Shown here: one piece after another, positions 1 to 64,000 of the stretch
Layout: the number at the start of each line of letters is the position of its first letter
Position numbering within the stretch: the first letter of the stretch is position 1
DNA from: Amoebophrya sp. A120
Lineage: Eukaryota; Protista; Dinoflagellata
DNA: 64,000 nt
NCBI GenBank assembly: GCA_905178155.1
Contig: CAJINV010000002.1
Coordinates: 8,575,224 to 8,639,223, forward strand
Direction: 5' to 3'
Made by a program: the position numbers and the translations under genes
Notes under the pieces: model-generated
Database searches by the model: none
What the model was told of the DNA's origin: nothing
Seen by the model: the letters and a program-made list of their open reading frames with translations, nothing else

Positions 1-63
1 AAATCGAAAAAAAAATCTAGCTACTTTAGGTAATTTATCATCTATCTCATGAACTAGCTAGCT

Positions 64-686
64 CAGGTAGGGCGGTTTCGTGGTCTCGGTGTCTTGTCGG
101 ATATTGCCCTAAGGTGTATTTCTGCTTCCCCAGGGTCGGGAGTGTGTCCACCGCATACAGATGCCCCTTCTGCCACCGTCTTTGCTGCAGTGGGTGAGGT
201 TTTCAGCTGTGTTTTCGCTTTTCATATCATAAAGCATGGCAGCGGGCATGACACGGAATCTTTGGGGAGCCGAGAAGACGGGGTCCCTCCGGTCGACCAA
301 AAGTGGTCTTTCGGGGGGGCCCTCGGGGGGGCCTTTCTATCTGAGGACGAAATCTGCAAAATCGGCGTGTGCCACCGGTGCAAAAATCCTGTGAGAGCCC
401 AAAAATGGGCACTCGGGTTGGCCCGGAGGTGGGGGGGTAAGGGCCCCCCCCCCCGGGCCTTATCAGCTGAGGACGAAAATGCAAAAACTCAAGCATACCA
501 TGGTGACTAAAGTTTTACCGCGACACAAAAAAATTAATATACGATATTGCAAAGCCGCAGGCGCAATTTTGTGCCCGAAATCCGAAACCATTTCGGACAC
601 GTGTTCCCGCCCGATATCACCATGTTGGTCCCGCCCGATATCACCATGCCTGCTCGCAGCCGGGGACCTCGAAACCGCTCCACCTT
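64..686. mobile_element. MITE-like non-autonomous TIR element
   Basis: Left end caggtagggcggtttcgtggtctcgg matches the reverse complement of the right end (aaggtggagcggtttcgaggtccccg). Flanked on both sides by (t)agctagct (55-63, 686-694). No credible ORF. Internal duplications at 605-624/629-648 and near 341/467. Confidence 0.75.
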
Positions 687-2141
687 AGCTAGCTACTGAA
701 TTATATAGTTATTTATGCATGGAAACTAGCTGGCTTTTTTTTTGGAAAAATTTGAAACTTCACATCTGAGGACCTCATAACTGGTGGATCTAACTTACAA
801 GAATGTTCTTACTTGTCTCAATCCTTGTTTCGGTTTCCAAAACGACGAGAACTTCACACCTACTTGTCGACTCAATGTTGAAATATTGAACTAGCTCGTA
901 GGCCGAATAGGTATTCAAATTCAATCATGATGATCACGAAAATCAATCATACATACACCTCCACCATGATCGATAGAAGTTACATAGGGACATGAACTCC
1001 TGTGTCATTTCAAGAATCAAACCATTGTCAGATGCCAGAATTTGAATTCCGACCAAATGGATCCATTTTGACTGACCAACACGACCGACTACTTCTACCA
1101 CTACTTCTGCCCGATATTGAATATTCCAGCACGAGAATTTAGTATTCCGCAAGAAGAGAGCCGATGGCTTGCACTGAACCGACAGATATCGATATCCTCA
1201 GTTTTCATCGAACTTGAACGCACGATCCTCGTTGCGATGATCCTTGCCATTTCAAGTTATTTCCCGTGAGATTCACGCAGGCACTACTTGTACTACTTCC
1301 ACTTCGCGAAATACCAATCAATGGATCTGAAGGCTCCGAGCCGAACATTAGAGGTGCACTCAAAATTGAGTGAGCGACAAGACTGGGCGAGACCACGACC
1401 ACAGGTGCGCGGCTTGTACGGACCTTTTGCTTTTGCTGGAGGTGGAGGAAGTGAGTATTTATGTCTTTCTTTCGTTTACGGTTTACGTTTTTGGTGACAA
1501 ATTTGTGTGAAGTGTGAGAGTGAGAGGGGCACACTCACATGAAGCCCACGTGACTGGGTATAGATACGATAAAAATAAAATGCAAGGAGCGGTTTAGATT
1601 CTAATTAGAAACAACTCGTCAGCGCTTCTTAATCAATTTCACGCTCGTCAACTTCAAGCGAATTCTTGTCCTCTCACCATAAGGCACGGAAAATGTTGCA
1701 GTCTTACCCATGATAGATATTCAAAATCATGCTCTAATTCTTTAAACTAACTACATCATACAACATTGATTCTACATCATACAAAACAGTGCTCGTCACG
1801 GAAAAACCCACCAGACCGAGCACTACATCGAAAACGGCAAAGGCAATAATTTGCTGTTCTTACAAGAAGCGGCTTCAACTTTACGATGGCTACGGCTCTT
1901 TCCAAAAAATTTTTGCTCATCTTAAGTGAGCAAAATCCTATCCTTAACAGCCTTAGGCACACAGCTGCAGCTCTCTCTTCCTGCACATTCTCCATTCATG
2001 CGAAGCACCATCTTCACAGTATGTAAGTACTATGCACGACCATCAGGGTGTCGGGCAACGACGGCACCGGATAAACCGAAAACCTCGCCAGTCGATAACC
2101 GCTTCTCTCATTCCTGTTGGACAGGAAGCGCCTGGGACTAC

Positions 2142-3489
2142 TTAACGCGCAAGCGCGTCTTTCACCCGCTCTATTCTCGAACTCAACTTTTGCTTCCTCT
2201 CCGCATTTCCACCTTCACTTGTTATCGTATTCAGTTTTTCCGACAGTTGGTCCAGCACGTGATCCACGAACATTTTCCTCGACACCAGCACGTGCTCCCC
2301 GAAGAAAAACACCACAATGGGGTCCCGGACTTCTTTGTGCGCGCGAGTCAGCGAAGTTTCCGTGAAGAAGACTTGCGTTTCCGTCGCTGAATTCCGCGAG
2401 TCGTCTTGTTCAGGGACCAGGATACCATACGAGACACCGGTCTCTCCTGGAGGGCGCACGGACAAAACATCCTTCACCACACGCAGTGCGTGACTTGCGC
2501 TTGTGATGTGCTGACTCCACAGAATCTCCGGCTGCTCGTTGTGGACTTGTTCCGCCGCACTCGCATTACGCAGGTAAAACTCAACAAATCCGGAGAGTTT
2601 TTTGCCCATCTCCTCCAGGAAAAGGCACTGGTGGTCGACTTTGACGCGTCTATAGTAAATGCGCGGCTCGCCGTCGAGGCCCTGCGACGCATGGTAAGAG
2701 TCCCCCCACAGTAGGTCTACTTCGTCTCCGTCTTTCTTTTGCTCCTCCGTCAGGCTTCTGATTCTCACTAATTTACCCGCTGCTGTCTTCATTTTTTATC
2801 ATTTCCTGTCCGATTTTTTCTACTCGCTTGGCGACATCGTCGACTTGTTCTTCGCGTGCCGCGTCCGAGTCCTCGTGGTTCCCTCCGCTCGTCGGAGATG
2901 CTGCCAGCAGAGAGGCCGCGGGAGGCCTGGACCGAATCGGAGTTCTTGTTCGTGATCGAGACCGCGAACCGCCTGCGGGTCGCTGTTCAGCACGCCCATG
3001 ACCACGACCTGCTAGAACGCCGGCTGCAGGCCGCGGTGGAGCCGCGCGCGCGCCGGGAAAGGCGATTGTCATGAGATCAACATGCTCCTCTTCGGACGGC
3101 GGACTCGCAGGCGTAGCTCCTGCTTCGTCTGGATGTGAATCAGAATCTTCAGACTCCGAAGACTCGGTCTGGCTGTTTAGGCTGATTGAAGAGAGGCTTT
3201 TGCTATGACCATGACCAGCGCTTCTTCCTCTAGCATGCGCGGTCTCGTCCTCCGTACGACCGGGAAGGCGATCACCTAAGAACCCCGGCGAGTCTGAGTC
3301 ATCTCTGAAAGACGACTCCGCGATGCTCAGCGAGCCGGTACGTCGTGCCCGCTTTTCCTTCGCCGGGCCACCGAGTCCTGGCCAAGTTCCGGCAGGTGAC
3401 CAAACCGAACATTTCAACGCCTGCGCCGACTCGATGAAACAACTTTTTGTCAATTGAGACACCACAAGAAGGAGCGTCGTCCTCGTCAT
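2142..3489 (-). CDS. Hypothetical protein; two overlapping ORFs offset by one frame near 2760-2795
   Basis: ORFs 2773-3489 and 2142-2792 read as one protein-like sequence (Ser/Arg/acidic region then a globular region). No recognised domain; ends uncertain. Confidence 0.4.
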
Positions 3490-4881
3490 TTTCGGTTTTG
3501 CAATACTGGAGATGTACTATGTTCAATATTACGGTGCAATTAGTATACTCTCGATGTTCGAGAACCACAATAAGAGAATCTTGCTTGATGGATTTTTTTG
3601 TTTATTTTCCTTTCCGTGTTATTATTCAAGTTCAACTTGAATTTCTTAATTATTACTTGCGCATAATCATGTCAGCAGAAAATGGAAGGGCTAGCAACGG
3701 GACGAGAGTAGAACATCAAGATATAAATGCTCAACAAGTCGGGACCTAACCGTAACCCATTCACATCAAGTTAAATATTGTCTTGACAAGACAACGATCA
3801 AAATCCTGAACAATAGATGCGGTCATTCAATATTTTGGAAGAAGTATACACACTTTTCGAGCTTGGGAGGAGTTCTTACCAAAAGCACCACGCAGAAAGG
3901 CTTTAGACGTCGTCACCAACAACTCATCCGTCGTCATTTGCGTTTCTGCTGCGAACGAAAATGCATTTCAAATTAGAATTACGAGGAGCGTCGGATTTGA
4001 GCTAACTGATCCCTTCACGTCTTATCTTTCCTGAACTCGCGAAGAACTTCGTCATTTGTGATTTTGACCTTGACCATGACCTCCAAAACCAAATTTCACA
4101 TGGATCCAATTCCACCAAAGTCCAACTTTTTTATTAGCTTCAGTCATGCTCATGTGGGAAATCATCAATGCTACAAATATACAATCCCCATCCGGTGAGC
4201 ATTACTGGGCGCGGGCGCGGCGGGCTCGCGGCGGGCATTGACGGTGCTTGCCAAGTGGTAGACATGTCAAATACGTCGTGTGGTTCTGCATTGGTCCAAA
4301 GATTCTCGTACTTTATCATTCAGGCATTTTTTCAAATTGTAAAACATAGCGTCACCTAACGCTGTAAATATCAGAGATGTTCGGTTCGAAGCTGCATGTC
4401 CTCGCAACACGACAATATTGATACAAAAAGTTCATTTTGCACGACAAAACGCTCGTCGGGGATGTGGCTAAAAACATTGTTCATTAGGTTCCAAAGTGGG
4501 GGGCTGTATGACGAACGTACTTGTGTGTGAGCTTTCTTCTTTTAACGCTCCAAAAATTCGTAGTCCGCTAGAACAAGAATGTTTGTTCCATTCCTACTCT
4601 AATGTGATGCAAAGTTAGACACAGGTGCAATTAGAATATCAAACGCTTTATCATCATCTTAAATGGGATTTATTTGATTATGGGCACAGTGACAGTTGTT
4701 TTCATCGAATCAATTTTGGTACTGAAGAGGATTTTTCGGATTAGTTACGGGTGCATAACCTTGTCCCCAGGTAGAGGTCGTCCTCGTGGTCATGGCGATG
4801 GGTCAACAAGAAAGAGTGGATTGTTCGCTTATATATTTGGTGATGCGCTCAAAACATATATTCGATGCTGACACGTACCTA

Positions 4882-7865
4882 CTACTTCGGCATCGGCGGC
4901 ATTCCTTCCGTTCCTTTGAACGGGCTTCCCCGAGAGGCGGCGCTCAAGACTTTATTTGCCTTGATCTTCTGCGCGAATATCCAGGAAAAAACAACCATCC
5001 CCATCAAATTTGTCATGCAAAACATACATATAAAATCTGTGTTTGTCATGCAAAAAATGGATGTGGATGGGTTTTTTTCTCTGGATAGCGAACTTGCTCA
5101 CCGTAGAGGAAGTAGGGGCTCCACCCGCACCAGCCGGCGCCGCTCCGTTGGAGCTGCTGCTACTGACGGCGTCCTCTTTTTCCTGCTCCTCCGCGAGTTT
5201 CTTCGCTGACGCTGCCAAAACGTCGGCTGCTGTAGCGGATGAGGAGGAGTTGCTGCCGAGAAGCGGTTGATGGCTCTCCCCGCTGTTCCGCGTGGACATC
5301 TTGCCGCTGCGACTGGACTTCTTCATCATACCAACACGGAAGCGCTGCTGCGGAGAGGGTGACTTTTCAACAGTTTCAATCAAAACGGAAAGATGACCCT
5401 CGAGCTGCAAATCCGCCTTCTCAAGGTACTGCTCTTCGTCCACCGCGACGACGTTTTCCACCAACGACTCGATCAGTTTCTCGTGGTAGGGAGCGGACTT
5501 CAGGAACGTCTCGGCCGGCATGATTTTGTGGTCCGTGATGTAATCGGCAAACTTCCGCGCCCACTCGATCTGCCGCAGGTTCCTCTCCGCCAGGTGCTTG
5601 CGCGAACGCAGGGAATCCAGCTTCTTCGCGCCGAGAACTTTTATCTGATAGTTAGAGGAGGCACACAACGATTTTCATGCTTTTGCATTCAATTTCATCA
5701 AGCCAGATCACTTTAGGAGAATATGATATCTTACAAAATCTTGCTTGTCCTTCTCGTCGGCTGATCGGCCTGGAAAGAAGAAAAAAAAGGAATCTCAAAC
5801 AGGAACAAAAGTACCTGCAGCTCCAGTTCCCTCGCTCTTTTCGCCGCACTTTCGAGCAACTCCTCGATGTTTGACTCTACTTCAGCGGACCGCTCGTCGA
5901 TTTTACTCATCTGTAGTTTGAGGTTGTCCGTAGCATCGTCGACGTATTCCGGCATCTTCATCATCTCCTTACGAACCTGCTCGTATCGCTCGCGGATGTG
6001 CGTCAGCGTGTGGGTTGCAGCTCGACCTGAAAAAAAAACATGCAGCAATAGTGATTCTCGCCGAATATTTTCTTTGCAACAAAGTGCAAGACTTCTAAGC
6101 CACTACATTCATAACAACCGAAGAGATCCACGTCACGACGTCGCACTCACATCATTATCTGCACCTTTTGAGTGGCTTCCGCTGACCTTGCACGCAACGC
6201 AGAGGGCCTTCTTGCAGTCCAAGCACCACCACTCGGCTTTTCTTTCGTTATGGAGTGCGCAATGTGCGAACGTGGGCTTCATGTCGCTCAGAGGCCTGGT
6301 GTATGATGGTCAGCAAATGAGGTTTGCTCGACATTCAGAGACATGAGTTGCCAAATGAAAATGAGATTGCGAATATCAAAATAAACGTAAACCACGCATG
6401 AGCAAATAAATCATAAAATCAAATACACGACTGTCCTCTGCTCCTTCATCATAGGCAATTTGTCGAAGAGATCGTCCAAGCACGCCTTGCAAAATGCCCA
6501 GCCGTCCTCTTCGATGCAAAACTCGGCTGTTTTTCATTTTGAGAAATCTGTAAAGTATTGTACCCACATCAGCCCGCTAAACACGAAGAGACATCAAAAT
6601 CGTCGCAGAGAGAACGAAGGAAGATCATCTTCATCATGGAAGCTTCACTTTATATACACCGTACCTGGTCTTTTGTTGTCTCCTTTGCAGCTTCCGCACC
6701 ACGTTACCGGCTTGTCGATATCCTCCTCGTCTACGCCGCCGCCCGCCCCGTCGCCGCCAATCATGGTTTTTGGATTTAAGCCGAATTCCAAGTAGTATTC
6801 CGGCACGATTTGCGTGTGATCGCGGATCACGTAGGTCGCACGGAAATCCTGGGGCGAATTCTTCTGCAGTAAGACCATACTGTCGTACTCGTCCGGAATC
6901 TGGTTACACAGAAAATAGGACTCGTCGTAGGTAACGAAGGGTTTCCTGGATTTTTTTGTGTTTGCTTGCGGACATCATGATCATTTTCAAAGCCTTCCAT
7001 CCTTGTACTTACAATAAGAAAGCAGAAGCACCTTCAAAATCCAACCCCCGAGAATAAATTGAAGGCATTCATTCATCGCATTATCATACCTGACAAGTAG
7101 TTTACATCTTAGCAGCGCTCTGGGCAGGTATTCGGCTGCGTTTCGCTCCTCACGCGGTATTTTTGGCGCCGACACACCGGCAGTGCTGCTGCTGCTGCTG
7201 CTGCTTGGCAAACCTGGGATTTTTGCGGAAGAAGCAGTGCTGCTGGCGCCGACGACGGAGGAAACTGGCGTGCACTCGTCGTCCGCAATGTCCTCCTCTT
7301 CGATCTTTACTGGCGTGTTCATGGCATCCTGCTTCACCAGTTGCGCAATGTTACCAACGTGGATTTTCACCGTGTCGCGTGGCTTGAACCCCTTCGACGC
7401 GATGGTGTCTAATCTGGAGCGGAACTCACTGGCAAGAACGTATCCGTTCACAACTTTTATCCTTTTGTTGCCGTCCGACATCTGCTTGCGACCAAAGTCG
7501 CGGACCAAGCTCGGGGTGACCTGTTGTGAGTTTCTTTATGCTTCGCAGCTGAGCACTCGGCAAACAACTAGAGGACGTGATCCGTGAGCGGCGGGGCACC
7601 TGTTCAAGATGATCAACTTGCTGCTGCAAGCACGACCATCTTCGTCACATCAAGCAGGGCAATTATAGCACACTCATTTCTTCATCTTCGTGCAGCATCA
7701 AAGGAATACATCGCATTCAAACGCCCTCTCCAACTCTAACTGCGGATCACGGCAAGCGCAGCGGAGGGCGTACGCTATTGGCGCCACCGTGTCACCCGTT
7801 ACTTCCATCAGCGGCAAGCGGCTATTTGCGTCCGGCATGATCGCTTTGGCGAGCGAGGACGCCAT
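4882..7865 (-). CDS. PARP-like (ADP-ribosyltransferase fold) + tandem B-box + coiled-coil protein, ~652 aa
   Basis: GT-AG introns 7521-7709, 6946-7089, 6527-6664, 6296-6426, 6027-6164, 5645-5814 plus a 115-nt non-canonical intron give a 1959-nt open frame. Motifs: LLRCKLLV..PDEYDS..TYVIRDHTQIVPEYYLEF; WCGSC..FCIEEDGWAFCKAC; CALH..WCLDCKKALCVAC..H..H. Confidence 0.75.
4978..5087 (-). mobile_element. IR-bounded introner-like non-canonical intron (110 bp + 5-bp direct repeat)
   Basis: tatccaggaaaaaacaaccatcc...ggatgggtttttttctctggata; gcgaa at 4973-4977 and 5088-5092. Removal gives SKFAQKIKANK...PMPK*. Confidence 0.85.
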
Positions 7866-8289
7866 GGTCGGCAGCGGCTTCTTAGGTTGATGATGTACAC
7901 GGTTTTCTCGTATTGATTCTACATGTACGTAGGGTGTGCAATACCTCCGACTCTCCCCGGTGCGTGATTGCAAATTATTTCGCTGACATAGAATCTGAAT
8001 CGTATCAATTTTGCATAGCGCAGATATACTTGGTTCGCAACCACATTTTAGAAAATCTTTCTCATCTTTACAACCTTCGCCCTCACTACACTTCGTCCTC
8101 CAGTCATTCCCTCATAATATCCTCTGTCAGGGGCTGACTTTGCTCCACACCAAGGACATTCACAAACAGTAAAAGAGCCAAACTCACGGCTGTCAGCTTC
8201 GGGAGGTTTCGCCTTCATTAAGACGAACAGTCGGGAACGGAACACAGACACAACTGCATTTTTCGGCCCCTGTCAACAAAAGCAAAACA

Positions 8290-9807
8290 TGGAGCATGAC
8301 GAGCACAAGAAACGTCAAAGACCCGGAGCTGGGAGCGGGGTAACAGACATACCAGCGGCAGCCAGGCAGCCCCACTGGAAAAGGCTGCCAGCAAATCCAT
8401 CGAAGGAATCAGCTTCGCGCCTGGCAAATGACAGCCGCGCCACTGCCCAAATAATGCAAGCCCACTGGCTGCGCCGCGACGGCGGCGCCGGCCCTGCTTT
8501 CCCCGCCGGCCGGCGCGCGCCGCGGCGCCTGGGCATGGCAGAGACGACGGGCGCCAAGGCATGCTGTTGCAGAGATGCCGCCTCGATCCCCATCCTCCCG
8601 CAACGCCGCGGAAGCTGTTGCGGTAGGTGGTCTGCAAACCAATGCCCGCCGAGAAGTCCCCCGGCGGCGTCGTCGCCTCTGTCACTCTTCGATGTGCGCG
8701 GCGCGGTTCGCGGGCGCGAAGCCACTGGCCGGCGCGCAAAACAAACGCCCGCCGGATCTTGTAAAGCGGCCGCAGCTTCGGCAATCCTTTTGGCCGTGGT
8801 GGGATGGGCTGGCAACACGAGAAGAGGCACCAGAGAGAGCCCCCGCAGGTCACTCTTGCAGGGCTGGGCCGGGGGGCAACAATCGACCCGGGGCCGCGTC
8901 GGGCGCTGCGTGCTGGGCCAATAGCTTCGAGGGCCAAAACTCCGCGCCTCCGATGGATTGCCACCGGGCGAGCCGCCAAAGCCATTGCGGGAAACGGCGG
9001 GCATCAGCGAGCGCAGAAATGGTTGGCCGGCGGGCCACCGGGCCATCCACAAGGGCTTGGCGACAAGCCACACCCAGAGGGGTCTGGCACACAGGCAATT
9101 TCAGCCCCCGCCGAAGCGGCGATCGTTCGACAGTGCTGGTAGCGGCGACCAACCGAATCCGGCGCCAGAGCAGCACGGGCGCCACAACATCCGCCACAGC
9201 GCGGGCGCTACGCCACCCAGAAACTCCACGACACAAACGGCCTCCATCACCGCCGGCCCCCCCCGCGTCCCCGCGAGGCCGATGCCCATACTTCCTGCGC
9301 CTCCGCTGGCGAAGCTGCGAGGCAGACAGGGTCGGCGGGCTGCGATCACACGAGCAGGCACTGTCAGGGTGAGTCAAGGCGAAGCGCACTGCTGGGCGAA
9401 CGCGCGCACGCGTCGCAGTGCATGGCCGAAGGTGTTCAGCAGCGTGCCCCCGTTACCCGCGCCGACCTCGGGGGCCAGCGTCGTCCTGAACATGGAGACG
9501 ACGAGCGGCAACTCCGCCAGGGCCGCAAGCGGGGGCGGCTCGCTGGGGGCGGTTCCCGCAGTTCCCCCCGCAGGCTTGCGATGGCTCTCCCTGGTCCGGC
9601 GACTCTCTTCACCAGGATCAGGGGCCTTGGCCTTGGCGGGCATTGCGTCTCTCTTCAACATTCTGGGCCGTCGAGTATCCTCTTCCTGCCCCGAAAAGAT
9701 TCCGGCGATCCCGAGGCGCTGCACTTCGCCGCGACCAAGGCGCCGGCATTCCGCTCGTCGTGACGAACTCACCACAGCACTAGCGCCGCCGGAGGTAGCA
9801 CATCCTG
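8290..9807. other. GC-rich island with degenerate overlapping ORFs (possible decayed mobile element)
   Basis: Abrupt GC rise, long Ala/Gly/Pro/Arg ORFs in many frames, no recognisable domain; abuts a TIR element. Confidence 0.4.
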
Positions 9808-11319
9808 TGCAAATGTGCCCAGGGGGTAGGATACACACAAAGAAATGTAGGAAAAAGGTGGAAAAAAGTAGGTGCTGAGGTTGGTGGCGAAGCTGGTGCC
9901 GAAGTTAGTGCCGAAGTTGGTGCCGAAGCTGGTGCCGAAGCTGGTGCCGAAGCTGGTGCTGAAGGTTCCGCAGCTCAGAAGCCCGAACCCCCGGGGCGGC
10001 GCTTCGTTGGGCCAGAGGTAGGCCGAGCCGGCTAGGCCCGCCGGAGCTGGGCCAGGGATAGACTTGCCCGGCCAGGGGCTGGGCCAGGCGTGGGACCCGA
10101 TGTACCGCTAGGTGCGGCGCCGGGCGGGGGTGGGGCAAGAGGCTGTGCGATAGGGTGGGCAGCCAGGAGTGAGGCTGGCGCTGGGCGCCCAGGGGCTCGG
10201 CCAACGGTTGGCCCACAGTGCAAGACAAAGCACCGGACGAAGGAAAATATCCACAAATGGAAAGCGGAGCCCAAATACGCACAAGCAGGAGTCTTTGCAG
10301 CCAACACGCAGGAAACTATTGCGTGTGGGCTGCAGAGGTTCGCCCTTGTGGGCAATTTCCCCGCACGCCATACCATCGCCTCTTGCAGTTTCTTTATCGC
10401 CCAAGGCGGATCGCTTCTCGAACAAGTTTGCATCTCGGTCGCCAACGCGGAGAGCTGGCAGAGAAGCTGGTAGGAAAGCTCTCTACCAGCTTCTCCACCA
10501 GCTTCTCCGACCGCAATCTGCTCGGTCCTTCACGCAAAGTAGCAAATTACTGCAATAAAAAATGTTTTTCTTGCGCGAACATCATCGCACTTCCAAACGC
10601 CTTCGCTCTTTCGACGAAGGTGCTTGAAGGTGCGGCGCTGAGGTGAAAAGGACCTGCAAGGCCTTGGGTGAGGAGCGTGCGCAGGATTTGGAAAAGCGCG
10701 ACGAATACGCAAGCTGCTGCGTACTCAAAAAGAGCCATGCTATGATGGCGCGCTTGCGTGCAACTGTAAAGCTTTGCAGCCAGCACGCCGCAATTCGTTG
10801 CGTGCTGGCTGCAAAGACTTAAAAATCCGGCTCATTCGAGCCTTAAGTTGTTGCACCGACCCAAACAAACCAGCGCAGGAACAGGCAGGCACGTAGGCCA
10901 CAACGCAAGGCGCGATTGGTATTTCGGGCGGGCTTTTCGGGCTACGCCGAGAAATTTGCTCCAGTTTCCACTTTCAGCCACGGGCCCCAGAACTTTTGGG
11001 CTTGCTGCCGCTGGGAAAAGCGCGGCAGCAGCAGGTGGAAGCCTGCTCTTGACAACGGCCCCCACGTGGACTTCATGGCGAGACGACTAGCGGCGCAGCA
11101 CCTTCATCGCGCAACACAAAATTGAAAAGCCAAATAGCATGCGCACAGAACAGAGGAAGCGCAGAAGCCATAGCGCAATAAATGCAGGCCTATGGACTGC
11201 GCAACTGGGCCCAAAGCTCTGCAATTTTTTTGCAACAAATATGCCAAAAGTGCAAAAAAAGCTGTATTTTTATCAGCCCAAAAGCTTTGGGCTTACCCTA
11301 CCCCCTGGGCACATTTGCA
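9808..11319. mobile_element. 1.5-kb non-autonomous element with perfect 23-bp terminal inverted repeats
   Basis: tgcaaatgtgcccagggggtagg (9808-9830) is the exact reverse complement of 11297-11319. Internal tandem repeat and hairpins; no transposase motif seen. Confidence 0.75.
9871..9966. repeat. 12-bp tandem repeat, 8 units, consensus ggtgccgaagct
   Basis: Units read directly at 12-bp period from 9871 to 9966. Confidence 0.95.
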
Positions 11320-12276
11320 TTTGATATAGCAAGCACTCAATCAACAAAGCCAGGCAGCCCCTTCATCTTGGGAATCAATGTATTGTGCCGGATTTCAAGA
11401 ATACAGAAAAATGAAAACGCTGAAGCTCTTCTACATCATGCACGTTGAAAATTCATATACATAGATGGCCAGAACGCGCGCAAGGTGCTTGCAAGCGGCA
11501 ACAACTCAAAACTTACACTCATAGACGGCGACGTTTCGGCTTCCTCGTCTCTCAAACTGCCTGCCGCGGAAAAACACTACTACAGGATCTTTCACTTGTT
11601 TTGCCGACTACTCGTCCAACGGTGTGACCAATGATCTGCGCCTGCGGTAGTAGTAGGTACTAAGCCAACACACCATAAGCATCTTGGAACGCCAAGCAGA
11701 GTCGAGGCTGCGAACAAAAAAAAGAAACGGAGGCGACCTTCTCTTATCTGTGAGTCAGACATTCGGCCAAATATTTGTGATACCAAAAGGCAATACTGAT
11801 GAATGTGTCGCAGAAAACGGTTCGGATTTCGATTTGATACAACAAACGAGTGGAGTTTTTTTAAAATGTGACACTGACACGACAACGCACGGTGCATACT
11901 GCACCTGCACATACCTTGATCCAGATCTTTCGCCAAGGGTAGATCAATATTTCTTTTCGCAAAAAATAAACACTAGAGGTGTGTTGAACTAGAAGTTCTG
12001 AAAAGACAACATAATTACAAGCCATACAGGTTTTTACAAGAATCACTGACCAAAAGCAAAACGCCTATATGCATAATCTGGTGTCGTTGTTGTTAGATCA
12101 AACTTGTATTTCTCTCTATAGCAGGCGTCGAAATTTTATGATTCCTATCCCGGTTCATTATATTCGTGGTACAACTCTCTATTGATAAAAATCCTTATCG
12201 TTGCAAAAAATCTAGAGTTCAGCCGAAGTGGATGCAACGAGTTGCGTCTACTCCTCAGGAAGTAGCAGTCTGCCGA

Positions 12277-15200
12277 TCATTCCAGGCTCCCGACGTCCTG
12301 CATCGCCAACGGCGCCAGGATTGCCCACAACGACAACAACCCCACTGTACTGCGGCCGAGCTTGTGAATCTTCGCCGGCTGCTCCGCGGCGTTTTCCGCA
12401 TTCTTGTCTTTTTTCACGGGCTTCGGCGGCGCCTCCTTGTAGATTGCGTTGGCCAATTGCAGTGTGGATTGCGGCAGAATGGAGGCGATTAACGGGCTTG
12501 AATTGAACAGAGACGGCTGCTCACCACTTCCGAGAAAATCGTTTTCTGCGTCTTCCTCTCCAGTGCCCGCTGTGAAACTCCCGAGCCCATTCCTCCCCAT
12601 TCCCGCACGCCCACAAGCGGTCGGCACGGTGGAACTTCCGGTCGTGACAAGGGCTGGAAGTCGGTCCGCTTCCACCTGGCCGATGGTCGTCATCTGCACC
12701 CCTCGAGCGGTGATCAATGCCTTCGAGGTTTTCTGGAACATCACACCCAGGTCGGGCAGTCGCTGCTTCGGGCCGTACAGCATGTGCTGGAGATGCAAGC
12801 CGAAGAGTAAATTCTGGTCAGCGTATTGCTGACTGATGTCCACTAGGTCGAGTTTCATCTTCGAAGTCGTGACATCTACTTCTTGTTTGTTCGTCGCTTT
12901 AATGTTTGCTGCGGCAGTGTCGCTACTTCCACCCTGACTGTGCTGTTCCGGCGCTCCTGCTGCAGACGCAGTTCTTATATTACCGTCCGCCCCCGCCGCC
13001 GGTCCTGCACTCATTCCACTCAAAGAGAACCCCTCCTCCCCGATGTTGCCGCAGAGCCACAGCAGCATCTTGACGTGCAACAGCGTCCACTTTCGCTTCA
13101 CGAACACGTCCAAGAACTGCTTCACTTTGAAGAGCTCCGCGAGTTTGGAAAATTCCGTGTGAATGTCGACCAGCGGGCGCCAATAGCGGACGTGTTTCTC
13201 CAGGCTTTTCGGCGACCGGCCAGCGGCGGCGGACGAGGATGACGCGGTGTAGTTGTTGACCATAGGATCCTTTTTCGACGTCCCGAAAAAGTTGTAATTG
13301 TACTTGTCGTGGACAGCAACAGTCGGATCATTTCTGCTATTCGCGGACCCTGTAGAAGTTGTTCTGGACGGAGTTGTGGCTCCACCACCTGCACCATGCT
13401 TTGCTCCGCTATAATGTGCTGTGGTAGTTCCCGCGCCATTCGCTGTCGATTCCTTCGACGACGAAGCCCCGGAAGTAGATCCCCCCTTGTTCTTCGAGGG
13501 CTTCTTCTCCGCGGGCTCCTGGCCGAGGAGTTCTTGGTTGATCTGGTCTTGGAGGTCAAAACCAAAGTCCGACTCGTCGTCCTTCGTCGTTCCGGGCGTG
13601 GACTCCCCAGCACCGTACTGATCGGTAGAAATGTTATGATTTCCATTCGCCAAAAGTGAACTAGAATTCGGGTTGTTCGTTAATTGCTCGTCTTTTCCTA
13701 AAAGTTTGTCCAAATAACTGTCGATCTCCTTGTCGAGCACCTTCCCGTCGTCGATGTTGTTGAAAAAATCCTCCTCCTCCGCTTCCAAAATCGCCGAGGA
13801 GAATTCGAAATTGTCAAAGTGGTGGTCGAAGTACCCAGTTTCGATCAACTTCTCGATGTCCGTCTCTTCCAACTTGTGCATCAAAAGTTTCTCTTTGCTG
13901 TTGCGAACCACCAAATCTTCGTAATTGATGCTGTGTTCACCGGAAGATCCGCCTCCGGAGGACTGAAACAAATGCTGCGCCAATCGGCTATCTGGGTTAG
14001 ATAAAGACTGTTGAACTGTTTTTGAAGATGTCGCTTGTTGTGTTGCTTCGCCTTTCAGTTTCTCTTTGTGGTGAGAGCTGCTGTTATTTTTTGTGGAAAA
14101 GGACCCGTCCTTATTTTTCTTGCTGTTGTCTCTACTGTCAGTGGCCCCGTAGTACCCCTCGTACTCCTGTTTGTACTGGTACTCGTCGATTATCTTCTTC
14201 ATCTTCTTCCCCTCGTAATACACCGAGTCGGAATATTCCCCCCACAAATTCCACTCCGATTTTAGCTCCTTCCGCCACCTGCTCTCCTGTCGCAGCGCGT
14301 TGTGCTTGAAGCTGTTCACTTCGAACGCGGAATTTCTGCCGTTGTCGAGAAACTGGTGGTGCTTGTTTTTGTGGTTGCTCGGTTTGTGCTTGTGGTAGTG
14401 GTCACAGTGAACAGAGTACGGGTCTTCCTTCTGGGTTGCGGAAACATACTCCATGTACTGGTTTCTTCTCTGCAACCACTGCGCTCCGAAAAACTCCAAC
14501 AGGCGGGAGGGGTCGCGGGGCTGAGGTGTGTGTGTGTGTGTGGAGTGGAAATCGGGAAGATAGAAAACACATTTTGGAGAAAAGATAGAATTAGAAACCT
14601 CGAGTACAAGATCCGTGGCGTGATGATTCGTCGAAAGTGAAATATGAATGCTACTGAACAGTCTAGTTAAAGAAAAGGCATGATCAACATGAAAAGGAAC
14701 TGAAATCATGCGAAACTCTGCTTGTGCTGAATCACGGAGAAGTAAAATGGTATAAAAGCAATACGGGCTTCCCGGCCTGATGTCGGTCCTTGGGTGACTT
14801 CAGGCCCAAGGGTTTTTCGTAGTGCTCGTAGTAGAATTCGCTCAGCATTTGGAAGGCCTGGCCGAAGTTTCGGCAGTTTGGGACGGCCGCAGTACTGTCT
14901 GCCGGCTTGCCGTTTCCGATCCCGTGGCCACTCGCGCCCGTGAAAGCGGTGCCCGGAGTGCCTAGAGAGTGCCAGTCGCTGCTGCCCCCGTCCGCGCTGC
15001 AGCCGAAATTGAGGTATTCGACGATGGACGCCTTGTCTTTCTGCATTCGGTACAAGAGCGCCGGCTGGTTGTTGTTCACCGACATGCTGTCCTCGAAGTG
15101 TTTCAGGAACGCGATAACCGTGAAGGGGAGGAGGGAAAACGCTTTCTGTGATTCGGGACACAATTCTCGATTCTGCACGTCCGGGAAGCAGATATTTCGG

Positions 15201-18200
15201 AGCAGAAGCTGCGACTCCTTCTTTTTCATCTGCAGGCACCAGTCGAAGGACTCCCACTGAGTAATCTGCTGCACAGCGGTACCTGCGGCGCTGTTCTCCT
15301 TTTCCGCCCCGTCTTTGTCTTTCGCCGCTGTGCCGTTCACGGTGGTAATTGCCGCGGAATCTGATTCCGAGCCCGTGTTCGCTCCTGCATTGGCACCTCC
15401 ACCAGCTGGAGCCGCGGCTAAACTTCGGCCGGAGCTGATGTTTGCCCAGCGGCCACCGTCGTACTTCCCGGGAACTCCGTGTGTGAACTTCATCTCCTCC
15501 TTCTTCAGCCGCCGCTCACTCATCGACGTGATGGAGGTCAAAAGCACTTTCACCAAGCACTGCTTTGGCCAGTAGTCTAAACACACCCGCTGGAGCGCGT
15601 ACAGTCGGCGGTTGTCGATGGAAACGAGCTTTTTGTAGGGACAAAAGTGGTTGCTCGCGCAGCTGTCGCTGGTCACATCTTGGTCCATCAAAAGAACCCG
15701 GATCGAGGGGAACGGTGTGTAGAGTAAGTGCACCGAATTCGCCAGCGAGCCGGACTGCTTCGCCTCGAAATTCGTGATCTTTCCCTTGTCGCCCACCACG
15801 GTCGACCGGTTTTCCGCTTTTGCTTGCAAATAGTTGTTCTGAATCTGCTCCTGCTTCCGGTCCTGTTCCTCCGACTCGGTTCCCGAAGAAGCGACCAGTT
15901 GTGCTGGGGGCTGCTGGTTCGTCAGCAAGTGCGGGTTCCACAACACCTGTGGCCCGTTGGTCCCGAACGCCAACTCATTCCAGGAGCAGACGCCGGAGGA
16001 CTTCCCCCCGCAAAGCGATACTTCCTCGGACCAAATGGACTGAATCACTTCCTCCACCGGACCTTTCCCGTGGAAGAACGGGTGGATTTCCCGCTGCGAA
16101 AAGTGGATGTGCAAGGGGTTGATCCATCGCTCCTCCCAATTTAGCCTTTCGTTTCCTAAATTCTGGATTTCCTCGGTAACGAACTTGCAGAAAAACCCAA
16201 GGTCGGGTTGATTCACCAGGGTGCGTAGGTAGAAACCGACCGCGTAGCTCAAATAGAAATGCTTGGCGTCCTGGGAAAGAAAGTTTTCCCCCACGGTAGT
16301 TTGTTTCCACGAGTTAAAGCTGTTCTTTGTCAGCAACAGATTCTGGTTCTGGTTATACAAGCTATCTCCCCCGGCGGAACTCGGAGGTCGGGGCGGATTG
16401 CTTGATGTATTTCTCTGGTTGGTGGACGCCATTGTGGCCCGCCGGGAATCCTCATCCTCGAACTCGAGTGCGGTGCCGTAACTGGACACAGTCGTGCACG
16501 AGCCAAACGGAGCAGTCGAAGTCGAAGAGTTGTTTGCTCTTTGCAGTGTGCTGCCCGTAGTACTTGAATCATTGTGTTCCACCTGCTGCGGCGCACAGCT
16601 CCCCTGTGCATCAGTCGGCGGGGAGGGCGGAAGGGGAGGGAGCGGCGGTAGGGGGTTAGTACCTGTCGAGGAGGTTCGCTCTGCTGATATGCTGCCTTGC
16701 TGTGCAGCAGCATCTGTTTGCTGCTGCTGCTGCGCGCCTCCAGCAGCGGTATCTTTGCTACTGACCGTGTTGTGTCGCGTCAAGTAGGTCTCTTCGTCCA
16801 GGAGATCCTGCAATTGCTTCAGGTAAGGGTCCATCTGGGATTTTTCCGCGTCAGCCAGCAAATTCTCAACCACGGGACAGCGATTCATCTGTAAACGCAG
16901 CAGTGTCGAGAAAACGGATCCGAACTGCCCAAGAGCGGAGGTAGATGATGCTTTTGCGGTGGACATGCAGCCCTTGCTATTAGTTTGTCCTATTGTGTTG
17001 CTCTTCACGAAGTCGTCGACGCGTACGAAAAATTTGTCTCCGGTCCTCCGAACTGCGGTCATTTTCGGCAACTTATTGAGAATCTTGTTCAACACCAAAG
17101 TTGCGGGCTTGGGTTTGTCGAAAGAGCTATAGTGACTTGTCTCTTCGTGTTTTGGGGAAGGCGTTTTTGGTTTCGTCTTCTGTTCAAAGAGCGGCAGCGG
17201 GCCAACGATCTGTCCATCGAAATCAGACACAAACTCGAAGCACGCAGTCGGAAGCAGTGTCTGGTTGCTGGAACTCTGTACCGTTTTGTTGTTTTTCGTG
17301 TCGTGTTTATTGTCTCTTCCCGCAGCCGCCCCGCCGGCCGTCTGAGCGGTCGCGGCCTGTTGTCCGGCAACAGAAGTGTCGGTATAGTTCTGCTTCTCAT
17401 ATTCGTGATACGGATTGTACCGGATGTGCGGTTGCGGAGTCTTGTCAGACGCCGCTGCATTGTGCGCCTGCACCTCCTTCTCCGTCGATTGTGCAGCCGG
17501 CGCGTGCTTCTTGTTGCTATTGTGCTGCTGGTACAGCGCGCTCCAGTCCTGCTCTTGTTCATACTGAACAAGATTCTGGTGTTTAACGTTCGCGTTATTA
17601 ACCACATTATTTCTCTGCTGTTGGTTCGCTGCAACTGGTTGCTGGTAGTACTGGTCGCTCTCCTCGCCGAGTTCGTACCGAATATTGTTGTACTTCTTTC
17701 CACCGCCACCGTTCGCAGTCTGCTGGTGTCCAGAACCAGCTGCACCTAAGTGGTACTTACTTGCTTCCACCGGATGCTCGTCGGGCTCCGAGTCGCTACC
17801 CGGGTCGATAATCATGTCCCCGTAACGAAACTTCTTGCCGTCGTTGGTTTTGAAATTAAACAGCGGGTTTTGGGAGTCGTCTGCCTGCTGTAGTTCTGCG
17901 ATCGTCACGTCTGCCATGATATCCTCGAAATTAGTCGCGGAGGGGGCGGCATTTTTCGTTTCTTCTTCGGCCGATGTTGAGGGTGCCTGTTTAACATTTC
18001 CTCCTGCTTTGTTCGTCTGCTTCGGATCAAGCTCCACTGGCGGAGCAACGCTACTCTTCCCTTGCGTTGCAGATGTTCCGGGCAACACACCGCCAACCTG
18101 CACGAGACTGCCTCCCTTTGCGAGCAGCATTTTCTGCCCCTTTTCGGTCAGATGCGACGGATGAACCACCATTGCTGGAACAGCCGCACTACTGCCGGGC

Positions 18201-19297
18201 GGTCCACCGACGTCTCCCTTGGGTTGATGTACTGATCCCTTGGCTTGGCTACCCACACTGGCGGTCGGCGACATCAACTGTGCGCTAGTTTGTCCTGCTC
18301 CCCCCGTCGGCGGCGGCCCGGTGGGTGGCGGCTGCATCGGTGCAGCAGCAGCAGCAGCGCCGCCCTTTCCAAGGTGCTGAAAGTGAAGATCTGCTGGTTG
18401 GTGATACGGGGGGCCTCCTGCGGCAGCTGTGGCCGGAATATCGAATCCACCTGCGGGCGGCTGCATGATGGGCGCACCAGCAGGAGCTCCTCCGGGTGGT
18501 CCCACCCCCGCCCCTGGGAGATGCTGATACGCAGGTGGGAGCTGGCCCACCAAGGCGGGCCCACCCGCCCCCGGCGCAGGTGCAGCCGGAGCGGCCATGA
18601 GCGGGATGCCGCCCTTTATCATCATCGGCGGACCCGGGGCCGCAATGCCGGCGCCGGGCAGGAACATCGCCGCGCCGGGCGCCGGCGCGCCCGCGGGCGG
18701 CAGGGCGGCCCCAGCCGCGCCCCCCTTCATCATCGCCATCTGTGCGGCCGTAGACGAGCCCTTCATCAGGAGCTGTGCGGGCGAAATCTTGGTCGGCATG
18801 TTCGCCGGGTTCATGTCCTGCACCTGTTCCGCCCCGGTGTTCGCCTTCTTGTTTTTCGACTTCGATTTTTTGGACAGCTGCACCGCTGCCGCTTTTTGCT
18901 GCATGGACAGGTGTTGCTGGGGCTGCTGTTGAGAAGATTGCTGCTGTACAACTAGCGCAGGAGCAGCTCCAGCTCCTCCCGGAGCAGGTTGTTGGGGTTG
19001 TTGTACTAGTTGCTGAGCTGCAGCGGCCTGCTGCTGCAGCTCCTTCTGTTCCACGTGTTGCGCGTACGCCGCAATATCGTTCATGCTGCTGGGTTTCTTG
19101 AAGGCCGCGACGAAAATTTGACTCACCGGCATGTTCGGAAAGTAGTCCCGGATCGGCGCAAACGGGCACCCGGGGTCCGGCTGGACCCGGAGCTCGTGGG
19201 GGAGAAAGCCCGCCCCGTACCACTCCCGCATCTGACTTTGGAGAAAGGGGCCCTGGACCCGCCCCTTTCTGTCGATATACCGCCACTCGTTGGACAT
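12277..19297 (-). CDS. Large GYF-domain protein (~2,260 aa) with internal ParB/Srx-like segment
   Basis: N-terminal WRYIDRKGRVQGPFLQSQMREWYGAGFL is a GYF signature. ORFs 14732-19366 and 12277-14709 are joined in phase 0 by GT-AG intron 14521-14764. Confidence 0.8.
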
Positions 19298-20505
19298 TGT
19301 TGTGTTGATATTTTTCAATTCAAAAAGTATATAATTGTCGCGGTTCTTAATGTTGGCCGGAAACAAGGAGCATTTCGGGTAATGGACCGGAAGGAAGAAG
19401 TACGAGCAACTTCTACTTTTTTTCAGATCGTTATTAAATCACAACTTCTACGGCTTCGAAGAGGGTCGTCTCGTGCGCTATGCGTACCTATAATTGTTCG
19501 CTACTTTCATGTTTGATGTAGTTCATCATCTTTCTCATCATGATAACGCCATCTAGTCTAGTAAGGTTGTCAATCACGACAAAAATGTAAATCATGATGT
19601 GTTGTGCTACTATGTGGTGACAGAGTAGAAAGCGCGGCGTAGGAATTGTCGCGCTATGAAAAAGTAGAGAAGCGTCGCTGTGTTGTACTGCCAGCTATTC
19701 CAAGTAGGGATTTGGATTTCCATTTCAATTGCTTTGATGATGATCATGTCGCTTTTCATGTTGAGAAATAATGTATGAGAAAACTTCTACTTACAGCTGC
19801 TGGTGCTGTGGCATGTATCGATCTCGACCACTGCTTGTACTATGCGCGGATGGCTTATCGAAAAGATCCATTGTGTTGGAATAACGTGGCTTCCCAGCGC
19901 GTGGTTGGTGAGCTTGATTCTCCCCCTCCGAACGCAGGGGAACGAAGCGAACAACAGTTATTTGTCAGGCACATATGGAAAGTGCGAAATCGTGCGATCT
20001 GGGTAGCAGGAGTGTAAAATCTACTCCTTGCAGTACGAGTACTCGTCGCGTCTGAAAATAAGCAGGTAGACAACCACTCGCAAGTGTTCTTCGGGGATCA
20101 AGTTGATGTAAGGTGTCTATAACAATGTGCTCGCCCTCGGAAAATATGAGATTCCTTCACAAGAGCCAGAACGAGGTAACAGGTCCTCGCTTCTCTGCTG
20201 CGCACGCTATGGTCAGTACCACCGCGATCGATGGGCAGCATCTCGATAGGGAGGTCCCTGGAAAAAAGTGTAGCAAGTTAGTCCTTGTCGTGGAGGACGC
20301 ACGATTCCTCGTTTCAGCGCAGAAGCCATGAACTGAACGGGCCACAGCTGTGAAGGAATACAGTGCCGGTGCCGGTGCTCGTGCTTTTTGAAAAAATGTC
20401 GCCGGTAGTTGAGAGACTGCGAGAAGGAAGACGAGTTACGGTTGATGAGGGGACATCTGAATTATTCGTCCTTGGGTAACAACACATTGCTCTGGTGCTG
20501 GTGGA

Positions 20506-22725
20506 CTACTCCAACGAATGTCCTTCCCCTTCGAACACCATGGTCATTTCAACTTGTTTATCATACTGAAAAGCGCCCCGCCCACAAAAGTGAAAGTTTC
20601 CACCAACGATTGCGTCGCATGAGCAGATCGGCTTCACTGTGACTGTGCTGCTTTCCTGCGAACGCGATGAATTCACTACCATGCATGGAAAATTCCTGAT
20701 GCTGAAGCTGATACATGTACTACATCCAAGGCCGCAGCAAATGACAGACTCTATAAAGGAACCTCCTTTTGTACTACAGAAACTACACGCTTCCCTTCTA
20801 GGGTTGTAGGGGCACTTCTCACTTGGATACTTTTGCTTCTTGTTCCCGCCGGCGGCTGGTTTTTCGTAACCCTCTTTGCTCATCATGTTCCCCGTGTTGT
20901 ACCCGTACGGAGGCTCCTCCCGCACCCCGCCCGGTATTCTTTTCGATATCCAGGGCGTGTCGTCGCTCGCGTCGGACATCATGCTGGAGTCCAAGTCCCG
21001 GGGCGAAACCATCGCGTTGTCGCGGAGCTGGTCTAACCGTGCCGGCTTCCCGTCCAGCCGCTGGCCGGCGCCGCCGAACACACGGGAGTTGTTCGTGGAG
21101 GCGATGCTGCTGGCCGCGTCCATCATGTCCGAGTCGCGCGGACTGGGTTCCATGTTGGAGTTTCCGAACGTTTTGTCGGGGGAAGAGAACTGATTCAGGT
21201 CGGTGCTACCTGATGAAAGTTCAATAGCAGGAGGTACTAGATTCATTTGATTTCATGTTCATTTGATATACGTGGTCTATAAAGCTTCATACACATACAT
21301 CACTACTATCAATCTACTAGGTGGTGTTTCGATTGCTGCAATTATGCTCGAAAAATGCGACTGTTCTATCAGCAGGAGCAAGTGCAGACGCAAAGGACCA
21401 CTACCTGTCGCTCCTCCGCCTAGCGGCAAGGACGGTGGTACTTGCGGCTCCACGTAGTCCTTTGGTGGCGCGAAGTCCACGTTCACGTCCGTTTCGATCA
21501 CACAGATCGCGTTGGCGGGCTTGCACTCCATTATCTCGATTTCATACCGCTTCTTGTTGTATGTAATGCTGATACCTGAGTCAAAGCGACAGGTCTGAAT
21601 TTCGTCACCGTGCAATCGATTTTTTTTACAACGATTTTGGGCTAATATATAATGCTGGGCACAAAGACAGTTGCTCGCAGCAGGTGAGATATAACCTGCA
21701 CAGCCACAAAAAGGAAGAGGCTTGCAGAGCAATAGATGCAACACGGTTAGACCGAAATCGAAAAAGCACAAACTCAAATCAAAACTGTATGTATACAATC
21801 GCCGACTGTCAAGGTCGCGAATCCTCGCAGGCTGTTCTCCAGGACGGTTTTTGGATTGTGAATCGACAAAAAATCGCTGGTTACTGGCCGGAGTTTGACG
21901 AATTTTCCCTTTGGCAGGGAGGTGTTCATGATCCTTATCAAGTCCCCCTCGGATATGACTTGCTCAACCGTTACAATCTCAAACGTTGCAATAGAGTCTG
22001 CGATTTGTCTTGCATGATGAGCATGACAGACTCGCAGAGCGTTCCACTTTCTGCAATACAAATTTCGCCAGATTGTAGTGGGGTTTGGGGCTCCGGAGCT
22101 TGTCATGCGCAATCCTATAAGAGTTGGCATGGCTAGATCATGCACTCTTGCATCACAGATTTCCATATTCTATTGTAACGTTTGACATTGTAACACCTGA
22201 GAGGGTTATATCGGACAACAACAGATTCTGCATCATCCAATAAGGAAGGTAACACGTTCCCTCCTCAGCGACAAATTCCTGCACGCCGCAGTGGGTGCGG
22301 TGCGTGTTACCGTTGGAAGCCTGTGGATGTTGCATTTCAAAGGAGTTCTATTTGGATCATCTCTAAGCGGTTTTACAGAGATTGTGACACAACAAAAACA
22401 TCAAAATTGCGACATAAAACTCTATCCGGGAGGATTGATGAGGAGGAGCGGGCGACCAGAATCAATTTTTTCCAATCATCTAGTATAATACCTCAAACAG
22501 CATCGGGTAGCTGATGTTGAGACGGGCCAGGTTGTCCAGTGCTGAGCTCGGCAGTATTATCTTGTTTCCCGACTCCAGGTCCTCCCTTCCGGCAAAGCTG
22601 ACCGGGTAGCAGCGGTACTGCACATCGAAGCGGGCGTTCGGATTGTGCATCGCATTTCCAAAAAAGTTCGCGAAGAAACCCCCGCCTCCGGGGTCGCCCC
22701 CGCCGCCGGGGCCGCGGTTGAACAT
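20506..22725 (-). CDS. UFD1: Ubiquitin fusion degradation protein 1
   Basis: [67 protein letters not shown]-like [14 protein letters not shown] introns 22321-22491, 21576-21796, 21210-21404 and one non-canonical intron. 3' exon structure uncertain. Confidence 0.95.
21954..22210 (-). mobile_element. IR-bounded introner-like non-canonical intron in UFD1 (257 bp + 5-bp direct repeat)
   Basis: TAT...ATA ends, ~42-bp imperfect IR, tcgga at 21949-21953 and 22211-22215. Removal restores conserved [13 protein letters not shown]. Confidence 0.92.
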
Positions 22726-23679
22726 AGTGGGTTTCTTCCCGGTATTCTTGATCAACGGGTGCTATTTGCGGAAACCCAAGTGAGTAAAAGTTGAAAATCA
22801 CAATCCTACTTGAAGATGATGTTGATGTTCATATGATATACTTACATAACACTTGATTCTGCGAGGCCTGCGCGGGCGTGCATTATTGCGTTCAAGTTTT
22901 GTAGGTTATTGAGGTCCTGAATGTTCCACAACATCAACGATTTGCAGTGCACCGAGACGAGTGACAGTGAATCTATCTTCATCAAAACACCGACGTAGAC
23001 CTAGAAAAGACAAGTTTTCATCTGTGACTAAATTTCTTACTCTTCTTGGCGCTAGAGAAAGGTACTTACGCGACCGTCACTGAGGAAAATATTGATAGAT
23101 ATCCCTAGAAAACAAGCGCGCTTACGTCCCCCGTTCGTTGTATAAGGTACAGCTATTGCTGCAGATCAATTTTTTGCAGCGTCAACTAACTATTCAAACT
23201 CGTAATCCATGGTCGGAGGTCGAAGGAGTGAACTTTGACTTTCCAGATGCATCAACATTTTGCGGCATATAAAAGTTTTGGAGGTAAATCGTGTAGTACC
23301 AGGCACAATATTCTTTTTGTTCCACCACAACTGAAGATTTGGACCCAGATGATAGTTTGCGGTAGAGTTCGTCTTTGTTGTGACCAACGCTGCTGGTACA
23401 TGAGCAGTCCGCGGTTGGTATTGAAGAACACGCTTGATAATTTTTGTCGGTCAGGCGAAAGATGCACAAGCACCAGCCTACGCATGGCACCTGCCGGGCC
23501 CAGGTGGACCACACTGGTTTTGCCTTGCATATTTCGTCTTTTGCGTTTTTTCCTTTTGCTTTTGTTGTCGCTATGTTTCGTTTATTTTTCATCTTCCTCG
23601 TCCAACATTTCATTGCAAACCACCACCATTTACAGCATGATTCGCAGGGGCGTTCCCGTTGTGTTGACAAGAAACATAA

Positions 23680-23780
23680 AACTCGCTGAAAATCAGCGCA
23701 CGGAAACCGAAACAAAACAGCTGGCATAAGCATATGCCCACTGTCTGTCTCTGTCTGTGCGCGTCACACTTTTTTGTAGT
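23680..23780 (-). promoter_or_regulatory. Candidate SECIS element of the SelT mRNA (atypical)
   Basis: Minus strand GUGAC-gcgcac...gugcgc-UGAU: tandem GA/AG quartet closing a long hairpin, ~350 nt after the SelT stop. Lacks the usual unpaired AA. Confidence 0.55.
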
Positions 23781-24120
23781 CATGCTTGTCAAAGGATATA
23801 CTGACGAAAATTCCCCGGAAGATGCCGCCAGCATGAGTCAGCACTGCCTCCTTATCTGTATTCTCAAAGGGAGATCTCCACTACAAGTCGTCTCTGGCGT
23901 GCTGTTGCTGTATTGCTGATGTGATAGCGCATCATGAAATACGAATGTCGTCAGAAGAGATTCACTTCTGGGGCGGTGAGGGGTACGGGTAGTTGGGGTA
24001 GAAGTACTATCCCTTGTTGTCGCTTTCATATCCGCTACCGGGGTAGAGGTAGACGTAGCAGGATTATTAGGAGGGGAAATTCCAGTTCTGGTAGAAAGAC
24101 TGCAGAGCCGCCATCTCACA

Positions 24121-25632
24121 CTACGGCACTGCGCTCTGCATCAACTCCAGGCCAACCCTATGAATTGCAAAAGCATCGTACTAGTATAAATCGCATGACA
24201 AATTTGCTCAGCATCATCATCATCATTGAGACGGACCCCCTGTGGTCGTCCTCACGGTGTCGTCTTGGCCCTAGGCTCAGCATGAGAAATGTAATTTGTA
24301 ATGCTGTTTTACCTTGGGATGGGAATTTGTAATGCATGACTGCGATTACTACGAGTACGATACTTTTGCACAGGATAAACCCGTTTACACCCGTAGAAGA
24401 TGTCGTGGTAGTTTGGCATGCGGTATGGATTGTAAAAATGTCTGGGTCTGGAAGGTTGGAACTTGTCACGCGAAGTCTGGATAGTACAGAAATTTGTGTT
24501 GCATGATTACCAAAAGGCGTCCACGTTTGAACAAGTGTAGCGGCAGTTTGTCATGCGGATAGACATGATAGAGACTTCACAGAACCTGTCATGCTAAGTC
24601 CTGCATTGCAGACCTCTTGGGGCATGCAAAATATGCATGACAAATTCGCATTCTTCCAGACCCAGACATTTTTACATTTGATATGCGGTGGTTATTTGCC
24701 AGACTCGACCATGCTACCTTGTCCTGGTAGTAAATCTCAAACGCACCGGTTTGCAGAAAGGCGGACGCGGCTACGTTTCCGAAAAGCCAGATAACTGTTG
24801 TGGTGTGTAGATAATTAACTGACGACTGAATTTCTTCATTGTCAAGATGCATACGCAAAAGATGAGGCGCCACGGTATTTATGCGTGTGTTTTTATTCGC
24901 TAGCTTACGAATGTATGAAATGTCGTTCTCGCTTTTGCTTTTATTCCAAGCACGACGTTGCTACGACCATTGCTTTGACATCACAAATCTTCAAATTGAA
25001 TTAAGTACTCATGAAACTGGCCATCTTGTTTCCGCTCAGCGCCTGCACCAGGCCCGGTATTGGCAGCTTGAGCATCTTTTCGAACAGCATCTCGCCGGCG
25101 AAGACGAGAAAGAAGAGGGTAAGTTGAAACATCTGGAACACCTGCGCCATGTACTGCCTCGAGGGTGGGACGGGGTAGTTCGCCCCAAGCACCTCGATGT
25201 CGTCACGCGCAGCGCGCTCTAAAATCAGCCGGTGCACCTGTCGAAAGGTGCCCTCGTAAGCTCAGCCGTTGCAGTACATCACGATCACCTGCGGTGGTTT
25301 TTCATGACTTTTGATGCAAAAACGAAGATCCAATTCTGCATGGATGGACAGGAGCACTGGGTGTTCTTGCATATGCAAAAAATAAAAAAGAAAAATCGCG
25401 CGCATGCAAATTAATTCGTAGTCAGATCATGATCACATGTATCACGACCCAGGCACTACGCAATCTTCTTCTTGACGAAAAACGTACGATTCAGTACCTG
25501 ATTATCTGGCATGTTTTTCGGTGATGGATCCCAGTCTGCTTCTGCGGCGCGCAGGTTGGCAACTTGTCCTTGCACAAATTGAGCTAACCCCGCGGCGATG
25601 CAAACCTTGTGTATGAAGTTTTTTTTGTTCAT
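24121..25632 (-). CDS. SELENOT: Selenoprotein T (Rdx family), ~199 aa, Sec at UGA 25262-25264
   Basis: Signal-peptide-like N-terminus, VIVMYCNG-U-AY (CxxU), GANYP, hydrophobic segment, QTGAFEIY. GT-AG introns 25289-25497 and 24795-25008 plus two non-canonical introns give a 600-nt CDS. Confidence 0.93.
24159..24377 (-). mobile_element. IR-bounded introner-like intron in SelT (219 bp + 5-bp direct repeat); same family as 44397-44542
   Basis: tatgaattgcaaaagcatcgtact...agtacgatacttttgcacaggata; aaccc at 24154-24158 and 24378-24382. Removal gives CKRVGLELMQSAVP*. Confidence 0.88.
24424..24683 (-). mobile_element. IR-bounded introner-like intron in SelT (260 bp + 5-bp direct repeat); same family as 59628-59889
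   Basis: Perfect 24-bp IR tgtaaaaatgtctgggtctggaag inside TAT...ATA ends; tgcgg at 24419-24423 and 24684-24688. Removal gives WSSLANNHRMPNYHDIF. Confidence 0.92.
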
Positions 25633-26791
25633 GCAAGGACGAGCAAGAACGTCGCTGTAGTCCTCAAGCATGCAATGACAGAGATGCTGCAGCTGCTGGA
25701 TTCAACACCAAAATGCGCGGCCAAGTATCGCAATCTCAAGCTAAATGTAGAAGAATAGTAGAACGCTCAGAGTGTCGTGGAATTATACCATGACCATGTA
25801 AAACGGCATCAAGCTCGCTTCTGGCTGTGGTGTAAGTGGCTTTGATGACGCTGTGGCCGGTCGTGTTGCGGACGCCGGCGGTCCGGCTCCTGCAGCAGGG
25901 GCCCGCTCGGGCCCGGGTTCGGCCGTCATGGGTTGCCGTGATTTCGACTTCTACTCGTTCTTGTCGTTTCCGTTCGAACGATTGCTACACTGTAAAATAA
26001 TCTAATATGGGTTATTCGAAACTTTTTTTGGGGGGGATGGGGTGGTGTGTATTGAAGTTGGGTCGCGGACCTGGTTCTGGTTGGCATCAAACATTCGCAC
26101 GGCGGAGAAAAGAAGACTATGATTGACTTGATGCATATTTATTTTTCGAAGTACGATTTGCTGATGCGATCGAGAAAAATTAAAAAGCGATCAGCGAGCG
26201 TATCCTTGATCTTTTTCACGTCGATCATTGCGATCCAATCGAAAATATTTCTCATACAGAAGCAAATATTGACAAAAGTTATCAAAAAGTACTACTTTGC
26301 ATGAGGGCTACAAAAGGTAGACGATACGCCGTCTTGTTTTTTACACTCTTTACTATCGCAAAATACATTATACCGCCCCTTTTACATTTTAATTTTCCTT
26401 GCTTATTCACCATGCCACCATGATTGAACACTCTGCTATACTTTATCCTCCGTTTTCAACCACCCACTTGAAGCACAACGGTATTATGTGCGGATGTGCA
26501 ATCAATCTTGTCAAAATGTTCTTGTCAAAACCAATCAGTTTGAAAAGAAAACAGCACGGCGTGGTGAAGAACATAATTTTTGCGCATAAGTATGTAGAGC
26601 CTCACAAAAACTAACTCATGTCAACAACCAGCATCAAACTCAAACATAAACACCCCCAGTGGTTCTTATGTCTGGACTTGAGGCTGGTGCTAGCGACAAG
26701 CAATTCGACGTCCAATACGACAGTATGAACAAACATAAAAATGGATACGCCTCTCTATAATCCGCCAAGAGCAAGACTTCCCCCTCCTGGC

Positions 26792-29189
26792 TCAGTCCAT
26801 CGCCCCCATTTCCTGGCCGCTGAGGTCCAGGGTTGGCATGCCGTACTCGTCTGTGTTGTAGTTGAACTCTTCTGCCAACAGTCGGACGATGGACAGAATC
26901 TCTTTTTCCATCGGGCGGACCGCGGTGAACACGTCCATCATCTTGTTGTGCAGCCGGTCCAGCTCGGAGTTCAACCGCTTTGCCTCCGGCGCGATGGCGA
27001 ACACGAACTCCCCGAGCTTTCGTATTCTCTTCATCAGCGTCTTCGTTCTCGTGTTGTTGCGCACCATGTCGTAGGACTTCGCACTCCCCTCCATCTGCCG
27101 CATCCCGTCCAGAAACTCGTCGATGTCCAGTTCGCCGTCCCCGGACGTATCCAGGATCAACCAGAGGTCCGCGAGCTCGGCCTTGTTCAGGTTGATCTCG
27201 TTCAATTTCCGCTGCAGTGCGAGGTTGGTCCTCATCGCTTCGTCCAGTTCCTCCGCGGTGACCTGCCCGGTGCCGTCGATGTCCATGGCCTTGAAAATCG
27301 ACTTCAAGAGTTTCCACTGCTTCACGCGCTTGTGCTCGCGGAGTCTTCTTTCGATGTCCGCGTCTTTCGCCGACATGACGAACACGGTCTGAATCACCAC
27401 GGCGGTGACCAGGTTGAAGAGGACAAAATTCACGGATATGATGCAGAAAATCGCGGTCGGCCACGCCCAGCTGTTCCGGTCCCGAACGTGGCGCACGATG
27501 TCGGCCCAGTGGCACCGCGTGGAAACCTGCAGCGCGGAGAGCATGCTCCGCGGCACGGTGCCGAAAAGGTCGCCGACCGTGTCGTCGTGGATCAAATTGT
27601 CATCCTTCCCGACCAGAACGCAGAAGAAGATGCCGAACAGGAAGGCGAGGAAGATGAAGTCGATGATGGACCAGAACAACAGCCGCCCGGACACGAGGAA
27701 GGCCCGCAGCATGCGCCACATCAGGTTGAAAGCCGGAATTGCACGGATGGCGCGAGCCATCTTCAGCAGACGGAGCAGACGGAGGATGGAAAAGTTGCGC
27801 ATAAAGTCGGAGGAGACACCTGACAGATAATTCGTTAAACTATTCAAGTGGTACGTTCGGCACGTCGGGCTTATTATTTGTGTGGGCAGCTGCTTATAGC
27901 CATAGTACAAGTGGTGCAACTGCAAGTGCGAAAATGAATATAACCTGCCGGTTCCAAGATCCACATGACGAGCACCCCGGTGAGGAAGACCAGCGCCACG
28001 TCGCACATGTTGTAGAAGTCCAGAATCCAGGGCCAGCCGTGCGCCGCGACTCGCATGCCGATCTCCACCATGAAGATGAAGGTGAAGCAGTGCTCCATGA
28101 TGATCAGGTACAGGGGTAACCCTCCCGGGTGCCGTTCCGCGGACAAAGCCAGTGTCACGGCGTTGGTCAACATGAAGACCATGACCACCGCCTCAAAGGC
28201 GGGCACCGTGACGATGCGTTGCAGTTTGGGAAACGGGTGTACGAATTCGGGCCGCTCGCGCCGCCGCTCCTCCTGCCGCTTCATGTACTGCAGCCGGGCC
28301 CAAAAGCCGTTGCCCACCACCAGTTGCTCCTCGATCATTTGCATGGTATCCTTGATGCCCTCCTGACCCTTGTCGGCCATATCCTGTTTCACCTGGTCCA
28401 TAGCGTTCAGCATCTCCTTGTCGCCCTCTTCGTAAGTCTTGTGCTGCGCTCCTCGGGTGTCGCGCTCCCCGACCTAAGATGGTTTTTGATATGAAGGAAG
28501 AACAGAGAGTTGTGTAAACAGGAGGATGCACGGACAAAAAGAGAGTTTTCGTGTAGTCAGGACAGAGGATTCGCCATGCTTTTCCAGTCTATGTTGGCAA
28601 GAGCCGTTGTAGCTGCAAATAACGACAAGAAAGACTGCACAGCAACTGTAAGATCTCAAAAGCGAATACTTTCTCGTATAGCACCATTACCAACTATTAG
28701 TACCTGTTCCATGGTTTTCAGCGCAGCTTGGCGATGCTGCAACCCTGTATCTTCGGTTTTTTTCTGCATGAACGATTGTACTTTGTTTTCGTGTTTCCGT
28801 TCGTCTTGCGTCATCTCCTTGGACTTCGCTTTGTACTCTTCGCCCTGGTACTGCTTTCCCCTTTCCCGCTCCTCCATTTTTTTCAAGTACTCTTTGTCGA
28901 CCCCCCGTCCGTCCGGTCCAATCTCTATTGCGGAATCCTGCTTCGCGAACGAGGGCGCGCCGCGCGATATGTCCGGCGCGGTTTCGTGCCCCGCCTGTCG
29001 GTCGGTAGCCCGGGGGGCTCCGACCCGGACCGGCCCTTTGGGGGACTGGATGCCGTCGGCCACGTCGGACAGCTCGGGCACGACATCGTTCGGGGTGGCA
29101 TTGGGCAGCGAGTATTCTGTGTCCTCGGGACTGGCGTTCACGTAGTACTTCGAGCTGGACGGCTGGCTACCGCCCTTTTGCTCGGGCAT
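26792..29189 (-). CDS. Single-domain 6-TM voltage-gated ion channel with two EF-hands, ~680 aa
   Basis: S2 FTFIFMVEIGMR, S3 YNMCD, S4 LRLLRLLKMARAIR, pore FGTVPRSMLSALQVST..W, S6 FNLVTAVVI; EF loops DIDGTGQVTAEE and DTSGDGELDIDE. GT-AG introns 28474-28703 and 27820-27944. Confidence 0.92.
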
Positions 29190-29859
29190 GGTTGCCGGTG
29201 CGGGAGATAGTTTCGTTTGTCTGGACCAGACCTGCAGCCAACGGTGGTGTCGATGAAGACGCTTCTCGTCCGTGCAATGTCCGCAGCTCTTCTTTTGTTT
29301 CAGATTCAGACGCCTGTCTTACCAGGAGTGGAATGAAGATTCTGACGCAAGAAGGCGAACATCAAGAGCCAACTCCAATCCAAATCGAGTTTGCGTCGGA
29401 ATTTGTTACTTTAGTAGAGCAGCAGCAGCTGGAGCTATTATTATTAACATTAAGCGCCATAAAACTTTTTCGCTCAGACGCGATCGCGCTGCATTTCGCT
29501 CTTCGCAAAAAGCACCATTCTCAAGAGCGTGTCTTCCGATTTTTTTTGCCCTCATCCTCATACGGCTGGAGCTCGGGCCAACAGATGAACGCGGAAAGAC
29601 AAAGAGTGACCTAGTACACCCCGAATGCTGCAAGCTACCGAACCAATATCGTGCTCCTTGCGCTCGAGCTCTTGCCGTGCTACGACCAGCAATGCCATCT
29701 CTCCTACTTCCCCCCGAACCCGATGGAGAAAATTTGCGTATACTTATGCAGAGGAGAATGTTGAGCGTTCTTGCGGCCAGCGACCAAGAAACAGTCAGCG
29801 TCCAGTACGCCGGCCGATATTATTCGTATTTGAGCGGCAATGCGCAGAATGCGTGTCGA

Positions 29860-30800
29860 CACGCCTGAGGAAGTTCGAGCTCTGCCACTACTCAGAGCTA
29901 ATGCGCATCCTTCCACGCGCGAGGAAAGCTCGCAGCTGCTGGGCGCGCCAGCGATTTAGGCTAGCCTGCCTGCCGCGCCAACGACTTAGGCAAGTGCCAG
30001 CGACAACGAAAAGCAACACCTGCGCGCCAGATGGCGCCACAGCTATTGAAATGGCAGGCGTGGAGGCCTGCCCGGCCCACTGCCGATGCTTGCGCCGACC
30101 GGAGCAAGGCCCCCAGCTGACGCGCGCCAACAAACAAAGAGGTAAGAGCGGGGCCTAGTGAGGCCCTGCTATTGTGCGCTGGCTTTCGCAGGAGTTCCGT
30201 AATGGCCCGCATTCTCCGAAACGCCTCACCCCGCCGCCTCGCCTGGTGTGGCCGATGACACTTGAGACAGATTCACACACCTGCGGCCCCCGCGGTCGCT
30301 CTTCTTCAATGCCAGCAGGGTGCTTTTTCGAGGGCGATCCTGTGCCAGACCAAAGCGGGCCGGCCAATGCCTGCGAAAGTTAGTGGCGCGCGGTCGCGGC
30401 TCCTTGCAGCGTAGCGCCCGCCCGAGCGAGGCCCATTGCCCGCGGTGCTGCTACTCTCGGGCGCGGCATCGCTCTCCCGCTTCCACAAGAGAGCACACTG
30501 GCCCAAAAACGGGCGCGGCGCGTGGATTTGCTTCGCGGCCTCCCAATGGCCCGACAGCTTCGGGCCTTCGCCACCCCTCGGCTCGCGATTGGGAAACGGC
30601 GGCGACGCTGCAGGCTCTTAGACTGGGCCCCGACGTGGGCCAGAGAACTGCCCCAGTGTCCCAGGCGTTGCTCTACGAGCCTCGGCCATCCATCGCGTCC
30701 ACGCCCTGTAATTCGTCGGGGCGCGCGGGCAACTACAAGAGAACGCGCAGGCCTTCCATCGCATCGATCTCGGCGGGGCTTGTTTTTCCTTCGGTGTGCA
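29860..30800. other. Second GC-rich intergenic island, degenerate
   Basis: Local GC rise with short interrupted ORFs in all frames. No TIR or domain recognised; boundaries approximate. Confidence 0.35.
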
Positions 30801-31516
30801 GCACTTGCAGTTGAATGCGTGACGTTACCGCGAACAAAAGAAAATCGGCACAAATGCAAAAGCAAATAGTGATGAGAATAACCTGGATCAACAGACGCAG
30901 ATAGAGAACTCTCGCTCCCCACGGTAAGCTCATTGTCATGCGTTGGGTATGTCGAATTTGTCTCACATGTCTACTCCCCTTGCGCCTCAACTCCACATAG
31001 TCAAGTAGAGGTCAAGGCGGAGGCGAAACAAATATGGTTCCTCTTTTTGCACGAACACCCATGGTCGTAGATGTGGTGAGGTGTTTCATGCACACGACAT
31101 GGCCTTGCCACAGAGTGTGTATACAAGCAATGCGTTAGCTGAAGACCCTTCTTTGAGGTCTCCTCGTTGGTCCCAAATGCGCATCCTTGTAAAAGCCTGT
31201 TGCTCTAGATTTTTCCACGACCATATTCCATTGCAATTCAAACTCCTAAGGAAATCACATTTCCTTCCCATCCTGAGAAATTCTCAAGACCAAACCGCAA
31301 GCCTAAAAAACCTTCGTTAAGTGTAAGTTGACGATAAAAACGCGTTTGCTTCAGATAAGAAGTTGATGAAAGTTCGGTGACCAAAAAAAATCACTTTGAC
31401 TTTGTTCCGTTTTTTGCAAGATACAATTCCAAACCGTGTAAGTATGCTGTTCTTAATAGTTTCACTTCAAGTTCAATCGCTTTAGTAATGAGAGTCGTGA
31501 GCCATCCACTAGACAT

Positions 31517-33981
31517 TTACGCCTTGGATTTCTTCTTTTTCTTCTTCTCACCCTCTTCTGCAGTAGCGACCGTCGTTTCAGCTTCGGCAACCGGCTCCGC
31601 AACTGCACCGGACTTCGACTTCTTTTTCTTTTTCGGTGCCTCCTCTGCTGGTGCGGTGTTTTCTGCAGCAGCCTCCTCTGTCTTCTGCTTCTTTGCGGCT
31701 GGCTCGGCTTCTTCGCCAGCTGCTTCCTCTTCTGCAGCGCGCTTCTTGTTCTTCTTTTTCTTTTTCTTCTCACCCTCCGCCTCTGTTGCGTTTACTGCTT
31801 CTTTCGATGCTGATGTTGCACTGGCACCCTGCTTGGCAAGTTCCGCAATTTCCTCTTGGACCGCCAGGAGCGCCTCTTTCATGACATCCTGGTTCTTTCT
31901 GGGCTTGACACCCTCGGTCAAGAACGTGAGTCGGTCCTCCACCTGCGTCTTCATCCTTTCGCCGTACAGTTTCGTGCCGTGTTCCGAGAACGCATCGATG
32001 CGGGAGGCAATACTGCACTTGTTCGCGAGATACCGGGAGATCCTTCCCTTGTTTTTCTGCTGGGCACGGCCGATGAAGGAACTGTGGTAGAGGAGCCCGT
32101 ACTTCGGTGTGTTACCCTTCGTCTTCAAAGCCCGGAAAAGCGCTTTTTCGGCGCCTGGAATTAATTTGGGTAAGACATTGGAATGAAGCACCGGTAGATT
32201 TGTGCGTTGATGTAGTCGTGGTTCCCAAAACGATGCAAAAAAACCCTGAAAATCGGGGTTTCTTGAACACAAAAATTGCGAAAAACAAAATTTCTTCGTG
32301 AAATACCGAGGATCTGCACCGTACTGGCAGGGTACTTTGCCAAGTTCGTCAGGGATCCCGCATGGGAGATGAGTCGCGCGCCAACGTGCTCACCGACGAG
32401 GGAAGCCAGATTCGGGGCGACGATGTCCATTTTCCGCTTCAAGTAATACGTCAACATCTGTCGCATGGCAGCCAGTTCGACGACCTAAATTGAGTTTGTG
32501 TTTGCATGTGTGAGGGGTCATGGCAAAAAAACATGCATACTCATACACATGATGTTGAGTACAACCTTCTCGATCGTGTCCCGTGCTAGTTGCGTGTTTC
32601 TTCACAAAAAACCCAAGTCGCGGCATTCGCTTTCGCATTCGAGGATATTCTCATGACAACATTGTTTGGTAAGTACCTGTGTCGCGAAGTTCTCAATGTT
32701 GTGCATGTCCATTTCGACGATGTCTTGGCCCATGGAAATTTGCAGTGCCTTGACAATTTCGTCCGCGATCTCTTCGCTGCCGCAAACTTCTACCAGTTTC
32801 GGCTTTTCGTTTTCGTAATCGAAATTCTCCTTGATGCGCAAGACCCGGGCAACCTGTTGTGATGGATTTTCGGTGCGGTTGAAAACGGAACCGCTCTTCG
32901 GCTCGGTAATGCCACCGCGGCCATGGCAAAGTTTTACAATCGACATCGAATGAACAGACAGGCACAGGCTGCATAAGAAAAGAAAGGAGCATAATCTATC
33001 ACTATCATGCAGATGCAGTATGAGAATGATAAATCTAATTTCGTGTAGTATCAGTACCTTTGCGTACACCACGTTATCGTTGACGATCTTGGTCAGTTCC
33101 GGGAAGTGCCAAGCGTACCACTCCCGCACCCGCATGGCGAAGGTATTGATGTTTTTGTCGAGGTTGTCCAAAATAGAGATGACGTTCATGATCGGCTTGT
33201 CCTGTTTTTTGTCGAGCGAATCGCAATTGATTTTTGATTTTCGTTTGATACACCACATACTCATTGTCCCTGTGTCGCGATAGTACATACAAAAAAAGCA
33301 TCAAAGATCGTCCATTCTACCTGACGATTTGGGTCCAGCTGCATCTTGTCTCGGCTGTAGCAGTGCGCCAAACCGCACCGTGCCTTTTGCAGATCCTCAT
33401 CCTTCAGATCTTTGATGAACTTCGGGAAGTGCATCAGGCACCCGCGCAGCAACTCCCGCACCGGCTGGCCGGCGTTGCAGACGAATTTGTCCTTCAACGC
33501 CTTTCCGATGTCCGCGTCGTAAACTCCGAGTGTGTAGCTGTATTAGGCAGATAATTCTTGGTGTCCATTTTTGCAACATCTTGCGCAAAAATCAACCGCA
33601 TTTGAATACTGTTATTCTCAGGAAAAATTTATTTCACAAGCTTCGCTGTAGTTCATTCGGAAAAAAAAAAACGGGACTCATCACGAACAAAATTTCGCCT
33701 CTCTCTTACGTGCTCTTCTTCTTTGCGCCGGGCAGGTTCATTTCGAGGAAGTTTTCCAGCACGGTGGTGACCTCGCCGTTGGCGATCGCCTTGCACTCCG
33801 TCAACGCCGCCTCGGCGGATTCGAAGGGCTGGAACGCGACCAGCTTTGCCATCTGGCGAAACTGCTCAAACGTCGCCATGGCTTCCTGGGCCTTGTCGGC
33901 ATCCTTCGCAATCTCCTCGCATTCGAGCTTCTGGAACAGCGCGTAGCCGTTCGCGTCCTCGTGCAGAAGGAATTGATTCAT
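31517..33981 (-). CDS. NOP56: Nucleolar protein 56 (box C/D snoRNP), multi-exon
   Basis: [88 protein letters not shown], Lys-rich tail. GT-AG introns. Confidence 0.93.
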
Positions 33982-36211
33982 TTTTTCGACAGTAAATGTA
34001 AACACAAATGAAAAACACCGTGGCAGAGTATAAAATTTATGAAAAAAATAGCGTCAACTTACAAGTGCGAAGTTTCTTTCAGGTAGATGTGGAAAAGTTG
34101 TAGCGATCAAAAGTTAGTCTTCAGCAGGTTTTTAACGTTTTCTTGTAGATTGAATTCCTTAAGAGTTTATGACTAGATTAGACGATACGATTATGTTTCA
34201 GTTGTACAACTACAATTTCTTGCAAGAGCCTGGAGTTTTCACCGTTCCAACTGCATGAGCTGAAAAACGGACTGTGGGGAGACTCATAGATTGAAATATT
34301 CAGGAAGAAGCGATTCTACGACGACTTCAATGCGTCGGGTCTCGTTGAACGAGCAGTTGAAGTATCAGTGTCGTGATCGATTGAATATTTCAGAACTTCT
34401 GGTCTGGCATACGCCTAGTTCTTGGGATCTTCATATCGCAGTTTTTCTCGTGACCGGCACACAACTCTCCAATGGCTTGTCCACGAAAGATCGTTCTATT
34501 TCACGGGAGATCGATAGAGCCACGAAGCTCTTTTATTTGGTCCGCCAAAAGTTGTTTGATCGTTTGATGTGCTTTTGTCACCATGTTGTTCCGATCTTGA
34601 TCTTTTGATTTAGATTTCTGAAGATGATCTGAATTTGTAGCCTTCGGCCTCTTTCGCTTTTTGTACATTTTCATAGTTAGAGGTTGGGGGTTGGCTTTGC
34701 ATCCGTGCCTCAAACAACAGAGCTGTTCCGTACTATCTGCATGTGTGTGTAAGAACCTCAACCTTTCCACATACACACAACAAGGAGACATAAACAACCA
34801 ACTTTTATAGAAAACACTGAACTCGAATTTGAAGAAATTCAATTGGAAAAACAAGTGAAAGTCTAGACAGACATGCATTGCCACACCGAAAAACGAAAGT
34901 TATTGAAACTGGATTATTTGAAGACACAGATATTCCATCCCCGGATCTGACTCCGCACCAGGAGCGGAAATTCGAGGCCGCATTCTCACAAATAAACGAT
35001 ACAGATCGAACATCTCCAGCATGAGTAGCAGCCACTGTAACCAAGTATAGTGATAGGGGAAAAGTACTTTTATTTTCACCCTAGTGCATAATTTCGATTT
35101 TTGTCACTTAGCGTACTATTGTCAAACAGTCATCTGTCGTGTTGCTTTGCATCGCCCCCCCAGGAAGAGACTTCGCGTTGGTGAGTATGGCAATCCTGAT
35201 CATGTCGTCACTACGGTAGATGTAAATCTATCTCGTCCACCGTGGGACGAAATAAATTTACCGCAACCAAGCTGCTTGCGGTCATCTACGACGTAGCGTA
35301 TAGTGTTGAAGGTCCAGCATTTTTACTTTTATTTTTCATTGGTGCAAACTGTTGACTACGAGAGTACTACTCAAGTATAGTTACATCCCAACTGTTTCGT
35401 ATCTGTGCGTGCCCATGCGAAGAACCGACGCTCTCGCAATAACAAAAAAGTGTCGCAGCTTCGGGCTGTAGTTGCTAAGTACATACAAAACTTGCCGACG
35501 GAAGAGTTAGTGATAGTGTCAATTGCGTTCGCATTATTCCTTTCAAGAAGGATTAGTTTTAGTTCTCGGATGAAGTCTTGATCTTCGCGCCAGCCTTTTA
35601 TTGCAGAGAAAAAATCCATTCTGTCTGCAACACTTACATCAATACATATACATTCTCTCTCTCTGTCATTAAATGAAAATAAAAAGCTATAATTATGAAT
35701 AGCGGTCCTCAAAATTAGGAAGCGTAGTAAAAATCACGTAGGTATACGACCACGCATTCCAGACTGTGATCCTTGTTCTCCATGCCTGTTGGGGCGCAAG
35801 TTTCGTGAATTGTATTGAGTACTACGAATGTTGAAAAAAGTAAGTAGCAAATATCATAAACCATAGAAAATATAGAAAACGACGAGAACTTGCACGATAG
35901 CATTCTGCTTCGGAAAAATTCTCTTCTCATGAAGGTACTTCTTGCCTGCTTCCATTTCCAGGAGAAAAGCAGCACAGCCAAAAGCGATGCTGGTGCGCCC
36001 TCCGGACAACTGACCGCGTAGAAATTATACGAGATTGTCTGCTCAGTTTGAGATTTGATTATAGTTTGACTTTGACGACTTCCTTTTGAATAACCTTCCT
36101 CATGCATCTTCATAAAGAGTTCTGTATCTTCGTGATGTAACGGTTATTTCGCGGAGATTAAACTACAGACTCAGCAAGGTGGTCGTTTGCAACTACACCT
36201 GGAAATTAATT

Positions 36212-36800
36212 TTACACGTCGTCGTCGTCGCTCATAAATTCCGGAAACGGTTCTTTCCCGCTGCCCGCCGCCACGTAGGTGACCTGCCCAGCACCCGGCT
36301 GCACAGCCCCCATGGGAGCCCCCACCAGAATGTTCTGCTTGTTGTAGTGGATGCCCCAGATCGGCGCCTGCCAGCAGCAGCACACGTAGCAACCGATGAG
36401 GCCCGAAGTGGGCGTATGCATCGCAAATATGTCGACTACTGGAACATGAAACGTATGAAGATGCTAGAGCTACAATGTGTTTTTCCAGAGGACCAAATGC
36501 GCTTTACATGAGCCAAGTGTGTTGCTGTGCGAGCTGTTGCGCACGTATCTTATGGCACTACGCAGAAAATGAAGAGGAAGCAACTTCCCTCATAGAAGAA
36601 ATTGAAAGACGAGGCTAAGTCCTTGGGAGAGCTATACAAATTGATTTCCAGCGGCCTATGTATGACATATTTGCGATTGATAAATCGGAATAAAAAGTAA
36701 AATCACGATCAAGGTGCATCCCTCATAGTTCAGCGCCGTGCACCAGGGGCAACAGAATCTTAGGCAACAGTTCGGATACGGTATGCAATAAAAACATCTC
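36212..36800 (-). CDS. Cysteine-rich membrane protein, PLAC8-like (partial model)
   Basis: Exon fragments CFYCIPYPNCCLRFCCPWCTAL and LIGCYVCCCWQAPIW. 5' end unresolved. Confidence 0.45.
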
Positions 36801-39003
36801 AGGATAAGTTTTCGGGAAAATGCGGATTGCTTTTCTTGACTACCATAACCTGCAACAAGCTGGTGGTGCGCAATTCGTATAATTCGCACTCTTCTATATT
36901 ATCAACGTGCTTGAACGGCAACAAGCATGAAAAATTTTGCTGTTCTTTTGCAATATGACACAGGAGGATTCGATACTCTTCTCAGTATTGGCTGCTCATT
37001 TTTCTTTGACGAATTTCATCTGTGCTTGTGCTTGTCATAGTCACCCACAGAAAACGAACCAGGCGGACAAGAATTTTACACTTTGCAAAAATCGCATTTC
37101 CGTATAAAGATCCTGAGGAGCGAGTAAGTTAAAAGTGGATATTGACCCGCTTGTCGCAACCGCACACACCAATCGGGTTTTTGTCGTCGCGGCACGACGT
37201 AGCCGGACGCGAGTCGTTCTGAATCACCATTACCGGGGCTTGCGGAGATGCAGCCGCCGCTATCCTGTGTAATAATTCCCTTTCCCTTCTCTGTGATTGT
37301 CATCTATCCCTTTGTTCTTCACATACAGAAAATATTATAGAGGATCCTCTATACCTCTGATGACGTGCGTTGCCTGTAGGCTGACACCTTAACGCAAAGA
37401 TGGGCGGAACCACAACTCTATATTTCCCGCAACACACTTTGATATATAATTAAAGCCTTAGAGTTGTGTCCTCCGAGTAGTTTGTTGCTACTATGAAAGA
37501 TGCCGGGGTAGCGTTAGTTGTGTCAACATATAATGCAACATATTCCTGTTTGTGCCTAGGTAGTACTCAGCGTTTCTTCATGCTACTAGCGAACCTTGTT
37601 GAACACTGGCACAGGCACTGCGGAGAGAAAATTATCACACATGATAGGCGCCGGAGGCGGAGGCGGCGCACCATAGTAGTAGTTGACCTGATAGAACATG
37701 AGTAAGAATTGGAGTTGTGTAGAGTATTGCCAAAACTAGCGAGGAGCCGCTCAAGAGCTGAAAAGAAAGATAAAGAAGCATGGCAGAATAAGTAAACAAA
37801 GGGGCATTACGTTGTAAAGGTTCATTCTTGGAAAGGTTCAAATTTGGTACCTGACCGGGAGCAGACATGTTGTTCGTCTGCTTTTTCTTCTACCCGACAA
37901 GAAGACAGTACAGATGTCGGAGTGGTGCCGGTGCGTTGAAGCAGGAGCGCGGGCTGCGACTGAGTATGAGTTTCGCGTCTTTGTCTTAGTTGCTCAGCGT
38001 TATATTCCAATCAGCACCACAGAGGTGATGAAATCGATATAATTCTCTGTTTGCAGTACCGTCGGGAGAGGCTGTCGTTCTTATTTCTTTTGATTGTTCT
38101 TCTTCTTTCCGAAGCGGAGGTCTTGCAAAATAAAAAAGGAAGTTGTAAGTATACAGGGTGAGTAGAAGTTCTTCAGGACGTTGGATTTGAAGTACTAGCA
38201 AATCAAGCACTAGCACCTGTTGCATTTCAATATGATGTTTGCAGTGGAAAGGCTAAGCCTATGACATGTCCGGTGGTCAACACACACGATAAAGGCCTTT
38301 AGAGCGCTTCTCCCGGCGAAGACAGGGGACAAATACGAAGCAGAGGGACCGAAACTCTGATGACTGCTGGTCACCATTCCGTTCTTTCAGGACCGAACTA
38401 AAGAATTATTATTCAGTTTCACACTGTCGATACGAAATACCGAAGGTTCGGGTACACAAAAATGTCAAACCGAAAAAATAGACTCGCGGAGAGAAGTTTA
38501 GGGAGCACGATTCATCACACAGAGATGGAGATCCAAAGAGGACTACCACTACACTCTCAACGAATAGGCTTTATTACACCACACACCGAAAAGATGTTGA
38601 TCTTTTTTGTATTTGTTCTGCAAGCAAAAATAGAAATACCGAAAACAAGATTCTGATTGTTGTTGTTCGCACCACATGACGACCGAAATAAAAATAGGAA
38701 ACACCGACACCAAGCCCGTCGAAAAACCGCACAACAAGAACTAGCAAGCTCCAGCTCAACGCCTTGCACGTAGTCAGTCGCCTTGCTCGTAGTCATGCTT
38801 CACTTGACTTGGCATAGCAAGTACATGTAACAAGTGCTTCCATTTGGGAGCTTGCCGAGCTCCCTCTCGTTTGCGGTCTTGTATCGATGTATGTATGAAG
38901 CTTTGCGTTTATTCACGACACTGCTGGCACGTTGCAGCTACGCAAGCCACCGATGGCATGATCAGAGCACTCTCGTAGTCCTCAAATCTGGTCCTTCCCC
39001 AGA

Positions 39004-42000
39004 TCATGTTGAAAAAAGCTTCTGTGCCAGTGTCGAACTCTTTCGCTCTTCTGCGTCTTGATGCTGTTGCTGTTTTTTTTCGGACAAAGTGGACATTTTT
39101 TCATCCCGACCTCCGAAAAGCAAACTCTCAACGATTTTCGGATGCTGGTGCGCGAGAGTTCGCAGGAGCTCCAACAAATCTCGAAAATCCTGCTCCTCTT
39201 GGTTGCTGTGGGTCTTGTTAGTACCTGCTCCCGCCTGCTGCTGCTCAAGAAGGTGTTGCCGCTGCCCTTGGCCTTGCTGGACACTAGCGGCCAGTTTCGC
39301 CTGCAACTTGTCAATTTTCATTTTCAATTTCCGGTTTTCCTTTTCTTTCTCCCCGAGTTCTTCCCGTAAAAGCCCCAGATTCATTTCCGACTGGGACAGC
39401 AGAAAGGCCGGGGTCATGCTATCGGCGAGGAGGGTGTTCAAGTGGTTTCTGTTGATGGTCTTTTCTTTGTCGTCGTGAATCACCGTCACATTCCCGGACG
39501 AAAATCCGGCTCCTGTGCGGCCTCCACTGGCATTGTAAAAGTCCGGCGCCATCAAATTGTTCGCTCTTGACTTCCGCCCCGATGGCGAGGAACCACCACT
39601 GCTCGTGGTTCCATGTCGATGAAGAACAGTGTAGAGTTGGGTGAACCCAAAACTGCGACTGCGCAGTGTCTGCAGTTCCGTGTAGATGGCGTCTATTTCC
39701 TTCCGGAGCTGCAGATTTTCATTCCTCACTTGGTGACAGTTTTCCTCCATGGCGCGCAGTGAGTCCTTGTACTCCTCTACCATCATCAGGGATTCGTTTT
39801 GGTAATTCTTGTTCTCTCGCCCCGACTTCGGTTGACTTTGCAAGGAACCGGCTTGACCCCCACGATTTTCCCTCTTTCTCAGGTAGCTGCCCACCAACGT
39901 CTTCGGCAAATTCAGCTTCTCGACCAGGAAAAAACGAAAGTCCCGCGTCATCAGCAATTGCTGGTCGCGCACGCCGGTTGCAATCCTTGCATCATGGGCC
40001 TGGACCGAACTTGCCACCTTCTTGGCGGTACCTCTACTACCTCCCCTGTTCTTCAACAGCGCGCAGCTTGGTGGGCGGATTGACATCACGGCGCTGTGGA
40101 TCTGTGCGAAGCTCCTGTCCATGGTTGTTCCAGCGGCAGCAGCTGTCGAACCCCCGCTCCCAGAAAGAAGTTGCTCCAATAGCTCGGGACACAAGGGCAG
40201 CCACTGTACCAGAATACACTGTAACAGCAGCTGGAGGTTTCTTGCAGTCACTGTGGAGGGTGTACTAGCTAAGCTAGCGTCGTTGAGATTACTCTGCTGG
40301 AACGACCTGGTCGCCGCTCCTACGTTGCTTGGACTGCTGGTTGATGTCACTCCTGCCATCATGCCTGTGCTTCCTGCTTTCTCCTCCAAGAACTGCGCGC
40401 AGTGGTGCAAAAGTTCCAGCACCCTGATGCAAACCAGGGTGCTGTGGTCGGCAATCTGTTGCTGGAACGCCGCGCAGTTGTGGCTCCAGATGGAAACCAC
40501 TTCGAGGGAAGCGAGCAGCGTGGTCAGCTCCGAACAGTGGTTGGACAGCGTGACCGGCACCGCCCCTGCGACAATCGAGACTGCTGTAGTAGAGGCACTG
40601 CCTGCAGCCTGGTCTCCTTCCGCCTCCTCTGCGATCAGCTGGTCCAGAATCTCTCCATGTTCCTGTAGCAGCTCCCGAAACCGTCCGGACGTCAACAGAC
40701 TGGCGGAAAACCGCAAGAAGAGCTGGAGAAACAGCTCCAGTAGTGGAATGCGCTCGACGAGCCCTGGTATTGTCCGGAGAGGAACCGTGGACAGTGGATG
40801 GACTGGTGTAGACGACGGCGCATTGTCTACTTCGTGGTGAAGACCACCAGTGGATGAGCTATTCGCAGGACCAGCAGTGTGGAGCAGCGTTTCCAGAAAC
40901 AGCAGTGCGAAGTACATACTTTCTGCCTGCGGCTGCGACTCGTGCGCCATGAGAAGCTGATCCACCGAACAGCACATCGCCCCATTTACTGTTCCACCCT
41001 GTACTAGTTGCGCGGCCTGAAGGCCTCCTGCTCCACCGCTCGCGCTAGTATTCGTCAACACCGCACAAACAACCTTCCCGGCGAAGGGCCAGCGAACGGC
41101 GTTCTGCTGCAAGAAGTCTTTCTGTAGTTGCCGCTCCTTCTTCTTCTGCACCTGTTGTCCGAGGTCGGCGTCCATTTCGGCGACCAGGGCGTCCAGGGAG
41201 TTTTCCAGCGCGTTCTGGAACTTTCCCACGTCTTCCTGCACCCTCTTCAGGTCCTGGTCCAATCGGGCGTCAACCGGAAACATGCTGCGATTTTTGTTCC
41301 CTCCTGACCCAACGCCACCGCCTCCGAATCTACGTGTTCCTCTAGTATCCTGTCCTCCCATCGCAGCAGTCGACATCATTTGGTCGTCGAAGTCATGCAG
41401 GTCCTCTTTGAAAAAACTCTGCGTTAAAAAATCCCGCAGGTCGGCATTGGCCTTACATAAGTTTAGCACCAACTCCAGCAGCGGGAGACGGATGAACTCC
41501 CTGAACACGTAAAAACAGGCTTCATCTTCCTCCGTGTTAGATGCAGTGGTCTGCAAGTAGTTGGAGGGGGAAGTGCCGTCTGCCGATGCTGTCGAAAATA
41601 CCAGCGAAACCGGCATCCAGGGCGAACTCGCCAGGACCGGCTTTGCTGAACGCTGCTGAGATGAAGTAGTCGCACTGTTGATATTTCCGGTGTTGTTCGC
41701 CGCGTCGGAATCTGCGCCTGCGAATTGCTCTTGCACCAAGATGGAGGTTGTCACGGGAAGTTGTTCCTCACTGAGATTCAACAAAAGCAGGCTCACCAAT
41801 CCGTAAATCAACGCGCCGCCGCAAGGACAGGGTTTTAGCATCAAGGAGTTGTCCGCGGAGGAGTTCACGTTGTTTCCTTCTTCCGTGTTAGAAGCACTAT
41901 TACCGGCATCATGATCTTCGTAGTGCGTCCAAAAAGGCGAGCGGTAATACCACGATCTTTCGGGCTCGAAGTCGCGGACCAGCTGGCTGAAGAGAGCGGA

Positions 42001-43731
42001 CTGAGACAACGACAAGTGCTTGCTTGCTGAAGTAGATGCGCTGGAAGATGAGACAGCGAATTGCTTGATGAGATCGATGATTTTCCTCGCCAAGACGGGG
42101 TTGTAGCGAATCACCAAAAACAGCGCTTCCGTCAAGTGCTGCAAGATGTAGGGCGTGCGAAGCAGAGTCGCGGCGTTCGCCTCGCGCTCGGAAAATGCTG
42201 CGCTGTCTTGCGTTGACGTTGTTCCTGATAGAGAAGAACCCCCTTCGTTCGCCCGGTTACTGCTCCCACCAGAGGAACAGTTCAGAAACACCGACAACAC
42301 ATCCAGCAATGGCTCGCAGGTCTGGAATAGCCGCCGCTGAAACGGCTTGGCATTCCGAGGACTAGCAGTTGTGGCCCCAGCAGTAGCGGACCTGCTGTGC
42401 TGGCCAACACAAGAACTAGACTCCTGCTGCAAAGCCTCAAGTCCTTGCTGCAAGACGTTCTCGGCGAACCGTTCGCGACGGTGCATAGTTGACTCGCCGT
42501 ACATTCCCGCAGATGACGTCCCATTTGATACTGACGTCGAGCTGTTCATCAGTTCCTCCTCAAAAACAGCTTTCAAATGTGCCTGGAAGTGCTGGCCGAA
42601 CAGGCTCCACAGTCGCGACACTAAATCTGCTTCCCGGAGGTACTTGCAGCCCCGTTCCGTCTGGAGCAGGAGAATCAAGATGCGGATCGGGGCGGCGCTC
42701 TGATGCAACTTGCCGCTCGCAGCCATGGCCTCTTCCAACGCTTCGATGGACAGAAGCGGCTCGGAGTCATCACTGTGGTCCTGTTGAAACTCCTCGTCAA
42801 AACCCCCTTGTAGGTCCGGGATTTGTCGTTGCCCGAGGTTCCCTGCACTGCCGCCCAGAAGGAACTCAAACAACCCCTGCATAATTAAAATGTTCGCCAC
42901 CATGCTGCTCTGCTGGTTCGTGCCCCTTGTGATGCGCAGCATCTCGTCGCCTTCGAGTAAGGAAATCACAAAGTTCAGGCACTCGTTGCGCACGAAGGCG
43001 CTCGACTGATGCAGGGTTTCCAGGAGGACCTGAAACACCAAGGGAGTTTGCAACAGGGATTCCTCCAGGTGGCGCGGGAAAAACTCGTGGAGCACCGCGA
43101 GCAGAGCAAACACGTCCGCGCGAATGTATAGCAGGTCGTTCAAATTGGTCGTCCCCGAGTCGTCCTGATTCGTGCTTGCAGAAACCAGGAGCTTGAGAAA
43201 CAGTTTCGCCTCCTCAGACTCGTAGAATATCGTCTTCGCGTAGGCGTGTTTATCTACTCCAGAATTAATACTGCTGGTGTTGTTCTTTCTGCTGGAAGAG
43301 GACGAAGATGATGAGGACGAGCCTATTCGCTTCGGCTCCGACGCAAACAGCTTCAAAAGCTCCAGCATGTCCGATAACGCCACACAATCCTGCTCGTCAC
43401 TCAGATCGAGTCGCTGCTCGCTGCCCCGTTCCCCACCCTCCAGAAGCCGGGAGACAAGATTCTTGAACTGCTTCAGCACCACGAGTAAACTCGCGTCCGC
43501 CGCGAGCGACACCATGGTCGTAGGAGCTTGCTTGTTCTGGTGCTCGGCCGACCGATTTCTGTCCGGCGACGTGCCGGAGTTTGTTCCGCCTTGCTGTCCG
43601 GCCGCGACATTTTGCTGAATCGCGAGCCGCTGGATGCGCTTGACTGCCGTGAAGTCACCGCGTTTCAAGTCCTCGACCTCGGAGGTGAGATCGATGTGCA
43701 CGTCGAGGGACGACAAAATGTTGGCGAACAT
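39004..43731 (-). CDS. Uso1/p115-like vesicle tethering protein, 1575 aa
   Basis: Long uninterrupted ORF with a helical-repeat head (FVRNECLNFVISLL, QGLFEFLL), C-terminal coiled coil and EEQDFRDLLELL, resembling Uso1/p115. Confidence 0.6.
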   Translation of the reverse strand: MFANILSSLDVHIDLTSEVEDLKRGDFTAVKRIQRLAIQQNVAAGQQGGTNSGTSPDRNRSAEHQNKQAPTTMVSLAADASLLVVLKQFKNLVSRLLEGGERGSEQRLDLSDEQDCVALSDMLELLKLFASEPKRIGSSSSSSSSSSRKNNTSSINSGVDKHAYAKTIFYESEEAKLFLKLLVSASTNQDDSGTTNLNDLLYIRADVFALLAVLHEFFPRHLEESLLQTPLVFQVLLETLHQSSAFVRNECLNFVISLLEGDEMLRITRGTNQQSSMVANILIMQGLFEFLLGGSAGNLGQRQIPDLQGGFDEEFQQDHSDDSEPLLSIEALEEAMAASGKLHQSAAPIRILILLLQTERGCKYLREADLVSRLWSLFGQHFQAHLKAVFEEELMNSSTSVSNGTSSAGMYGESTMHRRERFAENVLQQGLEALQQESSSCVGQHSRSATAGATTASPRNAKPFQRRLFQTCEPLLDVLSVFLNCSSGGSSNRANEGGSSLSGTTSTQDSAAFSEREANAATLLRTPYILQHLTEALFLVIRYNPVLARKIIDLIKQFAVSSSSASTSASKHLSLSQSALFSQLVRDFEPERSWYYRSPFWTHYEDHDAGNSASNTEEGNNVNSSADNSLMLKPCPCGGALIYGLVSLLLLNLSEEQLPVTTSILVQEQFAGADSDAANNTGNINSATTSSQQRSAKPVLASSPWMPVSLVFSTASADGTSPSNYLQTTASNTEEDEACFYVFREFIRLPLLELVLNLCKANADLRDFLTQSFFKEDLHDFDDQMMSTAAMGGQDTRGTRRFGGGGVGSGGNKNRSMFPVDARLDQDLKRVQEDVGKFQNALENSLDALVAEMDADLGQQVQKKKERQLQKDFLQQNAVRWPFAGKVVCAVLTNTSASGGAGGLQAAQLVQGGTVNGAMCCSVDQLLMAHESQPQAESMYFALLFLETLLHTAGPANSSSTGGLHHEVDNAPSSTPVHPLSTVPLRTIPGLVERIPLLELFLQLFLRFSASLLTSGRFRELLQEHGEILDQLIAEEAEGDQAAGSASTTAVSIVAGAVPVTLSNHCSELTTLLASLEVVSIWSHNCAAFQQQIADHSTLVCIRVLELLHHCAQFLEEKAGSTGMMAGVTSTSSPSNVGAATRSFQQSNLNDASLASTPSTVTARNLQLLLQCILVQWLPLCPELLEQLLSGSGGSTAAAAGTTMDRSFAQIHSAVMSIRPPSCALLKNRGGSRGTAKKVASSVQAHDARIATGVRDQQLLMTRDFRFFLVEKLNLPKTLVGSYLRKRENRGGQAGSLQSQPKSGRENKNYQNESLMMVEEYKDSLRAMEENCHQVRNENLQLRKEIDAIYTELQTLRSRSFGFTQLYTVLHRHGTTSSGGSSPSGRKSRANNLMAPDFYNASGGRTGAGFSSGNVTVIHDDKEKTINRNHLNTLLADSMTPAFLLSQSEMNLGLLREELGEKEKENRKLKMKIDKLQAKLAASVQQGQGQRQHLLEQQQAGAGTNKTHSNQEEQDFRDLLELLRTLAHQHPKIVESLLFGGRDEKMSTLSEKKQQQHQDAEERKSSTLAQKLFST

Positions 43732-44162
43732 GTTGCTTATGTGTGTTTTGATCTATTCGAAAATGAAGTTGAAGAGGGCTCAGAATGATAATTCTGGAGA
43801 AACTGGAATCTCGACCAAGAGAAAGGTAAAGCTTGTTGTCGTTTCATTTTCTAAAGAACTTGTCATTAGTAGCAGCTCTGACATGAGTGTCGGCCTGGAA
43901 AGCAGAAGGCGAAAACCGATTCAAAATGTCGTGTATGTTGAGAGTCGTGATCATGTACTCAGCGTCGTGTGAAAACAGTTCCAACGGGAAGATCTTAAGA
44001 ATCAGCGAGGCATGATTGTGATCGCAAGTAGTTGTAGTCACCGGAGACGAATACTTTGTTCCCCATGTCGCGGAGGAAAACCGACCATTACGAGAACATC
44101 ACGTCGGTGATACAACATCAGGTTTGATGATAAGCCCACTGCGGAGGAACAGTGAACGCCTC

Positions 44163-46206
44163 CTACCTAGCCAGTGCGCCGCAACGCCCACCTCCTCGCC
44201 AAATGAATGATTTCTTGATTTCTCCACCGCATTTCTTTTTGTAAAATTCGCTGCTGGTTTTCCAGATTTGCAGTTGCTGTGCCAAGTCTTGCTTTTCTTG
44301 CACTAGAGTTGCGGTTTCTTCTTTCAAGGATTCGCACGCCTTTGATTGCCTTGCACACAAGAGTTCCAGTTCGTCAAATCGTCGCTGCAACTCCAATATG
44401 CATTGCAAAAGTATCGCACTCGTATAAATGCATTGCAAATTTCCCCAGCATGAGTAGAAATAAAATTTGTCATGCGGATTTACCTTAAGAAAAAAATTTG
44501 TAATGCATGACTGCAATACGAGTACGATACTTGCACAGGATATCCAGGGCAAAGTCCTTCAAATTCCGGTTTTGCTCCTTCAGCTCCGCCTGTTCTTGCC
44601 GAATGTTTTTCTCGTCCTCGAAGCTCAGGCAGGTCTTTTGCTTCTCTTCTAAAGCATCAAATTGGTTTTGCAGTCTTTCCTTCTCCAAATTCGCTTTACC
44701 TAGTTCCGTCACTGCACCATTCAGTCTTTCCTCCAAGCACGACGTTTTCTCCAGCAGGAACGAATTCTCCGCGTTCACGCGCTCGTTGTCTTGCTGCAGA
44801 ATGGTGGCGACTTTCTGGCTCTCCTGGACTTCCTTCTGCAGATGCAGCTTGCAATCCTGCGCTTCCAGCAGCCGCTCGTGGAGGTGCCTGTTTTCTCGGT
44901 GGAAAATCTCCTGGTCCTTTCCCAACGCGGTCAAACTGTGCTCCAGCAGCAACCGCTTCTCCTTTTTCAGCGCCTCTAACTCGGTATGCAATGCGTCGTT
45001 GCGCTTCTTGTACTCGAAATTGTACGTTTCGGCCTGTCTCAGCTCCGCTTGCAGATCGTGAACTTCGAATTCTAGCTCGATCGCGGTTTTCTTCTTGATG
45101 GAGGTGGGATTCTGGCTGATACTCGATGTTGGAGCACCGACTGACTGGTCGGGCTCGGGTTCGACTACAGTTTCCTGTTTTGCGCGACAGCTTTGATGTT
45201 CATCGCTGGACAAGGGAAATGGACAAGCGTCTTGCTCGCCATGCTCTGCGAAGATCATCTCCTGCCCAGGAGGCAATTTCAGTTCCTTCATGAACAAATT
45301 CGCGCCGACCGCGTCCGCAGCAGTCAATGCGATTGAGGAGTTTTTACTACTGATGTAGTTGAGCGCCGCCGTACAAGAATTGTATGCCGAAGAAAACGAT
45401 GAAGAACCACCATCAGTGCCAACCTGGAAATTACTCCCGCTTGCTCCGCTCATCCCGTACAGTTCTGCCGGGGAGAACATCGGCGGGGGCGGCGGACTGG
45501 GGAACGCGTCGGACTCTTTGCTGTCGGACAAGCCCAGGTCCGACGGTTTCAACTTTTGCAACATGCTGCCCTTCTCGGCGGAGGTGTAGGTCGGCGTCTG
45601 AGTTTGCAGCATTGCTGGATTTTTGACCTGGTGATGCTCTTCTGGCGCAGAACTCGCAAAGGGCTGCTGCCGCTGCTGATCCAAATCCTCGTCATGCTCA
45701 TGCCCTGTTCCTGTCGTCGCATCAAGAGGATCAGTGTGCAAATACAGGCGGGCTCGGTCGTCCTCACCGGCTTCGGCAGCGAAGTGCTCGCTTGTGCTTC
45801 TGCTAGTAGCGGGGTTTGATTTTTTCTGCTCCTGTTGGTCTTCAACAGTAGCGCCAATGCGACTAAGACCTCCGCCTTTCAAAGGAGAAATGAACTGGAT
45901 GACTCCTTTCTTGTTCTCCGGGGATGCTGCTGTTCCGCTCTTCGTGTTGCAGACGTTTTTGTCCGTGTCGATGGTTTTATCCAAAACGGCAGCTGGAATT
46001 TTTTGCTGCGCATTAGCGCCGTCTGCCAGTTTACGAAAATCGTGGCCATCACGGACGCCAGCGCTCGTAGCGTCCCGATCCTCAACGCCAGAGGCAAGCG
46101 CGCATTGCTCCTCCTGCATGCGCTCGAGAAAGCTCTGCATGTCCCGGAGAGTCGGAGAGGCCGACACATCGGTGGGCTTACAAGTCGCGCTCGCTGCTTC
46201 TGGCAT
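44163..46206 (-). CDS. Hypothetical coiled-coil protein, ~630 aa
   Basis: 573-aa ORF with heptad-rich C-terminus that continues (DFALELQRRFDEL) once the 151-nt non-canonical intron is removed. Confidence 0.7.
44397..44542 (-). mobile_element. IR-bounded introner-like intron (146 bp + imperfect 5-bp direct repeat)
   Basis: TAT...ATA ends similar to 24159-24377; flanks tccaa/tccag; frame restored on removal. Confidence 0.85.
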
Positions 46207-46813
46207 TTTGTTTGATCCTTTTCGCGCGCTCTTGTGTCAATCGGCAGATTTTTCCGCTCTTTACTCTCTTACGCGGATCATGTGCGTATCCATCTGCGCA
46301 ACGGCCGAAAACTACATCAAGCAATACGAATCGGCGTCAGACCTCCTGATTCATTTCTTGCACCATCAGGTTCAGGTTGTTGCTCTTATGGCTCTTGAAA
46401 CAATCTCTCAACAGCTTCATCATCACCATTCGCTCGATATGTCCGAACCCTCAAACCCTCGTGGTAGCAGCAGATTGCAGCTTCACTGAAAAGGAACACA
46501 AACACAAAAAAGATGACAGACAAGTAAATTCAAGATTAACTCTGTTCAGTAGCCACAGGCAAGCAATGCGGAGCTGACGCACTAGGAGGACGAAGACGAA
46601 GCAACAGCAAGTCGATCGTCCGCGTGCTGCATTTTGCCTTGTTGTTAAATTATTGTTAGTCAGTGTCAGAGGTACCCATGCAAGTATACATCAATCTTCT
46701 TTCGAAGAGGTCATCCACACGAGAATGTCCACATTCGTTCGCCGCGTGATCTGGAAAACGTGCGTTGTCAGTTTGGCCCGTCTCGCCGCTTTCCCCGCCG
46801 GGGCAGTACTAGT

Positions 46814-49800
46814 CTAGCTGTTGATAAAGTGCATGCGAAATTGTTTCTCCCGGTCCGCCTGTTTTGCCTTCCGTTCGCGCTCGTGCAACACAAAAGCGAC
46901 GAGCAACAGGACAACCAGCAGCAGTAGACACACAAAAAAGATTACGTAGAAGTAACCCGCCGGGTTTACCACCAGCTCGAGCGACCACTCATTTGACGCC
47001 GCGGCGCTCCACACTGAGACTGGACGAGGACGTCTATCGTATCGTGGACTGTCAGGTATCGCCCCTGCTCCTTTCGGCCTTGTTGCCGAAGATGCTGCAG
47101 AATGAGAAAGCCTCATTTCTCTGCTGGTTGTTTGCTCCAATGCTGGTGTGCCATGATCTTGATCGGATACAACCGCGGATGATGAAAAAGGGATGATCAC
47201 TGCCACGGCCGAGTTGGGCACGATCTGCGACCCCTCGAAGCGACGTGTGAATCCGCGCGCGTTGGGGAGGAAAGGAAGACACCCAATTTCGAAGTCGTCA
47301 ATGTAACTGTTCGAGTCCTTTAAGCCCAAATCTAGAAACGGCAGTTGCAAGCTACCAAAGTGATTGCTGGTCCCAAGTAAAGTCGTGCGGGTCTGCTTCC
47401 GTTCCAGGTTGCGCGGATTCAGATAGCCCAACTGGAGCGTGCAGGTGAACGGAACTATATTCCGAGTGGTGTAAATCGACGAAGTTGCACCAGCGGCGGC
47501 GCCAGGTCGCGCTGTCGGTCCTGGGTGCACCACCATCTGCTGGTCCGACGGCTCGGGCACGGACAGGTATGGCGTTCTCAAACGTTACATTGTCAGCTGT
47601 TACATGATTTGTCAAGCAAAATTGCCTTCAGAATCGACACCATCAAGCTGCTTCGCATGACAAATTCCCAGAGGGCCAAACAGGCTGATAATCGGCGCCA
47701 AATCTGTCATGCAAGATGCGCGCGATCCCTCCTATCACTTTTGCTATTCTTGCATCACGAATTCATGCAACAGTTGAGAATGTAACGTTTGAGAACGCCA
47801 TAACAGGAGCGCTTGCGTTTGGATGTGGAACGAAATTTTCGCCGGGTTGTAGCAGAAAACAAAGTATTTGTACATACCCACTGCTGCAGCAGTACGAAGC
47901 GTTGTCCCAGTAGCATCATTCCTTGGAGTAAGCTCGAACGCCCAAGCAAGGATTTGCACCCTGCGACCCAAGTCCCCGTAGAATGCCGCGCCGCTGTAAT
48001 CACCCTTAGGAAGGGAAAACTTTTGGAAAACCTTTCTGTGCAGTACGTTTTGGTGTTGGGCGTAGCTTGAAGATGATCGACCAGACCCTTCGGTAGTATC
48101 GCTTTCTGCTGGCTGCTCCGACTGCTCCTCTTCGTTACCAATTAGGAGGAAGGTGGTGCATTGGAACGAATCCTGAGCTCCTGGTTTATTCCTGGCACTC
48201 GTGTTTTCGCTATGAGCGTCGCCTGTCGACGTCATACTGCAGTAGGTGTACATGATATCGAGCTTGCCATCTTGATTCAAGTCACCCAGACGAAGCCAGC
48301 GGTCGTTAGAGAGCAAGCCATATTCAACACTTCTCCTTCCTGAAGCTGCAACATTTTGTCTGCGCTTTCCATGTTGTCTCTCATCCTCTCGCGCGTGAAC
48401 GGAGATCGGAATACGACGCCAACACGGATTTCTTCCCGAGCGTTCTTGTAACTCTGAATGCTGAGCAGGTGGCACGCGCACAGAGGCCTCCCCATCGCCC
48501 TCTGGGTGTTGTTCCGAAGCTTCCGCGAGGACATCATTGTTCTGATTCTGAAGAACATTCCCCCTGTCTCTTTCGATCTGGTTGCTTTGCCCATGATGAT
48601 GGTGCCCGCCGGCTGTGCAAGTGAATTCCTCAACAATAAGGGCAGGTTCCCTGTCAACAATCTCAGGCAACGGTGCATCCATGAGGGCAGCAGGAGTTTC
48701 TGCTTCATGATCTTCACCCGCAGACCCTACCAAGTCCTCTTGTGTAGCGGCTTGTTGACTGTTCCGTGGCATTTTCGCCCTCCGCGTACCAGAAGTAGAA
48801 GTTGAAAGGCACACAAGCTGCGTCTTCCCGGTACCAAACAAATCAGCAAAGGAAAACTGCGAATTTGCGTCTTCCGCTGAAGTGATTTCGGTTTCGCGCA
48901 GTTCGCGCGCAGGAGCGATTGAGTCGTATCCCCATTCTTTCTTTCGCAACCAGACAAAGCGGGTTCTTTGCTCTACTCCAGCAGGGGCAACACTGGTTGC
49001 GCTCTCATTGCCGGCTCCATCGGGAGCAGCCCCAAGAATCGGTGTGCTGACAAAAACCCATAATTGCACCACTGCTGCGCTGTTCGGCTTCATTTCGCCA
49101 TGTGCTCCCCGACCTTCGATCTTCTGAGTACCCTGTTGCCTTGACGTAATGTCCACGGGCACAATCAGTTCCGGAGTGTTGTCTCCGTCTAGATCTGCGA
49201 GGGACGGGGAAAAATGCTTTCTCACGGAAAAGACCACGCCATCTGTCTGCGCTTTCCATCCGGTTTGCAGCAGGAACTTCCCCAGGGGAAACTCCTGGTC
49301 AGCGGGAAAAAGGATGAGCCGGACAGCTGTTGCGGCAGTACTGCGGTGATCCGGACCTGTGCTGGTACCACTTCTCAAATCGCTAATTCGCACGCGGTCC
49401 GCCAACAAGAGATCCAGGCGTCCGTCGAAGTTCAAATCTACCAAAAATGGTTCGGAATCAGACGCGATCTCATCAAGTGTTTTCTCGTAGTCGCGCGTAC
49501 TGCTTCTCTCGTAGCTTGCGGCGTAGCCATAATTCTGGGGCTCCGCGCTTGCCCGAGAAATTGGGGGCTTTTGCCGCAGGTAGACCTGTGTGAGAAAAGA
49601 GGATGACTGCGAGGGAGCAGTAGATGAGACGCTGCTGGATCTAGCAGGACTAGCTCCTGATGAGGATTCTTGATGCGCACTGTTTGACGATCGTGGCTCG
49701 CTTTTGTTCCAGATCACGAGCACGTCCGGCAGGCCATCGAGATTGAGATCTGCGTGCGAGATCACCCGGACGGGCTTCATACTCCCATTCTCCACGTCGG

Positions 49801-50782
49801 CAGAAAAATCCCTTGGTGTCTCAAGCGGCAAAGCCAGCCGGTGCTGGCTACTTGGCCTGTAGTTCGTGCGAACGTGTGCAATGCCATGTGGCGTGGTCGA
49901 TCCAGCTGCTATATCGCTTTCTGTACCGTGTAACCCAGTTTCTGTAGTCTGCTGCTGCTGCGGTCTGATTTCGTCCGACGCCCCGTCTCGTCCGTCTTGC
50001 ACCACGTAGTTATCGTCGTCATCTACGTGCATGTTGGACGACGTGAAGAACAAAATCGAGTAGAAGCTGTCTGCTAATGCTTCTCCGCCGCGTCCTCGTG
50101 CTGGCGCTGCTGCGAATGAGCTTCCAGCAGCGTTGTCTCCTTCTAGTTGGGCATGATTATCTGCATCGCTTGTTCTACTAATAATGCGCTCGTTATTACG
50201 ACGATTCCTCGCCCGGCTGCGCGAAAAAGAGTTTTCATTTCTCGCAATAACCGTGGCTTCCATCTCCATTTTGTTGGAATTCGTGTTCTGCTGTGCCCCG
50301 CCTGTCGAGCTGCTAGGTGGTGCCGTTCTTGCGCTGGCGCTGAACCCGTAACTCAGCGGCGGACTGGGAAAGCCGGGTAATGTCCGCGAAAGCTCGAGCC
50401 CGGGGAGCAATCGCGGGACCACAGCCGCAGGATTGCGGTCAAGTGATCCGTCATAATTTGGGCTCCCATTGGAATCGGAAACCGCTGGTGGGAGATGACC
50501 GACATCCTGGGGGGAAGCTATCGGTGTCAGTGAGGCTCCTTGGTTTCGGTTTCCACCTGGTTCACTAGGTCGCGCATTGGGATCATTACCGGAACCAAAT
50601 CCATTGTCCTGCTCTTCCCCGGTATTTCCAAAAGAGAGACAAGGTCGCAGGCCCAGTAGGATATACGAATACAACATTCCCACAAGAAGTCTCCGCACGT
50701 GAAAAAACCTCCAGCATCTCATGAGCCCTATCTTTTGGCGCTGGCTTGTCGGGCCGTGCAGGAGTTGGAGTTCCTGCGCCAT
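46814..50782 (-). CDS. ITFG1/TIP (LINKIN)-like FG-GAP membrane protein, ~1,240 aa
   Basis: N-terminal hydrophobic segment; ADLNLDGLPDV, DLNFDGRLDL, ADLDGDNTPEL, GDLNQDGKLDI repeats; LGL..SNSYID, IVPNS; C-terminal TM and short charged tail. Confidence 0.8.
47568..47802 (-). mobile_element. IR-bounded introner-like intron (235 bp + 5-bp direct repeat)
   Basis: ~40-bp IR beginning tatggcgttctcaaacgttacatt; acagg at 47563-47567 and 47803-47807. Removal joins QALL to SVPEP. Confidence 0.92.
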
Positions 50783-51329
50783 TTTTGCAGTAGACGCTAG
50801 CAGACTTCTACTTTTTTGAGTGCTGGTCGTCCTCCACCTTCTCTATGTACGTACTTTTACGCCTTGTGTTTGAAGCACACGCCCGAGCTCTAGAGAGCTC
50901 ACTTTGCAATTGCAAACAAGATGGGGAATAATTCACACATGATCAAATCAAAGTGAAACTGCTCCAGCCTTCCACTGACTTCCCGAGACAAAAATGCAAG
51001 TTTTGGAACAAACTACAAGTACGCGACGACAAGCGGAAAACTTTCTTGTGAAGCTAGACAACTCCTCGAAATAAAAACGCATTGCGACGATCTGACGCAC
51101 TACAACTTACAACCATCGGTCTAGAGTAGAACATCAGAGGTTTTCAGAAAAACTGTGCGCCATTTACTCCATGATTGTGTTCTTGATCTTGTTCCGATGT
51201 TGCTTTGCGTAGAGTCTTCTATTGTGCGGTAATCTAATATGTCGCATGATCCGTAGGCACCATTCGCTTTCGACAATACCACGCGCTGTTCTGCACAGAT
51301 ACTGCCAAAATAGAAATGGACCAACAACA

Positions 51330-52231
51330 TCAAAACTCGTTTTGTTCCCCCGTGGCTTCCTCCAAGGGCAAGACTTCTACTCTTTCGTTGTCGATCTCGC
51401 ACTGGCCCTCGGGATCGTACACCATCCAAGTGAACGGCTGGTTTACGTCCAGAAACCCGCGCAACTCTTCCACTGCGGCAAAGATCGCTGCGCCCTGCTT
51501 CTTGTTCGACTCGTCCTTGGCGTGGGAGAGGCCGCTCGCGTGCTGCTCCAGGTTGTTGATAGCAGTGCTGATATGGTTATACAGGGTGTCCCTTGCGGGC
51601 TTTTCCGCCCCCTGGATCTCGAATTCCGCCTCGGGAATGGAGACTAGCGCGGGGTACGCTGCGAACACGAACGTGTTTTGGAGTAGGTCATCCCCGGTCT
51701 CGATCTTAAATTTTAGTCTGCGGCCCTCCTTGCGCTCCTTCGGGGTTATTTTGAATACCTCCTTACCGGTGTCGGGATTAGTCCTGGAGTTTTGAAGAAA
51801 TGCGAGATTGAATCTGACGGAAATTACAGTCGCAATCGTGCAAGAAGAGTCTGAGAAATTGACCTTGTGGACAAAATAACGAGAGACTCAACAATGCAAA
51901 AAAGAAATTCTCTAGCATCGCTATACCACACGGTGCAGTTAGGCATTTGGTGCTTCATAAACTCCAAAAATGTCCCGCCAAGTGCGTCTTCAAATTCGTC
52001 CGAGTCTGCGTAGCCCAGGTCGTTGAGTAAATAGAACTCGATAGACTCTACTGGTAAGAACTCAACACCATCCCCAAGCGTTGAAACGGAAAAGAAAAGT
52101 TGCTCCACCTCCGCAATAACTCGGGTGGCTTCCTGCTTCGTCACCGTTTGCGGATTCAATCGCTTGTCGTGCTCTATTTGCAGATCTTCCTGCTCCGCAT
52201 GGATTGCGGGATCGGATATGTCGATCTTCAT
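51330..52231 (-). CDS. ZPR1 A/B-domain-like protein without zinc finger, ~252 aa
   Basis: GRRLKFKIETGDDL, VSIPEAEFEI, PFTWMVYDPEGQCEI resemble the ZPR1 A/B domain. GT-AG intron 51784-51926. Confidence 0.7.
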
Positions 52232-53261
52232 GTTTGTGAATATTTTGCGAGGAGCTACTATGTTGAGAACGTGTAAACAGCAGACGTCGTTGAGTAGGTT
52301 GCAGTGTGATTACAAAAGACAAATAGTTGATGCGCGTTCGCGTGGTCGTTGAAGGAAAATACGCAAGGCAGTTTTTACAAGTCAATTTCACAATGCGGTA
52401 CTAGGGGTCAGGTTCTTTGTGTGGGGACGTCGGTCGTACTACCCAGATATGGTTCGCTGCGCAGAAATGATCTCACCAGAATCAATTAGAAACTCACACT
52501 TTTTGCGAAATTTCAGAATAAATATAAAAGACTAGACGATCTTTCCTCATGGAGGTTTTCTTCCATTTCATCGTTCTTGCGTGCTGCGGAACTAGGACTT
52601 TGAACTTGTTCCAAGGGTGATCACAATCTGAAACCAACACACTGCCAGACCGCAGCCGCAGAGTTTTGGATTCTATCACTGAGAACCTCGCTTTATTTTT
52701 GCATTGCTAATGCTATGGGAGAAGAAACATCAGATTTACAGCCACTCGAGATCATCGACAGACATCTACGTATTGGCTAAGATCTTCATACTGGGTAGTC
52801 GATCATTGTAGATCGACAGGCAGATCCTAATTTTTGTTCCATTCTAATTTGGCCAAAGCTACCAGCCGACACCGTCGCGGTGGATACATCGCTGCAAAAA
52901 TGCTCGTCAGTTCATTCTTGCACTGGTCATAGACGTTGACTTGTCTTGATGTTTTGCGAGAGCGCGTGCGCGACTACTTCTTTGGGAAACAAGAAAATGG
53001 AGCTGCAGCTGAGTCTAACATCTACATCATACAAAGGGTTGTTCGTTCTGCACGTTGCAAATTTACGTTCATTTCCGTTTTGTCATTTTCTCGTCAAGTC
53101 TTCTTCCTTAGGCTTGATCCTTAGGTTTGATCCTTTGAGGATTTTCATCTTTCTCTGCTGCACGGTTGGAATTTTTCCCCGACCATGGCAAGTTCAATAT
53201 CATTCTCTCTTGTCGTTGTTTCTGGACATTTTTCACCATGATCTTCATCCTTGGCATTTTC

Positions 53262-55505
53262 CTACTTGTGGTCCTCCTCCACCTCGTGCACGACACTTGC
53301 TGTGGACTTTTTGGCGCCGTTTGCTCCGGCGTGATCACCATCGCGAGTGCTCCTTTTCTGCTTCTGCTTCTTGTGAACCAAGTCGAGTTCGTCTCCCAGG
53401 CCACTGCTCCCGAGGGTCGAAGAAAGTTTTGTTTTGATTTTCGCGAGCAGATTGTACCAAGGATTGTAGTAGTGATCGTCTTCGTGGTGGCAATCAGAAT
53501 CCCAGTGGTCATCGTAATAATGGTGGTCATCATCATGGTGATAATAATGACCGTACCCCATCAGCCCCTCTCCGACCGTGTGCAGCGCGTCTTCGAGCCC
53601 GGATCCCATCGAGTCCAGCGAGTCCTCGAGGTGGTGCACCGAGCTTTCCACGCGGTCCAACGACTCCTCCACGCGGTCCAGCTGGTCCTGCTGCTCGGTG
53701 GTCAGTCCACTGCCAGTCGCAGTGCCCGAGATTTTGATGGTGCCTTCGACGGGATGAGTGGTTGTGTCTTCTGGCGTTGATGTTTCAGCGTCTTCGCCTT
53801 CTTCTGCTTCTTCATCTTCCAGTACTTCTGGGTCCTCTTCGGTTTGTTCATCTTCGTCCAGCTCTTCTGGCTCAGATTCACCATCTCCGAATTCGTCCTC
53901 TTGTGGCTCGGATGAGTCTTCGATTTCCTCTCCTGGTGCAGGCTCTAGCACTTCCTCGTCTTCCTCTTCTTCTTCTGTCGGCTCCTGGTGCTCCGGGTCA
54001 ACATCTTCATCTTCATCGTCCATGTCCATGTCATCCTCGATGCCCTTCTTGGCTTCTTGCCCGTGCTTTTGTTTCGCAAGCAGGAGGTCCTTGGTTTTGT
54101 CATCTTCGGTAGTTTGCGGCGCCCCCGGCTTGTCAGAAATAACTCCAGCACCGCCCTGAGAGGGAACAAGTCCTCTGTGCGGCTTCGTCAAGCTATCGGA
54201 CTTGTCGTCGACACCTTGACCTTTCATCTCGTCGTCCGGCACTTCCTCCACTATCGGGATCTTGCCAAGCTGTCCAGGCGTCTCCTCCTCCTTGCGCGCT
54301 TTGTCCTCCGGCGGCGGATGCCAGGCAGGCTGCACTTTCGCCGTAGCGAGTTTTGCGATTTCTTGGGAAGGTAAAGGAGGTGGAGCTGGTGCGGAAGACG
54401 CCAGCAGCTTGCCATTGCCGTCCGTTCGCATGCCGTTGTGTATAGTCGGATCTACTGCTGGATTAGGCTGTGGTTGCGGCATTTGGTTTTTGGGCAATTG
54501 CCGAGGTGCTGCTGCACTGACAACTTTGTTCGTCTTTTTCCGGCTTTTGCTTTTGGTGGCAGAAGTACTCAGGCTGGCCTGCTTTGCTAGTGACGAACCT
54601 CCCTTTCGCGAATGCGCTCGCTTCTGCGTTTTTCGATTGAGACGATTGTTGTTTACTCCTGCCGTGTTTTTGAAAGCTGCAGTGCTGCTCTTCTCCGCAG
54701 CAAAACTTCCCTTCTTTGCGGCCTGTTCTTTCATGTGTTCGTAGTACGCTGCTGAGCCAATATGTGTCGGTCTTCGTGGAACAAAAAAAAAATCTTTGGA
54801 TATGTTGAAGCAAACGCAGGGGAGTAGCATCGGCATACTGATACTGATTCGATCGTCGTTTTCATGCATGTAGACTGATTTCAGGTCTAACCCAATATAC
54901 CGCATTGAGCGAACCCTCCAGAATAAAAAAAGTAGAAGATTTTTTTCCACTCATAACCGGTTGGCAGGCCAAGCATCGAGCGCACCGCTATCTTCCGCGC
55001 GACTTTCGGCCAAACCTAGCAGACCGAGCTGCTGCCGGCTCGCCGTACTAACCCCGCCTCCAAGAAGTTGGCCGTTCGCAATGTTGTTGCTCTGGACCAA
55101 GCACTGTAATAACTTGCCCTTCGTCAGCCCCGGGGTGTGCTTCATCGCGCCCGCACAAGATTCGCAGCCGGCCATGCAGAGGTCCAGAGCAAGGTTTTTT
55201 TCTCCGTCCGAGTAGCTCTTTTCAATAAACATCGTTTCCAAGTTGCAAAAGTCTTGCGCGCAGTCCTGGTGTGCGAACTCGTAGGGCTTCTCCCCTTCTT
55301 GGATCACCTTCGCCATCTTCCGGCGTAGAAACTTGTAGGCAGCTGCATCAGACTTGGTGAGGGCTCGCATGCTGCTCCGTGCACCTAAGCGTCGCTGCAT
55401 GCTATTCAGCCGGATGCTGTTTGCGCCCTGCGGACCATTGCACATGATGTTGGCCACAAGAAGAGCCGCAGCCGCACGATGTGCGGATATCGAGGAGCTC
55501 TTCAT
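53262..55505 (-). CDS. Putative secreted protein: Cys-containing domain, acidic tract, His/Asp/Tyr cluster, ~685 aa
   Basis: Signal-like N-terminus. ORFs 54951-55547 and 53262-54950 are joined by GT-AG intron 54772-54957. Confidence 0.65.
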
Positions 55506-56353
55506 CTCGACCTTCCAGGCAGACTCGACTTCCAATTTCTTGGCCAAGCAACTTGAACTTATGTTGTCAACATCTGCTCAAGTTTCTATTGTACTTTGTC
55601 ACACAACCGATGTTGCGCACGGCAGATTTGTAATAAAGCAAGAAATCATCAGAAGCAAAAACCTTCTGTGAATTGCACACGACTATTCTATAAACCTAGG
55701 TGGTTCTCTCTTCGTCCTGCTGCTGCTGTCTATCTCACAGCTGCGCATGCTTTCACTCAAAGACAAAGCGTTTCATCCGCCGCTCTCCCAAAAACTCAGT
55801 TGGATGCAGTGAGGCTCGGAGTCACAGGCAAAACCCAATTACACAGGAGGGCGATCTTGGATCTTCCCATTCCCGTTCCCCCTATAGAACATCTTCGTGT
55901 CTTACACGTTCAACGGAGACGGTTGTATATCTGACAACTACTTCATCACAACTTGTTCGCGAAAAAAAATCAAAACTCCTCTGCTGTTCATAGGCCACCA
56001 AATTTGCGCGGTTGGTGGAAAGAAAATCTCCGTCAATTACAATTGCGGGAGGGACAGAGGGCGGTTGTAGATTTAGTACGAGCCCGCATATAAGTAAACA
56101 TGAAAGTTTGTTTGCAATGAAAACCTGCAAAAAGAAGCAGGGACACAAGTGAATAAAAATCCTATTTCAATGCAGTCCAGTCGTGAAACTTCGAAAAGTT
56201 CTGCGCGTGATACACATAACAGTGTTTCAGAGTTGTTCTCGTTACTTACGTGTGGTAGTGATACTTGAAAGAACATCCTCTTGCGGCTTCGACTTTGAAG
56301 ATGACACATCTCGTCTCTGTGGGCTGTGCAGTAATTGCACACGGAACTTTTCC

Positions 56354-58728
56354 CTACGCCGTGATCTCGACCCAGTTGTTTTTCCTAGTGTCCAGAAGAT
56401 TCATGATGGCAAACCGGACCTTCTTATTCTCCGTTGTGTTTGCGATGTCCATAAGCTGGAAGAATTTGGTCTTCAGCTCCTTATGGTGCGCCCAAGTGTC
56501 CTTGTCGAATTCTGGACCTATGACTTTGAGGAAAACCTGGTGTTGGAGTTTTTGATAAACATACAATCGCGCACGACATGTTCTTGTTGTATACACAAAT
56601 TTACATACCGCTATCCTTCGCCATGGTACTAGTACGTCTACGTGTACAAAATGCATCAACAACAGAAACGCAATTTTTGCAAGTCTAGAAAATTAGTCAC
56701 AAATACCGTCAAGTTCTCGACTTTGATCGTGTCCCCGGGAGACTCCAGCAAACTGTCGCAGATCATCAAGATCAAACGGCTGGCCAGGAGTTCGTTAACA
56801 ATCAACTTTCCGACGAATTTCACCGTGCCGAGCATGCATTTTTTGTACAAAGTCTCAACCTCCAGCTGGCTGTGCATTTCCGTGGCCTCCAGGTTGGGTT
56901 CCGGCTCGTGGAGGTACTTTTCGAAGCTTGACTGACACCGGTTCAGAAGGATGGAGCGAAAAGATTTAGGGTCCTGATATTGTTTTCGAATCATGTATGA
57001 TCACAGTTGATTCCGCCTCTATCTAGACAGCAAAAAAAACGACGACCCGGTCGGGACGAGCTCAAAAAAATTTCATCAATTTAGGCACAGAAATCCAGAA
57101 AGTCTTCTATGATTCATATTAGAAGACAATGAAGCATATGTACCACGCTTGCAATTGTTCCCTCCTGGCACCATGAGTTCAACCGAACGCACATGTCTGT
57201 GTAGAGCTCCAGGAAGTTGTGCTGTTTAACGACCTTGTCGAAAATCTGCTCTGCAAACATCTCCACATCGTCTGGGCACGTGATCACCTCTTTCAACTGG
57301 TCCGCGCTGTAGTGTAGAATGTGTGGTAGCAATACAGGAAAAAACAAGCACGCTACTCCACCTATGTATCACTATCTCAATTTTTCTAAAACTGCGCAAA
57401 TTGTAGCACGGCGCGACAAAGCGAACCTGGGTACACCGCGGCTTACTTTCCGATCAAAAACGCACTTCTACCCTATCGCTATCATAGACCAAGCATCACC
57501 ATCACTCAGACTCACGTATAAATTATACAGGCTGTCAAATTTCTGTGGTGAGAGCTTGTTCAGGATTCCTTTGATCTTCTTCAGTGTCGCCTTTACTTCC
57601 TCCTCTGTCTTAACAACCACTGGTCTCGCGGGCTCTGGTGCAGGTGCTCTCCTGCTGTCTGCTATCTGTTGCGGTGCTGCTTCTCGCTCGTCGTAGTAGT
57701 AATCGTCTCCTGGCTTACCACCGTCCTTCCCGATGTCCTTGCCCTTTCCTTTGCTCCCTTTGTAGCCCCCACCGGGAGGCGACTCAGGCCTCCTTCGCTG
57801 GTGGATGGCCGGTCGCTGCTGGTTGTAGGAACTACTAGTACCGGGCGTGTCCGCATCTTTGTCATAGTAGCCGCTGCTTTTTCCGCCACTCGTTTTTCCT
57901 GCTCCTTTCCTGTCGTTGTAGTAGTCATCATCACGGTCACGATCCCCTCCTCGGCGATCGTAGCCGCGGCTGTTTTCGATGTTGTCCGCGTGATCCTGGG
58001 TTCCGTAGTCTTCGCGGTAATTCTTTCCACTCGAGCCTGTGGATCCGCCCTTGTTGTAGCTACCGCCTCCGTAGCCGTCTTTATCCTTCCCGCGGCTAGG
58101 GCTCTTTCCGTACGACCGGCTACTATTTTCGTAGCTGTTGTAATCGTCATAGCCGTCCTTTTGCCTACTTGACGGTCCACCACCCTTTACGTTGTTGTAA
58201 TCATCTCGGTCAACGTCGTCATACTTTCCTCTGCTCTTGCTGGACGCCTTTCCCCCGTACGAGCTACTCCCCTTCTTGCTACTAGACGCGCTGTAACCTC
58301 CGCCATAACCTTCGTCGTAGTCGTTGCTCGGCCTATCGTAACCTCCTCGTCCCTTCGCCTCGCGGTCCTCATCGTCATAGCGATTCCCGCCCTTGTTCGT
58401 TCGCGGGGGGGACTCTAGTCTTCTGGGAGGATAATACTGGTCCTGTTGGTCACGCCCATAACTATCCTCGTCATCGTGCGGGGAGCTGCGTTGCCTGAGA
58501 TCATTGAATGAATTTCAATTTGGTTTGTTTTTTTGACATGAGAACAAATAGGGTAAATACTACAAGGAGTGACGTCTTCAGTACCGCGCTAATGTGATAA
58601 ACACAAACGAAGACTTTCTACCATGAATCCTTGCCGCTTTTGCCTTTTTTGCCCTTGCCTTTTCCCTTTTTCCCCTTGTTTTTGCCGTAGCTGTCTTTTT
58701 GGTAGTAACTATCGCCGTAATCGTCCAT
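56354..58728 (-). CDS. MIF4G-domain (eIF4G-like) protein with Gly/Tyr/Arg/Asp-rich N-terminus
   Basis: IKGILNKLSPQKF, IFDKVVKQHNFLELYTDMC, FRSILLNRCQSSFE, GTVKFVGKL, VRFAIMNLLDTRKNNW. Multi-exon. Confidence 0.88.
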
Positions 58729-59432
58729 GGTAAAAACTTTTAATTTTCAATGCAACTACCACGCGACCACTAACGATTGTAGCAATATAGTCAAACACTG
58801 TCAAAAAACAACTTCTTGGACTTCGCCAGTTCTTTTTCTAGATTTGCTTCTCTGCTGTTGTTGTGGCGAATCGTCAACGTAGTCGTAAAACAATCAAATG
58901 CTGCTGTCAAGTTTATTCGTATGTGTCTACAGATGATCTTGGTGATCGTGATTGGGGTTGTGCGCTCTGCTGACACTGCATATTAGACGTGATCTCATTG
59001 TAACTCTTGGGTTTCACGATATCTTCTGCACGGGCGTGGTAGCTGCATCCGTTATTAAGGTTTCATCTATGCTTCAAATCTTCAAAGATCTTCGCAGGTG
59101 ACTTGGGGGAAGTCGATGAATAGAGACTGGTTTTGGAAAGATTACTTGGGACTGGAACTGGTCGCAGCAAGATCAGAAATTTCCAAGAATTATGTCACTT
59201 TTTCCACCAGAATTTCATTGTTATTTCAACTACCACGCACCTTAACAACGGCATACCGGTGGGGTGACTAGTCTGTTGTCGATAGTACTCAAATAAAAGT
59301 GAACATCACAGCAGCCAAGAACAAAATGCAACCATGATACAGTTGGCTGCATTCGCAGAGACGAGATTTCCTTTTCCATGTTGCGAAGCTACTCCTGATC
59401 GATGTGTAAGTACTTAATTAGTGCTGATGATC

Positions 59433-60275
59433 TCACGACGGTTTATGTGGTGATGGGTTCGAGGTTTCGTCAGCATCAGACAATGGAACCGTCTCACTAG
59501 CGCCGGGTTCACCTGCAAGTGTGCAAGAACCATCTGTAGTTTCCTTTTGATCTACCGTGACCGCAGCGGCGCGCCTGCGTTCCAGCCGATCGCGACGCAA
59601 CACCACCGCCTCATCTTCTTCTTTTCGTATCAACTGTAAAAATGTCTGGGTCTGGAAGAATCCAACTTGTCATGCTGATTTTGGATTCTAAAAAAATTTG
59701 TGTTGCATGAGCAGCAAAGAGTGTCCAAGTTTTGCTACACGGACAGAGCATTTGTCATGCGGTATAGGCATCAGGAAGCCCTCACAAAATCTGTGATGCT
59801 AGGGCATGCATCACAGACATCAGGAGTCATGCACCATGTGCATGACAAACCTGGCAATCTTCCAGACCCAGACATTTTTACATTTGATATTTCGATTCCG
59901 CTTCCAATAGATGGCGAGCTCGACCGCCGCGAGGCCGAAAACCAGAATGGGAATCGCGGGGTGGCACAGCTGGTCTTTCTGCGACGTCAGAAATTGCTGC
60001 AGGAAGTGCTTGTACCCCGTCTTGTCCCCATGGTTTGCGGACGAAAAGGAGCGGCGGCTTGATGAAGAAGATGTTGAACGCGTGGATGAGGTTTTCAAGC
60101 CCATGCTTGTGATCTTCGGAATACTGGTGCGGCAGATGCTTCTAGTGAAGACGCATGTACAACATGCGAGAGAGTCTCTTGCCAATACTGAGCTCAACGC
60201 CGCCGATGAGGCGGCTACACAACTTGCCCTCGTGGCGGTGGCCCCGGGCTTTGGCACCATAACGCTCCGCAGCAT
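59433..60275 (-). CDS. Small single-pass membrane protein, possibly mitochondrial, ~191 aa
   Basis: Ser/Arg-rich leader ending RRSFSS and one TM (AIPILVFGLAAVELAIYW). Continues as KRNRKEEDEAVV after removing the 267-nt non-canonical intron. Confidence 0.65.
59628..59889 (-). mobile_element. IR-bounded introner-like intron (262 bp + 5-bp direct repeat)
   Basis: tatcaactgtaaaaatgtctgggtctggaag...cttccagacccagacatttttacatttgata; tttcg at 59623-59627 and 59890-59894. Alignable along its length to 24424-24683. Confidence 0.93.
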
Positions 60276-60926
60276 GATGTTGTAGTTGTTCGTGTTCAAT
60301 ATAGGCAGTCGAAAAAATGTGTCATGGAAACGGTAGCGTTTGCATTTGCAACATTTTTTTCAAGAAAAACGACGGGGAGTGATAAAAAGATACAGTGCCG
60401 CAGATAAACAAATCACATGTACAGCACGAAATAGCCGATGAAAAACAGATACAAAAACGCGCCTTGCATTAAAACACTAAACATACACGATCACCATATT
60501 TATAAATTCCAAAGGCAACCGAGAAAAACACTACACGTCGAGTCTGTGGCGCTACTCGTAAATCGATTTACACCAAAAAACTGCGTCAACAACAACAGGT
60601 GGTAGCATTCCAAAAAACTGCGTCAACATCTGCAGATGATTGCGAAGTCATTCTCATTGCGCCTTTCGAGAACTCATCACATTGCTTCCCCGTTCTATGC
60701 TGCCTAGGCTGCGCTAAAAATGCTCGCCAACGGCGCGCTGCGTGTGCGCATCATCGCGTGCCGGAGGTAATTATCGTAGTGCCGCCGATTGTTTTCTTTT
60801 CTTGGAATCTGTTCTTGTGCCATATATCAGCTTCATCTGTCTGATCTGACGGCCAGCATTTTTTGAGTTCTGAAACGTTGATGATCGTACAGGAAGTGGA
60901 ATCTTCAAATAGAAGATCATTATCAC

Positions 60927-63620
60927 CTAGCACCACAACAAGGATGCCGTCAGAACCAGGACTACCGACGAGAAGGCTGTCGGTACAATTATCTGCCCCC
61001 CACGTCGCAAGCCCCCAAACCAGGTCCACCCTCCGCCTCCCCGCAAACCGCCGGCCGCGCTGCTTTTATTGACGCCGTTGTTTATTCCGCCACCCACGGT
61101 TACATCGGATAGCGTGTCACCGACCTGCGAAACAATCGCGCCGGGCGCACGCAATAACGCGCTCACGCCCCTGCCAAGATGACCGGCCAGGCCGAGCTCC
61201 TCGTGCTGGATGGAGTACGCCCCCAGCCAGGGGGGCACCGTGGCGCACTGCCACCGCTCCTGGATTTGGTCCGGGCGGCCCTTGACGCATCTCCCCTTTT
61301 TGGCCGGTTGCTGGTTCTCCTGCACCGTCGACAATAGCGAGTCCACCAAATTGCCAGCCACATGGTCCTTAGAATTGAAAATTTTCACGCTTCGATTTCC
61401 TTTCAGAAGATGTTGAAGCAGTAGCAGAAGGCACTACATCTACAACATAGATACAACATTATAACCATCAATCACTTGCTCTACCTCCACTTCCCACACA
61501 CAAATTGCGAGCGAGCTTTTTTGGCACTGTTCCTGCGTGAGAATGTCGCCGCACTTTTTCATGTAGTACTCGTTTTCCTGTTCCTCGGTCGCCACGGCGC
61601 CCCCGAACGCCGCTTTTGTCTGGCACTTGCCGTCCTGGAACTCGCAACGGGCAAACTTCGCACACTCGTCCGGTTTGGACCGCGTCTCGCACCGCTGGCA
61701 GGTGTTGTACGAGTGGGCCAGAAGCTTCGCGCTCTCTTTGTGCCGCGACGCATCGTGGGCAAATTGGGAGGTGCCGGCGACGTCGGGTATGCAGCTGTCA
61801 GATCAGGGAAGAGAACGAAACCAAGAATTAGGATTAGCGTTTGAGGGATGTTGTTGGGAAGGATGATCGAAGATACTACTTGCTTCTTCTGTCTACTCCT
61901 AGAGGAGCAAAAACCTCCTGTGACCAATTTTGCAAAAATAATTTTCTTGATTTCCAACACAAACCCTGCTCGACTTTCTTTGATACCCAACTGCGAGCAC
62001 TTACACGGATCGACGTAGCAAAATACCTGGGGATCAACATCATGATAGGTTTGATTTATGATTTCTGATTCTTCATCATACATACTGAAGGTGAGTTTGC
62101 AGCTGAAGTTTGTTGAGAAATGATTGAGCAAAACAAATTGAACTTCAAGCACTCCTACTGTTTGATGCCGTGTTTCTACGCTGGATTTTTTCCAGAAATT
62201 TGTCAAATAATTCTCCGCAAAATGAAAAAAATCACACCTGCGCGCAGTTGGGGAAATTCAAACCGCCATGATTCCGATCGCTTTTCACGTCAGTCGATGG
62301 ACACTCGCCATTCCAAATGTCCTCGCCCCAGTTTGCCTGCGGCATGTCCCACGCATTACAGAACGAGCCGAAATAGGGACTCAGCTCGATGACCTGGTCC
62401 TCATTATCCGTCTCCGCGGTGGTAGACGCCGACTGCCCCGCGTTTGCACGATCTTCTCGACGAGTCTGGTGAGTTTGTAGCGCACTGTACGAGGACGAGG
62501 ACGACATGGACGCTGAAAAATCATCGTTCGTGAGCGGCGGCACCTTGTCGTTCTGGCTTTTTTCCAAGGCCTTTGGCTGACCGAAAGTCGTGTCCCATTT
62601 CACGACCAAGTTGTCTGGGATGGAAACTGACTGTTCTGTGCTAGAAGTAGTACCTCCTGCAGTAGATGCTGACCCCCCGGACGAGCTTCTGGTACCTGCA
62701 TTCGACGAAGATGAAGAAGAACCTCCTTGTTCCACTGTTCCGTCGTACCCTTTCAGCTCGTGCTGCAAGTCCGTCGTCCGGTGGTCAGAGTAGGAGGAAA
62801 CGTCCAACGGCAGGCGTGCGCGTATTTCTTCCCACGATAAGCAAGCGCAGTCACTGTCTCCGTAGTCGTACTTCACCTCGTTGCCGCCTACCACGAAAGA
62901 CTCCTTCGTTTTGGGTTCGGCATTTAGCCCGCTGCTCGACTTTTTCAACAATCCGGATGGTGTGCCGTTCTTTTTGTTCTCCTTGACGACGTTGTTGTTT
63001 CTTATCCCGGGAACAGGAGAGGAATTTTGATCGGTTTGCTCCTGCATGCTGTCGACTTTCATGACACTGAGCGCGCCTTCCCCGGCATCCGCTGCTGGCT
63101 GCAGAGCACCGGTGTTCGTGAACAGCGCAGGAGGTTGCTGGGCCCCTGTAGTTCCTACCGCGACTGCGCCCGGAGCTGCAGTTCCTGCAGTGCCTATCAC
63201 CAGGGGCGGGCTCGTCGCCGGTGGGGCTGCTGCGGTGACAGGCACGTAAATGATCGGCGCTTGCTGCGGCAGAACACCATTATTTGCGCTCGTTGCGACG
63301 ACGTCCGAAGTTGCACTGGCAACAGTCGAGGACGTGGCCGAGCCGCGTTGCTGGATATCATCTACTTCTGGCTGCGGGGACGTCAACAACGCCCCATTTC
63401 CGAGATCCTTTCCGTTGACGACGATGGTGATGCGCTTGTTATCGTTGTTGTTCCTGTTTTCTTCGGAGCTTTCCTCCTGCTGTTGTTGACCACTGGATAT
63501 ATCATACCCGCTAGACAAAACTGCGTTATTTCCGACCTCGCCGCCTCCTTCTGGCTCGGACGAAGAGGCTGAGCCACTGGTGCTTGAAGGGATTCCGGAC
63601 GACCTGGTGATAATCGCCAC
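60927..63620 (-). CDS. Cys-rich extracellular-type hypothetical protein, multi-exon, ends uncertain
   Basis: 462-aa ORF ending YFGSFCNAWD..C..C, followed by exons FCYVDPCKC and CQRC..CAKFARCEFQDGKC. Confidence 0.55.
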
Positions 63621-64000
63621 AGTCGTTTTCCCCGCCTGGTCGTCTGCCGAAAATCTTTCCTTTTGCCGACCGACGTGCTGCTGTTGGTGTTCTTTCGCGA
63701 CCTCCAGAGCTGCAGTTGAGCTGCGAGGAGCAGATGGAGAAGCGGCTGCTGCTGCTGATACAACGTCACCTGCTCGAGTGGAACTACTAGTCGACGAGCT
63801 GTCGCTGTCGGGTGGTAAGTGCGAATCTTGAGGGTCTCCACTCTTGCTTTCTGATTCCCCGCGTCTTTCTCCACCATTTTGAACGACACTGCTTTCACCG
63901 GGTAAAATTGTTGTCGACGATTCATCTCCCGATAATTTCGTGGCTCCACTGGTGCCAGTTTCAGCAACTGCCCCTTTTCGTTTATTTTGTTTTTCCTGCA

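Follow-up and report, generated by a model that had tools for sequence, protein, structure and literature searches.

In the window analysed here, a 64-kb stretch of the genome of Amoebophrya sp. A120, genes are interrupted by elements that begin with TAT, end with ATA and lack the GT/GC-AG ends of U2-type introns, which raises the question of how such elements leave the message. A sequence-only reading had reported seven of them in six genes. All seven were found at the starts it gave, within 5-bp direct repeats (six exact, one mismatched, at 44397), with terminal inverted repeats scoring at least 15 and with every host gene on the minus strand. As a full set, the list fell short, since five further members of the window had been missed.

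For this inventory, the window was scanned for the pattern repeat-TAT...ATA-repeat with at most one mismatch, and a terminal-inverted-repeat score was assigned to each of the 145 candidates. Eight candidates scored at least 15, namely the seven reported elements and 37261-37646. In 20 Markov controls the top score was 13, and two of the 20 contained one candidate with a score of at least 12. The candidate 26118-26648 was dropped, as a contig from run X3 is continuous across 26512-26648. An Rfam scan and a viral-contig scan gave no match. The features are as follows:

4978-5087, minus strand: TAT...ATA element, exact 5-bp repeat; predicted intron 4974-5088; frame evidence only
9801-11326, no strand assigned: added 1,526-bp member, family-like terminal repeats, exact 5-bp repeat
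20509-22725, minus strand: UFD1 coding span, three GT-AG introns and two TAT...ATA introns
20559-20829, minus strand: added aged element in UFD1, two-mismatch repeat; predicted intron 20555-20830; public protein P0001 skips 276 nt
21954-22210, minus strand: element in UFD1, exact repeat; predicted intron 21950-22211; P0001 skips 262 nt
24123-25512 (approximate end), minus strand: SelT-like coding span, two GT-AG and two TAT...ATA introns
24159-24377, minus strand: element in the SelT-like gene, exact repeat; predicted intron 24155-24378; frame evidence
24424-24683, minus strand: element in the SelT-like gene, 77% like 59628; predicted intron 24420-24684; frame evidence only
36415-36682, minus strand: added aged element, decayed repeat (three mismatches); intron 36411-36683, unique register
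36782-37141, minus strand: added aged element, decayed repeat (three mismatches), no predicted end-to-end hairpin; predicted intron 36778-37142
37261-37646, minus strand: added element, one-mismatch repeat; register (0,5) or (1,4); predicted intron 37257-37647
37688-37850, minus strand: canonical GT-AG intron, absent from the same X3 contig as the 36415, 36782 and 37261 elements
44397-44542, minus strand: element in a coiled-coil gene, one-mismatch repeat; predicted intron 44393-44543
47568-47802, minus strand: element in an ITFG1/LINKIN-like gene, exact repeat; predicted intron 47564-47803
59628-59889, minus strand: element in an unnamed gene, exact repeat; predicted intron 59624-59890; frame evidence only

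The copy at 9801-11326 has CAT in place of TAT at one end and showed no convincing host frame. For the seven reported elements, removal of the element plus 5 nt restores the frame, as had been proposed, and GT-AG introns are found alongside them, for example in UFD1 and the SelT-like gene. The conserved residues that were said to be restored were confirmed for UFD1, of which one exon is 100% identical to the public A120 protein P0001; the whole of P0001 maps to the window and already omits the elements at 20559 and 21954. For SelT the case is weaker: the gene has an in-frame TGA within a CxxU motif, and its Rdx profile match is below threshold (E=0.008). On the minus strand, no junction-equivalent register of the seven elements gives GT-AG, GC-AG or AT-AC, in agreement with the earlier claim; a GG-AG register exists at 24159. 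A GT-AG register of 47568 exists on the plus strand and was rejected as antisense to the host, because both ITFG1 halves are supported by Pfam on the minus strand.

Removal was assessed in contigs from four RNA-like runs, which represent at most two samples of one study and whose RNA status is a tool's guess. Exactly the element plus 5 nt was absent for all five elements tested, two of them among the original seven, and all hosts tested in this way lie on one strand. The joint at 36415 (36410 to 36684, runs X3 and X6) shares no base, and that at 36782 (36775 to 37141, 365 nt) shares two bases. The joint at 44397 (44391 to 44543, 151 nt) was found in four of four runs and that at 47568 (47562 to 47803, 240 nt) in two of four; at 37261, the element plus 5 nt is likewise missing from the RNA-like contig. 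In addition, an X3 contig piece ends at 24153, the base preceding the left repeat of 24159. The X3 contig that lacks the 36415, 36782 and 37261 elements represents spliced RNA, because the GT-AG intron at 37688-37850 is also gone from it. Thus, elements were omitted without GT-AG ends in five of five cases in RNA-like contigs and in two more in the public protein. The raw-read runs X9 and X10 placed only 20 and 1 reads on the window.

These joints also constrain the position of the cut. With offsets written as nucleotides before TAT and after ATA, the joint at 36415 allows (1,4) only, that at 36782 allows (-1,6), (0,5) and (1,4), that at 37261 allows (0,5) and (1,4), that at 44397 allows five options including (1,4), and that at 47568 allows all six. 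Read in the direction of transcription, a cut placed 1 nt ahead of TAT and 4 nt past ATA is thus the only solution at one site and a compatible one at the other four. Intact direct repeats are dispensable for removal, and the next exon base at the five sites is C, A, C, A and T.

Protein conservation points to the same offset. At mismatched repeats in a near-identical second assembly, an offset of at most 1 is needed to keep the conserved K of VTGKG (in 8 of 8 homologues showing the region, among 10 printed), and one of at most 4 to keep a conserved G. A G in P0146 requires at least 1, where P0146 is an 86% match to the L053 exon from a representative search and may be a paralogue; a protein search with the L053 exon gave no match. 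Table S4 of Farhat 2021 (PMC7789003) lists nine predominant A120 non-canonical end pairs, all with T second, as the register predicts, and A25 introners with T and A at +2/+3 if the table is taken at face value, although its end pairs may partly reflect aligner placement. According to the legend of Fig. 3 in that paper, the position of the splice sites varies with respect to the hairpin and the border is unknown. On this evidence, the -1/+4 register is probably a genome-wide rule.

We then turned to the copies in the second assembly. An exact 5-bp duplication was present in 212 of 311 elements, an exact 4-bp repeat in three and an exact 6-bp repeat in none (lengths up to 9 were covered), and the largest family has 51 and 58 elements in the two orientations. 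No selection was seen for G at +1 (73/225, against 69 in the mirror) or for AG (20, against 14 in the mirror), and GT-AG ends occurred in 9 of 267 elements, against 9.8 expected. Over positions 11-14, A makes up 82-97% of 267 ends. In 49 of 53 elements, separate scoring of the two flanks calls for 5 mod 3 bases to remain between them, and an open frame is kept in only 5 of 109 retained forms; a looser frame test was barely discriminating (93, 73 and 71 of 109). A metagenome scan found 140 stretches with such elements. None of the loci retrieved overlapped a gene of the window, but within the window itself some elements form similar pairs. Run X1 shows a pile-up of other copies, with none for the aged 37261 copy.

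Natural variants revealed a difference between the two ends. In 19 variants of the terminal triplets, the strand agreed with that of the nearest neighbour. At the 5' end, none of these altered +2/+3 and 10 altered +4, whereas at the 3' end five altered -5/-6 and four altered -7 (Fisher p=0.011). These were drawn from 23 terminal variants, of which L053:2659 was left out for a mis-called boundary and three had no neighbour for the strand check; for all 22, p=0.006-0.024. One 5' variant, L130, with unchecked strand, alters +2. Under the -1 register, U+2 and A+3 are thus protected at the 5' end of the element. All 15 RNA- or protein-anchored GT-AG introns likewise start with GTA and have a free +4, and of six more read by eye, three lack the GTA start. 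Within the repeats no polar motif was seen (201 against 191 private changes), and the 5' and 3' sides did not differ at interior positions. A strong-to-weak trend among the repeat mismatches was tested and gave p=0.08. A possible branch point at A-7 lacks support, as this base is altered in three to four variants.

Folding gave a mixed picture. Folds with z of -3 or below were obtained for 9 of 11 window elements. Terminal-inverted-repeat arms reach 43 nt, beyond the 8-20 nt quoted in Farhat 2021. The UAU:AUA pairing probability was below 0.05 in 3 of the 11, two of which are RNA-confirmed. The element 36782-37141 has about one expected end-to-end pair, yet it is removed; placement of the 3' cut can therefore not depend on the hairpin in every case.

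The sequence-only reading had explained these elements as DNA-transposon inserts removed by a structure-guided pathway running parallel to splicing. Transposon origin, loss of the element plus 5 nt and coexistence with GT-AG introns stood; a separate pathway was not established. An altered spliceosome fits at least as well, because one element is removed without a predicted end-to-end hairpin, the repeats are dispensable and the protected U+2/A+3 are those used by the canonical introns of this genome, and we assign this reading a probability of about 0.5. At the pre-mRNA stage, such a spliceosome would read U+2/A+3, and paired ends would replace the usual G and AG. A U2/U5/U6 core might then, at the same even odds, catalyse the reaction with checks at +1, -2 and -1 relaxed. 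U6 and U2 touch +2 and +3 directly, although the literature consulted says only that G50 and A51 of U6 pair variably with the intron. As the spacers of 1 and 4 nt would add up to the 5-bp duplication, no trace of any insertion would be left after removal, whichever way round it lies, which would explain mass spread. In Farhat 2021 (PMC7789003), U1 snRNA is reported as not found and 83 of 89 spliceosome proteins as present.

Such relaxation would be extreme in a genome in which 98.6% of position-conserved introns keep GT-AG, and G+1 and AG are unselected in the elements. In AT5, by comparison, 99.98% of introns are canonical. The occurrence of elements in both orientations leaves no polar internal branch signal evident.

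It is possible, though we hold it below even odds, that the same elements and the same -1/+4 code are instead handled by a separate endonuclease-ligase that measures distances from TAT and ATA, as the sequence-only reading held. The closest parallel is found in the nonconventional introns of Euglena, a lineage unrelated to Amoebophrya, with the code N3CDG...CH'GN5-6|R (Nomura et al. 2025, PMC12501133). Both have inverted repeats at their ends, spacers of set length from motif to cut, a suspected MITE origin and GT-AG introns alongside. In Euglena, CAG/CTG motifs are combined with spacers of 3 and 5 (5-6) nt and a purine at the start of the next exon, whereas here TAT/ATA are combined with 1 and 4 nt and any base; Euglena introns are also reported, in a review, to exit as full-length circles. 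The lack of junction preference, the presence of both orientations, the folding of 9 of 11 elements and the undecayed canonical introns all favour this alternative. In contrast, protection of +2/+3 with a free +4 is exactly the pattern of the GT-AG introns of this genome, the low UAU:AUA pairing of three elements, two of them RNA-confirmed, counts against this alternative, and no candidate enzyme for such a pathway is known. If it did operate, this would be a second, lariat-free splicing system with the code N-UAU...AUA-NNNN, whose spacers equal the target duplication and which erases insertions in both orientations, a Euglena-type system reinvented in alveolates and serving most introns.

Excision from DNA in the transcribing life stage, like that of ciliate internal eliminated sequences, is improbable. 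The elements do resemble DNA transposons, the samples behind the DNA runs differ from those behind the RNA-like runs, and rare variants are lost from contigs. However, in run X1, which has even depth and was read as DNA, one unbroken contig spans three elements without difference, and in X6 the contigs that retain elements have depths of 6.8 and 11.1, as compared to 880 and 755 for the joints (about 1%). Moreover, the register and the protected bases follow the direction of transcription despite two-way insertion. Removal thus very probably occurs at the RNA level. Reverse-transcriptase jumping across repeat-flanked hairpins is a known artefact that typically arises at strong hairpins of this kind, and the RNA evidence comes entirely from cDNA. 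This explanation of the joints is nevertheless most improbable, given the joint without a shared base at 36415, the joint with two shared bases at 36782, where no end-to-end hairpin is predicted, the 5 mod 3 spacing of flanks, the few open retained forms and the breakage of UFD1 if its element is kept.

The origin of the elements is clearer. A fixed 5-bp duplication, terminal inverted repeats and many copies support the proposed derivation from transposons, which is very probable, and their shortness and lack of coding capacity, as in MITEs, make it likely that they are short non-autonomous DNA transposons. No transposase ORF was found by eye or with Pfam in the four longest copies, and Pfam gave no transposase match in ORFs in or beside 9801-11326 or in two L049 ORFs. 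Insertion would proceed through an integrase-like transposase acting in trans. Among known DNA transposons, those of the Ginger2/TDD group end in TG..CA, unlike the TAT..ATA elements here. Gozashti 2025 reports integrase-like ORFs inside inverted-repeat introners of A120; 'Amoebophrya' was not found as text in its Dataset S2. As described in PMC10045372, IS3EU/GingerRoot shares the TA..TA ends but has a 6-bp target duplication, IS481EU has fitting TNT..AYA termini but duplications of 4, 15 or 25 bp, and Ginger2 has a fitting 4-5-bp duplication; none of the three pairs TAT ends with a 5-bp duplication.

The elements belong to an already published class, the A120 introners of Farhat 2021 (PMC7789003). 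The relation to Amoebophrya introners that the sequence-only reading had drawn is thus one of identity rather than analogy, given that P0001 omits two elements and that the TAT start and the repeats of 5 bp already figure in Farhat 2021. That paper describes inverted repeats that begin with TAT, followed by about 7 variable bases and a stretch of A, direct repeats of 3-5 nt (5 bp in Fig. S19), a length of about 240 nt, repeated families and a mixture with GT-AG introns. The strain, the TAT-inverted repeat-A stretch, the border repeat, removal without GT-AG and repetition were all found here. Relative to that description, the repeat is almost always 5 bp, the -1/+4 cut is fixed, the repeats are dispensable and +2/+3 are protected; this analysis adds five members, the register, the dispensability of the repeats and the protection of U+2/A+3. 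Fritillaria borealis likewise has genome-scale transposon-derived introns, there attributed to a modified spliceosome (PMC13326754, PMC11282704). Those introns favour AG-AC and AG-AT and U1 is kept, in contrast to free +1, -2 and -1 positions and a U1 snRNA reported as not found in A120.

The class is published, and what is at stake is the removal of more than 60% of the introns of this parasite. A fixed code, with 1 nt before TAT, 4 nt after ATA, dispensable repeats and protected U+2/A+3, replaces 'no clear splicing signature' by a rule, which fixes annotation and guides the placement of primers for lariat or circle assays. The two outcomes are separable and each would be notable: a spliceosome blind to G+1 and AG, or a second machine convergent with that of Euglena.

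The TAT...ATA elements are real, and their class of inverted- and direct-repeat introners is already in print for Amoebophrya, as the sequence-only reading had stated. The available text of Farhat 2021 (PMC7789003) reports non-canonical introns above 60%, A120 inverted repeats that begin with TAT, with 3-5-nt direct repeats, and neither U1 snRNA nor a minor spliceosome; it describes intron ends without clear signature and splice sites that vary relative to the hairpin, and states that the border is unknown. The reviews PMC11453091 and PMC11282704, in their accessible parts, restate this account, and the portion of Gozashti 2025 (PMC12130899) at hand reports that some of the inverted-repeat introners of A120 contain integrase-like ORFs. 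Passages of PMC12787238 had nothing on the subject. As given in the excerpted PMC10045372, IS3EU/GingerRoot (ends TA..TA, 6 bp), IS481EU (ends TNT..AYA) and Ginger2 (4-5 bp) resemble the A120 elements, which do not match any of them fully. No publication found in our search, which covered abstracts, text passages, legends and tables, appears to give a cut register, and one may be in print.

A scan of the window for the arrangement 5-bp repeat, TAT...ATA, 5-bp repeat, with lengths of 60-1500 nt and at most 1 mismatch, returned 145 candidates. Of these, eight scored 15-30 for their terminal inverted repeats, namely the seven elements of the sequence-only reading (starting at 4978, 21954, 24159, 24424, 44397, 47568 and 59628) and 37261-37646; the top score in 20 order-3 Markov controls was 13. 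All host genes lie on the minus strand, on which, as had been claimed, none of the seven has GT-AG, GC-AG or AT-AC in any junction-equivalent register; a GT-AG register of 47568 was rejected as antisense to its ITFG1-like gene. The motif TTTGTCATGC occurs 26 times in the window (6.1 expected), chiefly within elements. Elements 24424 and 59628 are 77% alike, 24159 and 44397 about 80%, and 21954 and 47568 are weakly alike, probably in opposite orientation. Further elements are as follows.

20559-20829, minus strand, further UFD1 element, 276 nt skipped by P0001 (the public A120 UFD1 protein)
36415-36682, minus strand, further element in a small gene, RNA-like joint
36782-37141, minus strand, further element in the same small gene, RNA-like joint
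37261-37646, minus strand, further element in the same small gene, inverted-repeat score and RNA-like joint

A 1.5-kb family member at 9801-11326, outside any convincing gene, has an exact 5-bp repeat, CAT at one end and 12-nt tandem repeats, lies next to GC-rich sequence (8200-9800) and had no match in Pfam; it may be the relic of a larger element. A distinct intergenic inverted-repeat element at 4-746 (82-nt arms at 72%, GC-rich interior) is without the TAT/5-bp pattern. Throughout 1-64000, every long ORF and every host gene examined is on the minus strand, forming a unidirectional cluster of the kind described for dinoflagellates.

A UFD1 exon matches P0001 at 100% identity and the A25 protein at 79%. 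P0001 aligns to the window in six exact blocks; the skipped stretches are 262 nt long at 21954 and 276 nt long at 20559-20829, both equal to element plus 5 nt; the public annotation already handles both as introns. Four RNA-like contig sets (at most two samples of one study, RNA status presumed) gave six joints in 35900-48100, one from a GT-AG intron and five in each of which a TAT...ATA element is missing together with exactly 5 nt, the loss anticipated by the sequence-only reading and found in 5/5 elements of that region. The 44397 joint was present in 4/4 runs, and those of 47568 and of the three small-gene elements in 2/4. A single contig of run X3 unites the GT-AG joint with these three, in keeping with the claimed coexistence with normal splicing. 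Contigs of run X6 that keep elements had depths of 6.8 and 11.1, versus 880 and 755 for the joints.

The small gene (35100-38220) is cysteine-rich and membrane-type; besides its GT-AG intron it has three TAT...ATA introns, all aged. Its X6 contigs are deep, its 3' untranslated part is above 1 kb, and the two exons searched had no Pfam match. The SelT-like gene has an in-frame TGA (25259-25261) within a CxxU motif, presumably a selenocysteine codon; Rfam at gathering threshold found no SECIS element. A poly-T loose end before 23546 in reads of run X9 is likely a poly(A) site. The gene at 31500-33980, which by eye we take to resemble Nop56, has five RNA-supported introns, all GT-AG. This agrees with the remark, in the available text of PMC7789003, that translation-related genes bear fewer introners.

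Where repeat copies differ, RNA reveals which bases survive, so that an offset (bases before TAT, bases after ATA, in transcript direction) can be read. Element 36415 allowed (1,4) alone, 36782 allowed (-1,6), (0,5) and (1,4), 37261 allowed (0,5) and (1,4), 44397 all except (5,0), and 47568 all; (1,4) is the sole offset compatible with all five RNA-like junctions. Since the copies at 36415 and 36782 differ at 3/5 positions, repeat homology does not guide the cut. Homologues agree: at mismatched repeats of locus L022 of a second assembly, a conserved K sets the offset at ≤1 and a conserved G at ≤4, and at L053 a G in P0146 (an 86% match that may be a paralogue) sets it at ≥1. The available part of Table S4 (PMC7789003) has T second in 9/9 predominant A120 end pairs, and 9/9 A25 pairs begin TT; a one-base offset predicts this pattern, to which aligner placement may contribute. 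As to the guidance by structure that had been proposed, predicted folding gave z ≤ -3 in 9/11 elements, but 36782-37141, one of those removed, is expected to form about one end-to-end pair, and in 3/11 the probability of UAU:AUA pairing was <0.05.

A 21-nt repeat-arm pattern had no match in viral contigs; its 19-nt version matched at least 140 stretches of metagenome contigs, giving 139 loci that total 408 kb and all belong to JACKZZ01 records. One JACKZZ01 gene matches an A120 protein at 724/726 residues; the records therefore come from a near-identical organism and do not represent an independent lineage. Of the 311 inverted-repeat pairs picked blind to flanks, some of them mis-paired, 212 had an exact 5-bp repeat and none an exact 6-, 7- or 9-bp repeat. 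We curated 301 elements and oriented 267 by means of a codon model, for which the window served as training set. When the two flanks were scored independently, 49 of 53 elements required 5 mod 3 bases to be left. Orientation relative to the transcript was even (51 vs 58; 11 vs 16). G at +1 (73/225 vs mirror 69), 3' AG (20 vs 14) and GT-AG ends (9/267 vs 9.8 expected) were at chance. In one family element (L022 2992-3255) the duplication happens to produce GT-AG ends when the -1/+4 register is applied. Elements of this kind may account for some of the 15% of "canonical" A120 introns for which repeats have been reported. Longer members with unrelated interiors occur at L049 2992-3963 (972 nt; close to its end lies a short stretch with Cys/His and no Pfam match) and L016 632-1465 (834 nt). 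Genes at L066 (9 elements/4 kb), L065 (12/6.2 kb), L047 and L054 are element-dense, with exons down to about 35 nt.

Natural variants were sought by anchoring on the repeat interior of 317 elements, keeping those in which a single terminal triplet was altered and the predicted frame was good. This gave 23, one of which was excluded as a mis-call. In 19 whose strand matched that of the closest oriented neighbour, none of the 5'-end changes fell at +2/+3 and 10 fell at +4, versus 5 at -5/-6 and 4 at -7 at the 3' end (p=0.011, n=19; 0.006-0.024 for all 22); one +2-changing variant, strand unchecked, exists. Because elements insert in both orientations, this polarity points to selection on RNA. 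RNA- or protein-anchored GT-AG introns begin GTA in 15/15 cases, with the fourth base free; 3/6 further ones read by eye do not.

Anatomy, 5-bp duplication, repetition, element-plus-5 loss and, at informative sites, the register are demonstrated. We propose that a transposase acting in trans would insert the element with a 5-bp stagger, and that after transcription the RNA would be cut 1 nt before UAU and 4 nt after AUA. Since 1+4=5, the target would be rebuilt whichever the insertion orientation, and the intronic repeat bases would then be free to drift. We favour removal by an altered U2/U5/U6 spliceosome, at about 50%, because the offset sets U and A exactly at +2/+3, the sole protected bases. 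In the spliceosome, U6/U2 contact intron positions +2 and +3 directly. The accessible portion of PMC5855946 has U6 G50 and A51 pairing variably with the intron and goes no further, and that of PMC13326754 reports tunicate non-canonical introns processed by a modified spliceosome. The parallel pathway of the sequence-only reading survives as a distinct nuclease-ligase of the kind suggested for Euglena (PMC12501133, in part); the total lack of G+1/AG selection keeps it a close rival, somewhat less probable than the altered spliceosome, for which the protected U/A at +2/+3 was counted. DNA excision fits poorly and is improbable, and reverse-transcriptase jumps fit still worse. Run X1, of no recorded kind and possibly the assembly's own sample, is evenly covered at a depth of about 29, intergenic DNA included, and one of its contigs spans 24661-38500 with no differences. 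Its summed depth of 13,000-217,000 in bins with young elements points to many further copies without giving a copy number.

What is added to the known class is a concrete, testable cut code. It is backed by five RNA junctions (one that fixes the register uniquely and four that are compatible with it), by three checks against homologues and by a variant statistic of modest strength.

Follow-up and report, generated by a model that had tools for sequence, protein, structure and literature searches.

Introns that lack GT-AG ends, have pairing termini and are MITE-derived or MITE-like include the MITE-derived introns of Fritillaria (tunicates) and the nonconventional introns of euglenids, and we know of no report of a shared internal word in either group. 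Among transposons with terminal inverted repeats (TIRs), Transib and Ginger2/TDD are superfamilies with 5-bp duplications, and Ac/Ds, En/Spm and piggyBac carry repeated subterminal motifs that are bound by their transposases. Lemi1 proteins bind the terminal repeats of Emigrant MITEs as well as subterminal repeated motifs (PMC1636448). The introners of Amoebophrya sp. A120 are described by Farhat et al. (2021) as non-canonical introns of ~240 nt with hairpins and no internal ORF, falling into many families (1,954) that were judged a novel repeat type, with direct repeats of 3-5 nt at their boundaries; in the portions of that paper drawn on here, terminal and direct repeats are described and a family-specific repeat motif was not detected (PMC7789003). 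Gozashti et al. (2025) distinguish 58 A120 introner families of ~150-320 bp, with automated duplication calls of 2-5 nt and mostly non-canonical splice sites, and among 20 rows of their table most are "TIR DNA" with the superfamily entered as unknown (PMC12130899). The same paper places integrase-like ORFs between the inverted repeats of family 38 and describes an A120 integrase-like family without Ginger termini or duplications (PMC12130899).

We analysed a window of 64 kb from A120 (the whole stretch of 64,000 nucleotides), in which seven TAT...ATA elements fit, as judged from their sequence, the published introners of this strain, sharing each of their traits: length class, TAT+7+AAA repeats, direct repeats, hairpins and absence of an ORF. 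What they add to the published description, as far as the consulted parts of these papers extend, is an internal word, TGTCATGC/GCATGACA, that is common to different families. The word is absent from the supplement of Farhat et al. that was searched (PMC7789003), and for Gozashti et al. no cis-motif is reported in the parts covered and the word is absent from the supplementary files searched (13 of the 14; PMC12130899). In a literature string search, the sequence turned up in primers and in vertebrate SOX/OCT papers, and none of the matches listed (15 of 36) concerned transposons.

All seven elements are flanked by a 5-bp target-site duplication (7/7). E1 (4978..5087, 110 nt; duplication GCGAA at 4973-4977 and 5088-5092) lies in a gene on the minus strand and carries two plus-strand words at 5011-5018 and 5044-5051. 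E2 (21954..22210, 257 nt; duplication TCGGA) has words at 22021-22028 (-) and 22101-22108 (+) and one-mismatch copies at 22006 and 22150. E3 (24159..24377, 219 nt; duplication AACCC), a member of family B, has one exact word at 24193-24200 (-) and near copies at 24297 and 24328 (TGTAATGC) and 24334 (AGTCATGC). The family-A element E4 (24424..24683, 260 nt; duplication TGCGG) has words at 24549 (+), 24587 (+) and 24635 (-) and a one-mismatch copy at 24464. E5 (44397..44542, 146 nt; duplication TCCAA/TCCAG, with one mismatch) is a short form of family B with a word at 44468 (+) and near copies at 44499 and 44505. E6 (47568..47802, 235 nt; duplication ACAGG) has 43-nt repeat arms that are 91% complementary, words at 47655 (-) and 47705 (+) and a one-mismatch copy at 47610. 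E7 (59628..59889, 262 nt; duplication TTTCG) belongs to family A and carries words at 59668 (+), 59753 (+) and 59840 (-), together with the variants TGTGATGC at 59792 and 59808 and AGTCATGC at 59825. An exact word or its complement thus stands at each of the places where the first-pass annotation had put one, and its count of about four types of inverted repeat was fair: BLAST gives five clusters (E4+E7, E3+E5, E2, E6 and E1), with the repeats of E2 and E6 partly shared. E4 and E7 are 77% identical over 266 nt.

RNA evidence covers E1-E4 and comes from contigs X3 and X4, which we took as transcript contigs from their behaviour. These contigs skip 4973-5087 (with 5-nt ambiguity), 21949-22210, 24154-24377 and 24418-24682, respectively, showing removal at non-GT-AG ends (GC..TA, TC..TA, AA..TA and AT..AT); the joints have an ambiguity of 5-7 nt, and each element is lost together with one copy of its duplication. 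Two raw-read RNA runs, X10 and X11, had 19 and 0 mapped reads and were uninformative. For E5-E7 we infer intron status from the open reading frames that result from removal: 377 codons on the minus strand for E5, taken out with one duplication, 550 codons for E6 and 219 codons for E7. E6 interrupts an ITFG1-like gene between FG-GAP, upstream of the insert, and C2_ITFG1, downstream of it.

In the whole window, TGTCATGC/GCATGACA has 16 exact matches against 2.66 expected (sd 1.71, largest 7), a number reached by none of 100 dinucleotide shuffles (0/100), and the 10-mer TTTGTCATGC, allowing at most one mismatch, has 26 against 6.14 expected. The seven introners (1,489 nt, GC 0.42) hold 14 of the 16 exact matches, and 27 at no more than one mismatch, whereas the nine RNA-supported GT-AG introns (1,497 nt, GC 0.41) hold no exact match and a single one at that tolerance (Fisher p = 1.2e-4 for the exact counts), which bears out the earlier impression that the word is sparser in GT-AG introns. 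A more accurate form of the motif is AAYYTGTVATGC, with Y for both T's that precede TGT and a variable C in the middle. The rest of the window (60,490 nt) contains two exact matches, at 246 and 30934, both without the extended flanks and together at the chance level. The match at 30934 has no repeat context and is taken as chance. A further candidate, E0 (36-705), was accepted by the element finder although its duplication is mismatched; it was excluded from the family counts, as its repeat and single flank-less match look unrelated.

To extend the comparison beyond the window, we scanned one other assembly with the terminal repeat of family A and obtained 134 loci (126 kb; more than 134 stretches carry the repeat), so that all relatives described here were recovered through that repeat from a single additional assembly. 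An element finder blind to the motif, which returned 0 elements in five shuffles, identified 158 distinct elements in the window and these loci, which fall into 12 BLAST clusters and at least 11 families, with no BLAST similarity between families. They have the features of MITEs, namely terminal inverted repeats, a target-site duplication, many dispersed copies and no ORF. Once 35 nt have been trimmed at both ends, TGTCATGC ranks first among the internal 8-mers both in family A (106 of 110 elements) and outside it (38 of 47), and it occurs 63 times in 7,730 nt of trimmed interior, as against one occurrence in the 61,841 nt of the window that served as background; a Markov-1 control gave 0.92 expected occurrences for 62 observed (largest 4 in 500 trials). 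Every non-A element (47/47) has two to six copies at no more than one mismatch. The extended logo is the same in family-A and non-A elements, with A at -3, Y at -2/-1 and not C at +8. Family A has its first copy 41-43 nt from each end, and eight of the nine family-F elements have four or five copies in a single direction, forming a direct array.

No internal feature of these elements is better conserved than the word. In a direction-adjusted alignment of 110 family-A copies, mean column identity is 0.948 in the terminal repeats, 0.863 in the motif and 0.683 in the other internal columns, and it rises to 0.95 at the subterminal motif copy. The best internal 8-column window of the alignment is TGTCATGC itself, intact in 63% of copies compared with a median of 12.7%. 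Copies are also regularly spaced: with one representative per family, 24 of 35 adjacent spacings fall into 15-18, 30-34 or 47-51 nt, windows that were picked after inspection of the data, against a null mean of 7.3, and 0 of 3,000 placements reach 24.

These properties resemble those of the subterminal motifs of TIR transposons and MITEs, which likewise are short words in several copies and both orientations, placed inside the terminal repeats and conserved above an interior of drifting spacers. Such motifs are shared by autonomous and miniature elements, and the introners are known here as miniature forms. Two differences stand out: the introner copies span the whole interior with a phasing of ~16 nt rather than occupying two subterminal zones, and introners, unlike the TIR transposons and MITEs compared, are removed from RNA as introns. 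We therefore regard it as somewhat better than an even chance that TGTCATGC, in its extended form AAYYTGTVATGC, is a repeated binding site on double-stranded DNA for a shared, putative transposase that mobilises all families. One mobilisation system would fit, because the word is repeated and conserved in families without BLAST similarity. The first-pass annotation had proposed a common binding site uniting the families, and the part of this that stands is a repeated, conserved cis-element across BLAST-dissimilar families, with the transposase and its binding as candidates. A single trans-acting enzyme of DDE type might recognise the tip of the element for cleavage and use the internal words for docking, by analogy with the subterminal repeats of Ac/Ds, En/Spm and Emigrant/Lemi1; spacings of ~16, 32 and 48 nt could then seat several protein molecules in register, and removal from RNA would rest on the terminal hairpin rather than on the internal word. 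We found no transposase domain in the 41 window ORFs of at least 150 aa and no match to the family-A repeat in viral contigs (0 matches). Farhat et al., in the parts of their paper drawn on here, did not find a transposase in A120 and argue against transposases as the general agents of mobilisation (PMC7789003).

The alternative that survives best, although we consider it unlikely, is a signal acting in RNA: the word would be bound in pre-mRNA by a removal factor, or would nucleate the long hairpin that joins the exon ends. The elements are indeed precisely removed from RNA, and in predicted RNA folds the motif bases are slightly over-paired (0.82 and 0.74, against averages of 0.69 and 0.66), with 32-45% of them pairing with another motif copy. 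Moreover, near-identical copy pairs differ at 52 of 1,244 motif sites as against 292 of 3,859 sites in other internal columns (odds ratio 0.53, p = 1.7e-5), as expected under host selection on inserted copies; this could reflect constraint after insertion, that is, a role at the level of the host or the RNA. However, a strand-specific splicing signal is expected to keep a fixed orientation relative to the transcript, and this is not what we see. Strands were called with a codon model (80/80 in cross-validation) in place of longest-frame calling, which left 127 of 157 elements without a call. Family A lies in the direction of transcription in 32 cases and opposite to it in 41, and the orientation of the word in sense RNA is unbiased both in family A (98:87) and outside it (22:25). 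The direct-only copies in eight of the nine family-F elements are unable to pair mutually, and family-F elements with a strand call occur in genes in both directions, two in one and three in the other. In the subterminal motif pair of family A, the remaining seven positions pair in at least 97% of copies but the central base is unable to pair in 80 of 110, so the motif is not selected for pairing. A hairpin, in any case, requires complementarity and has no need of a fixed word common to 11 families. Between the transposase and the excision factor that had both been proposed for the word, the data thus favour a site read in DNA, given the lack of strand bias and the family-F direct array in both gene orientations.

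It is less likely still that the word is a functionless remnant, the still recognisable part of an interior array of a ~16-nt unit in a common ancestor. The shared tip and 5-bp duplication would point to common ancestry, spacings of 16, 32 and 48 nt suit an old tandem or inverted array, and E5 and E7 retain a weak 47-nt similarity around the motif. Against this, the spacers are randomised while the word stays near terminal-repeat identity (0.95 at the subterminal copy, compared with 0.68 over the remaining internal columns), the families have no BLAST similarity to one another and yet have the word as top 8-mer in both element sets, and neutral decay is not expected to spare one 8-13-mer in every family. 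The least probable of the alternatives is that the word is recognised by a chromatin or transcription factor, or by some other DNA-binding protein of the host, which the elements could put to use in targeting transcribed genes or in sustaining transcription through the insert: strand symmetry and helical-type spacing would suit any binder of double-stranded DNA, and the window ORFs offer no transposase in its stead, but the rest of the window, intergenic DNA included, has the word at chance level, so that such a factor would have no sites of its own there, and the insertions show no target-site preference.

Returning to the reading of the word as a transposase docking site, the ends of the elements may belong to the same system. 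The first-pass annotation took the terminal repeats of the different families as unrelated and free to vary, and this has to be given up: all families share the tip TAT[C/G]N6AAAA along with the 5-bp target duplication. The 22 arms examined, drawn from 11 families, all carry TAT (22/22), and 17-20 of them have A at positions 11-14. In another strain, A25, the repeats begin with TTA. A rule of TAT, seven variable bases and at least three A's was already published for the inverted repeats of A120 introners (PMC7789003). We put it at slightly under an even chance that all the TAT...ATA introners with 5-bp duplications in this parasite form one superfamily with a two-part cis code, in which the TAT[C/G]N6AAAA tip and the ~16-nt-phased AAYYTGTVATGC interior would be read by a single putative transposase.

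With a word that is shared among families, shows no strand preference and comes close to the terminal repeats in conservation, both the mobility and the RNA removal of Amoebophrya introners become testable. It is suited as bait for pull-down or DAP-seq experiments, for example as double-stranded AAATTTGTCATGCA, as a search key for an autonomous element in a full assembly, and as a criterion by which the ~2,000 published A120 families could be sorted into a small number of mobilisation groups, perhaps a single one. With it, two layers can also be told apart in these elements: the terminal hairpin, which would serve removal from RNA, and the internal word, which would serve mobility as DNA. If the superfamily reading is true, the word would be the first concrete handle for isolating the machinery responsible for the largest burst of non-canonical introns known.

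The seven introners of the window, E1 to E7 (4978-5087, 21954-22210, 24159-24377, 24424-24683, 44397-44542, 47568-47802 and 59628-59889), all start with TAT, finish with ATA and carry inverted-repeat arms, and in all seven the flanking 5 bp are directly duplicated (in order, GCGAA, TCGGA, AACCC, TGCGG, TCCAA/TCCAG, ACAGG and TTTCG). Transcript contigs from two runs, compared with the region 4801-24800, skip E1, E2, E3 and E4 exactly, with a joint ambiguity of 5-7 nt as a duplication would produce. Nine introns whose ends read CT..AC (GT-AG when taken on the minus strand) are likewise skipped by these contigs. For E5, E6 and E7, predicted excision of the element plus one copy of its duplication leaves open frames of 377, 550 and 219 codons on the minus strand, and read-through would meet a stop after 20-24 codons; E6 interrupts an ITFG1-like gene. 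This anatomy matches that of the published Amoebophrya sp. A120 introner elements, whose terminal repeats run TAT, seven variable bases, then three A or more, whose direct repeats measure 3-5 nt and whose length averages about 240 nt (PMC7789003).

The window shows several other features. E3 and E4, which belong to different families, are separated by a 40-nt micro-exon (24378-24417) that RNA contigs join on both sides. A minor RNA joint within E3 (24217-24323; depth 11.5 versus 174) skips approximately the segment absent from short copies of its family (family B), such as E5, and may originate in a paralogous short copy instead of splicing. Two RNA-supported introns (14517-14764 and 20555-20830) lack clean GT-AG ends, terminal repeats and the motif discussed below; a (TG)n run lies at the low-coordinate end of one, and the minus strand of the other reads GT..CA. 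Minus-strand neighbours at 26640-28413 and 31517-33288, including an ion-transport/EF-hand protein and a Nop-domain snoRNP protein, lie in ORF pieces, a pattern that fits further introns. A GC-rich block at 8001-11470 (0.635 in 8001-10000) has almost no RNA depth; its ORFs, none with a Pfam match, overlap on the two strands, and it contains 12-nt tandem units resembling GAAGCTGGTGCC and a 35-nt inverted repeat (9808-9842 and 11285-11319). Two raw RNA runs of 2026 with the same species label (X10 and X11) mapped only 19 and 0 reads to 4801-24800, unlike the 2020 contig runs, which cover its genes; X10 and X11 may represent another strain or mostly host.

Within the window, the word TGTCATGC or its complement GCATGACA occurs 16 times versus 2.66 expected (16 or more in 0 of 100 shuffles), and a 10-mer form with at most one mismatch occurs 26 times versus 6.14 expected. 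Fourteen of the 16 exact copies fall inside the seven short elements, which sum to 1,489 nt, and each motif position listed by the first-pass annotation is an exact match. The remaining two (246 and 30934) lack the extended flanks and any repeat context, and chance also predicts 2 copies, the number found outside elements. The introners (GC 0.42) hold 14 exact copies and 27 with at most one mismatch, versus 0 and 1 in the nine GT-AG introns (1,497 nt, GC 0.41; Fisher p = 1.2e-4 for exact counts); the rest of the window (60,490 nt) has 2 exact copies, and the two non-canonical introns without repeats (524 nt) have none. The refuting condition set by the first-pass annotation, a motif no more frequent in these elements than in canonical introns or intergenic DNA, therefore fails within the window.

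The same word marks relatives beyond the window. A 24-base piece of the E4/E7 repeat, scanned against metagenome contigs, recovered at least 134 stretches (126 kb in all), and in a BLAST of the window against these loci, the 25 longest of 68 matches were all on E4 or E7, the window members of family A. An element finder blind to the motif (TAT and ATA ends, 5-nt duplication with at most one mismatch, local arm score of at least 24) found 0 elements in 5 shuffles of the window and 158 distinct elements in the window and the 134 loci: 110 family-A-like and 48 others. BLAST clustering (E < 1e-6, at least 60 nt) gave 12 clusters, of sizes 112, 10, 10, 8, 4, 3, 3, 3, 1, 1, 1 and 1. One composite of the 48 (L046 50-547) was left out of later counts, and E0 (36-705) was left out of family counts; E0 passed the finder with a mismatched duplication, yet looks unrelated to the introners. 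In its region (4-746), long but weak inverted-repeat arms (82 nt, 72%) enclose 670 nt in which G and C form homopolymer runs.

With 35 nt trimmed off each element end, an unbiased k-mer ranking placed TGTCATGC/GCATGACA first among internal 8-mers. The word is present in 38 of 47 non-A interiors (63 occurrences in 7,730 nt) and in 106 of 110 family-A interiors (249 in 21,363 nt), versus 1 occurrence in the 61,841 nt of background taken from the window. For the interiors of 46 non-A elements (E0 and the composite excluded), a first-order Markov control expects 0.92 occurrences (maximum 4 in 500) against the 62 observed, and with one mismatch allowed, all 47 non-A elements have 2-6 copies each. 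Flanks of exact copies, drawn from 70 and 249 instances in the two element sets (non-A and A), give the same logo in both (A at -3, Y at -2/-1, not C at +8). Non-element DNA of the loci is an unclean background for word counts, with 111 of its 144 matches lying no more than 300 nt from an end where a locus was cut.

The first-pass annotation had proposed a common site for a transposase or an excision factor. We somewhat favor the former, with the word as a putative repeated DNA binding site of one transposase serving all families; our evidence addresses the cis side. An RNA-level factor site or a folding nucleus is unlikely. Motif bases are paired above the overall average in predicted RNA folds (0.82 in A and 0.74 in non-A versus 0.69 and 0.66), 32-45% of them pair with another copy, and the two subterminal family-A copies are pairable at seven positions in at least 97% of copies. 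However, the central base of this pair is pairable in only 30 of 110 copies: the typical ends carry TGTCATGC at one side and TGTGATGC at the other, a systematic difference seen in 53/110 (L001-L134, E4 and E7), with TGTCATGC twice in 24/110. Nor does the word follow the transcribed strand, as called by codon usage trained on seven long minus-strand window ORFs (80 of 80 held-out 240-nt pieces correct, 1 ambiguous). Of the family-A elements, 32 are oriented with transcription and 41 against it (p = 0.35; 37 without a call), and in sense RNA the ratio of TGTCATGC to GCATGACA is 98:87 for the 80 family-A elements with a call and 22:25 for the 32 such non-A elements. Eight of the nine family-F elements have 4-5 copies all in one direction, and among the five whose strand was called, two point one way in their genes and three the other; therefore, some transcripts would carry one word reading only, and copies in such arrays are unable to pair with each other. 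For a word that is fixed in sequence, free at its central base and indifferent to strand, a site on double-stranded DNA is a better fit than an RNA helix or a signal in single-stranded RNA.

Adjacent words in one representative of each of 11 families are spaced at 15-18, 30-34 or 47-51 nt in 24 of 35 cases (random placement: mean 7.3; 24 reached in 0 of 3,000 trials), a descriptive result, since these spacing windows were picked after seeing the data. The element interior resembles a ~16-nt unit repeated in degenerate form. As a reading of the word, a functionless leftover from some ancestral array is slightly less probable still than an RNA role. In the direction-adjusted family-A alignment (49 of 110 copies reversed), mean identity to consensus is 0.948 in 62 repeat columns and 0.863 in 48 motif columns versus 0.683 in the 152 internal columns outside the motif. 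Among internal windows of 8 columns, the best is TGTCATGC itself at consensus positions 43-50, intact in 63% of copies versus 12.7% for the median window; the 10-nt spacer between it and the terminal repeat is poorly conserved. Members of 26 mutual-nearest pairs differ at a rate of 0.042 per motif site, 0.057 per repeat site and 0.076 per site elsewhere (Fisher versus other columns, p = 1.7e-5 for motif and 0.012 for repeats), so recent constraint is modest beside deep constraint. That the word is the site of a host DNA-binding protein is the most doubtful alternative.

Under the transposase reading, cleavage would take place at the common tip, and RNA removal would be served by the terminal hairpin rather than by the word. 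The terminal repeats had been described as unrelated, a view that needs correction: all 22 arms compared carry TAT, 21 have C or G at position 4, and 17-20 have A at positions 11-14. No base preference was seen in the 5-nt targets of 156 elements, and no transposase domain in 41 window ORFs.

The elements themselves are already published, and the internal word is a new feature of a known element kind. In the portions available, Farhat et al. (PMC7789003) describe terminal and direct repeats only, found no repeat motif specific to a family and are sceptical of mobilisation by a transposase; the word does not occur in the supplementary material searched. Gozashti et al. (PMC12130899) list, in the portions available, 58 A120 families, most of 20 families among them being "TIR DNA" of unknown superfamily with 2-5 nt duplications, and the word is absent from the 13 of 14 supplementary files searched. 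Full-text searches with 9-mer forms and transposase gave no transposon context among the matches listed, though figures or other supplements may hold the word; within these searches, the shared internal word was not found in print. Subterminal repeated motifs are bound by the transposases of Ac/Ds, En/Spm and piggyBac. By analogy, the introner word may resemble in function the transposase-bound subterminal repeated motifs described for Emigrant/Lemi1 (PMC1636448). In practice, the word offers both a bait and a query with which to look for the missing machinery of mobilisation.

Follow-up and report, generated by a model that had tools for sequence, protein, structure and literature searches.

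Which element of the SelT mRNA of Amoebophrya sp. A120 could direct the insertion of selenocysteine (Sec) at its in-frame UGA codon is the question raised by this locus. The window, that is the whole stretch of 64,000 nucleotides analysed here, carries the gene on its minus strand, and all coordinates are those of the window. An earlier note, made from the sequence alone, had pointed to an unusual hairpin downstream of the gene as a candidate SECIS.

The SelT gene and its in-frame UGA

Within 22600-26200, the region examined, run X3 yielded one contig of 1366 nt with five splice joints, while run X4, another sample of the same study, gave a spliced contig of 1375 nt reaching 23550. Both are only guessed to be RNA runs, but their splicing shows processed RNA. 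The coding sequence begins with an ATG at 25929, ends with a TAG stop at 24123-24121 and comprises 237 codons, Sec included. The features of the transcript are as follows.

26029-25787, 25603-25496 and 25286-25009, minus strand: exons of the X3 contig, from the splice joints
24794-24683, 24417-24378 (placed from the joints) and 24153-23570, minus strand: exons of the X3 contig, continued, from the splice joints
24121-25929, minus strand: SelT coding sequence (SelT/SelW/SelH, Rdx family) in six exons, from the spliced X3 contig, its translation and TIGR02174
25262-25264, minus strand: in-frame UGA in C-N-G-UGA (CxxU), the predicted Sec codon, from the translation; it aligns with C-V-S-UGA of the control contig L001
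24418-24682, minus strand: non-canonical, introner-like intron 4, from a joint with AT..AT ends and 31-nt terminal inverted repeats (I1)
24154-24377, minus strand: non-canonical, introner-like intron 5, from a joint and 30-nt terminal inverted repeats (I2); very high copy number in DNA
23550-24120, minus strand: 3′ UTR, an unspliced stretch of about 570 nt; the contigs end at 23570 (X3) and 23550 (X4)

The joined exons contain a single in-frame UGA, in the context Y-C-N-G-UGA-A-Y. The protein has the CxxU motif and an Rdx domain interrupted by a hydrophobic insert; its two halves match positions 3-38 and 39-65 of the TIGR02174 (SelT/SelW/SelH) profile, each falling below the cut-off on its own. 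Exon 3 aligns with the CxxU SelT of L001 (E 2e-17, 33% identity) with the UGA in register, and the L001 protein passes the TIGR02174 cut-off. This contig, from a compost-metagenome eukaryote, carries at 2830-3400 on its plus strand an intron-free SelT with C-V-S-UGA, followed about 40 nt past the stop by a canonical AUGA/AA/UGAA SECIS, and was used as a positive control only. A sequence search of PDB found no relative for the SelT locus. Run X9, a marine metatranscriptome, contributed one divergent contig (depth 9.8), the loose end of which reads by eye, as the reverse complement, I-I-M-Y-C-N-G-UGA-Q-Y: the UGA is kept and the adjacent codons are changed.

The database protein P0001 ('unnamed protein product [Amoebophrya sp. 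A120]') corresponds to the C-terminal 108 residues of SelT and is without the N-terminal 129, the CxxU among them. All seven close database relatives (P0001-P0007; A120, A25, Logan and JGI/MMETSP) start downstream of the UGA position, as is expected where gene callers stop at UGA. By its predicted translation, SelT is mis-annotated in both the A120 and the A25 records. UGA is described in PMC6394959 as a general Trp codon in another Amoebophrya strain. The same reading is not supported for A120: the seven stop-free frames of at least 500 codons contain 49 TGG codons, four of the seven end at TGA, and none of these four continues for more than 76 codons beyond it (some of the frames may end in introns).

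Introns 4 and 5 flank an exon of 40 nt, and the X9 relative shares both joints. Such introns with terminal inverted repeats are as described for Amoebophrya introners in PMC7789003. The upstream gene (27500-26792, minus strand) encodes a terminal EF-hand pair and has a UGA stop, the preceding part being ion-channel-like by eye; other neighbouring genes on the minus strand (14735-19438, 31520-32389, 47747-50842 and 51333-51887) carry GYF, Nop, FG-GAP and ZPR1 domains, and UFD1 starts at 22725. Every long frame is on the minus strand, which fits an organisation in unidirectional gene clusters. A tRNA search of the 64-kb window gave none.

A stable hairpin in the 3′ UTR

The spliced contigs of both samples include the hairpin. 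Its core is 355 nt downstream of the stop codon and 793 nt downstream of the in-frame UGA, and the longer contig continues for 142 nt beyond this core. This bears out the earlier proposal that it belongs to the SelT 3′ UTR; the message does not end before 23780, the X3 and X4 contigs running past the hairpin to 23570 and 23550. Ten reads of run X10 have a poly(T) loose end at 23546, a site within an A-run where internal priming is possible. Runs X10, X11 and X12 gave 31, 8 and 2 reads at the locus, none of them covering the hairpin.

On the minus strand the element reads GUGAC (23767-23763), a 67-nt interior and UGAU (23695-23692). The interior forms a single hairpin of 28 bp (13 G-C, 11 A-U and 4 G-U) with a UGCU loop, so that the minus-strand hairpin quoted in the earlier note, with its intact UGAN/NGAN quartet and four-nucleotide loop, is indeed present. 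Counted from the core, six pairs are followed by a CC bulge on the 3′ side, four pairs and a 1x1 A.G loop; above the latter come 12 pairs with one bulged base, a 1x1 loop, six pairs and the UGCU loop. The A.G mismatch, which had been placed about 12 nt above the core, was found at position 11 above the quartet (A23752 against G23708), with a probability of 1.0 of being unpaired. The parts are listed below.

23763-23767, minus strand: 5′ half of the candidate SECIS core, G followed by UGAC, from the sequence and the pattern scan
23692-23695, minus strand: 3′ half of the candidate core, UGAU, from the sequence; it fits the KGAW consensus of PMC3753652
23696-23762, minus strand: upper stem (helix II, helix III and loop), from the MFE fold and pair probabilities
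23762-23753 with 23707-23696, minus strand: helix II, 10 bp with the CC bulge, from the MFE fold and pair probabilities
23751-23733 with 23728-23709, minus strand: helix III, 18 bp, from the MFE fold and pair probabilities
23732-23729, minus strand: apical loop UGCU, from the MFE fold and pair probabilities
23751-23752, minus strand: AG where AA/AR canonically stands; by prediction A23752 is unpaired and G23751 paired
23663-23792, minus strand: helix I region, from the sequence and the fold; the proximal AAAG/UUUU (4 bp) is weak, the distal part a predicted 13-bp stem

The fold of 23692-23767 has an energy of -36.4 kcal/mol (z -5.36), and none of 200 shuffles was equally stable; for the longer piece 23670-23790, z is -3.63. 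The antisense strand of 23692-23767 folds at -29.9 kcal/mol (z -4.58), so the sense strand folds better. Chance is ruled out for the hairpin as such (z -5.4). In the fold ensemble the probability of being unpaired is 1.0 for A23752 and 0.02 for G23751, at both 37 and 20 °C.

The foot of the element is less clear-cut. The 3′ arm of the distal helix I stem is in competition with a downstream UTR hairpin at 23680-23585 of the minus strand (z -3.2; 2 of 200 shuffles as stable). A 5-bp mini-hairpin, GCUGA-UUU-UCAGC (23704-23684, minus strand), can form and mask the 3′ half of the quartet, and the unconstrained fold ties this half up in a small CUGA-UUU-UCAG hairpin. To keep the quartet open takes 2.8-3.4 kcal/mol, as compared with 1.9 for the L001 SelT SECIS; the folding model contains no kink-turn energy, and the cost is therefore a caution and not a refutation. 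The mini-hairpin might represent an on/off conformer.

SECIS consensus, chance and rival explanations

Much of the hairpin agrees with the type II consensus. It lies in a 3′ UTR together with a CxxU Sec UGA, at the distance given above; the UGAC/UGAU quartet sits directly under six Watson-Crick pairs, in agreement with UGAN/KGAW; a purine (G23767) stands 5′ of UGAN; and the first pair of helix II is G-C. Helix II, with 10 bp and a 2-nt bulge on the 3′ side, is at the limits of about 10-16 bp and a bending of at most 2. SECISearch3 filters for a helix II of 7-15 bp, a bending of at most 2 and an apical part of no more than 30 nt (PMC3753652), while SECISaln elements have a helix II of 11-16 bp as against 10 here (PMC2647825). 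The AG stands 11 nt above NUGA, inside the published window of 10-13 (PMC2375036); AA is absent, and only the A is predicted to be unpaired. The apical part is 45 nt long against the limit of 30, and would still be about 35 if helix II were extended to 15 bp. The apical pair and the 3′ GA are 56 nt apart, against 15-39 in PMC2375036. Helix I passes the loose 7-bp pattern test, yet no more than four weak pairs lie next to the core, and another hairpin competes with the distal stem.

Four SECISearch1 patterns were re-implemented from the supplement of PMC3753652, as an approximation of PatScan and not the program itself. None of the four gave a match on 24120-23500, the hairpin included, whereas the strict pattern recovered the canonical SECIS behind the L001 SelT. 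Rfam SECIS_1 (RF00031) had no match at E<=10 in the SelT UTR of the window; on the control it scored 25.9 bits (E 0.093), itself under the gathering score of 35. The earlier note had seen no better canonical SECIS by eye and inferred that standard searches would miss the hairpin, and within 24120-23500 the four patterns and Rfam agree with both statements. Its remark that an apical AA is lacking stands as to AA and needs refinement otherwise: AG occupies the AA position, and the loosest SECISearch pattern (AR|CC) accepts AG, the hairpin failing that pattern on apical length only. When the apical length alone was raised from 25 to 50 nt, this loose+ pattern had one UTR match, namely the hairpin, with a helix II of 10 and apical AG. 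A core-agnostic scan of 24120-22760 found two GA/GA hairpins, of which only this one folds closed at the core (NUGA/NGA).

On both strands of the window (128 kb) the relaxed pattern has 346 matches, the hairpin being the most stable. Helix II closes at the core in 11 of them, and only the hairpin reaches -20 kcal/mol or lower (-35.0; runner-up -19.7). Among 1000 dinucleotide shuffles of the UTR a closing match occurred in 75, one at -20 kcal/mol or below and none at -25 or below. The relaxation was picked after the hairpin had been seen, so these chance figures flatter it somewhat. More telling than these figures is the fact that the UTR of a selenoprotein gene contains the best match of 128 kb.

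Related UTRs were sought elsewhere. In a metagenome scan for orthologous UTRs, 2 of 124 pattern matches were SelT loci, both from one distant compost eukaryote (35% identity), and viral contigs gave no SelT locus among 67 and 6 pattern matches. One match of 26 in genome contigs (L006) was rejected, its frame being that of an unrelated bacterial protein, and three viral matches to a DNA pattern for the helix II feet, with interiors unrelated to the hairpin, were taken as chance. The contig of the X9 relative stops at 24026, short of the hairpin.

The element might be an ordinary stable UTR hairpin with a GA/GA foot by chance, the UGA being recoded otherwise or read as stop. It does depart from the consensus in two respects and is missed by the standard models, and the second stable hairpin just downstream (z -3.2) indicates that the end of the UTR is structured anyway. 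We consider this unlikely all the same, in view of the fact that, of all 128 kb, it is the 0.57-kb UTR of the only recognisable selenoprotein gene that contains the best such element, that 0 of 1000 shuffles equalled it, that AG stands at the right height and that the UGA is conserved in the X9 relative. There is an even smaller chance that the work is done or shared by a neighbouring structure, either as a kink-turn-like hairpin upstream that would itself be the SECIS or through the downstream hairpin supplying the AA-less core with an AAA loop. The upstream hairpin (CAGAU at 23858, GGAA) is the second GA/GA candidate, but its core has AGA and not UGA, no AA, AG or CC stands at 10-13 nt, and its z is +0.56. 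In the downstream hairpin (23680-23585) the apical loop contains AAA and the 3′ side UGAA; this hairpin has no 5′ NUGAN at its foot, however, and its inner stem alone has a z of -0.27. We know of no precedent for a split SECIS.

Slimmest of all appears the prospect that the hairpin derives from an introner or MITE as a decayed inverted repeat. Such elements are abundant in the A120 genome, introns 4 and 5 of SelT are examples, and the antisense strand folds too. Yet DNA run X1 covers the whole UTR at a depth of 43 (one contig, reads of at least 80% identity), whereas the depth at the end of intron 5 is about 200,000. The hairpin is matched once in the window and is single-copy at the sensitivity of X1, which makes an introner or MITE unlikely. 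It is not spliced out, being retained in both contigs, and does not figure among the best 25 (longest) inverted repeats found in the DNA of the region; the local introners have arms of about 30 nt that lie 145-198 nt apart, and not a 4-nt loop. A repeat origin would in any case not exclude SECIS function.

We therefore regard the hairpin as the probable SECIS of the Amoebophrya SelT mRNA (probability about 0.8): a type II (form 2) element whose helix III is overlong and whose apical motif is one predicted unpaired A. In favour of this are its presence in the spliced mRNA, its very stable stem with a UGA/GA quartet at the base, the UGA at the CxxU of SelT that is kept in the divergent X9 relative, its standing as sole relaxed match of the UTR and most stable of 346 with AG at 11 nt, its single copy in DNA, and the better folding of the sense strand. 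A SelT SECIS and a Sec tRNA reported for another Amoebophrya strain (PMC6394959) point the same way. Against it stand the lack of a match to the re-implemented SECISearch patterns or to Rfam SECIS_1 and an apical part beyond the SECISearch3 bound (45 against 30 nt); the description of AAR as essential in mammalian elements (PMC2919729), the G of AG being predicted paired here; the weak, 4-pair proximal helix I and the sequestering of the 3′ core half in the unconstrained fold; and the antisense strand, which also folds well (z -4.6).

Proposed function and relation to known SECIS elements

By analogy with known SECIS elements, SBP2 on the ribosome would bind a kink-turn that the tandem G.A pairs create. 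The A(G), which stands roughly one helical turn higher than the core, would take the place of AAR and be contacted by eEFSec; in this role the A may act alone, or together with the G should the first pair of helix III open transiently. The 18 additional base pairs of helix III would extend away from both contacts and be tolerated, and eEFSec with Sec-tRNA would then read the UGA of CNGU as selenocysteine. In PMC11431864 the apical region is described as recognised by eEFSec, which sequence is needed at the apex being still unclear.

A bolder, rather doubtful proposal is that in A120 the AAR has shrunk to one A in an A.G mismatch within a nearly continuous 28-bp helix, that eEFSec here either reads the SECIS differently from its mammalian counterpart or needs no apical motif, and that a lineage-wide class of syndinian SECIS, along with its selenoproteins, is invisible to SECISearch3, Seblastian and Rfam. 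As a SECIS, the hairpin, in which a single A is unpaired and helix III has 18 bp, would be a natural test of the apical needs of eEFSec and would widen the bounds of SECIS finders; SECIS-led searches in syndinians, which are abundant marine parasites, may under-count selenoproteins. This is one element in one gene, extending the known oddities of protist SelT, and its weight is moderate.

PMC6394959 shows the Sec trait in the genus Amoebophrya: in a different strain it reports a Sec tRNA and a SelT SECIS that SECISaln can detect, which hints that some Amoebophrya SelT SECIS are less odd than the A120 hairpin. The supplementary files of that paper contain no mention of selT, SECIS or seleno, nor does 'selen' occur in the main text of the A25/A120 genome paper. 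In the literature accessible to us we found no SECIS that combines a lone apical A with a helix III of this length; figures and paywalled papers could hold one.

SelT SECIS were type II in every species examined in PMC2647825. With type II (form 2) elements the hairpin shares its UTR site, UGAN/KGAW, the G-C first pair, unbranched helices II and III and the purine before the core. It differs in its helix III, 18 bp as compared with 2-7 bp in a review of type II SECIS (PMC13059024), and in having a 1x1 A.G loop where these elements have unpaired AA. On its sequence and predicted fold it is a variant of the type II SECIS, neither a plain member nor a new architecture, and it is filed as a variant because its apical part lies beyond published bounds (45 nt, 56 nt).

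The earlier suggestion of an undescribed architecture was overstated: Ostreococcus is known to combine a G before the core with a long mini-stem, Dictyostelium offers another long mini-stem, and the AG variant is on record. According to PMC2375036, a G before the core and a long mini-stem are the normal SECIS form in Ostreococcus, SelT being a typical example; long mini-stems also occur in Chlamydomonas, and a deiodinase-like element of Dictyostelium has an 'extremely long mini-stem'. The hairpin has a long mini-stem in common with Ostreococcus tauri, O. lucimarinus and Dictyostelium and, as in Ostreococcus, a G instead of A before the quartet. The search in PMC2375036 demanded that AA or CC stand 10-13 nt above the core with a spacing of 15-39 nt between AA and GA, as compared with AG and 56 nt in the hairpin. 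Apical AA, AG or CC are allowed in PMC1557815, which describes the kinetoplastid SelT SECIS as hard to detect, while AAR is called essential in mammalian SECIS (PMC2919729). Only UGA/GA is invariable, with the exception of GGA/GA in SelT of Toxoplasma and Neospora (PMC2647825, PMC11431864). The parallel drawn earlier with non-AUGA cores of apicomplexans is accordingly not apt, as Toxoplasma and Neospora have GGA/GA and the core here is the usual UGA/GA, its oddity being confined to the upper stem. What the A120 hairpin does share with the SelT SECIS of Kinetoplastida and of Toxoplasma and Neospora, all parasitic protists, is that it defeats the default search.
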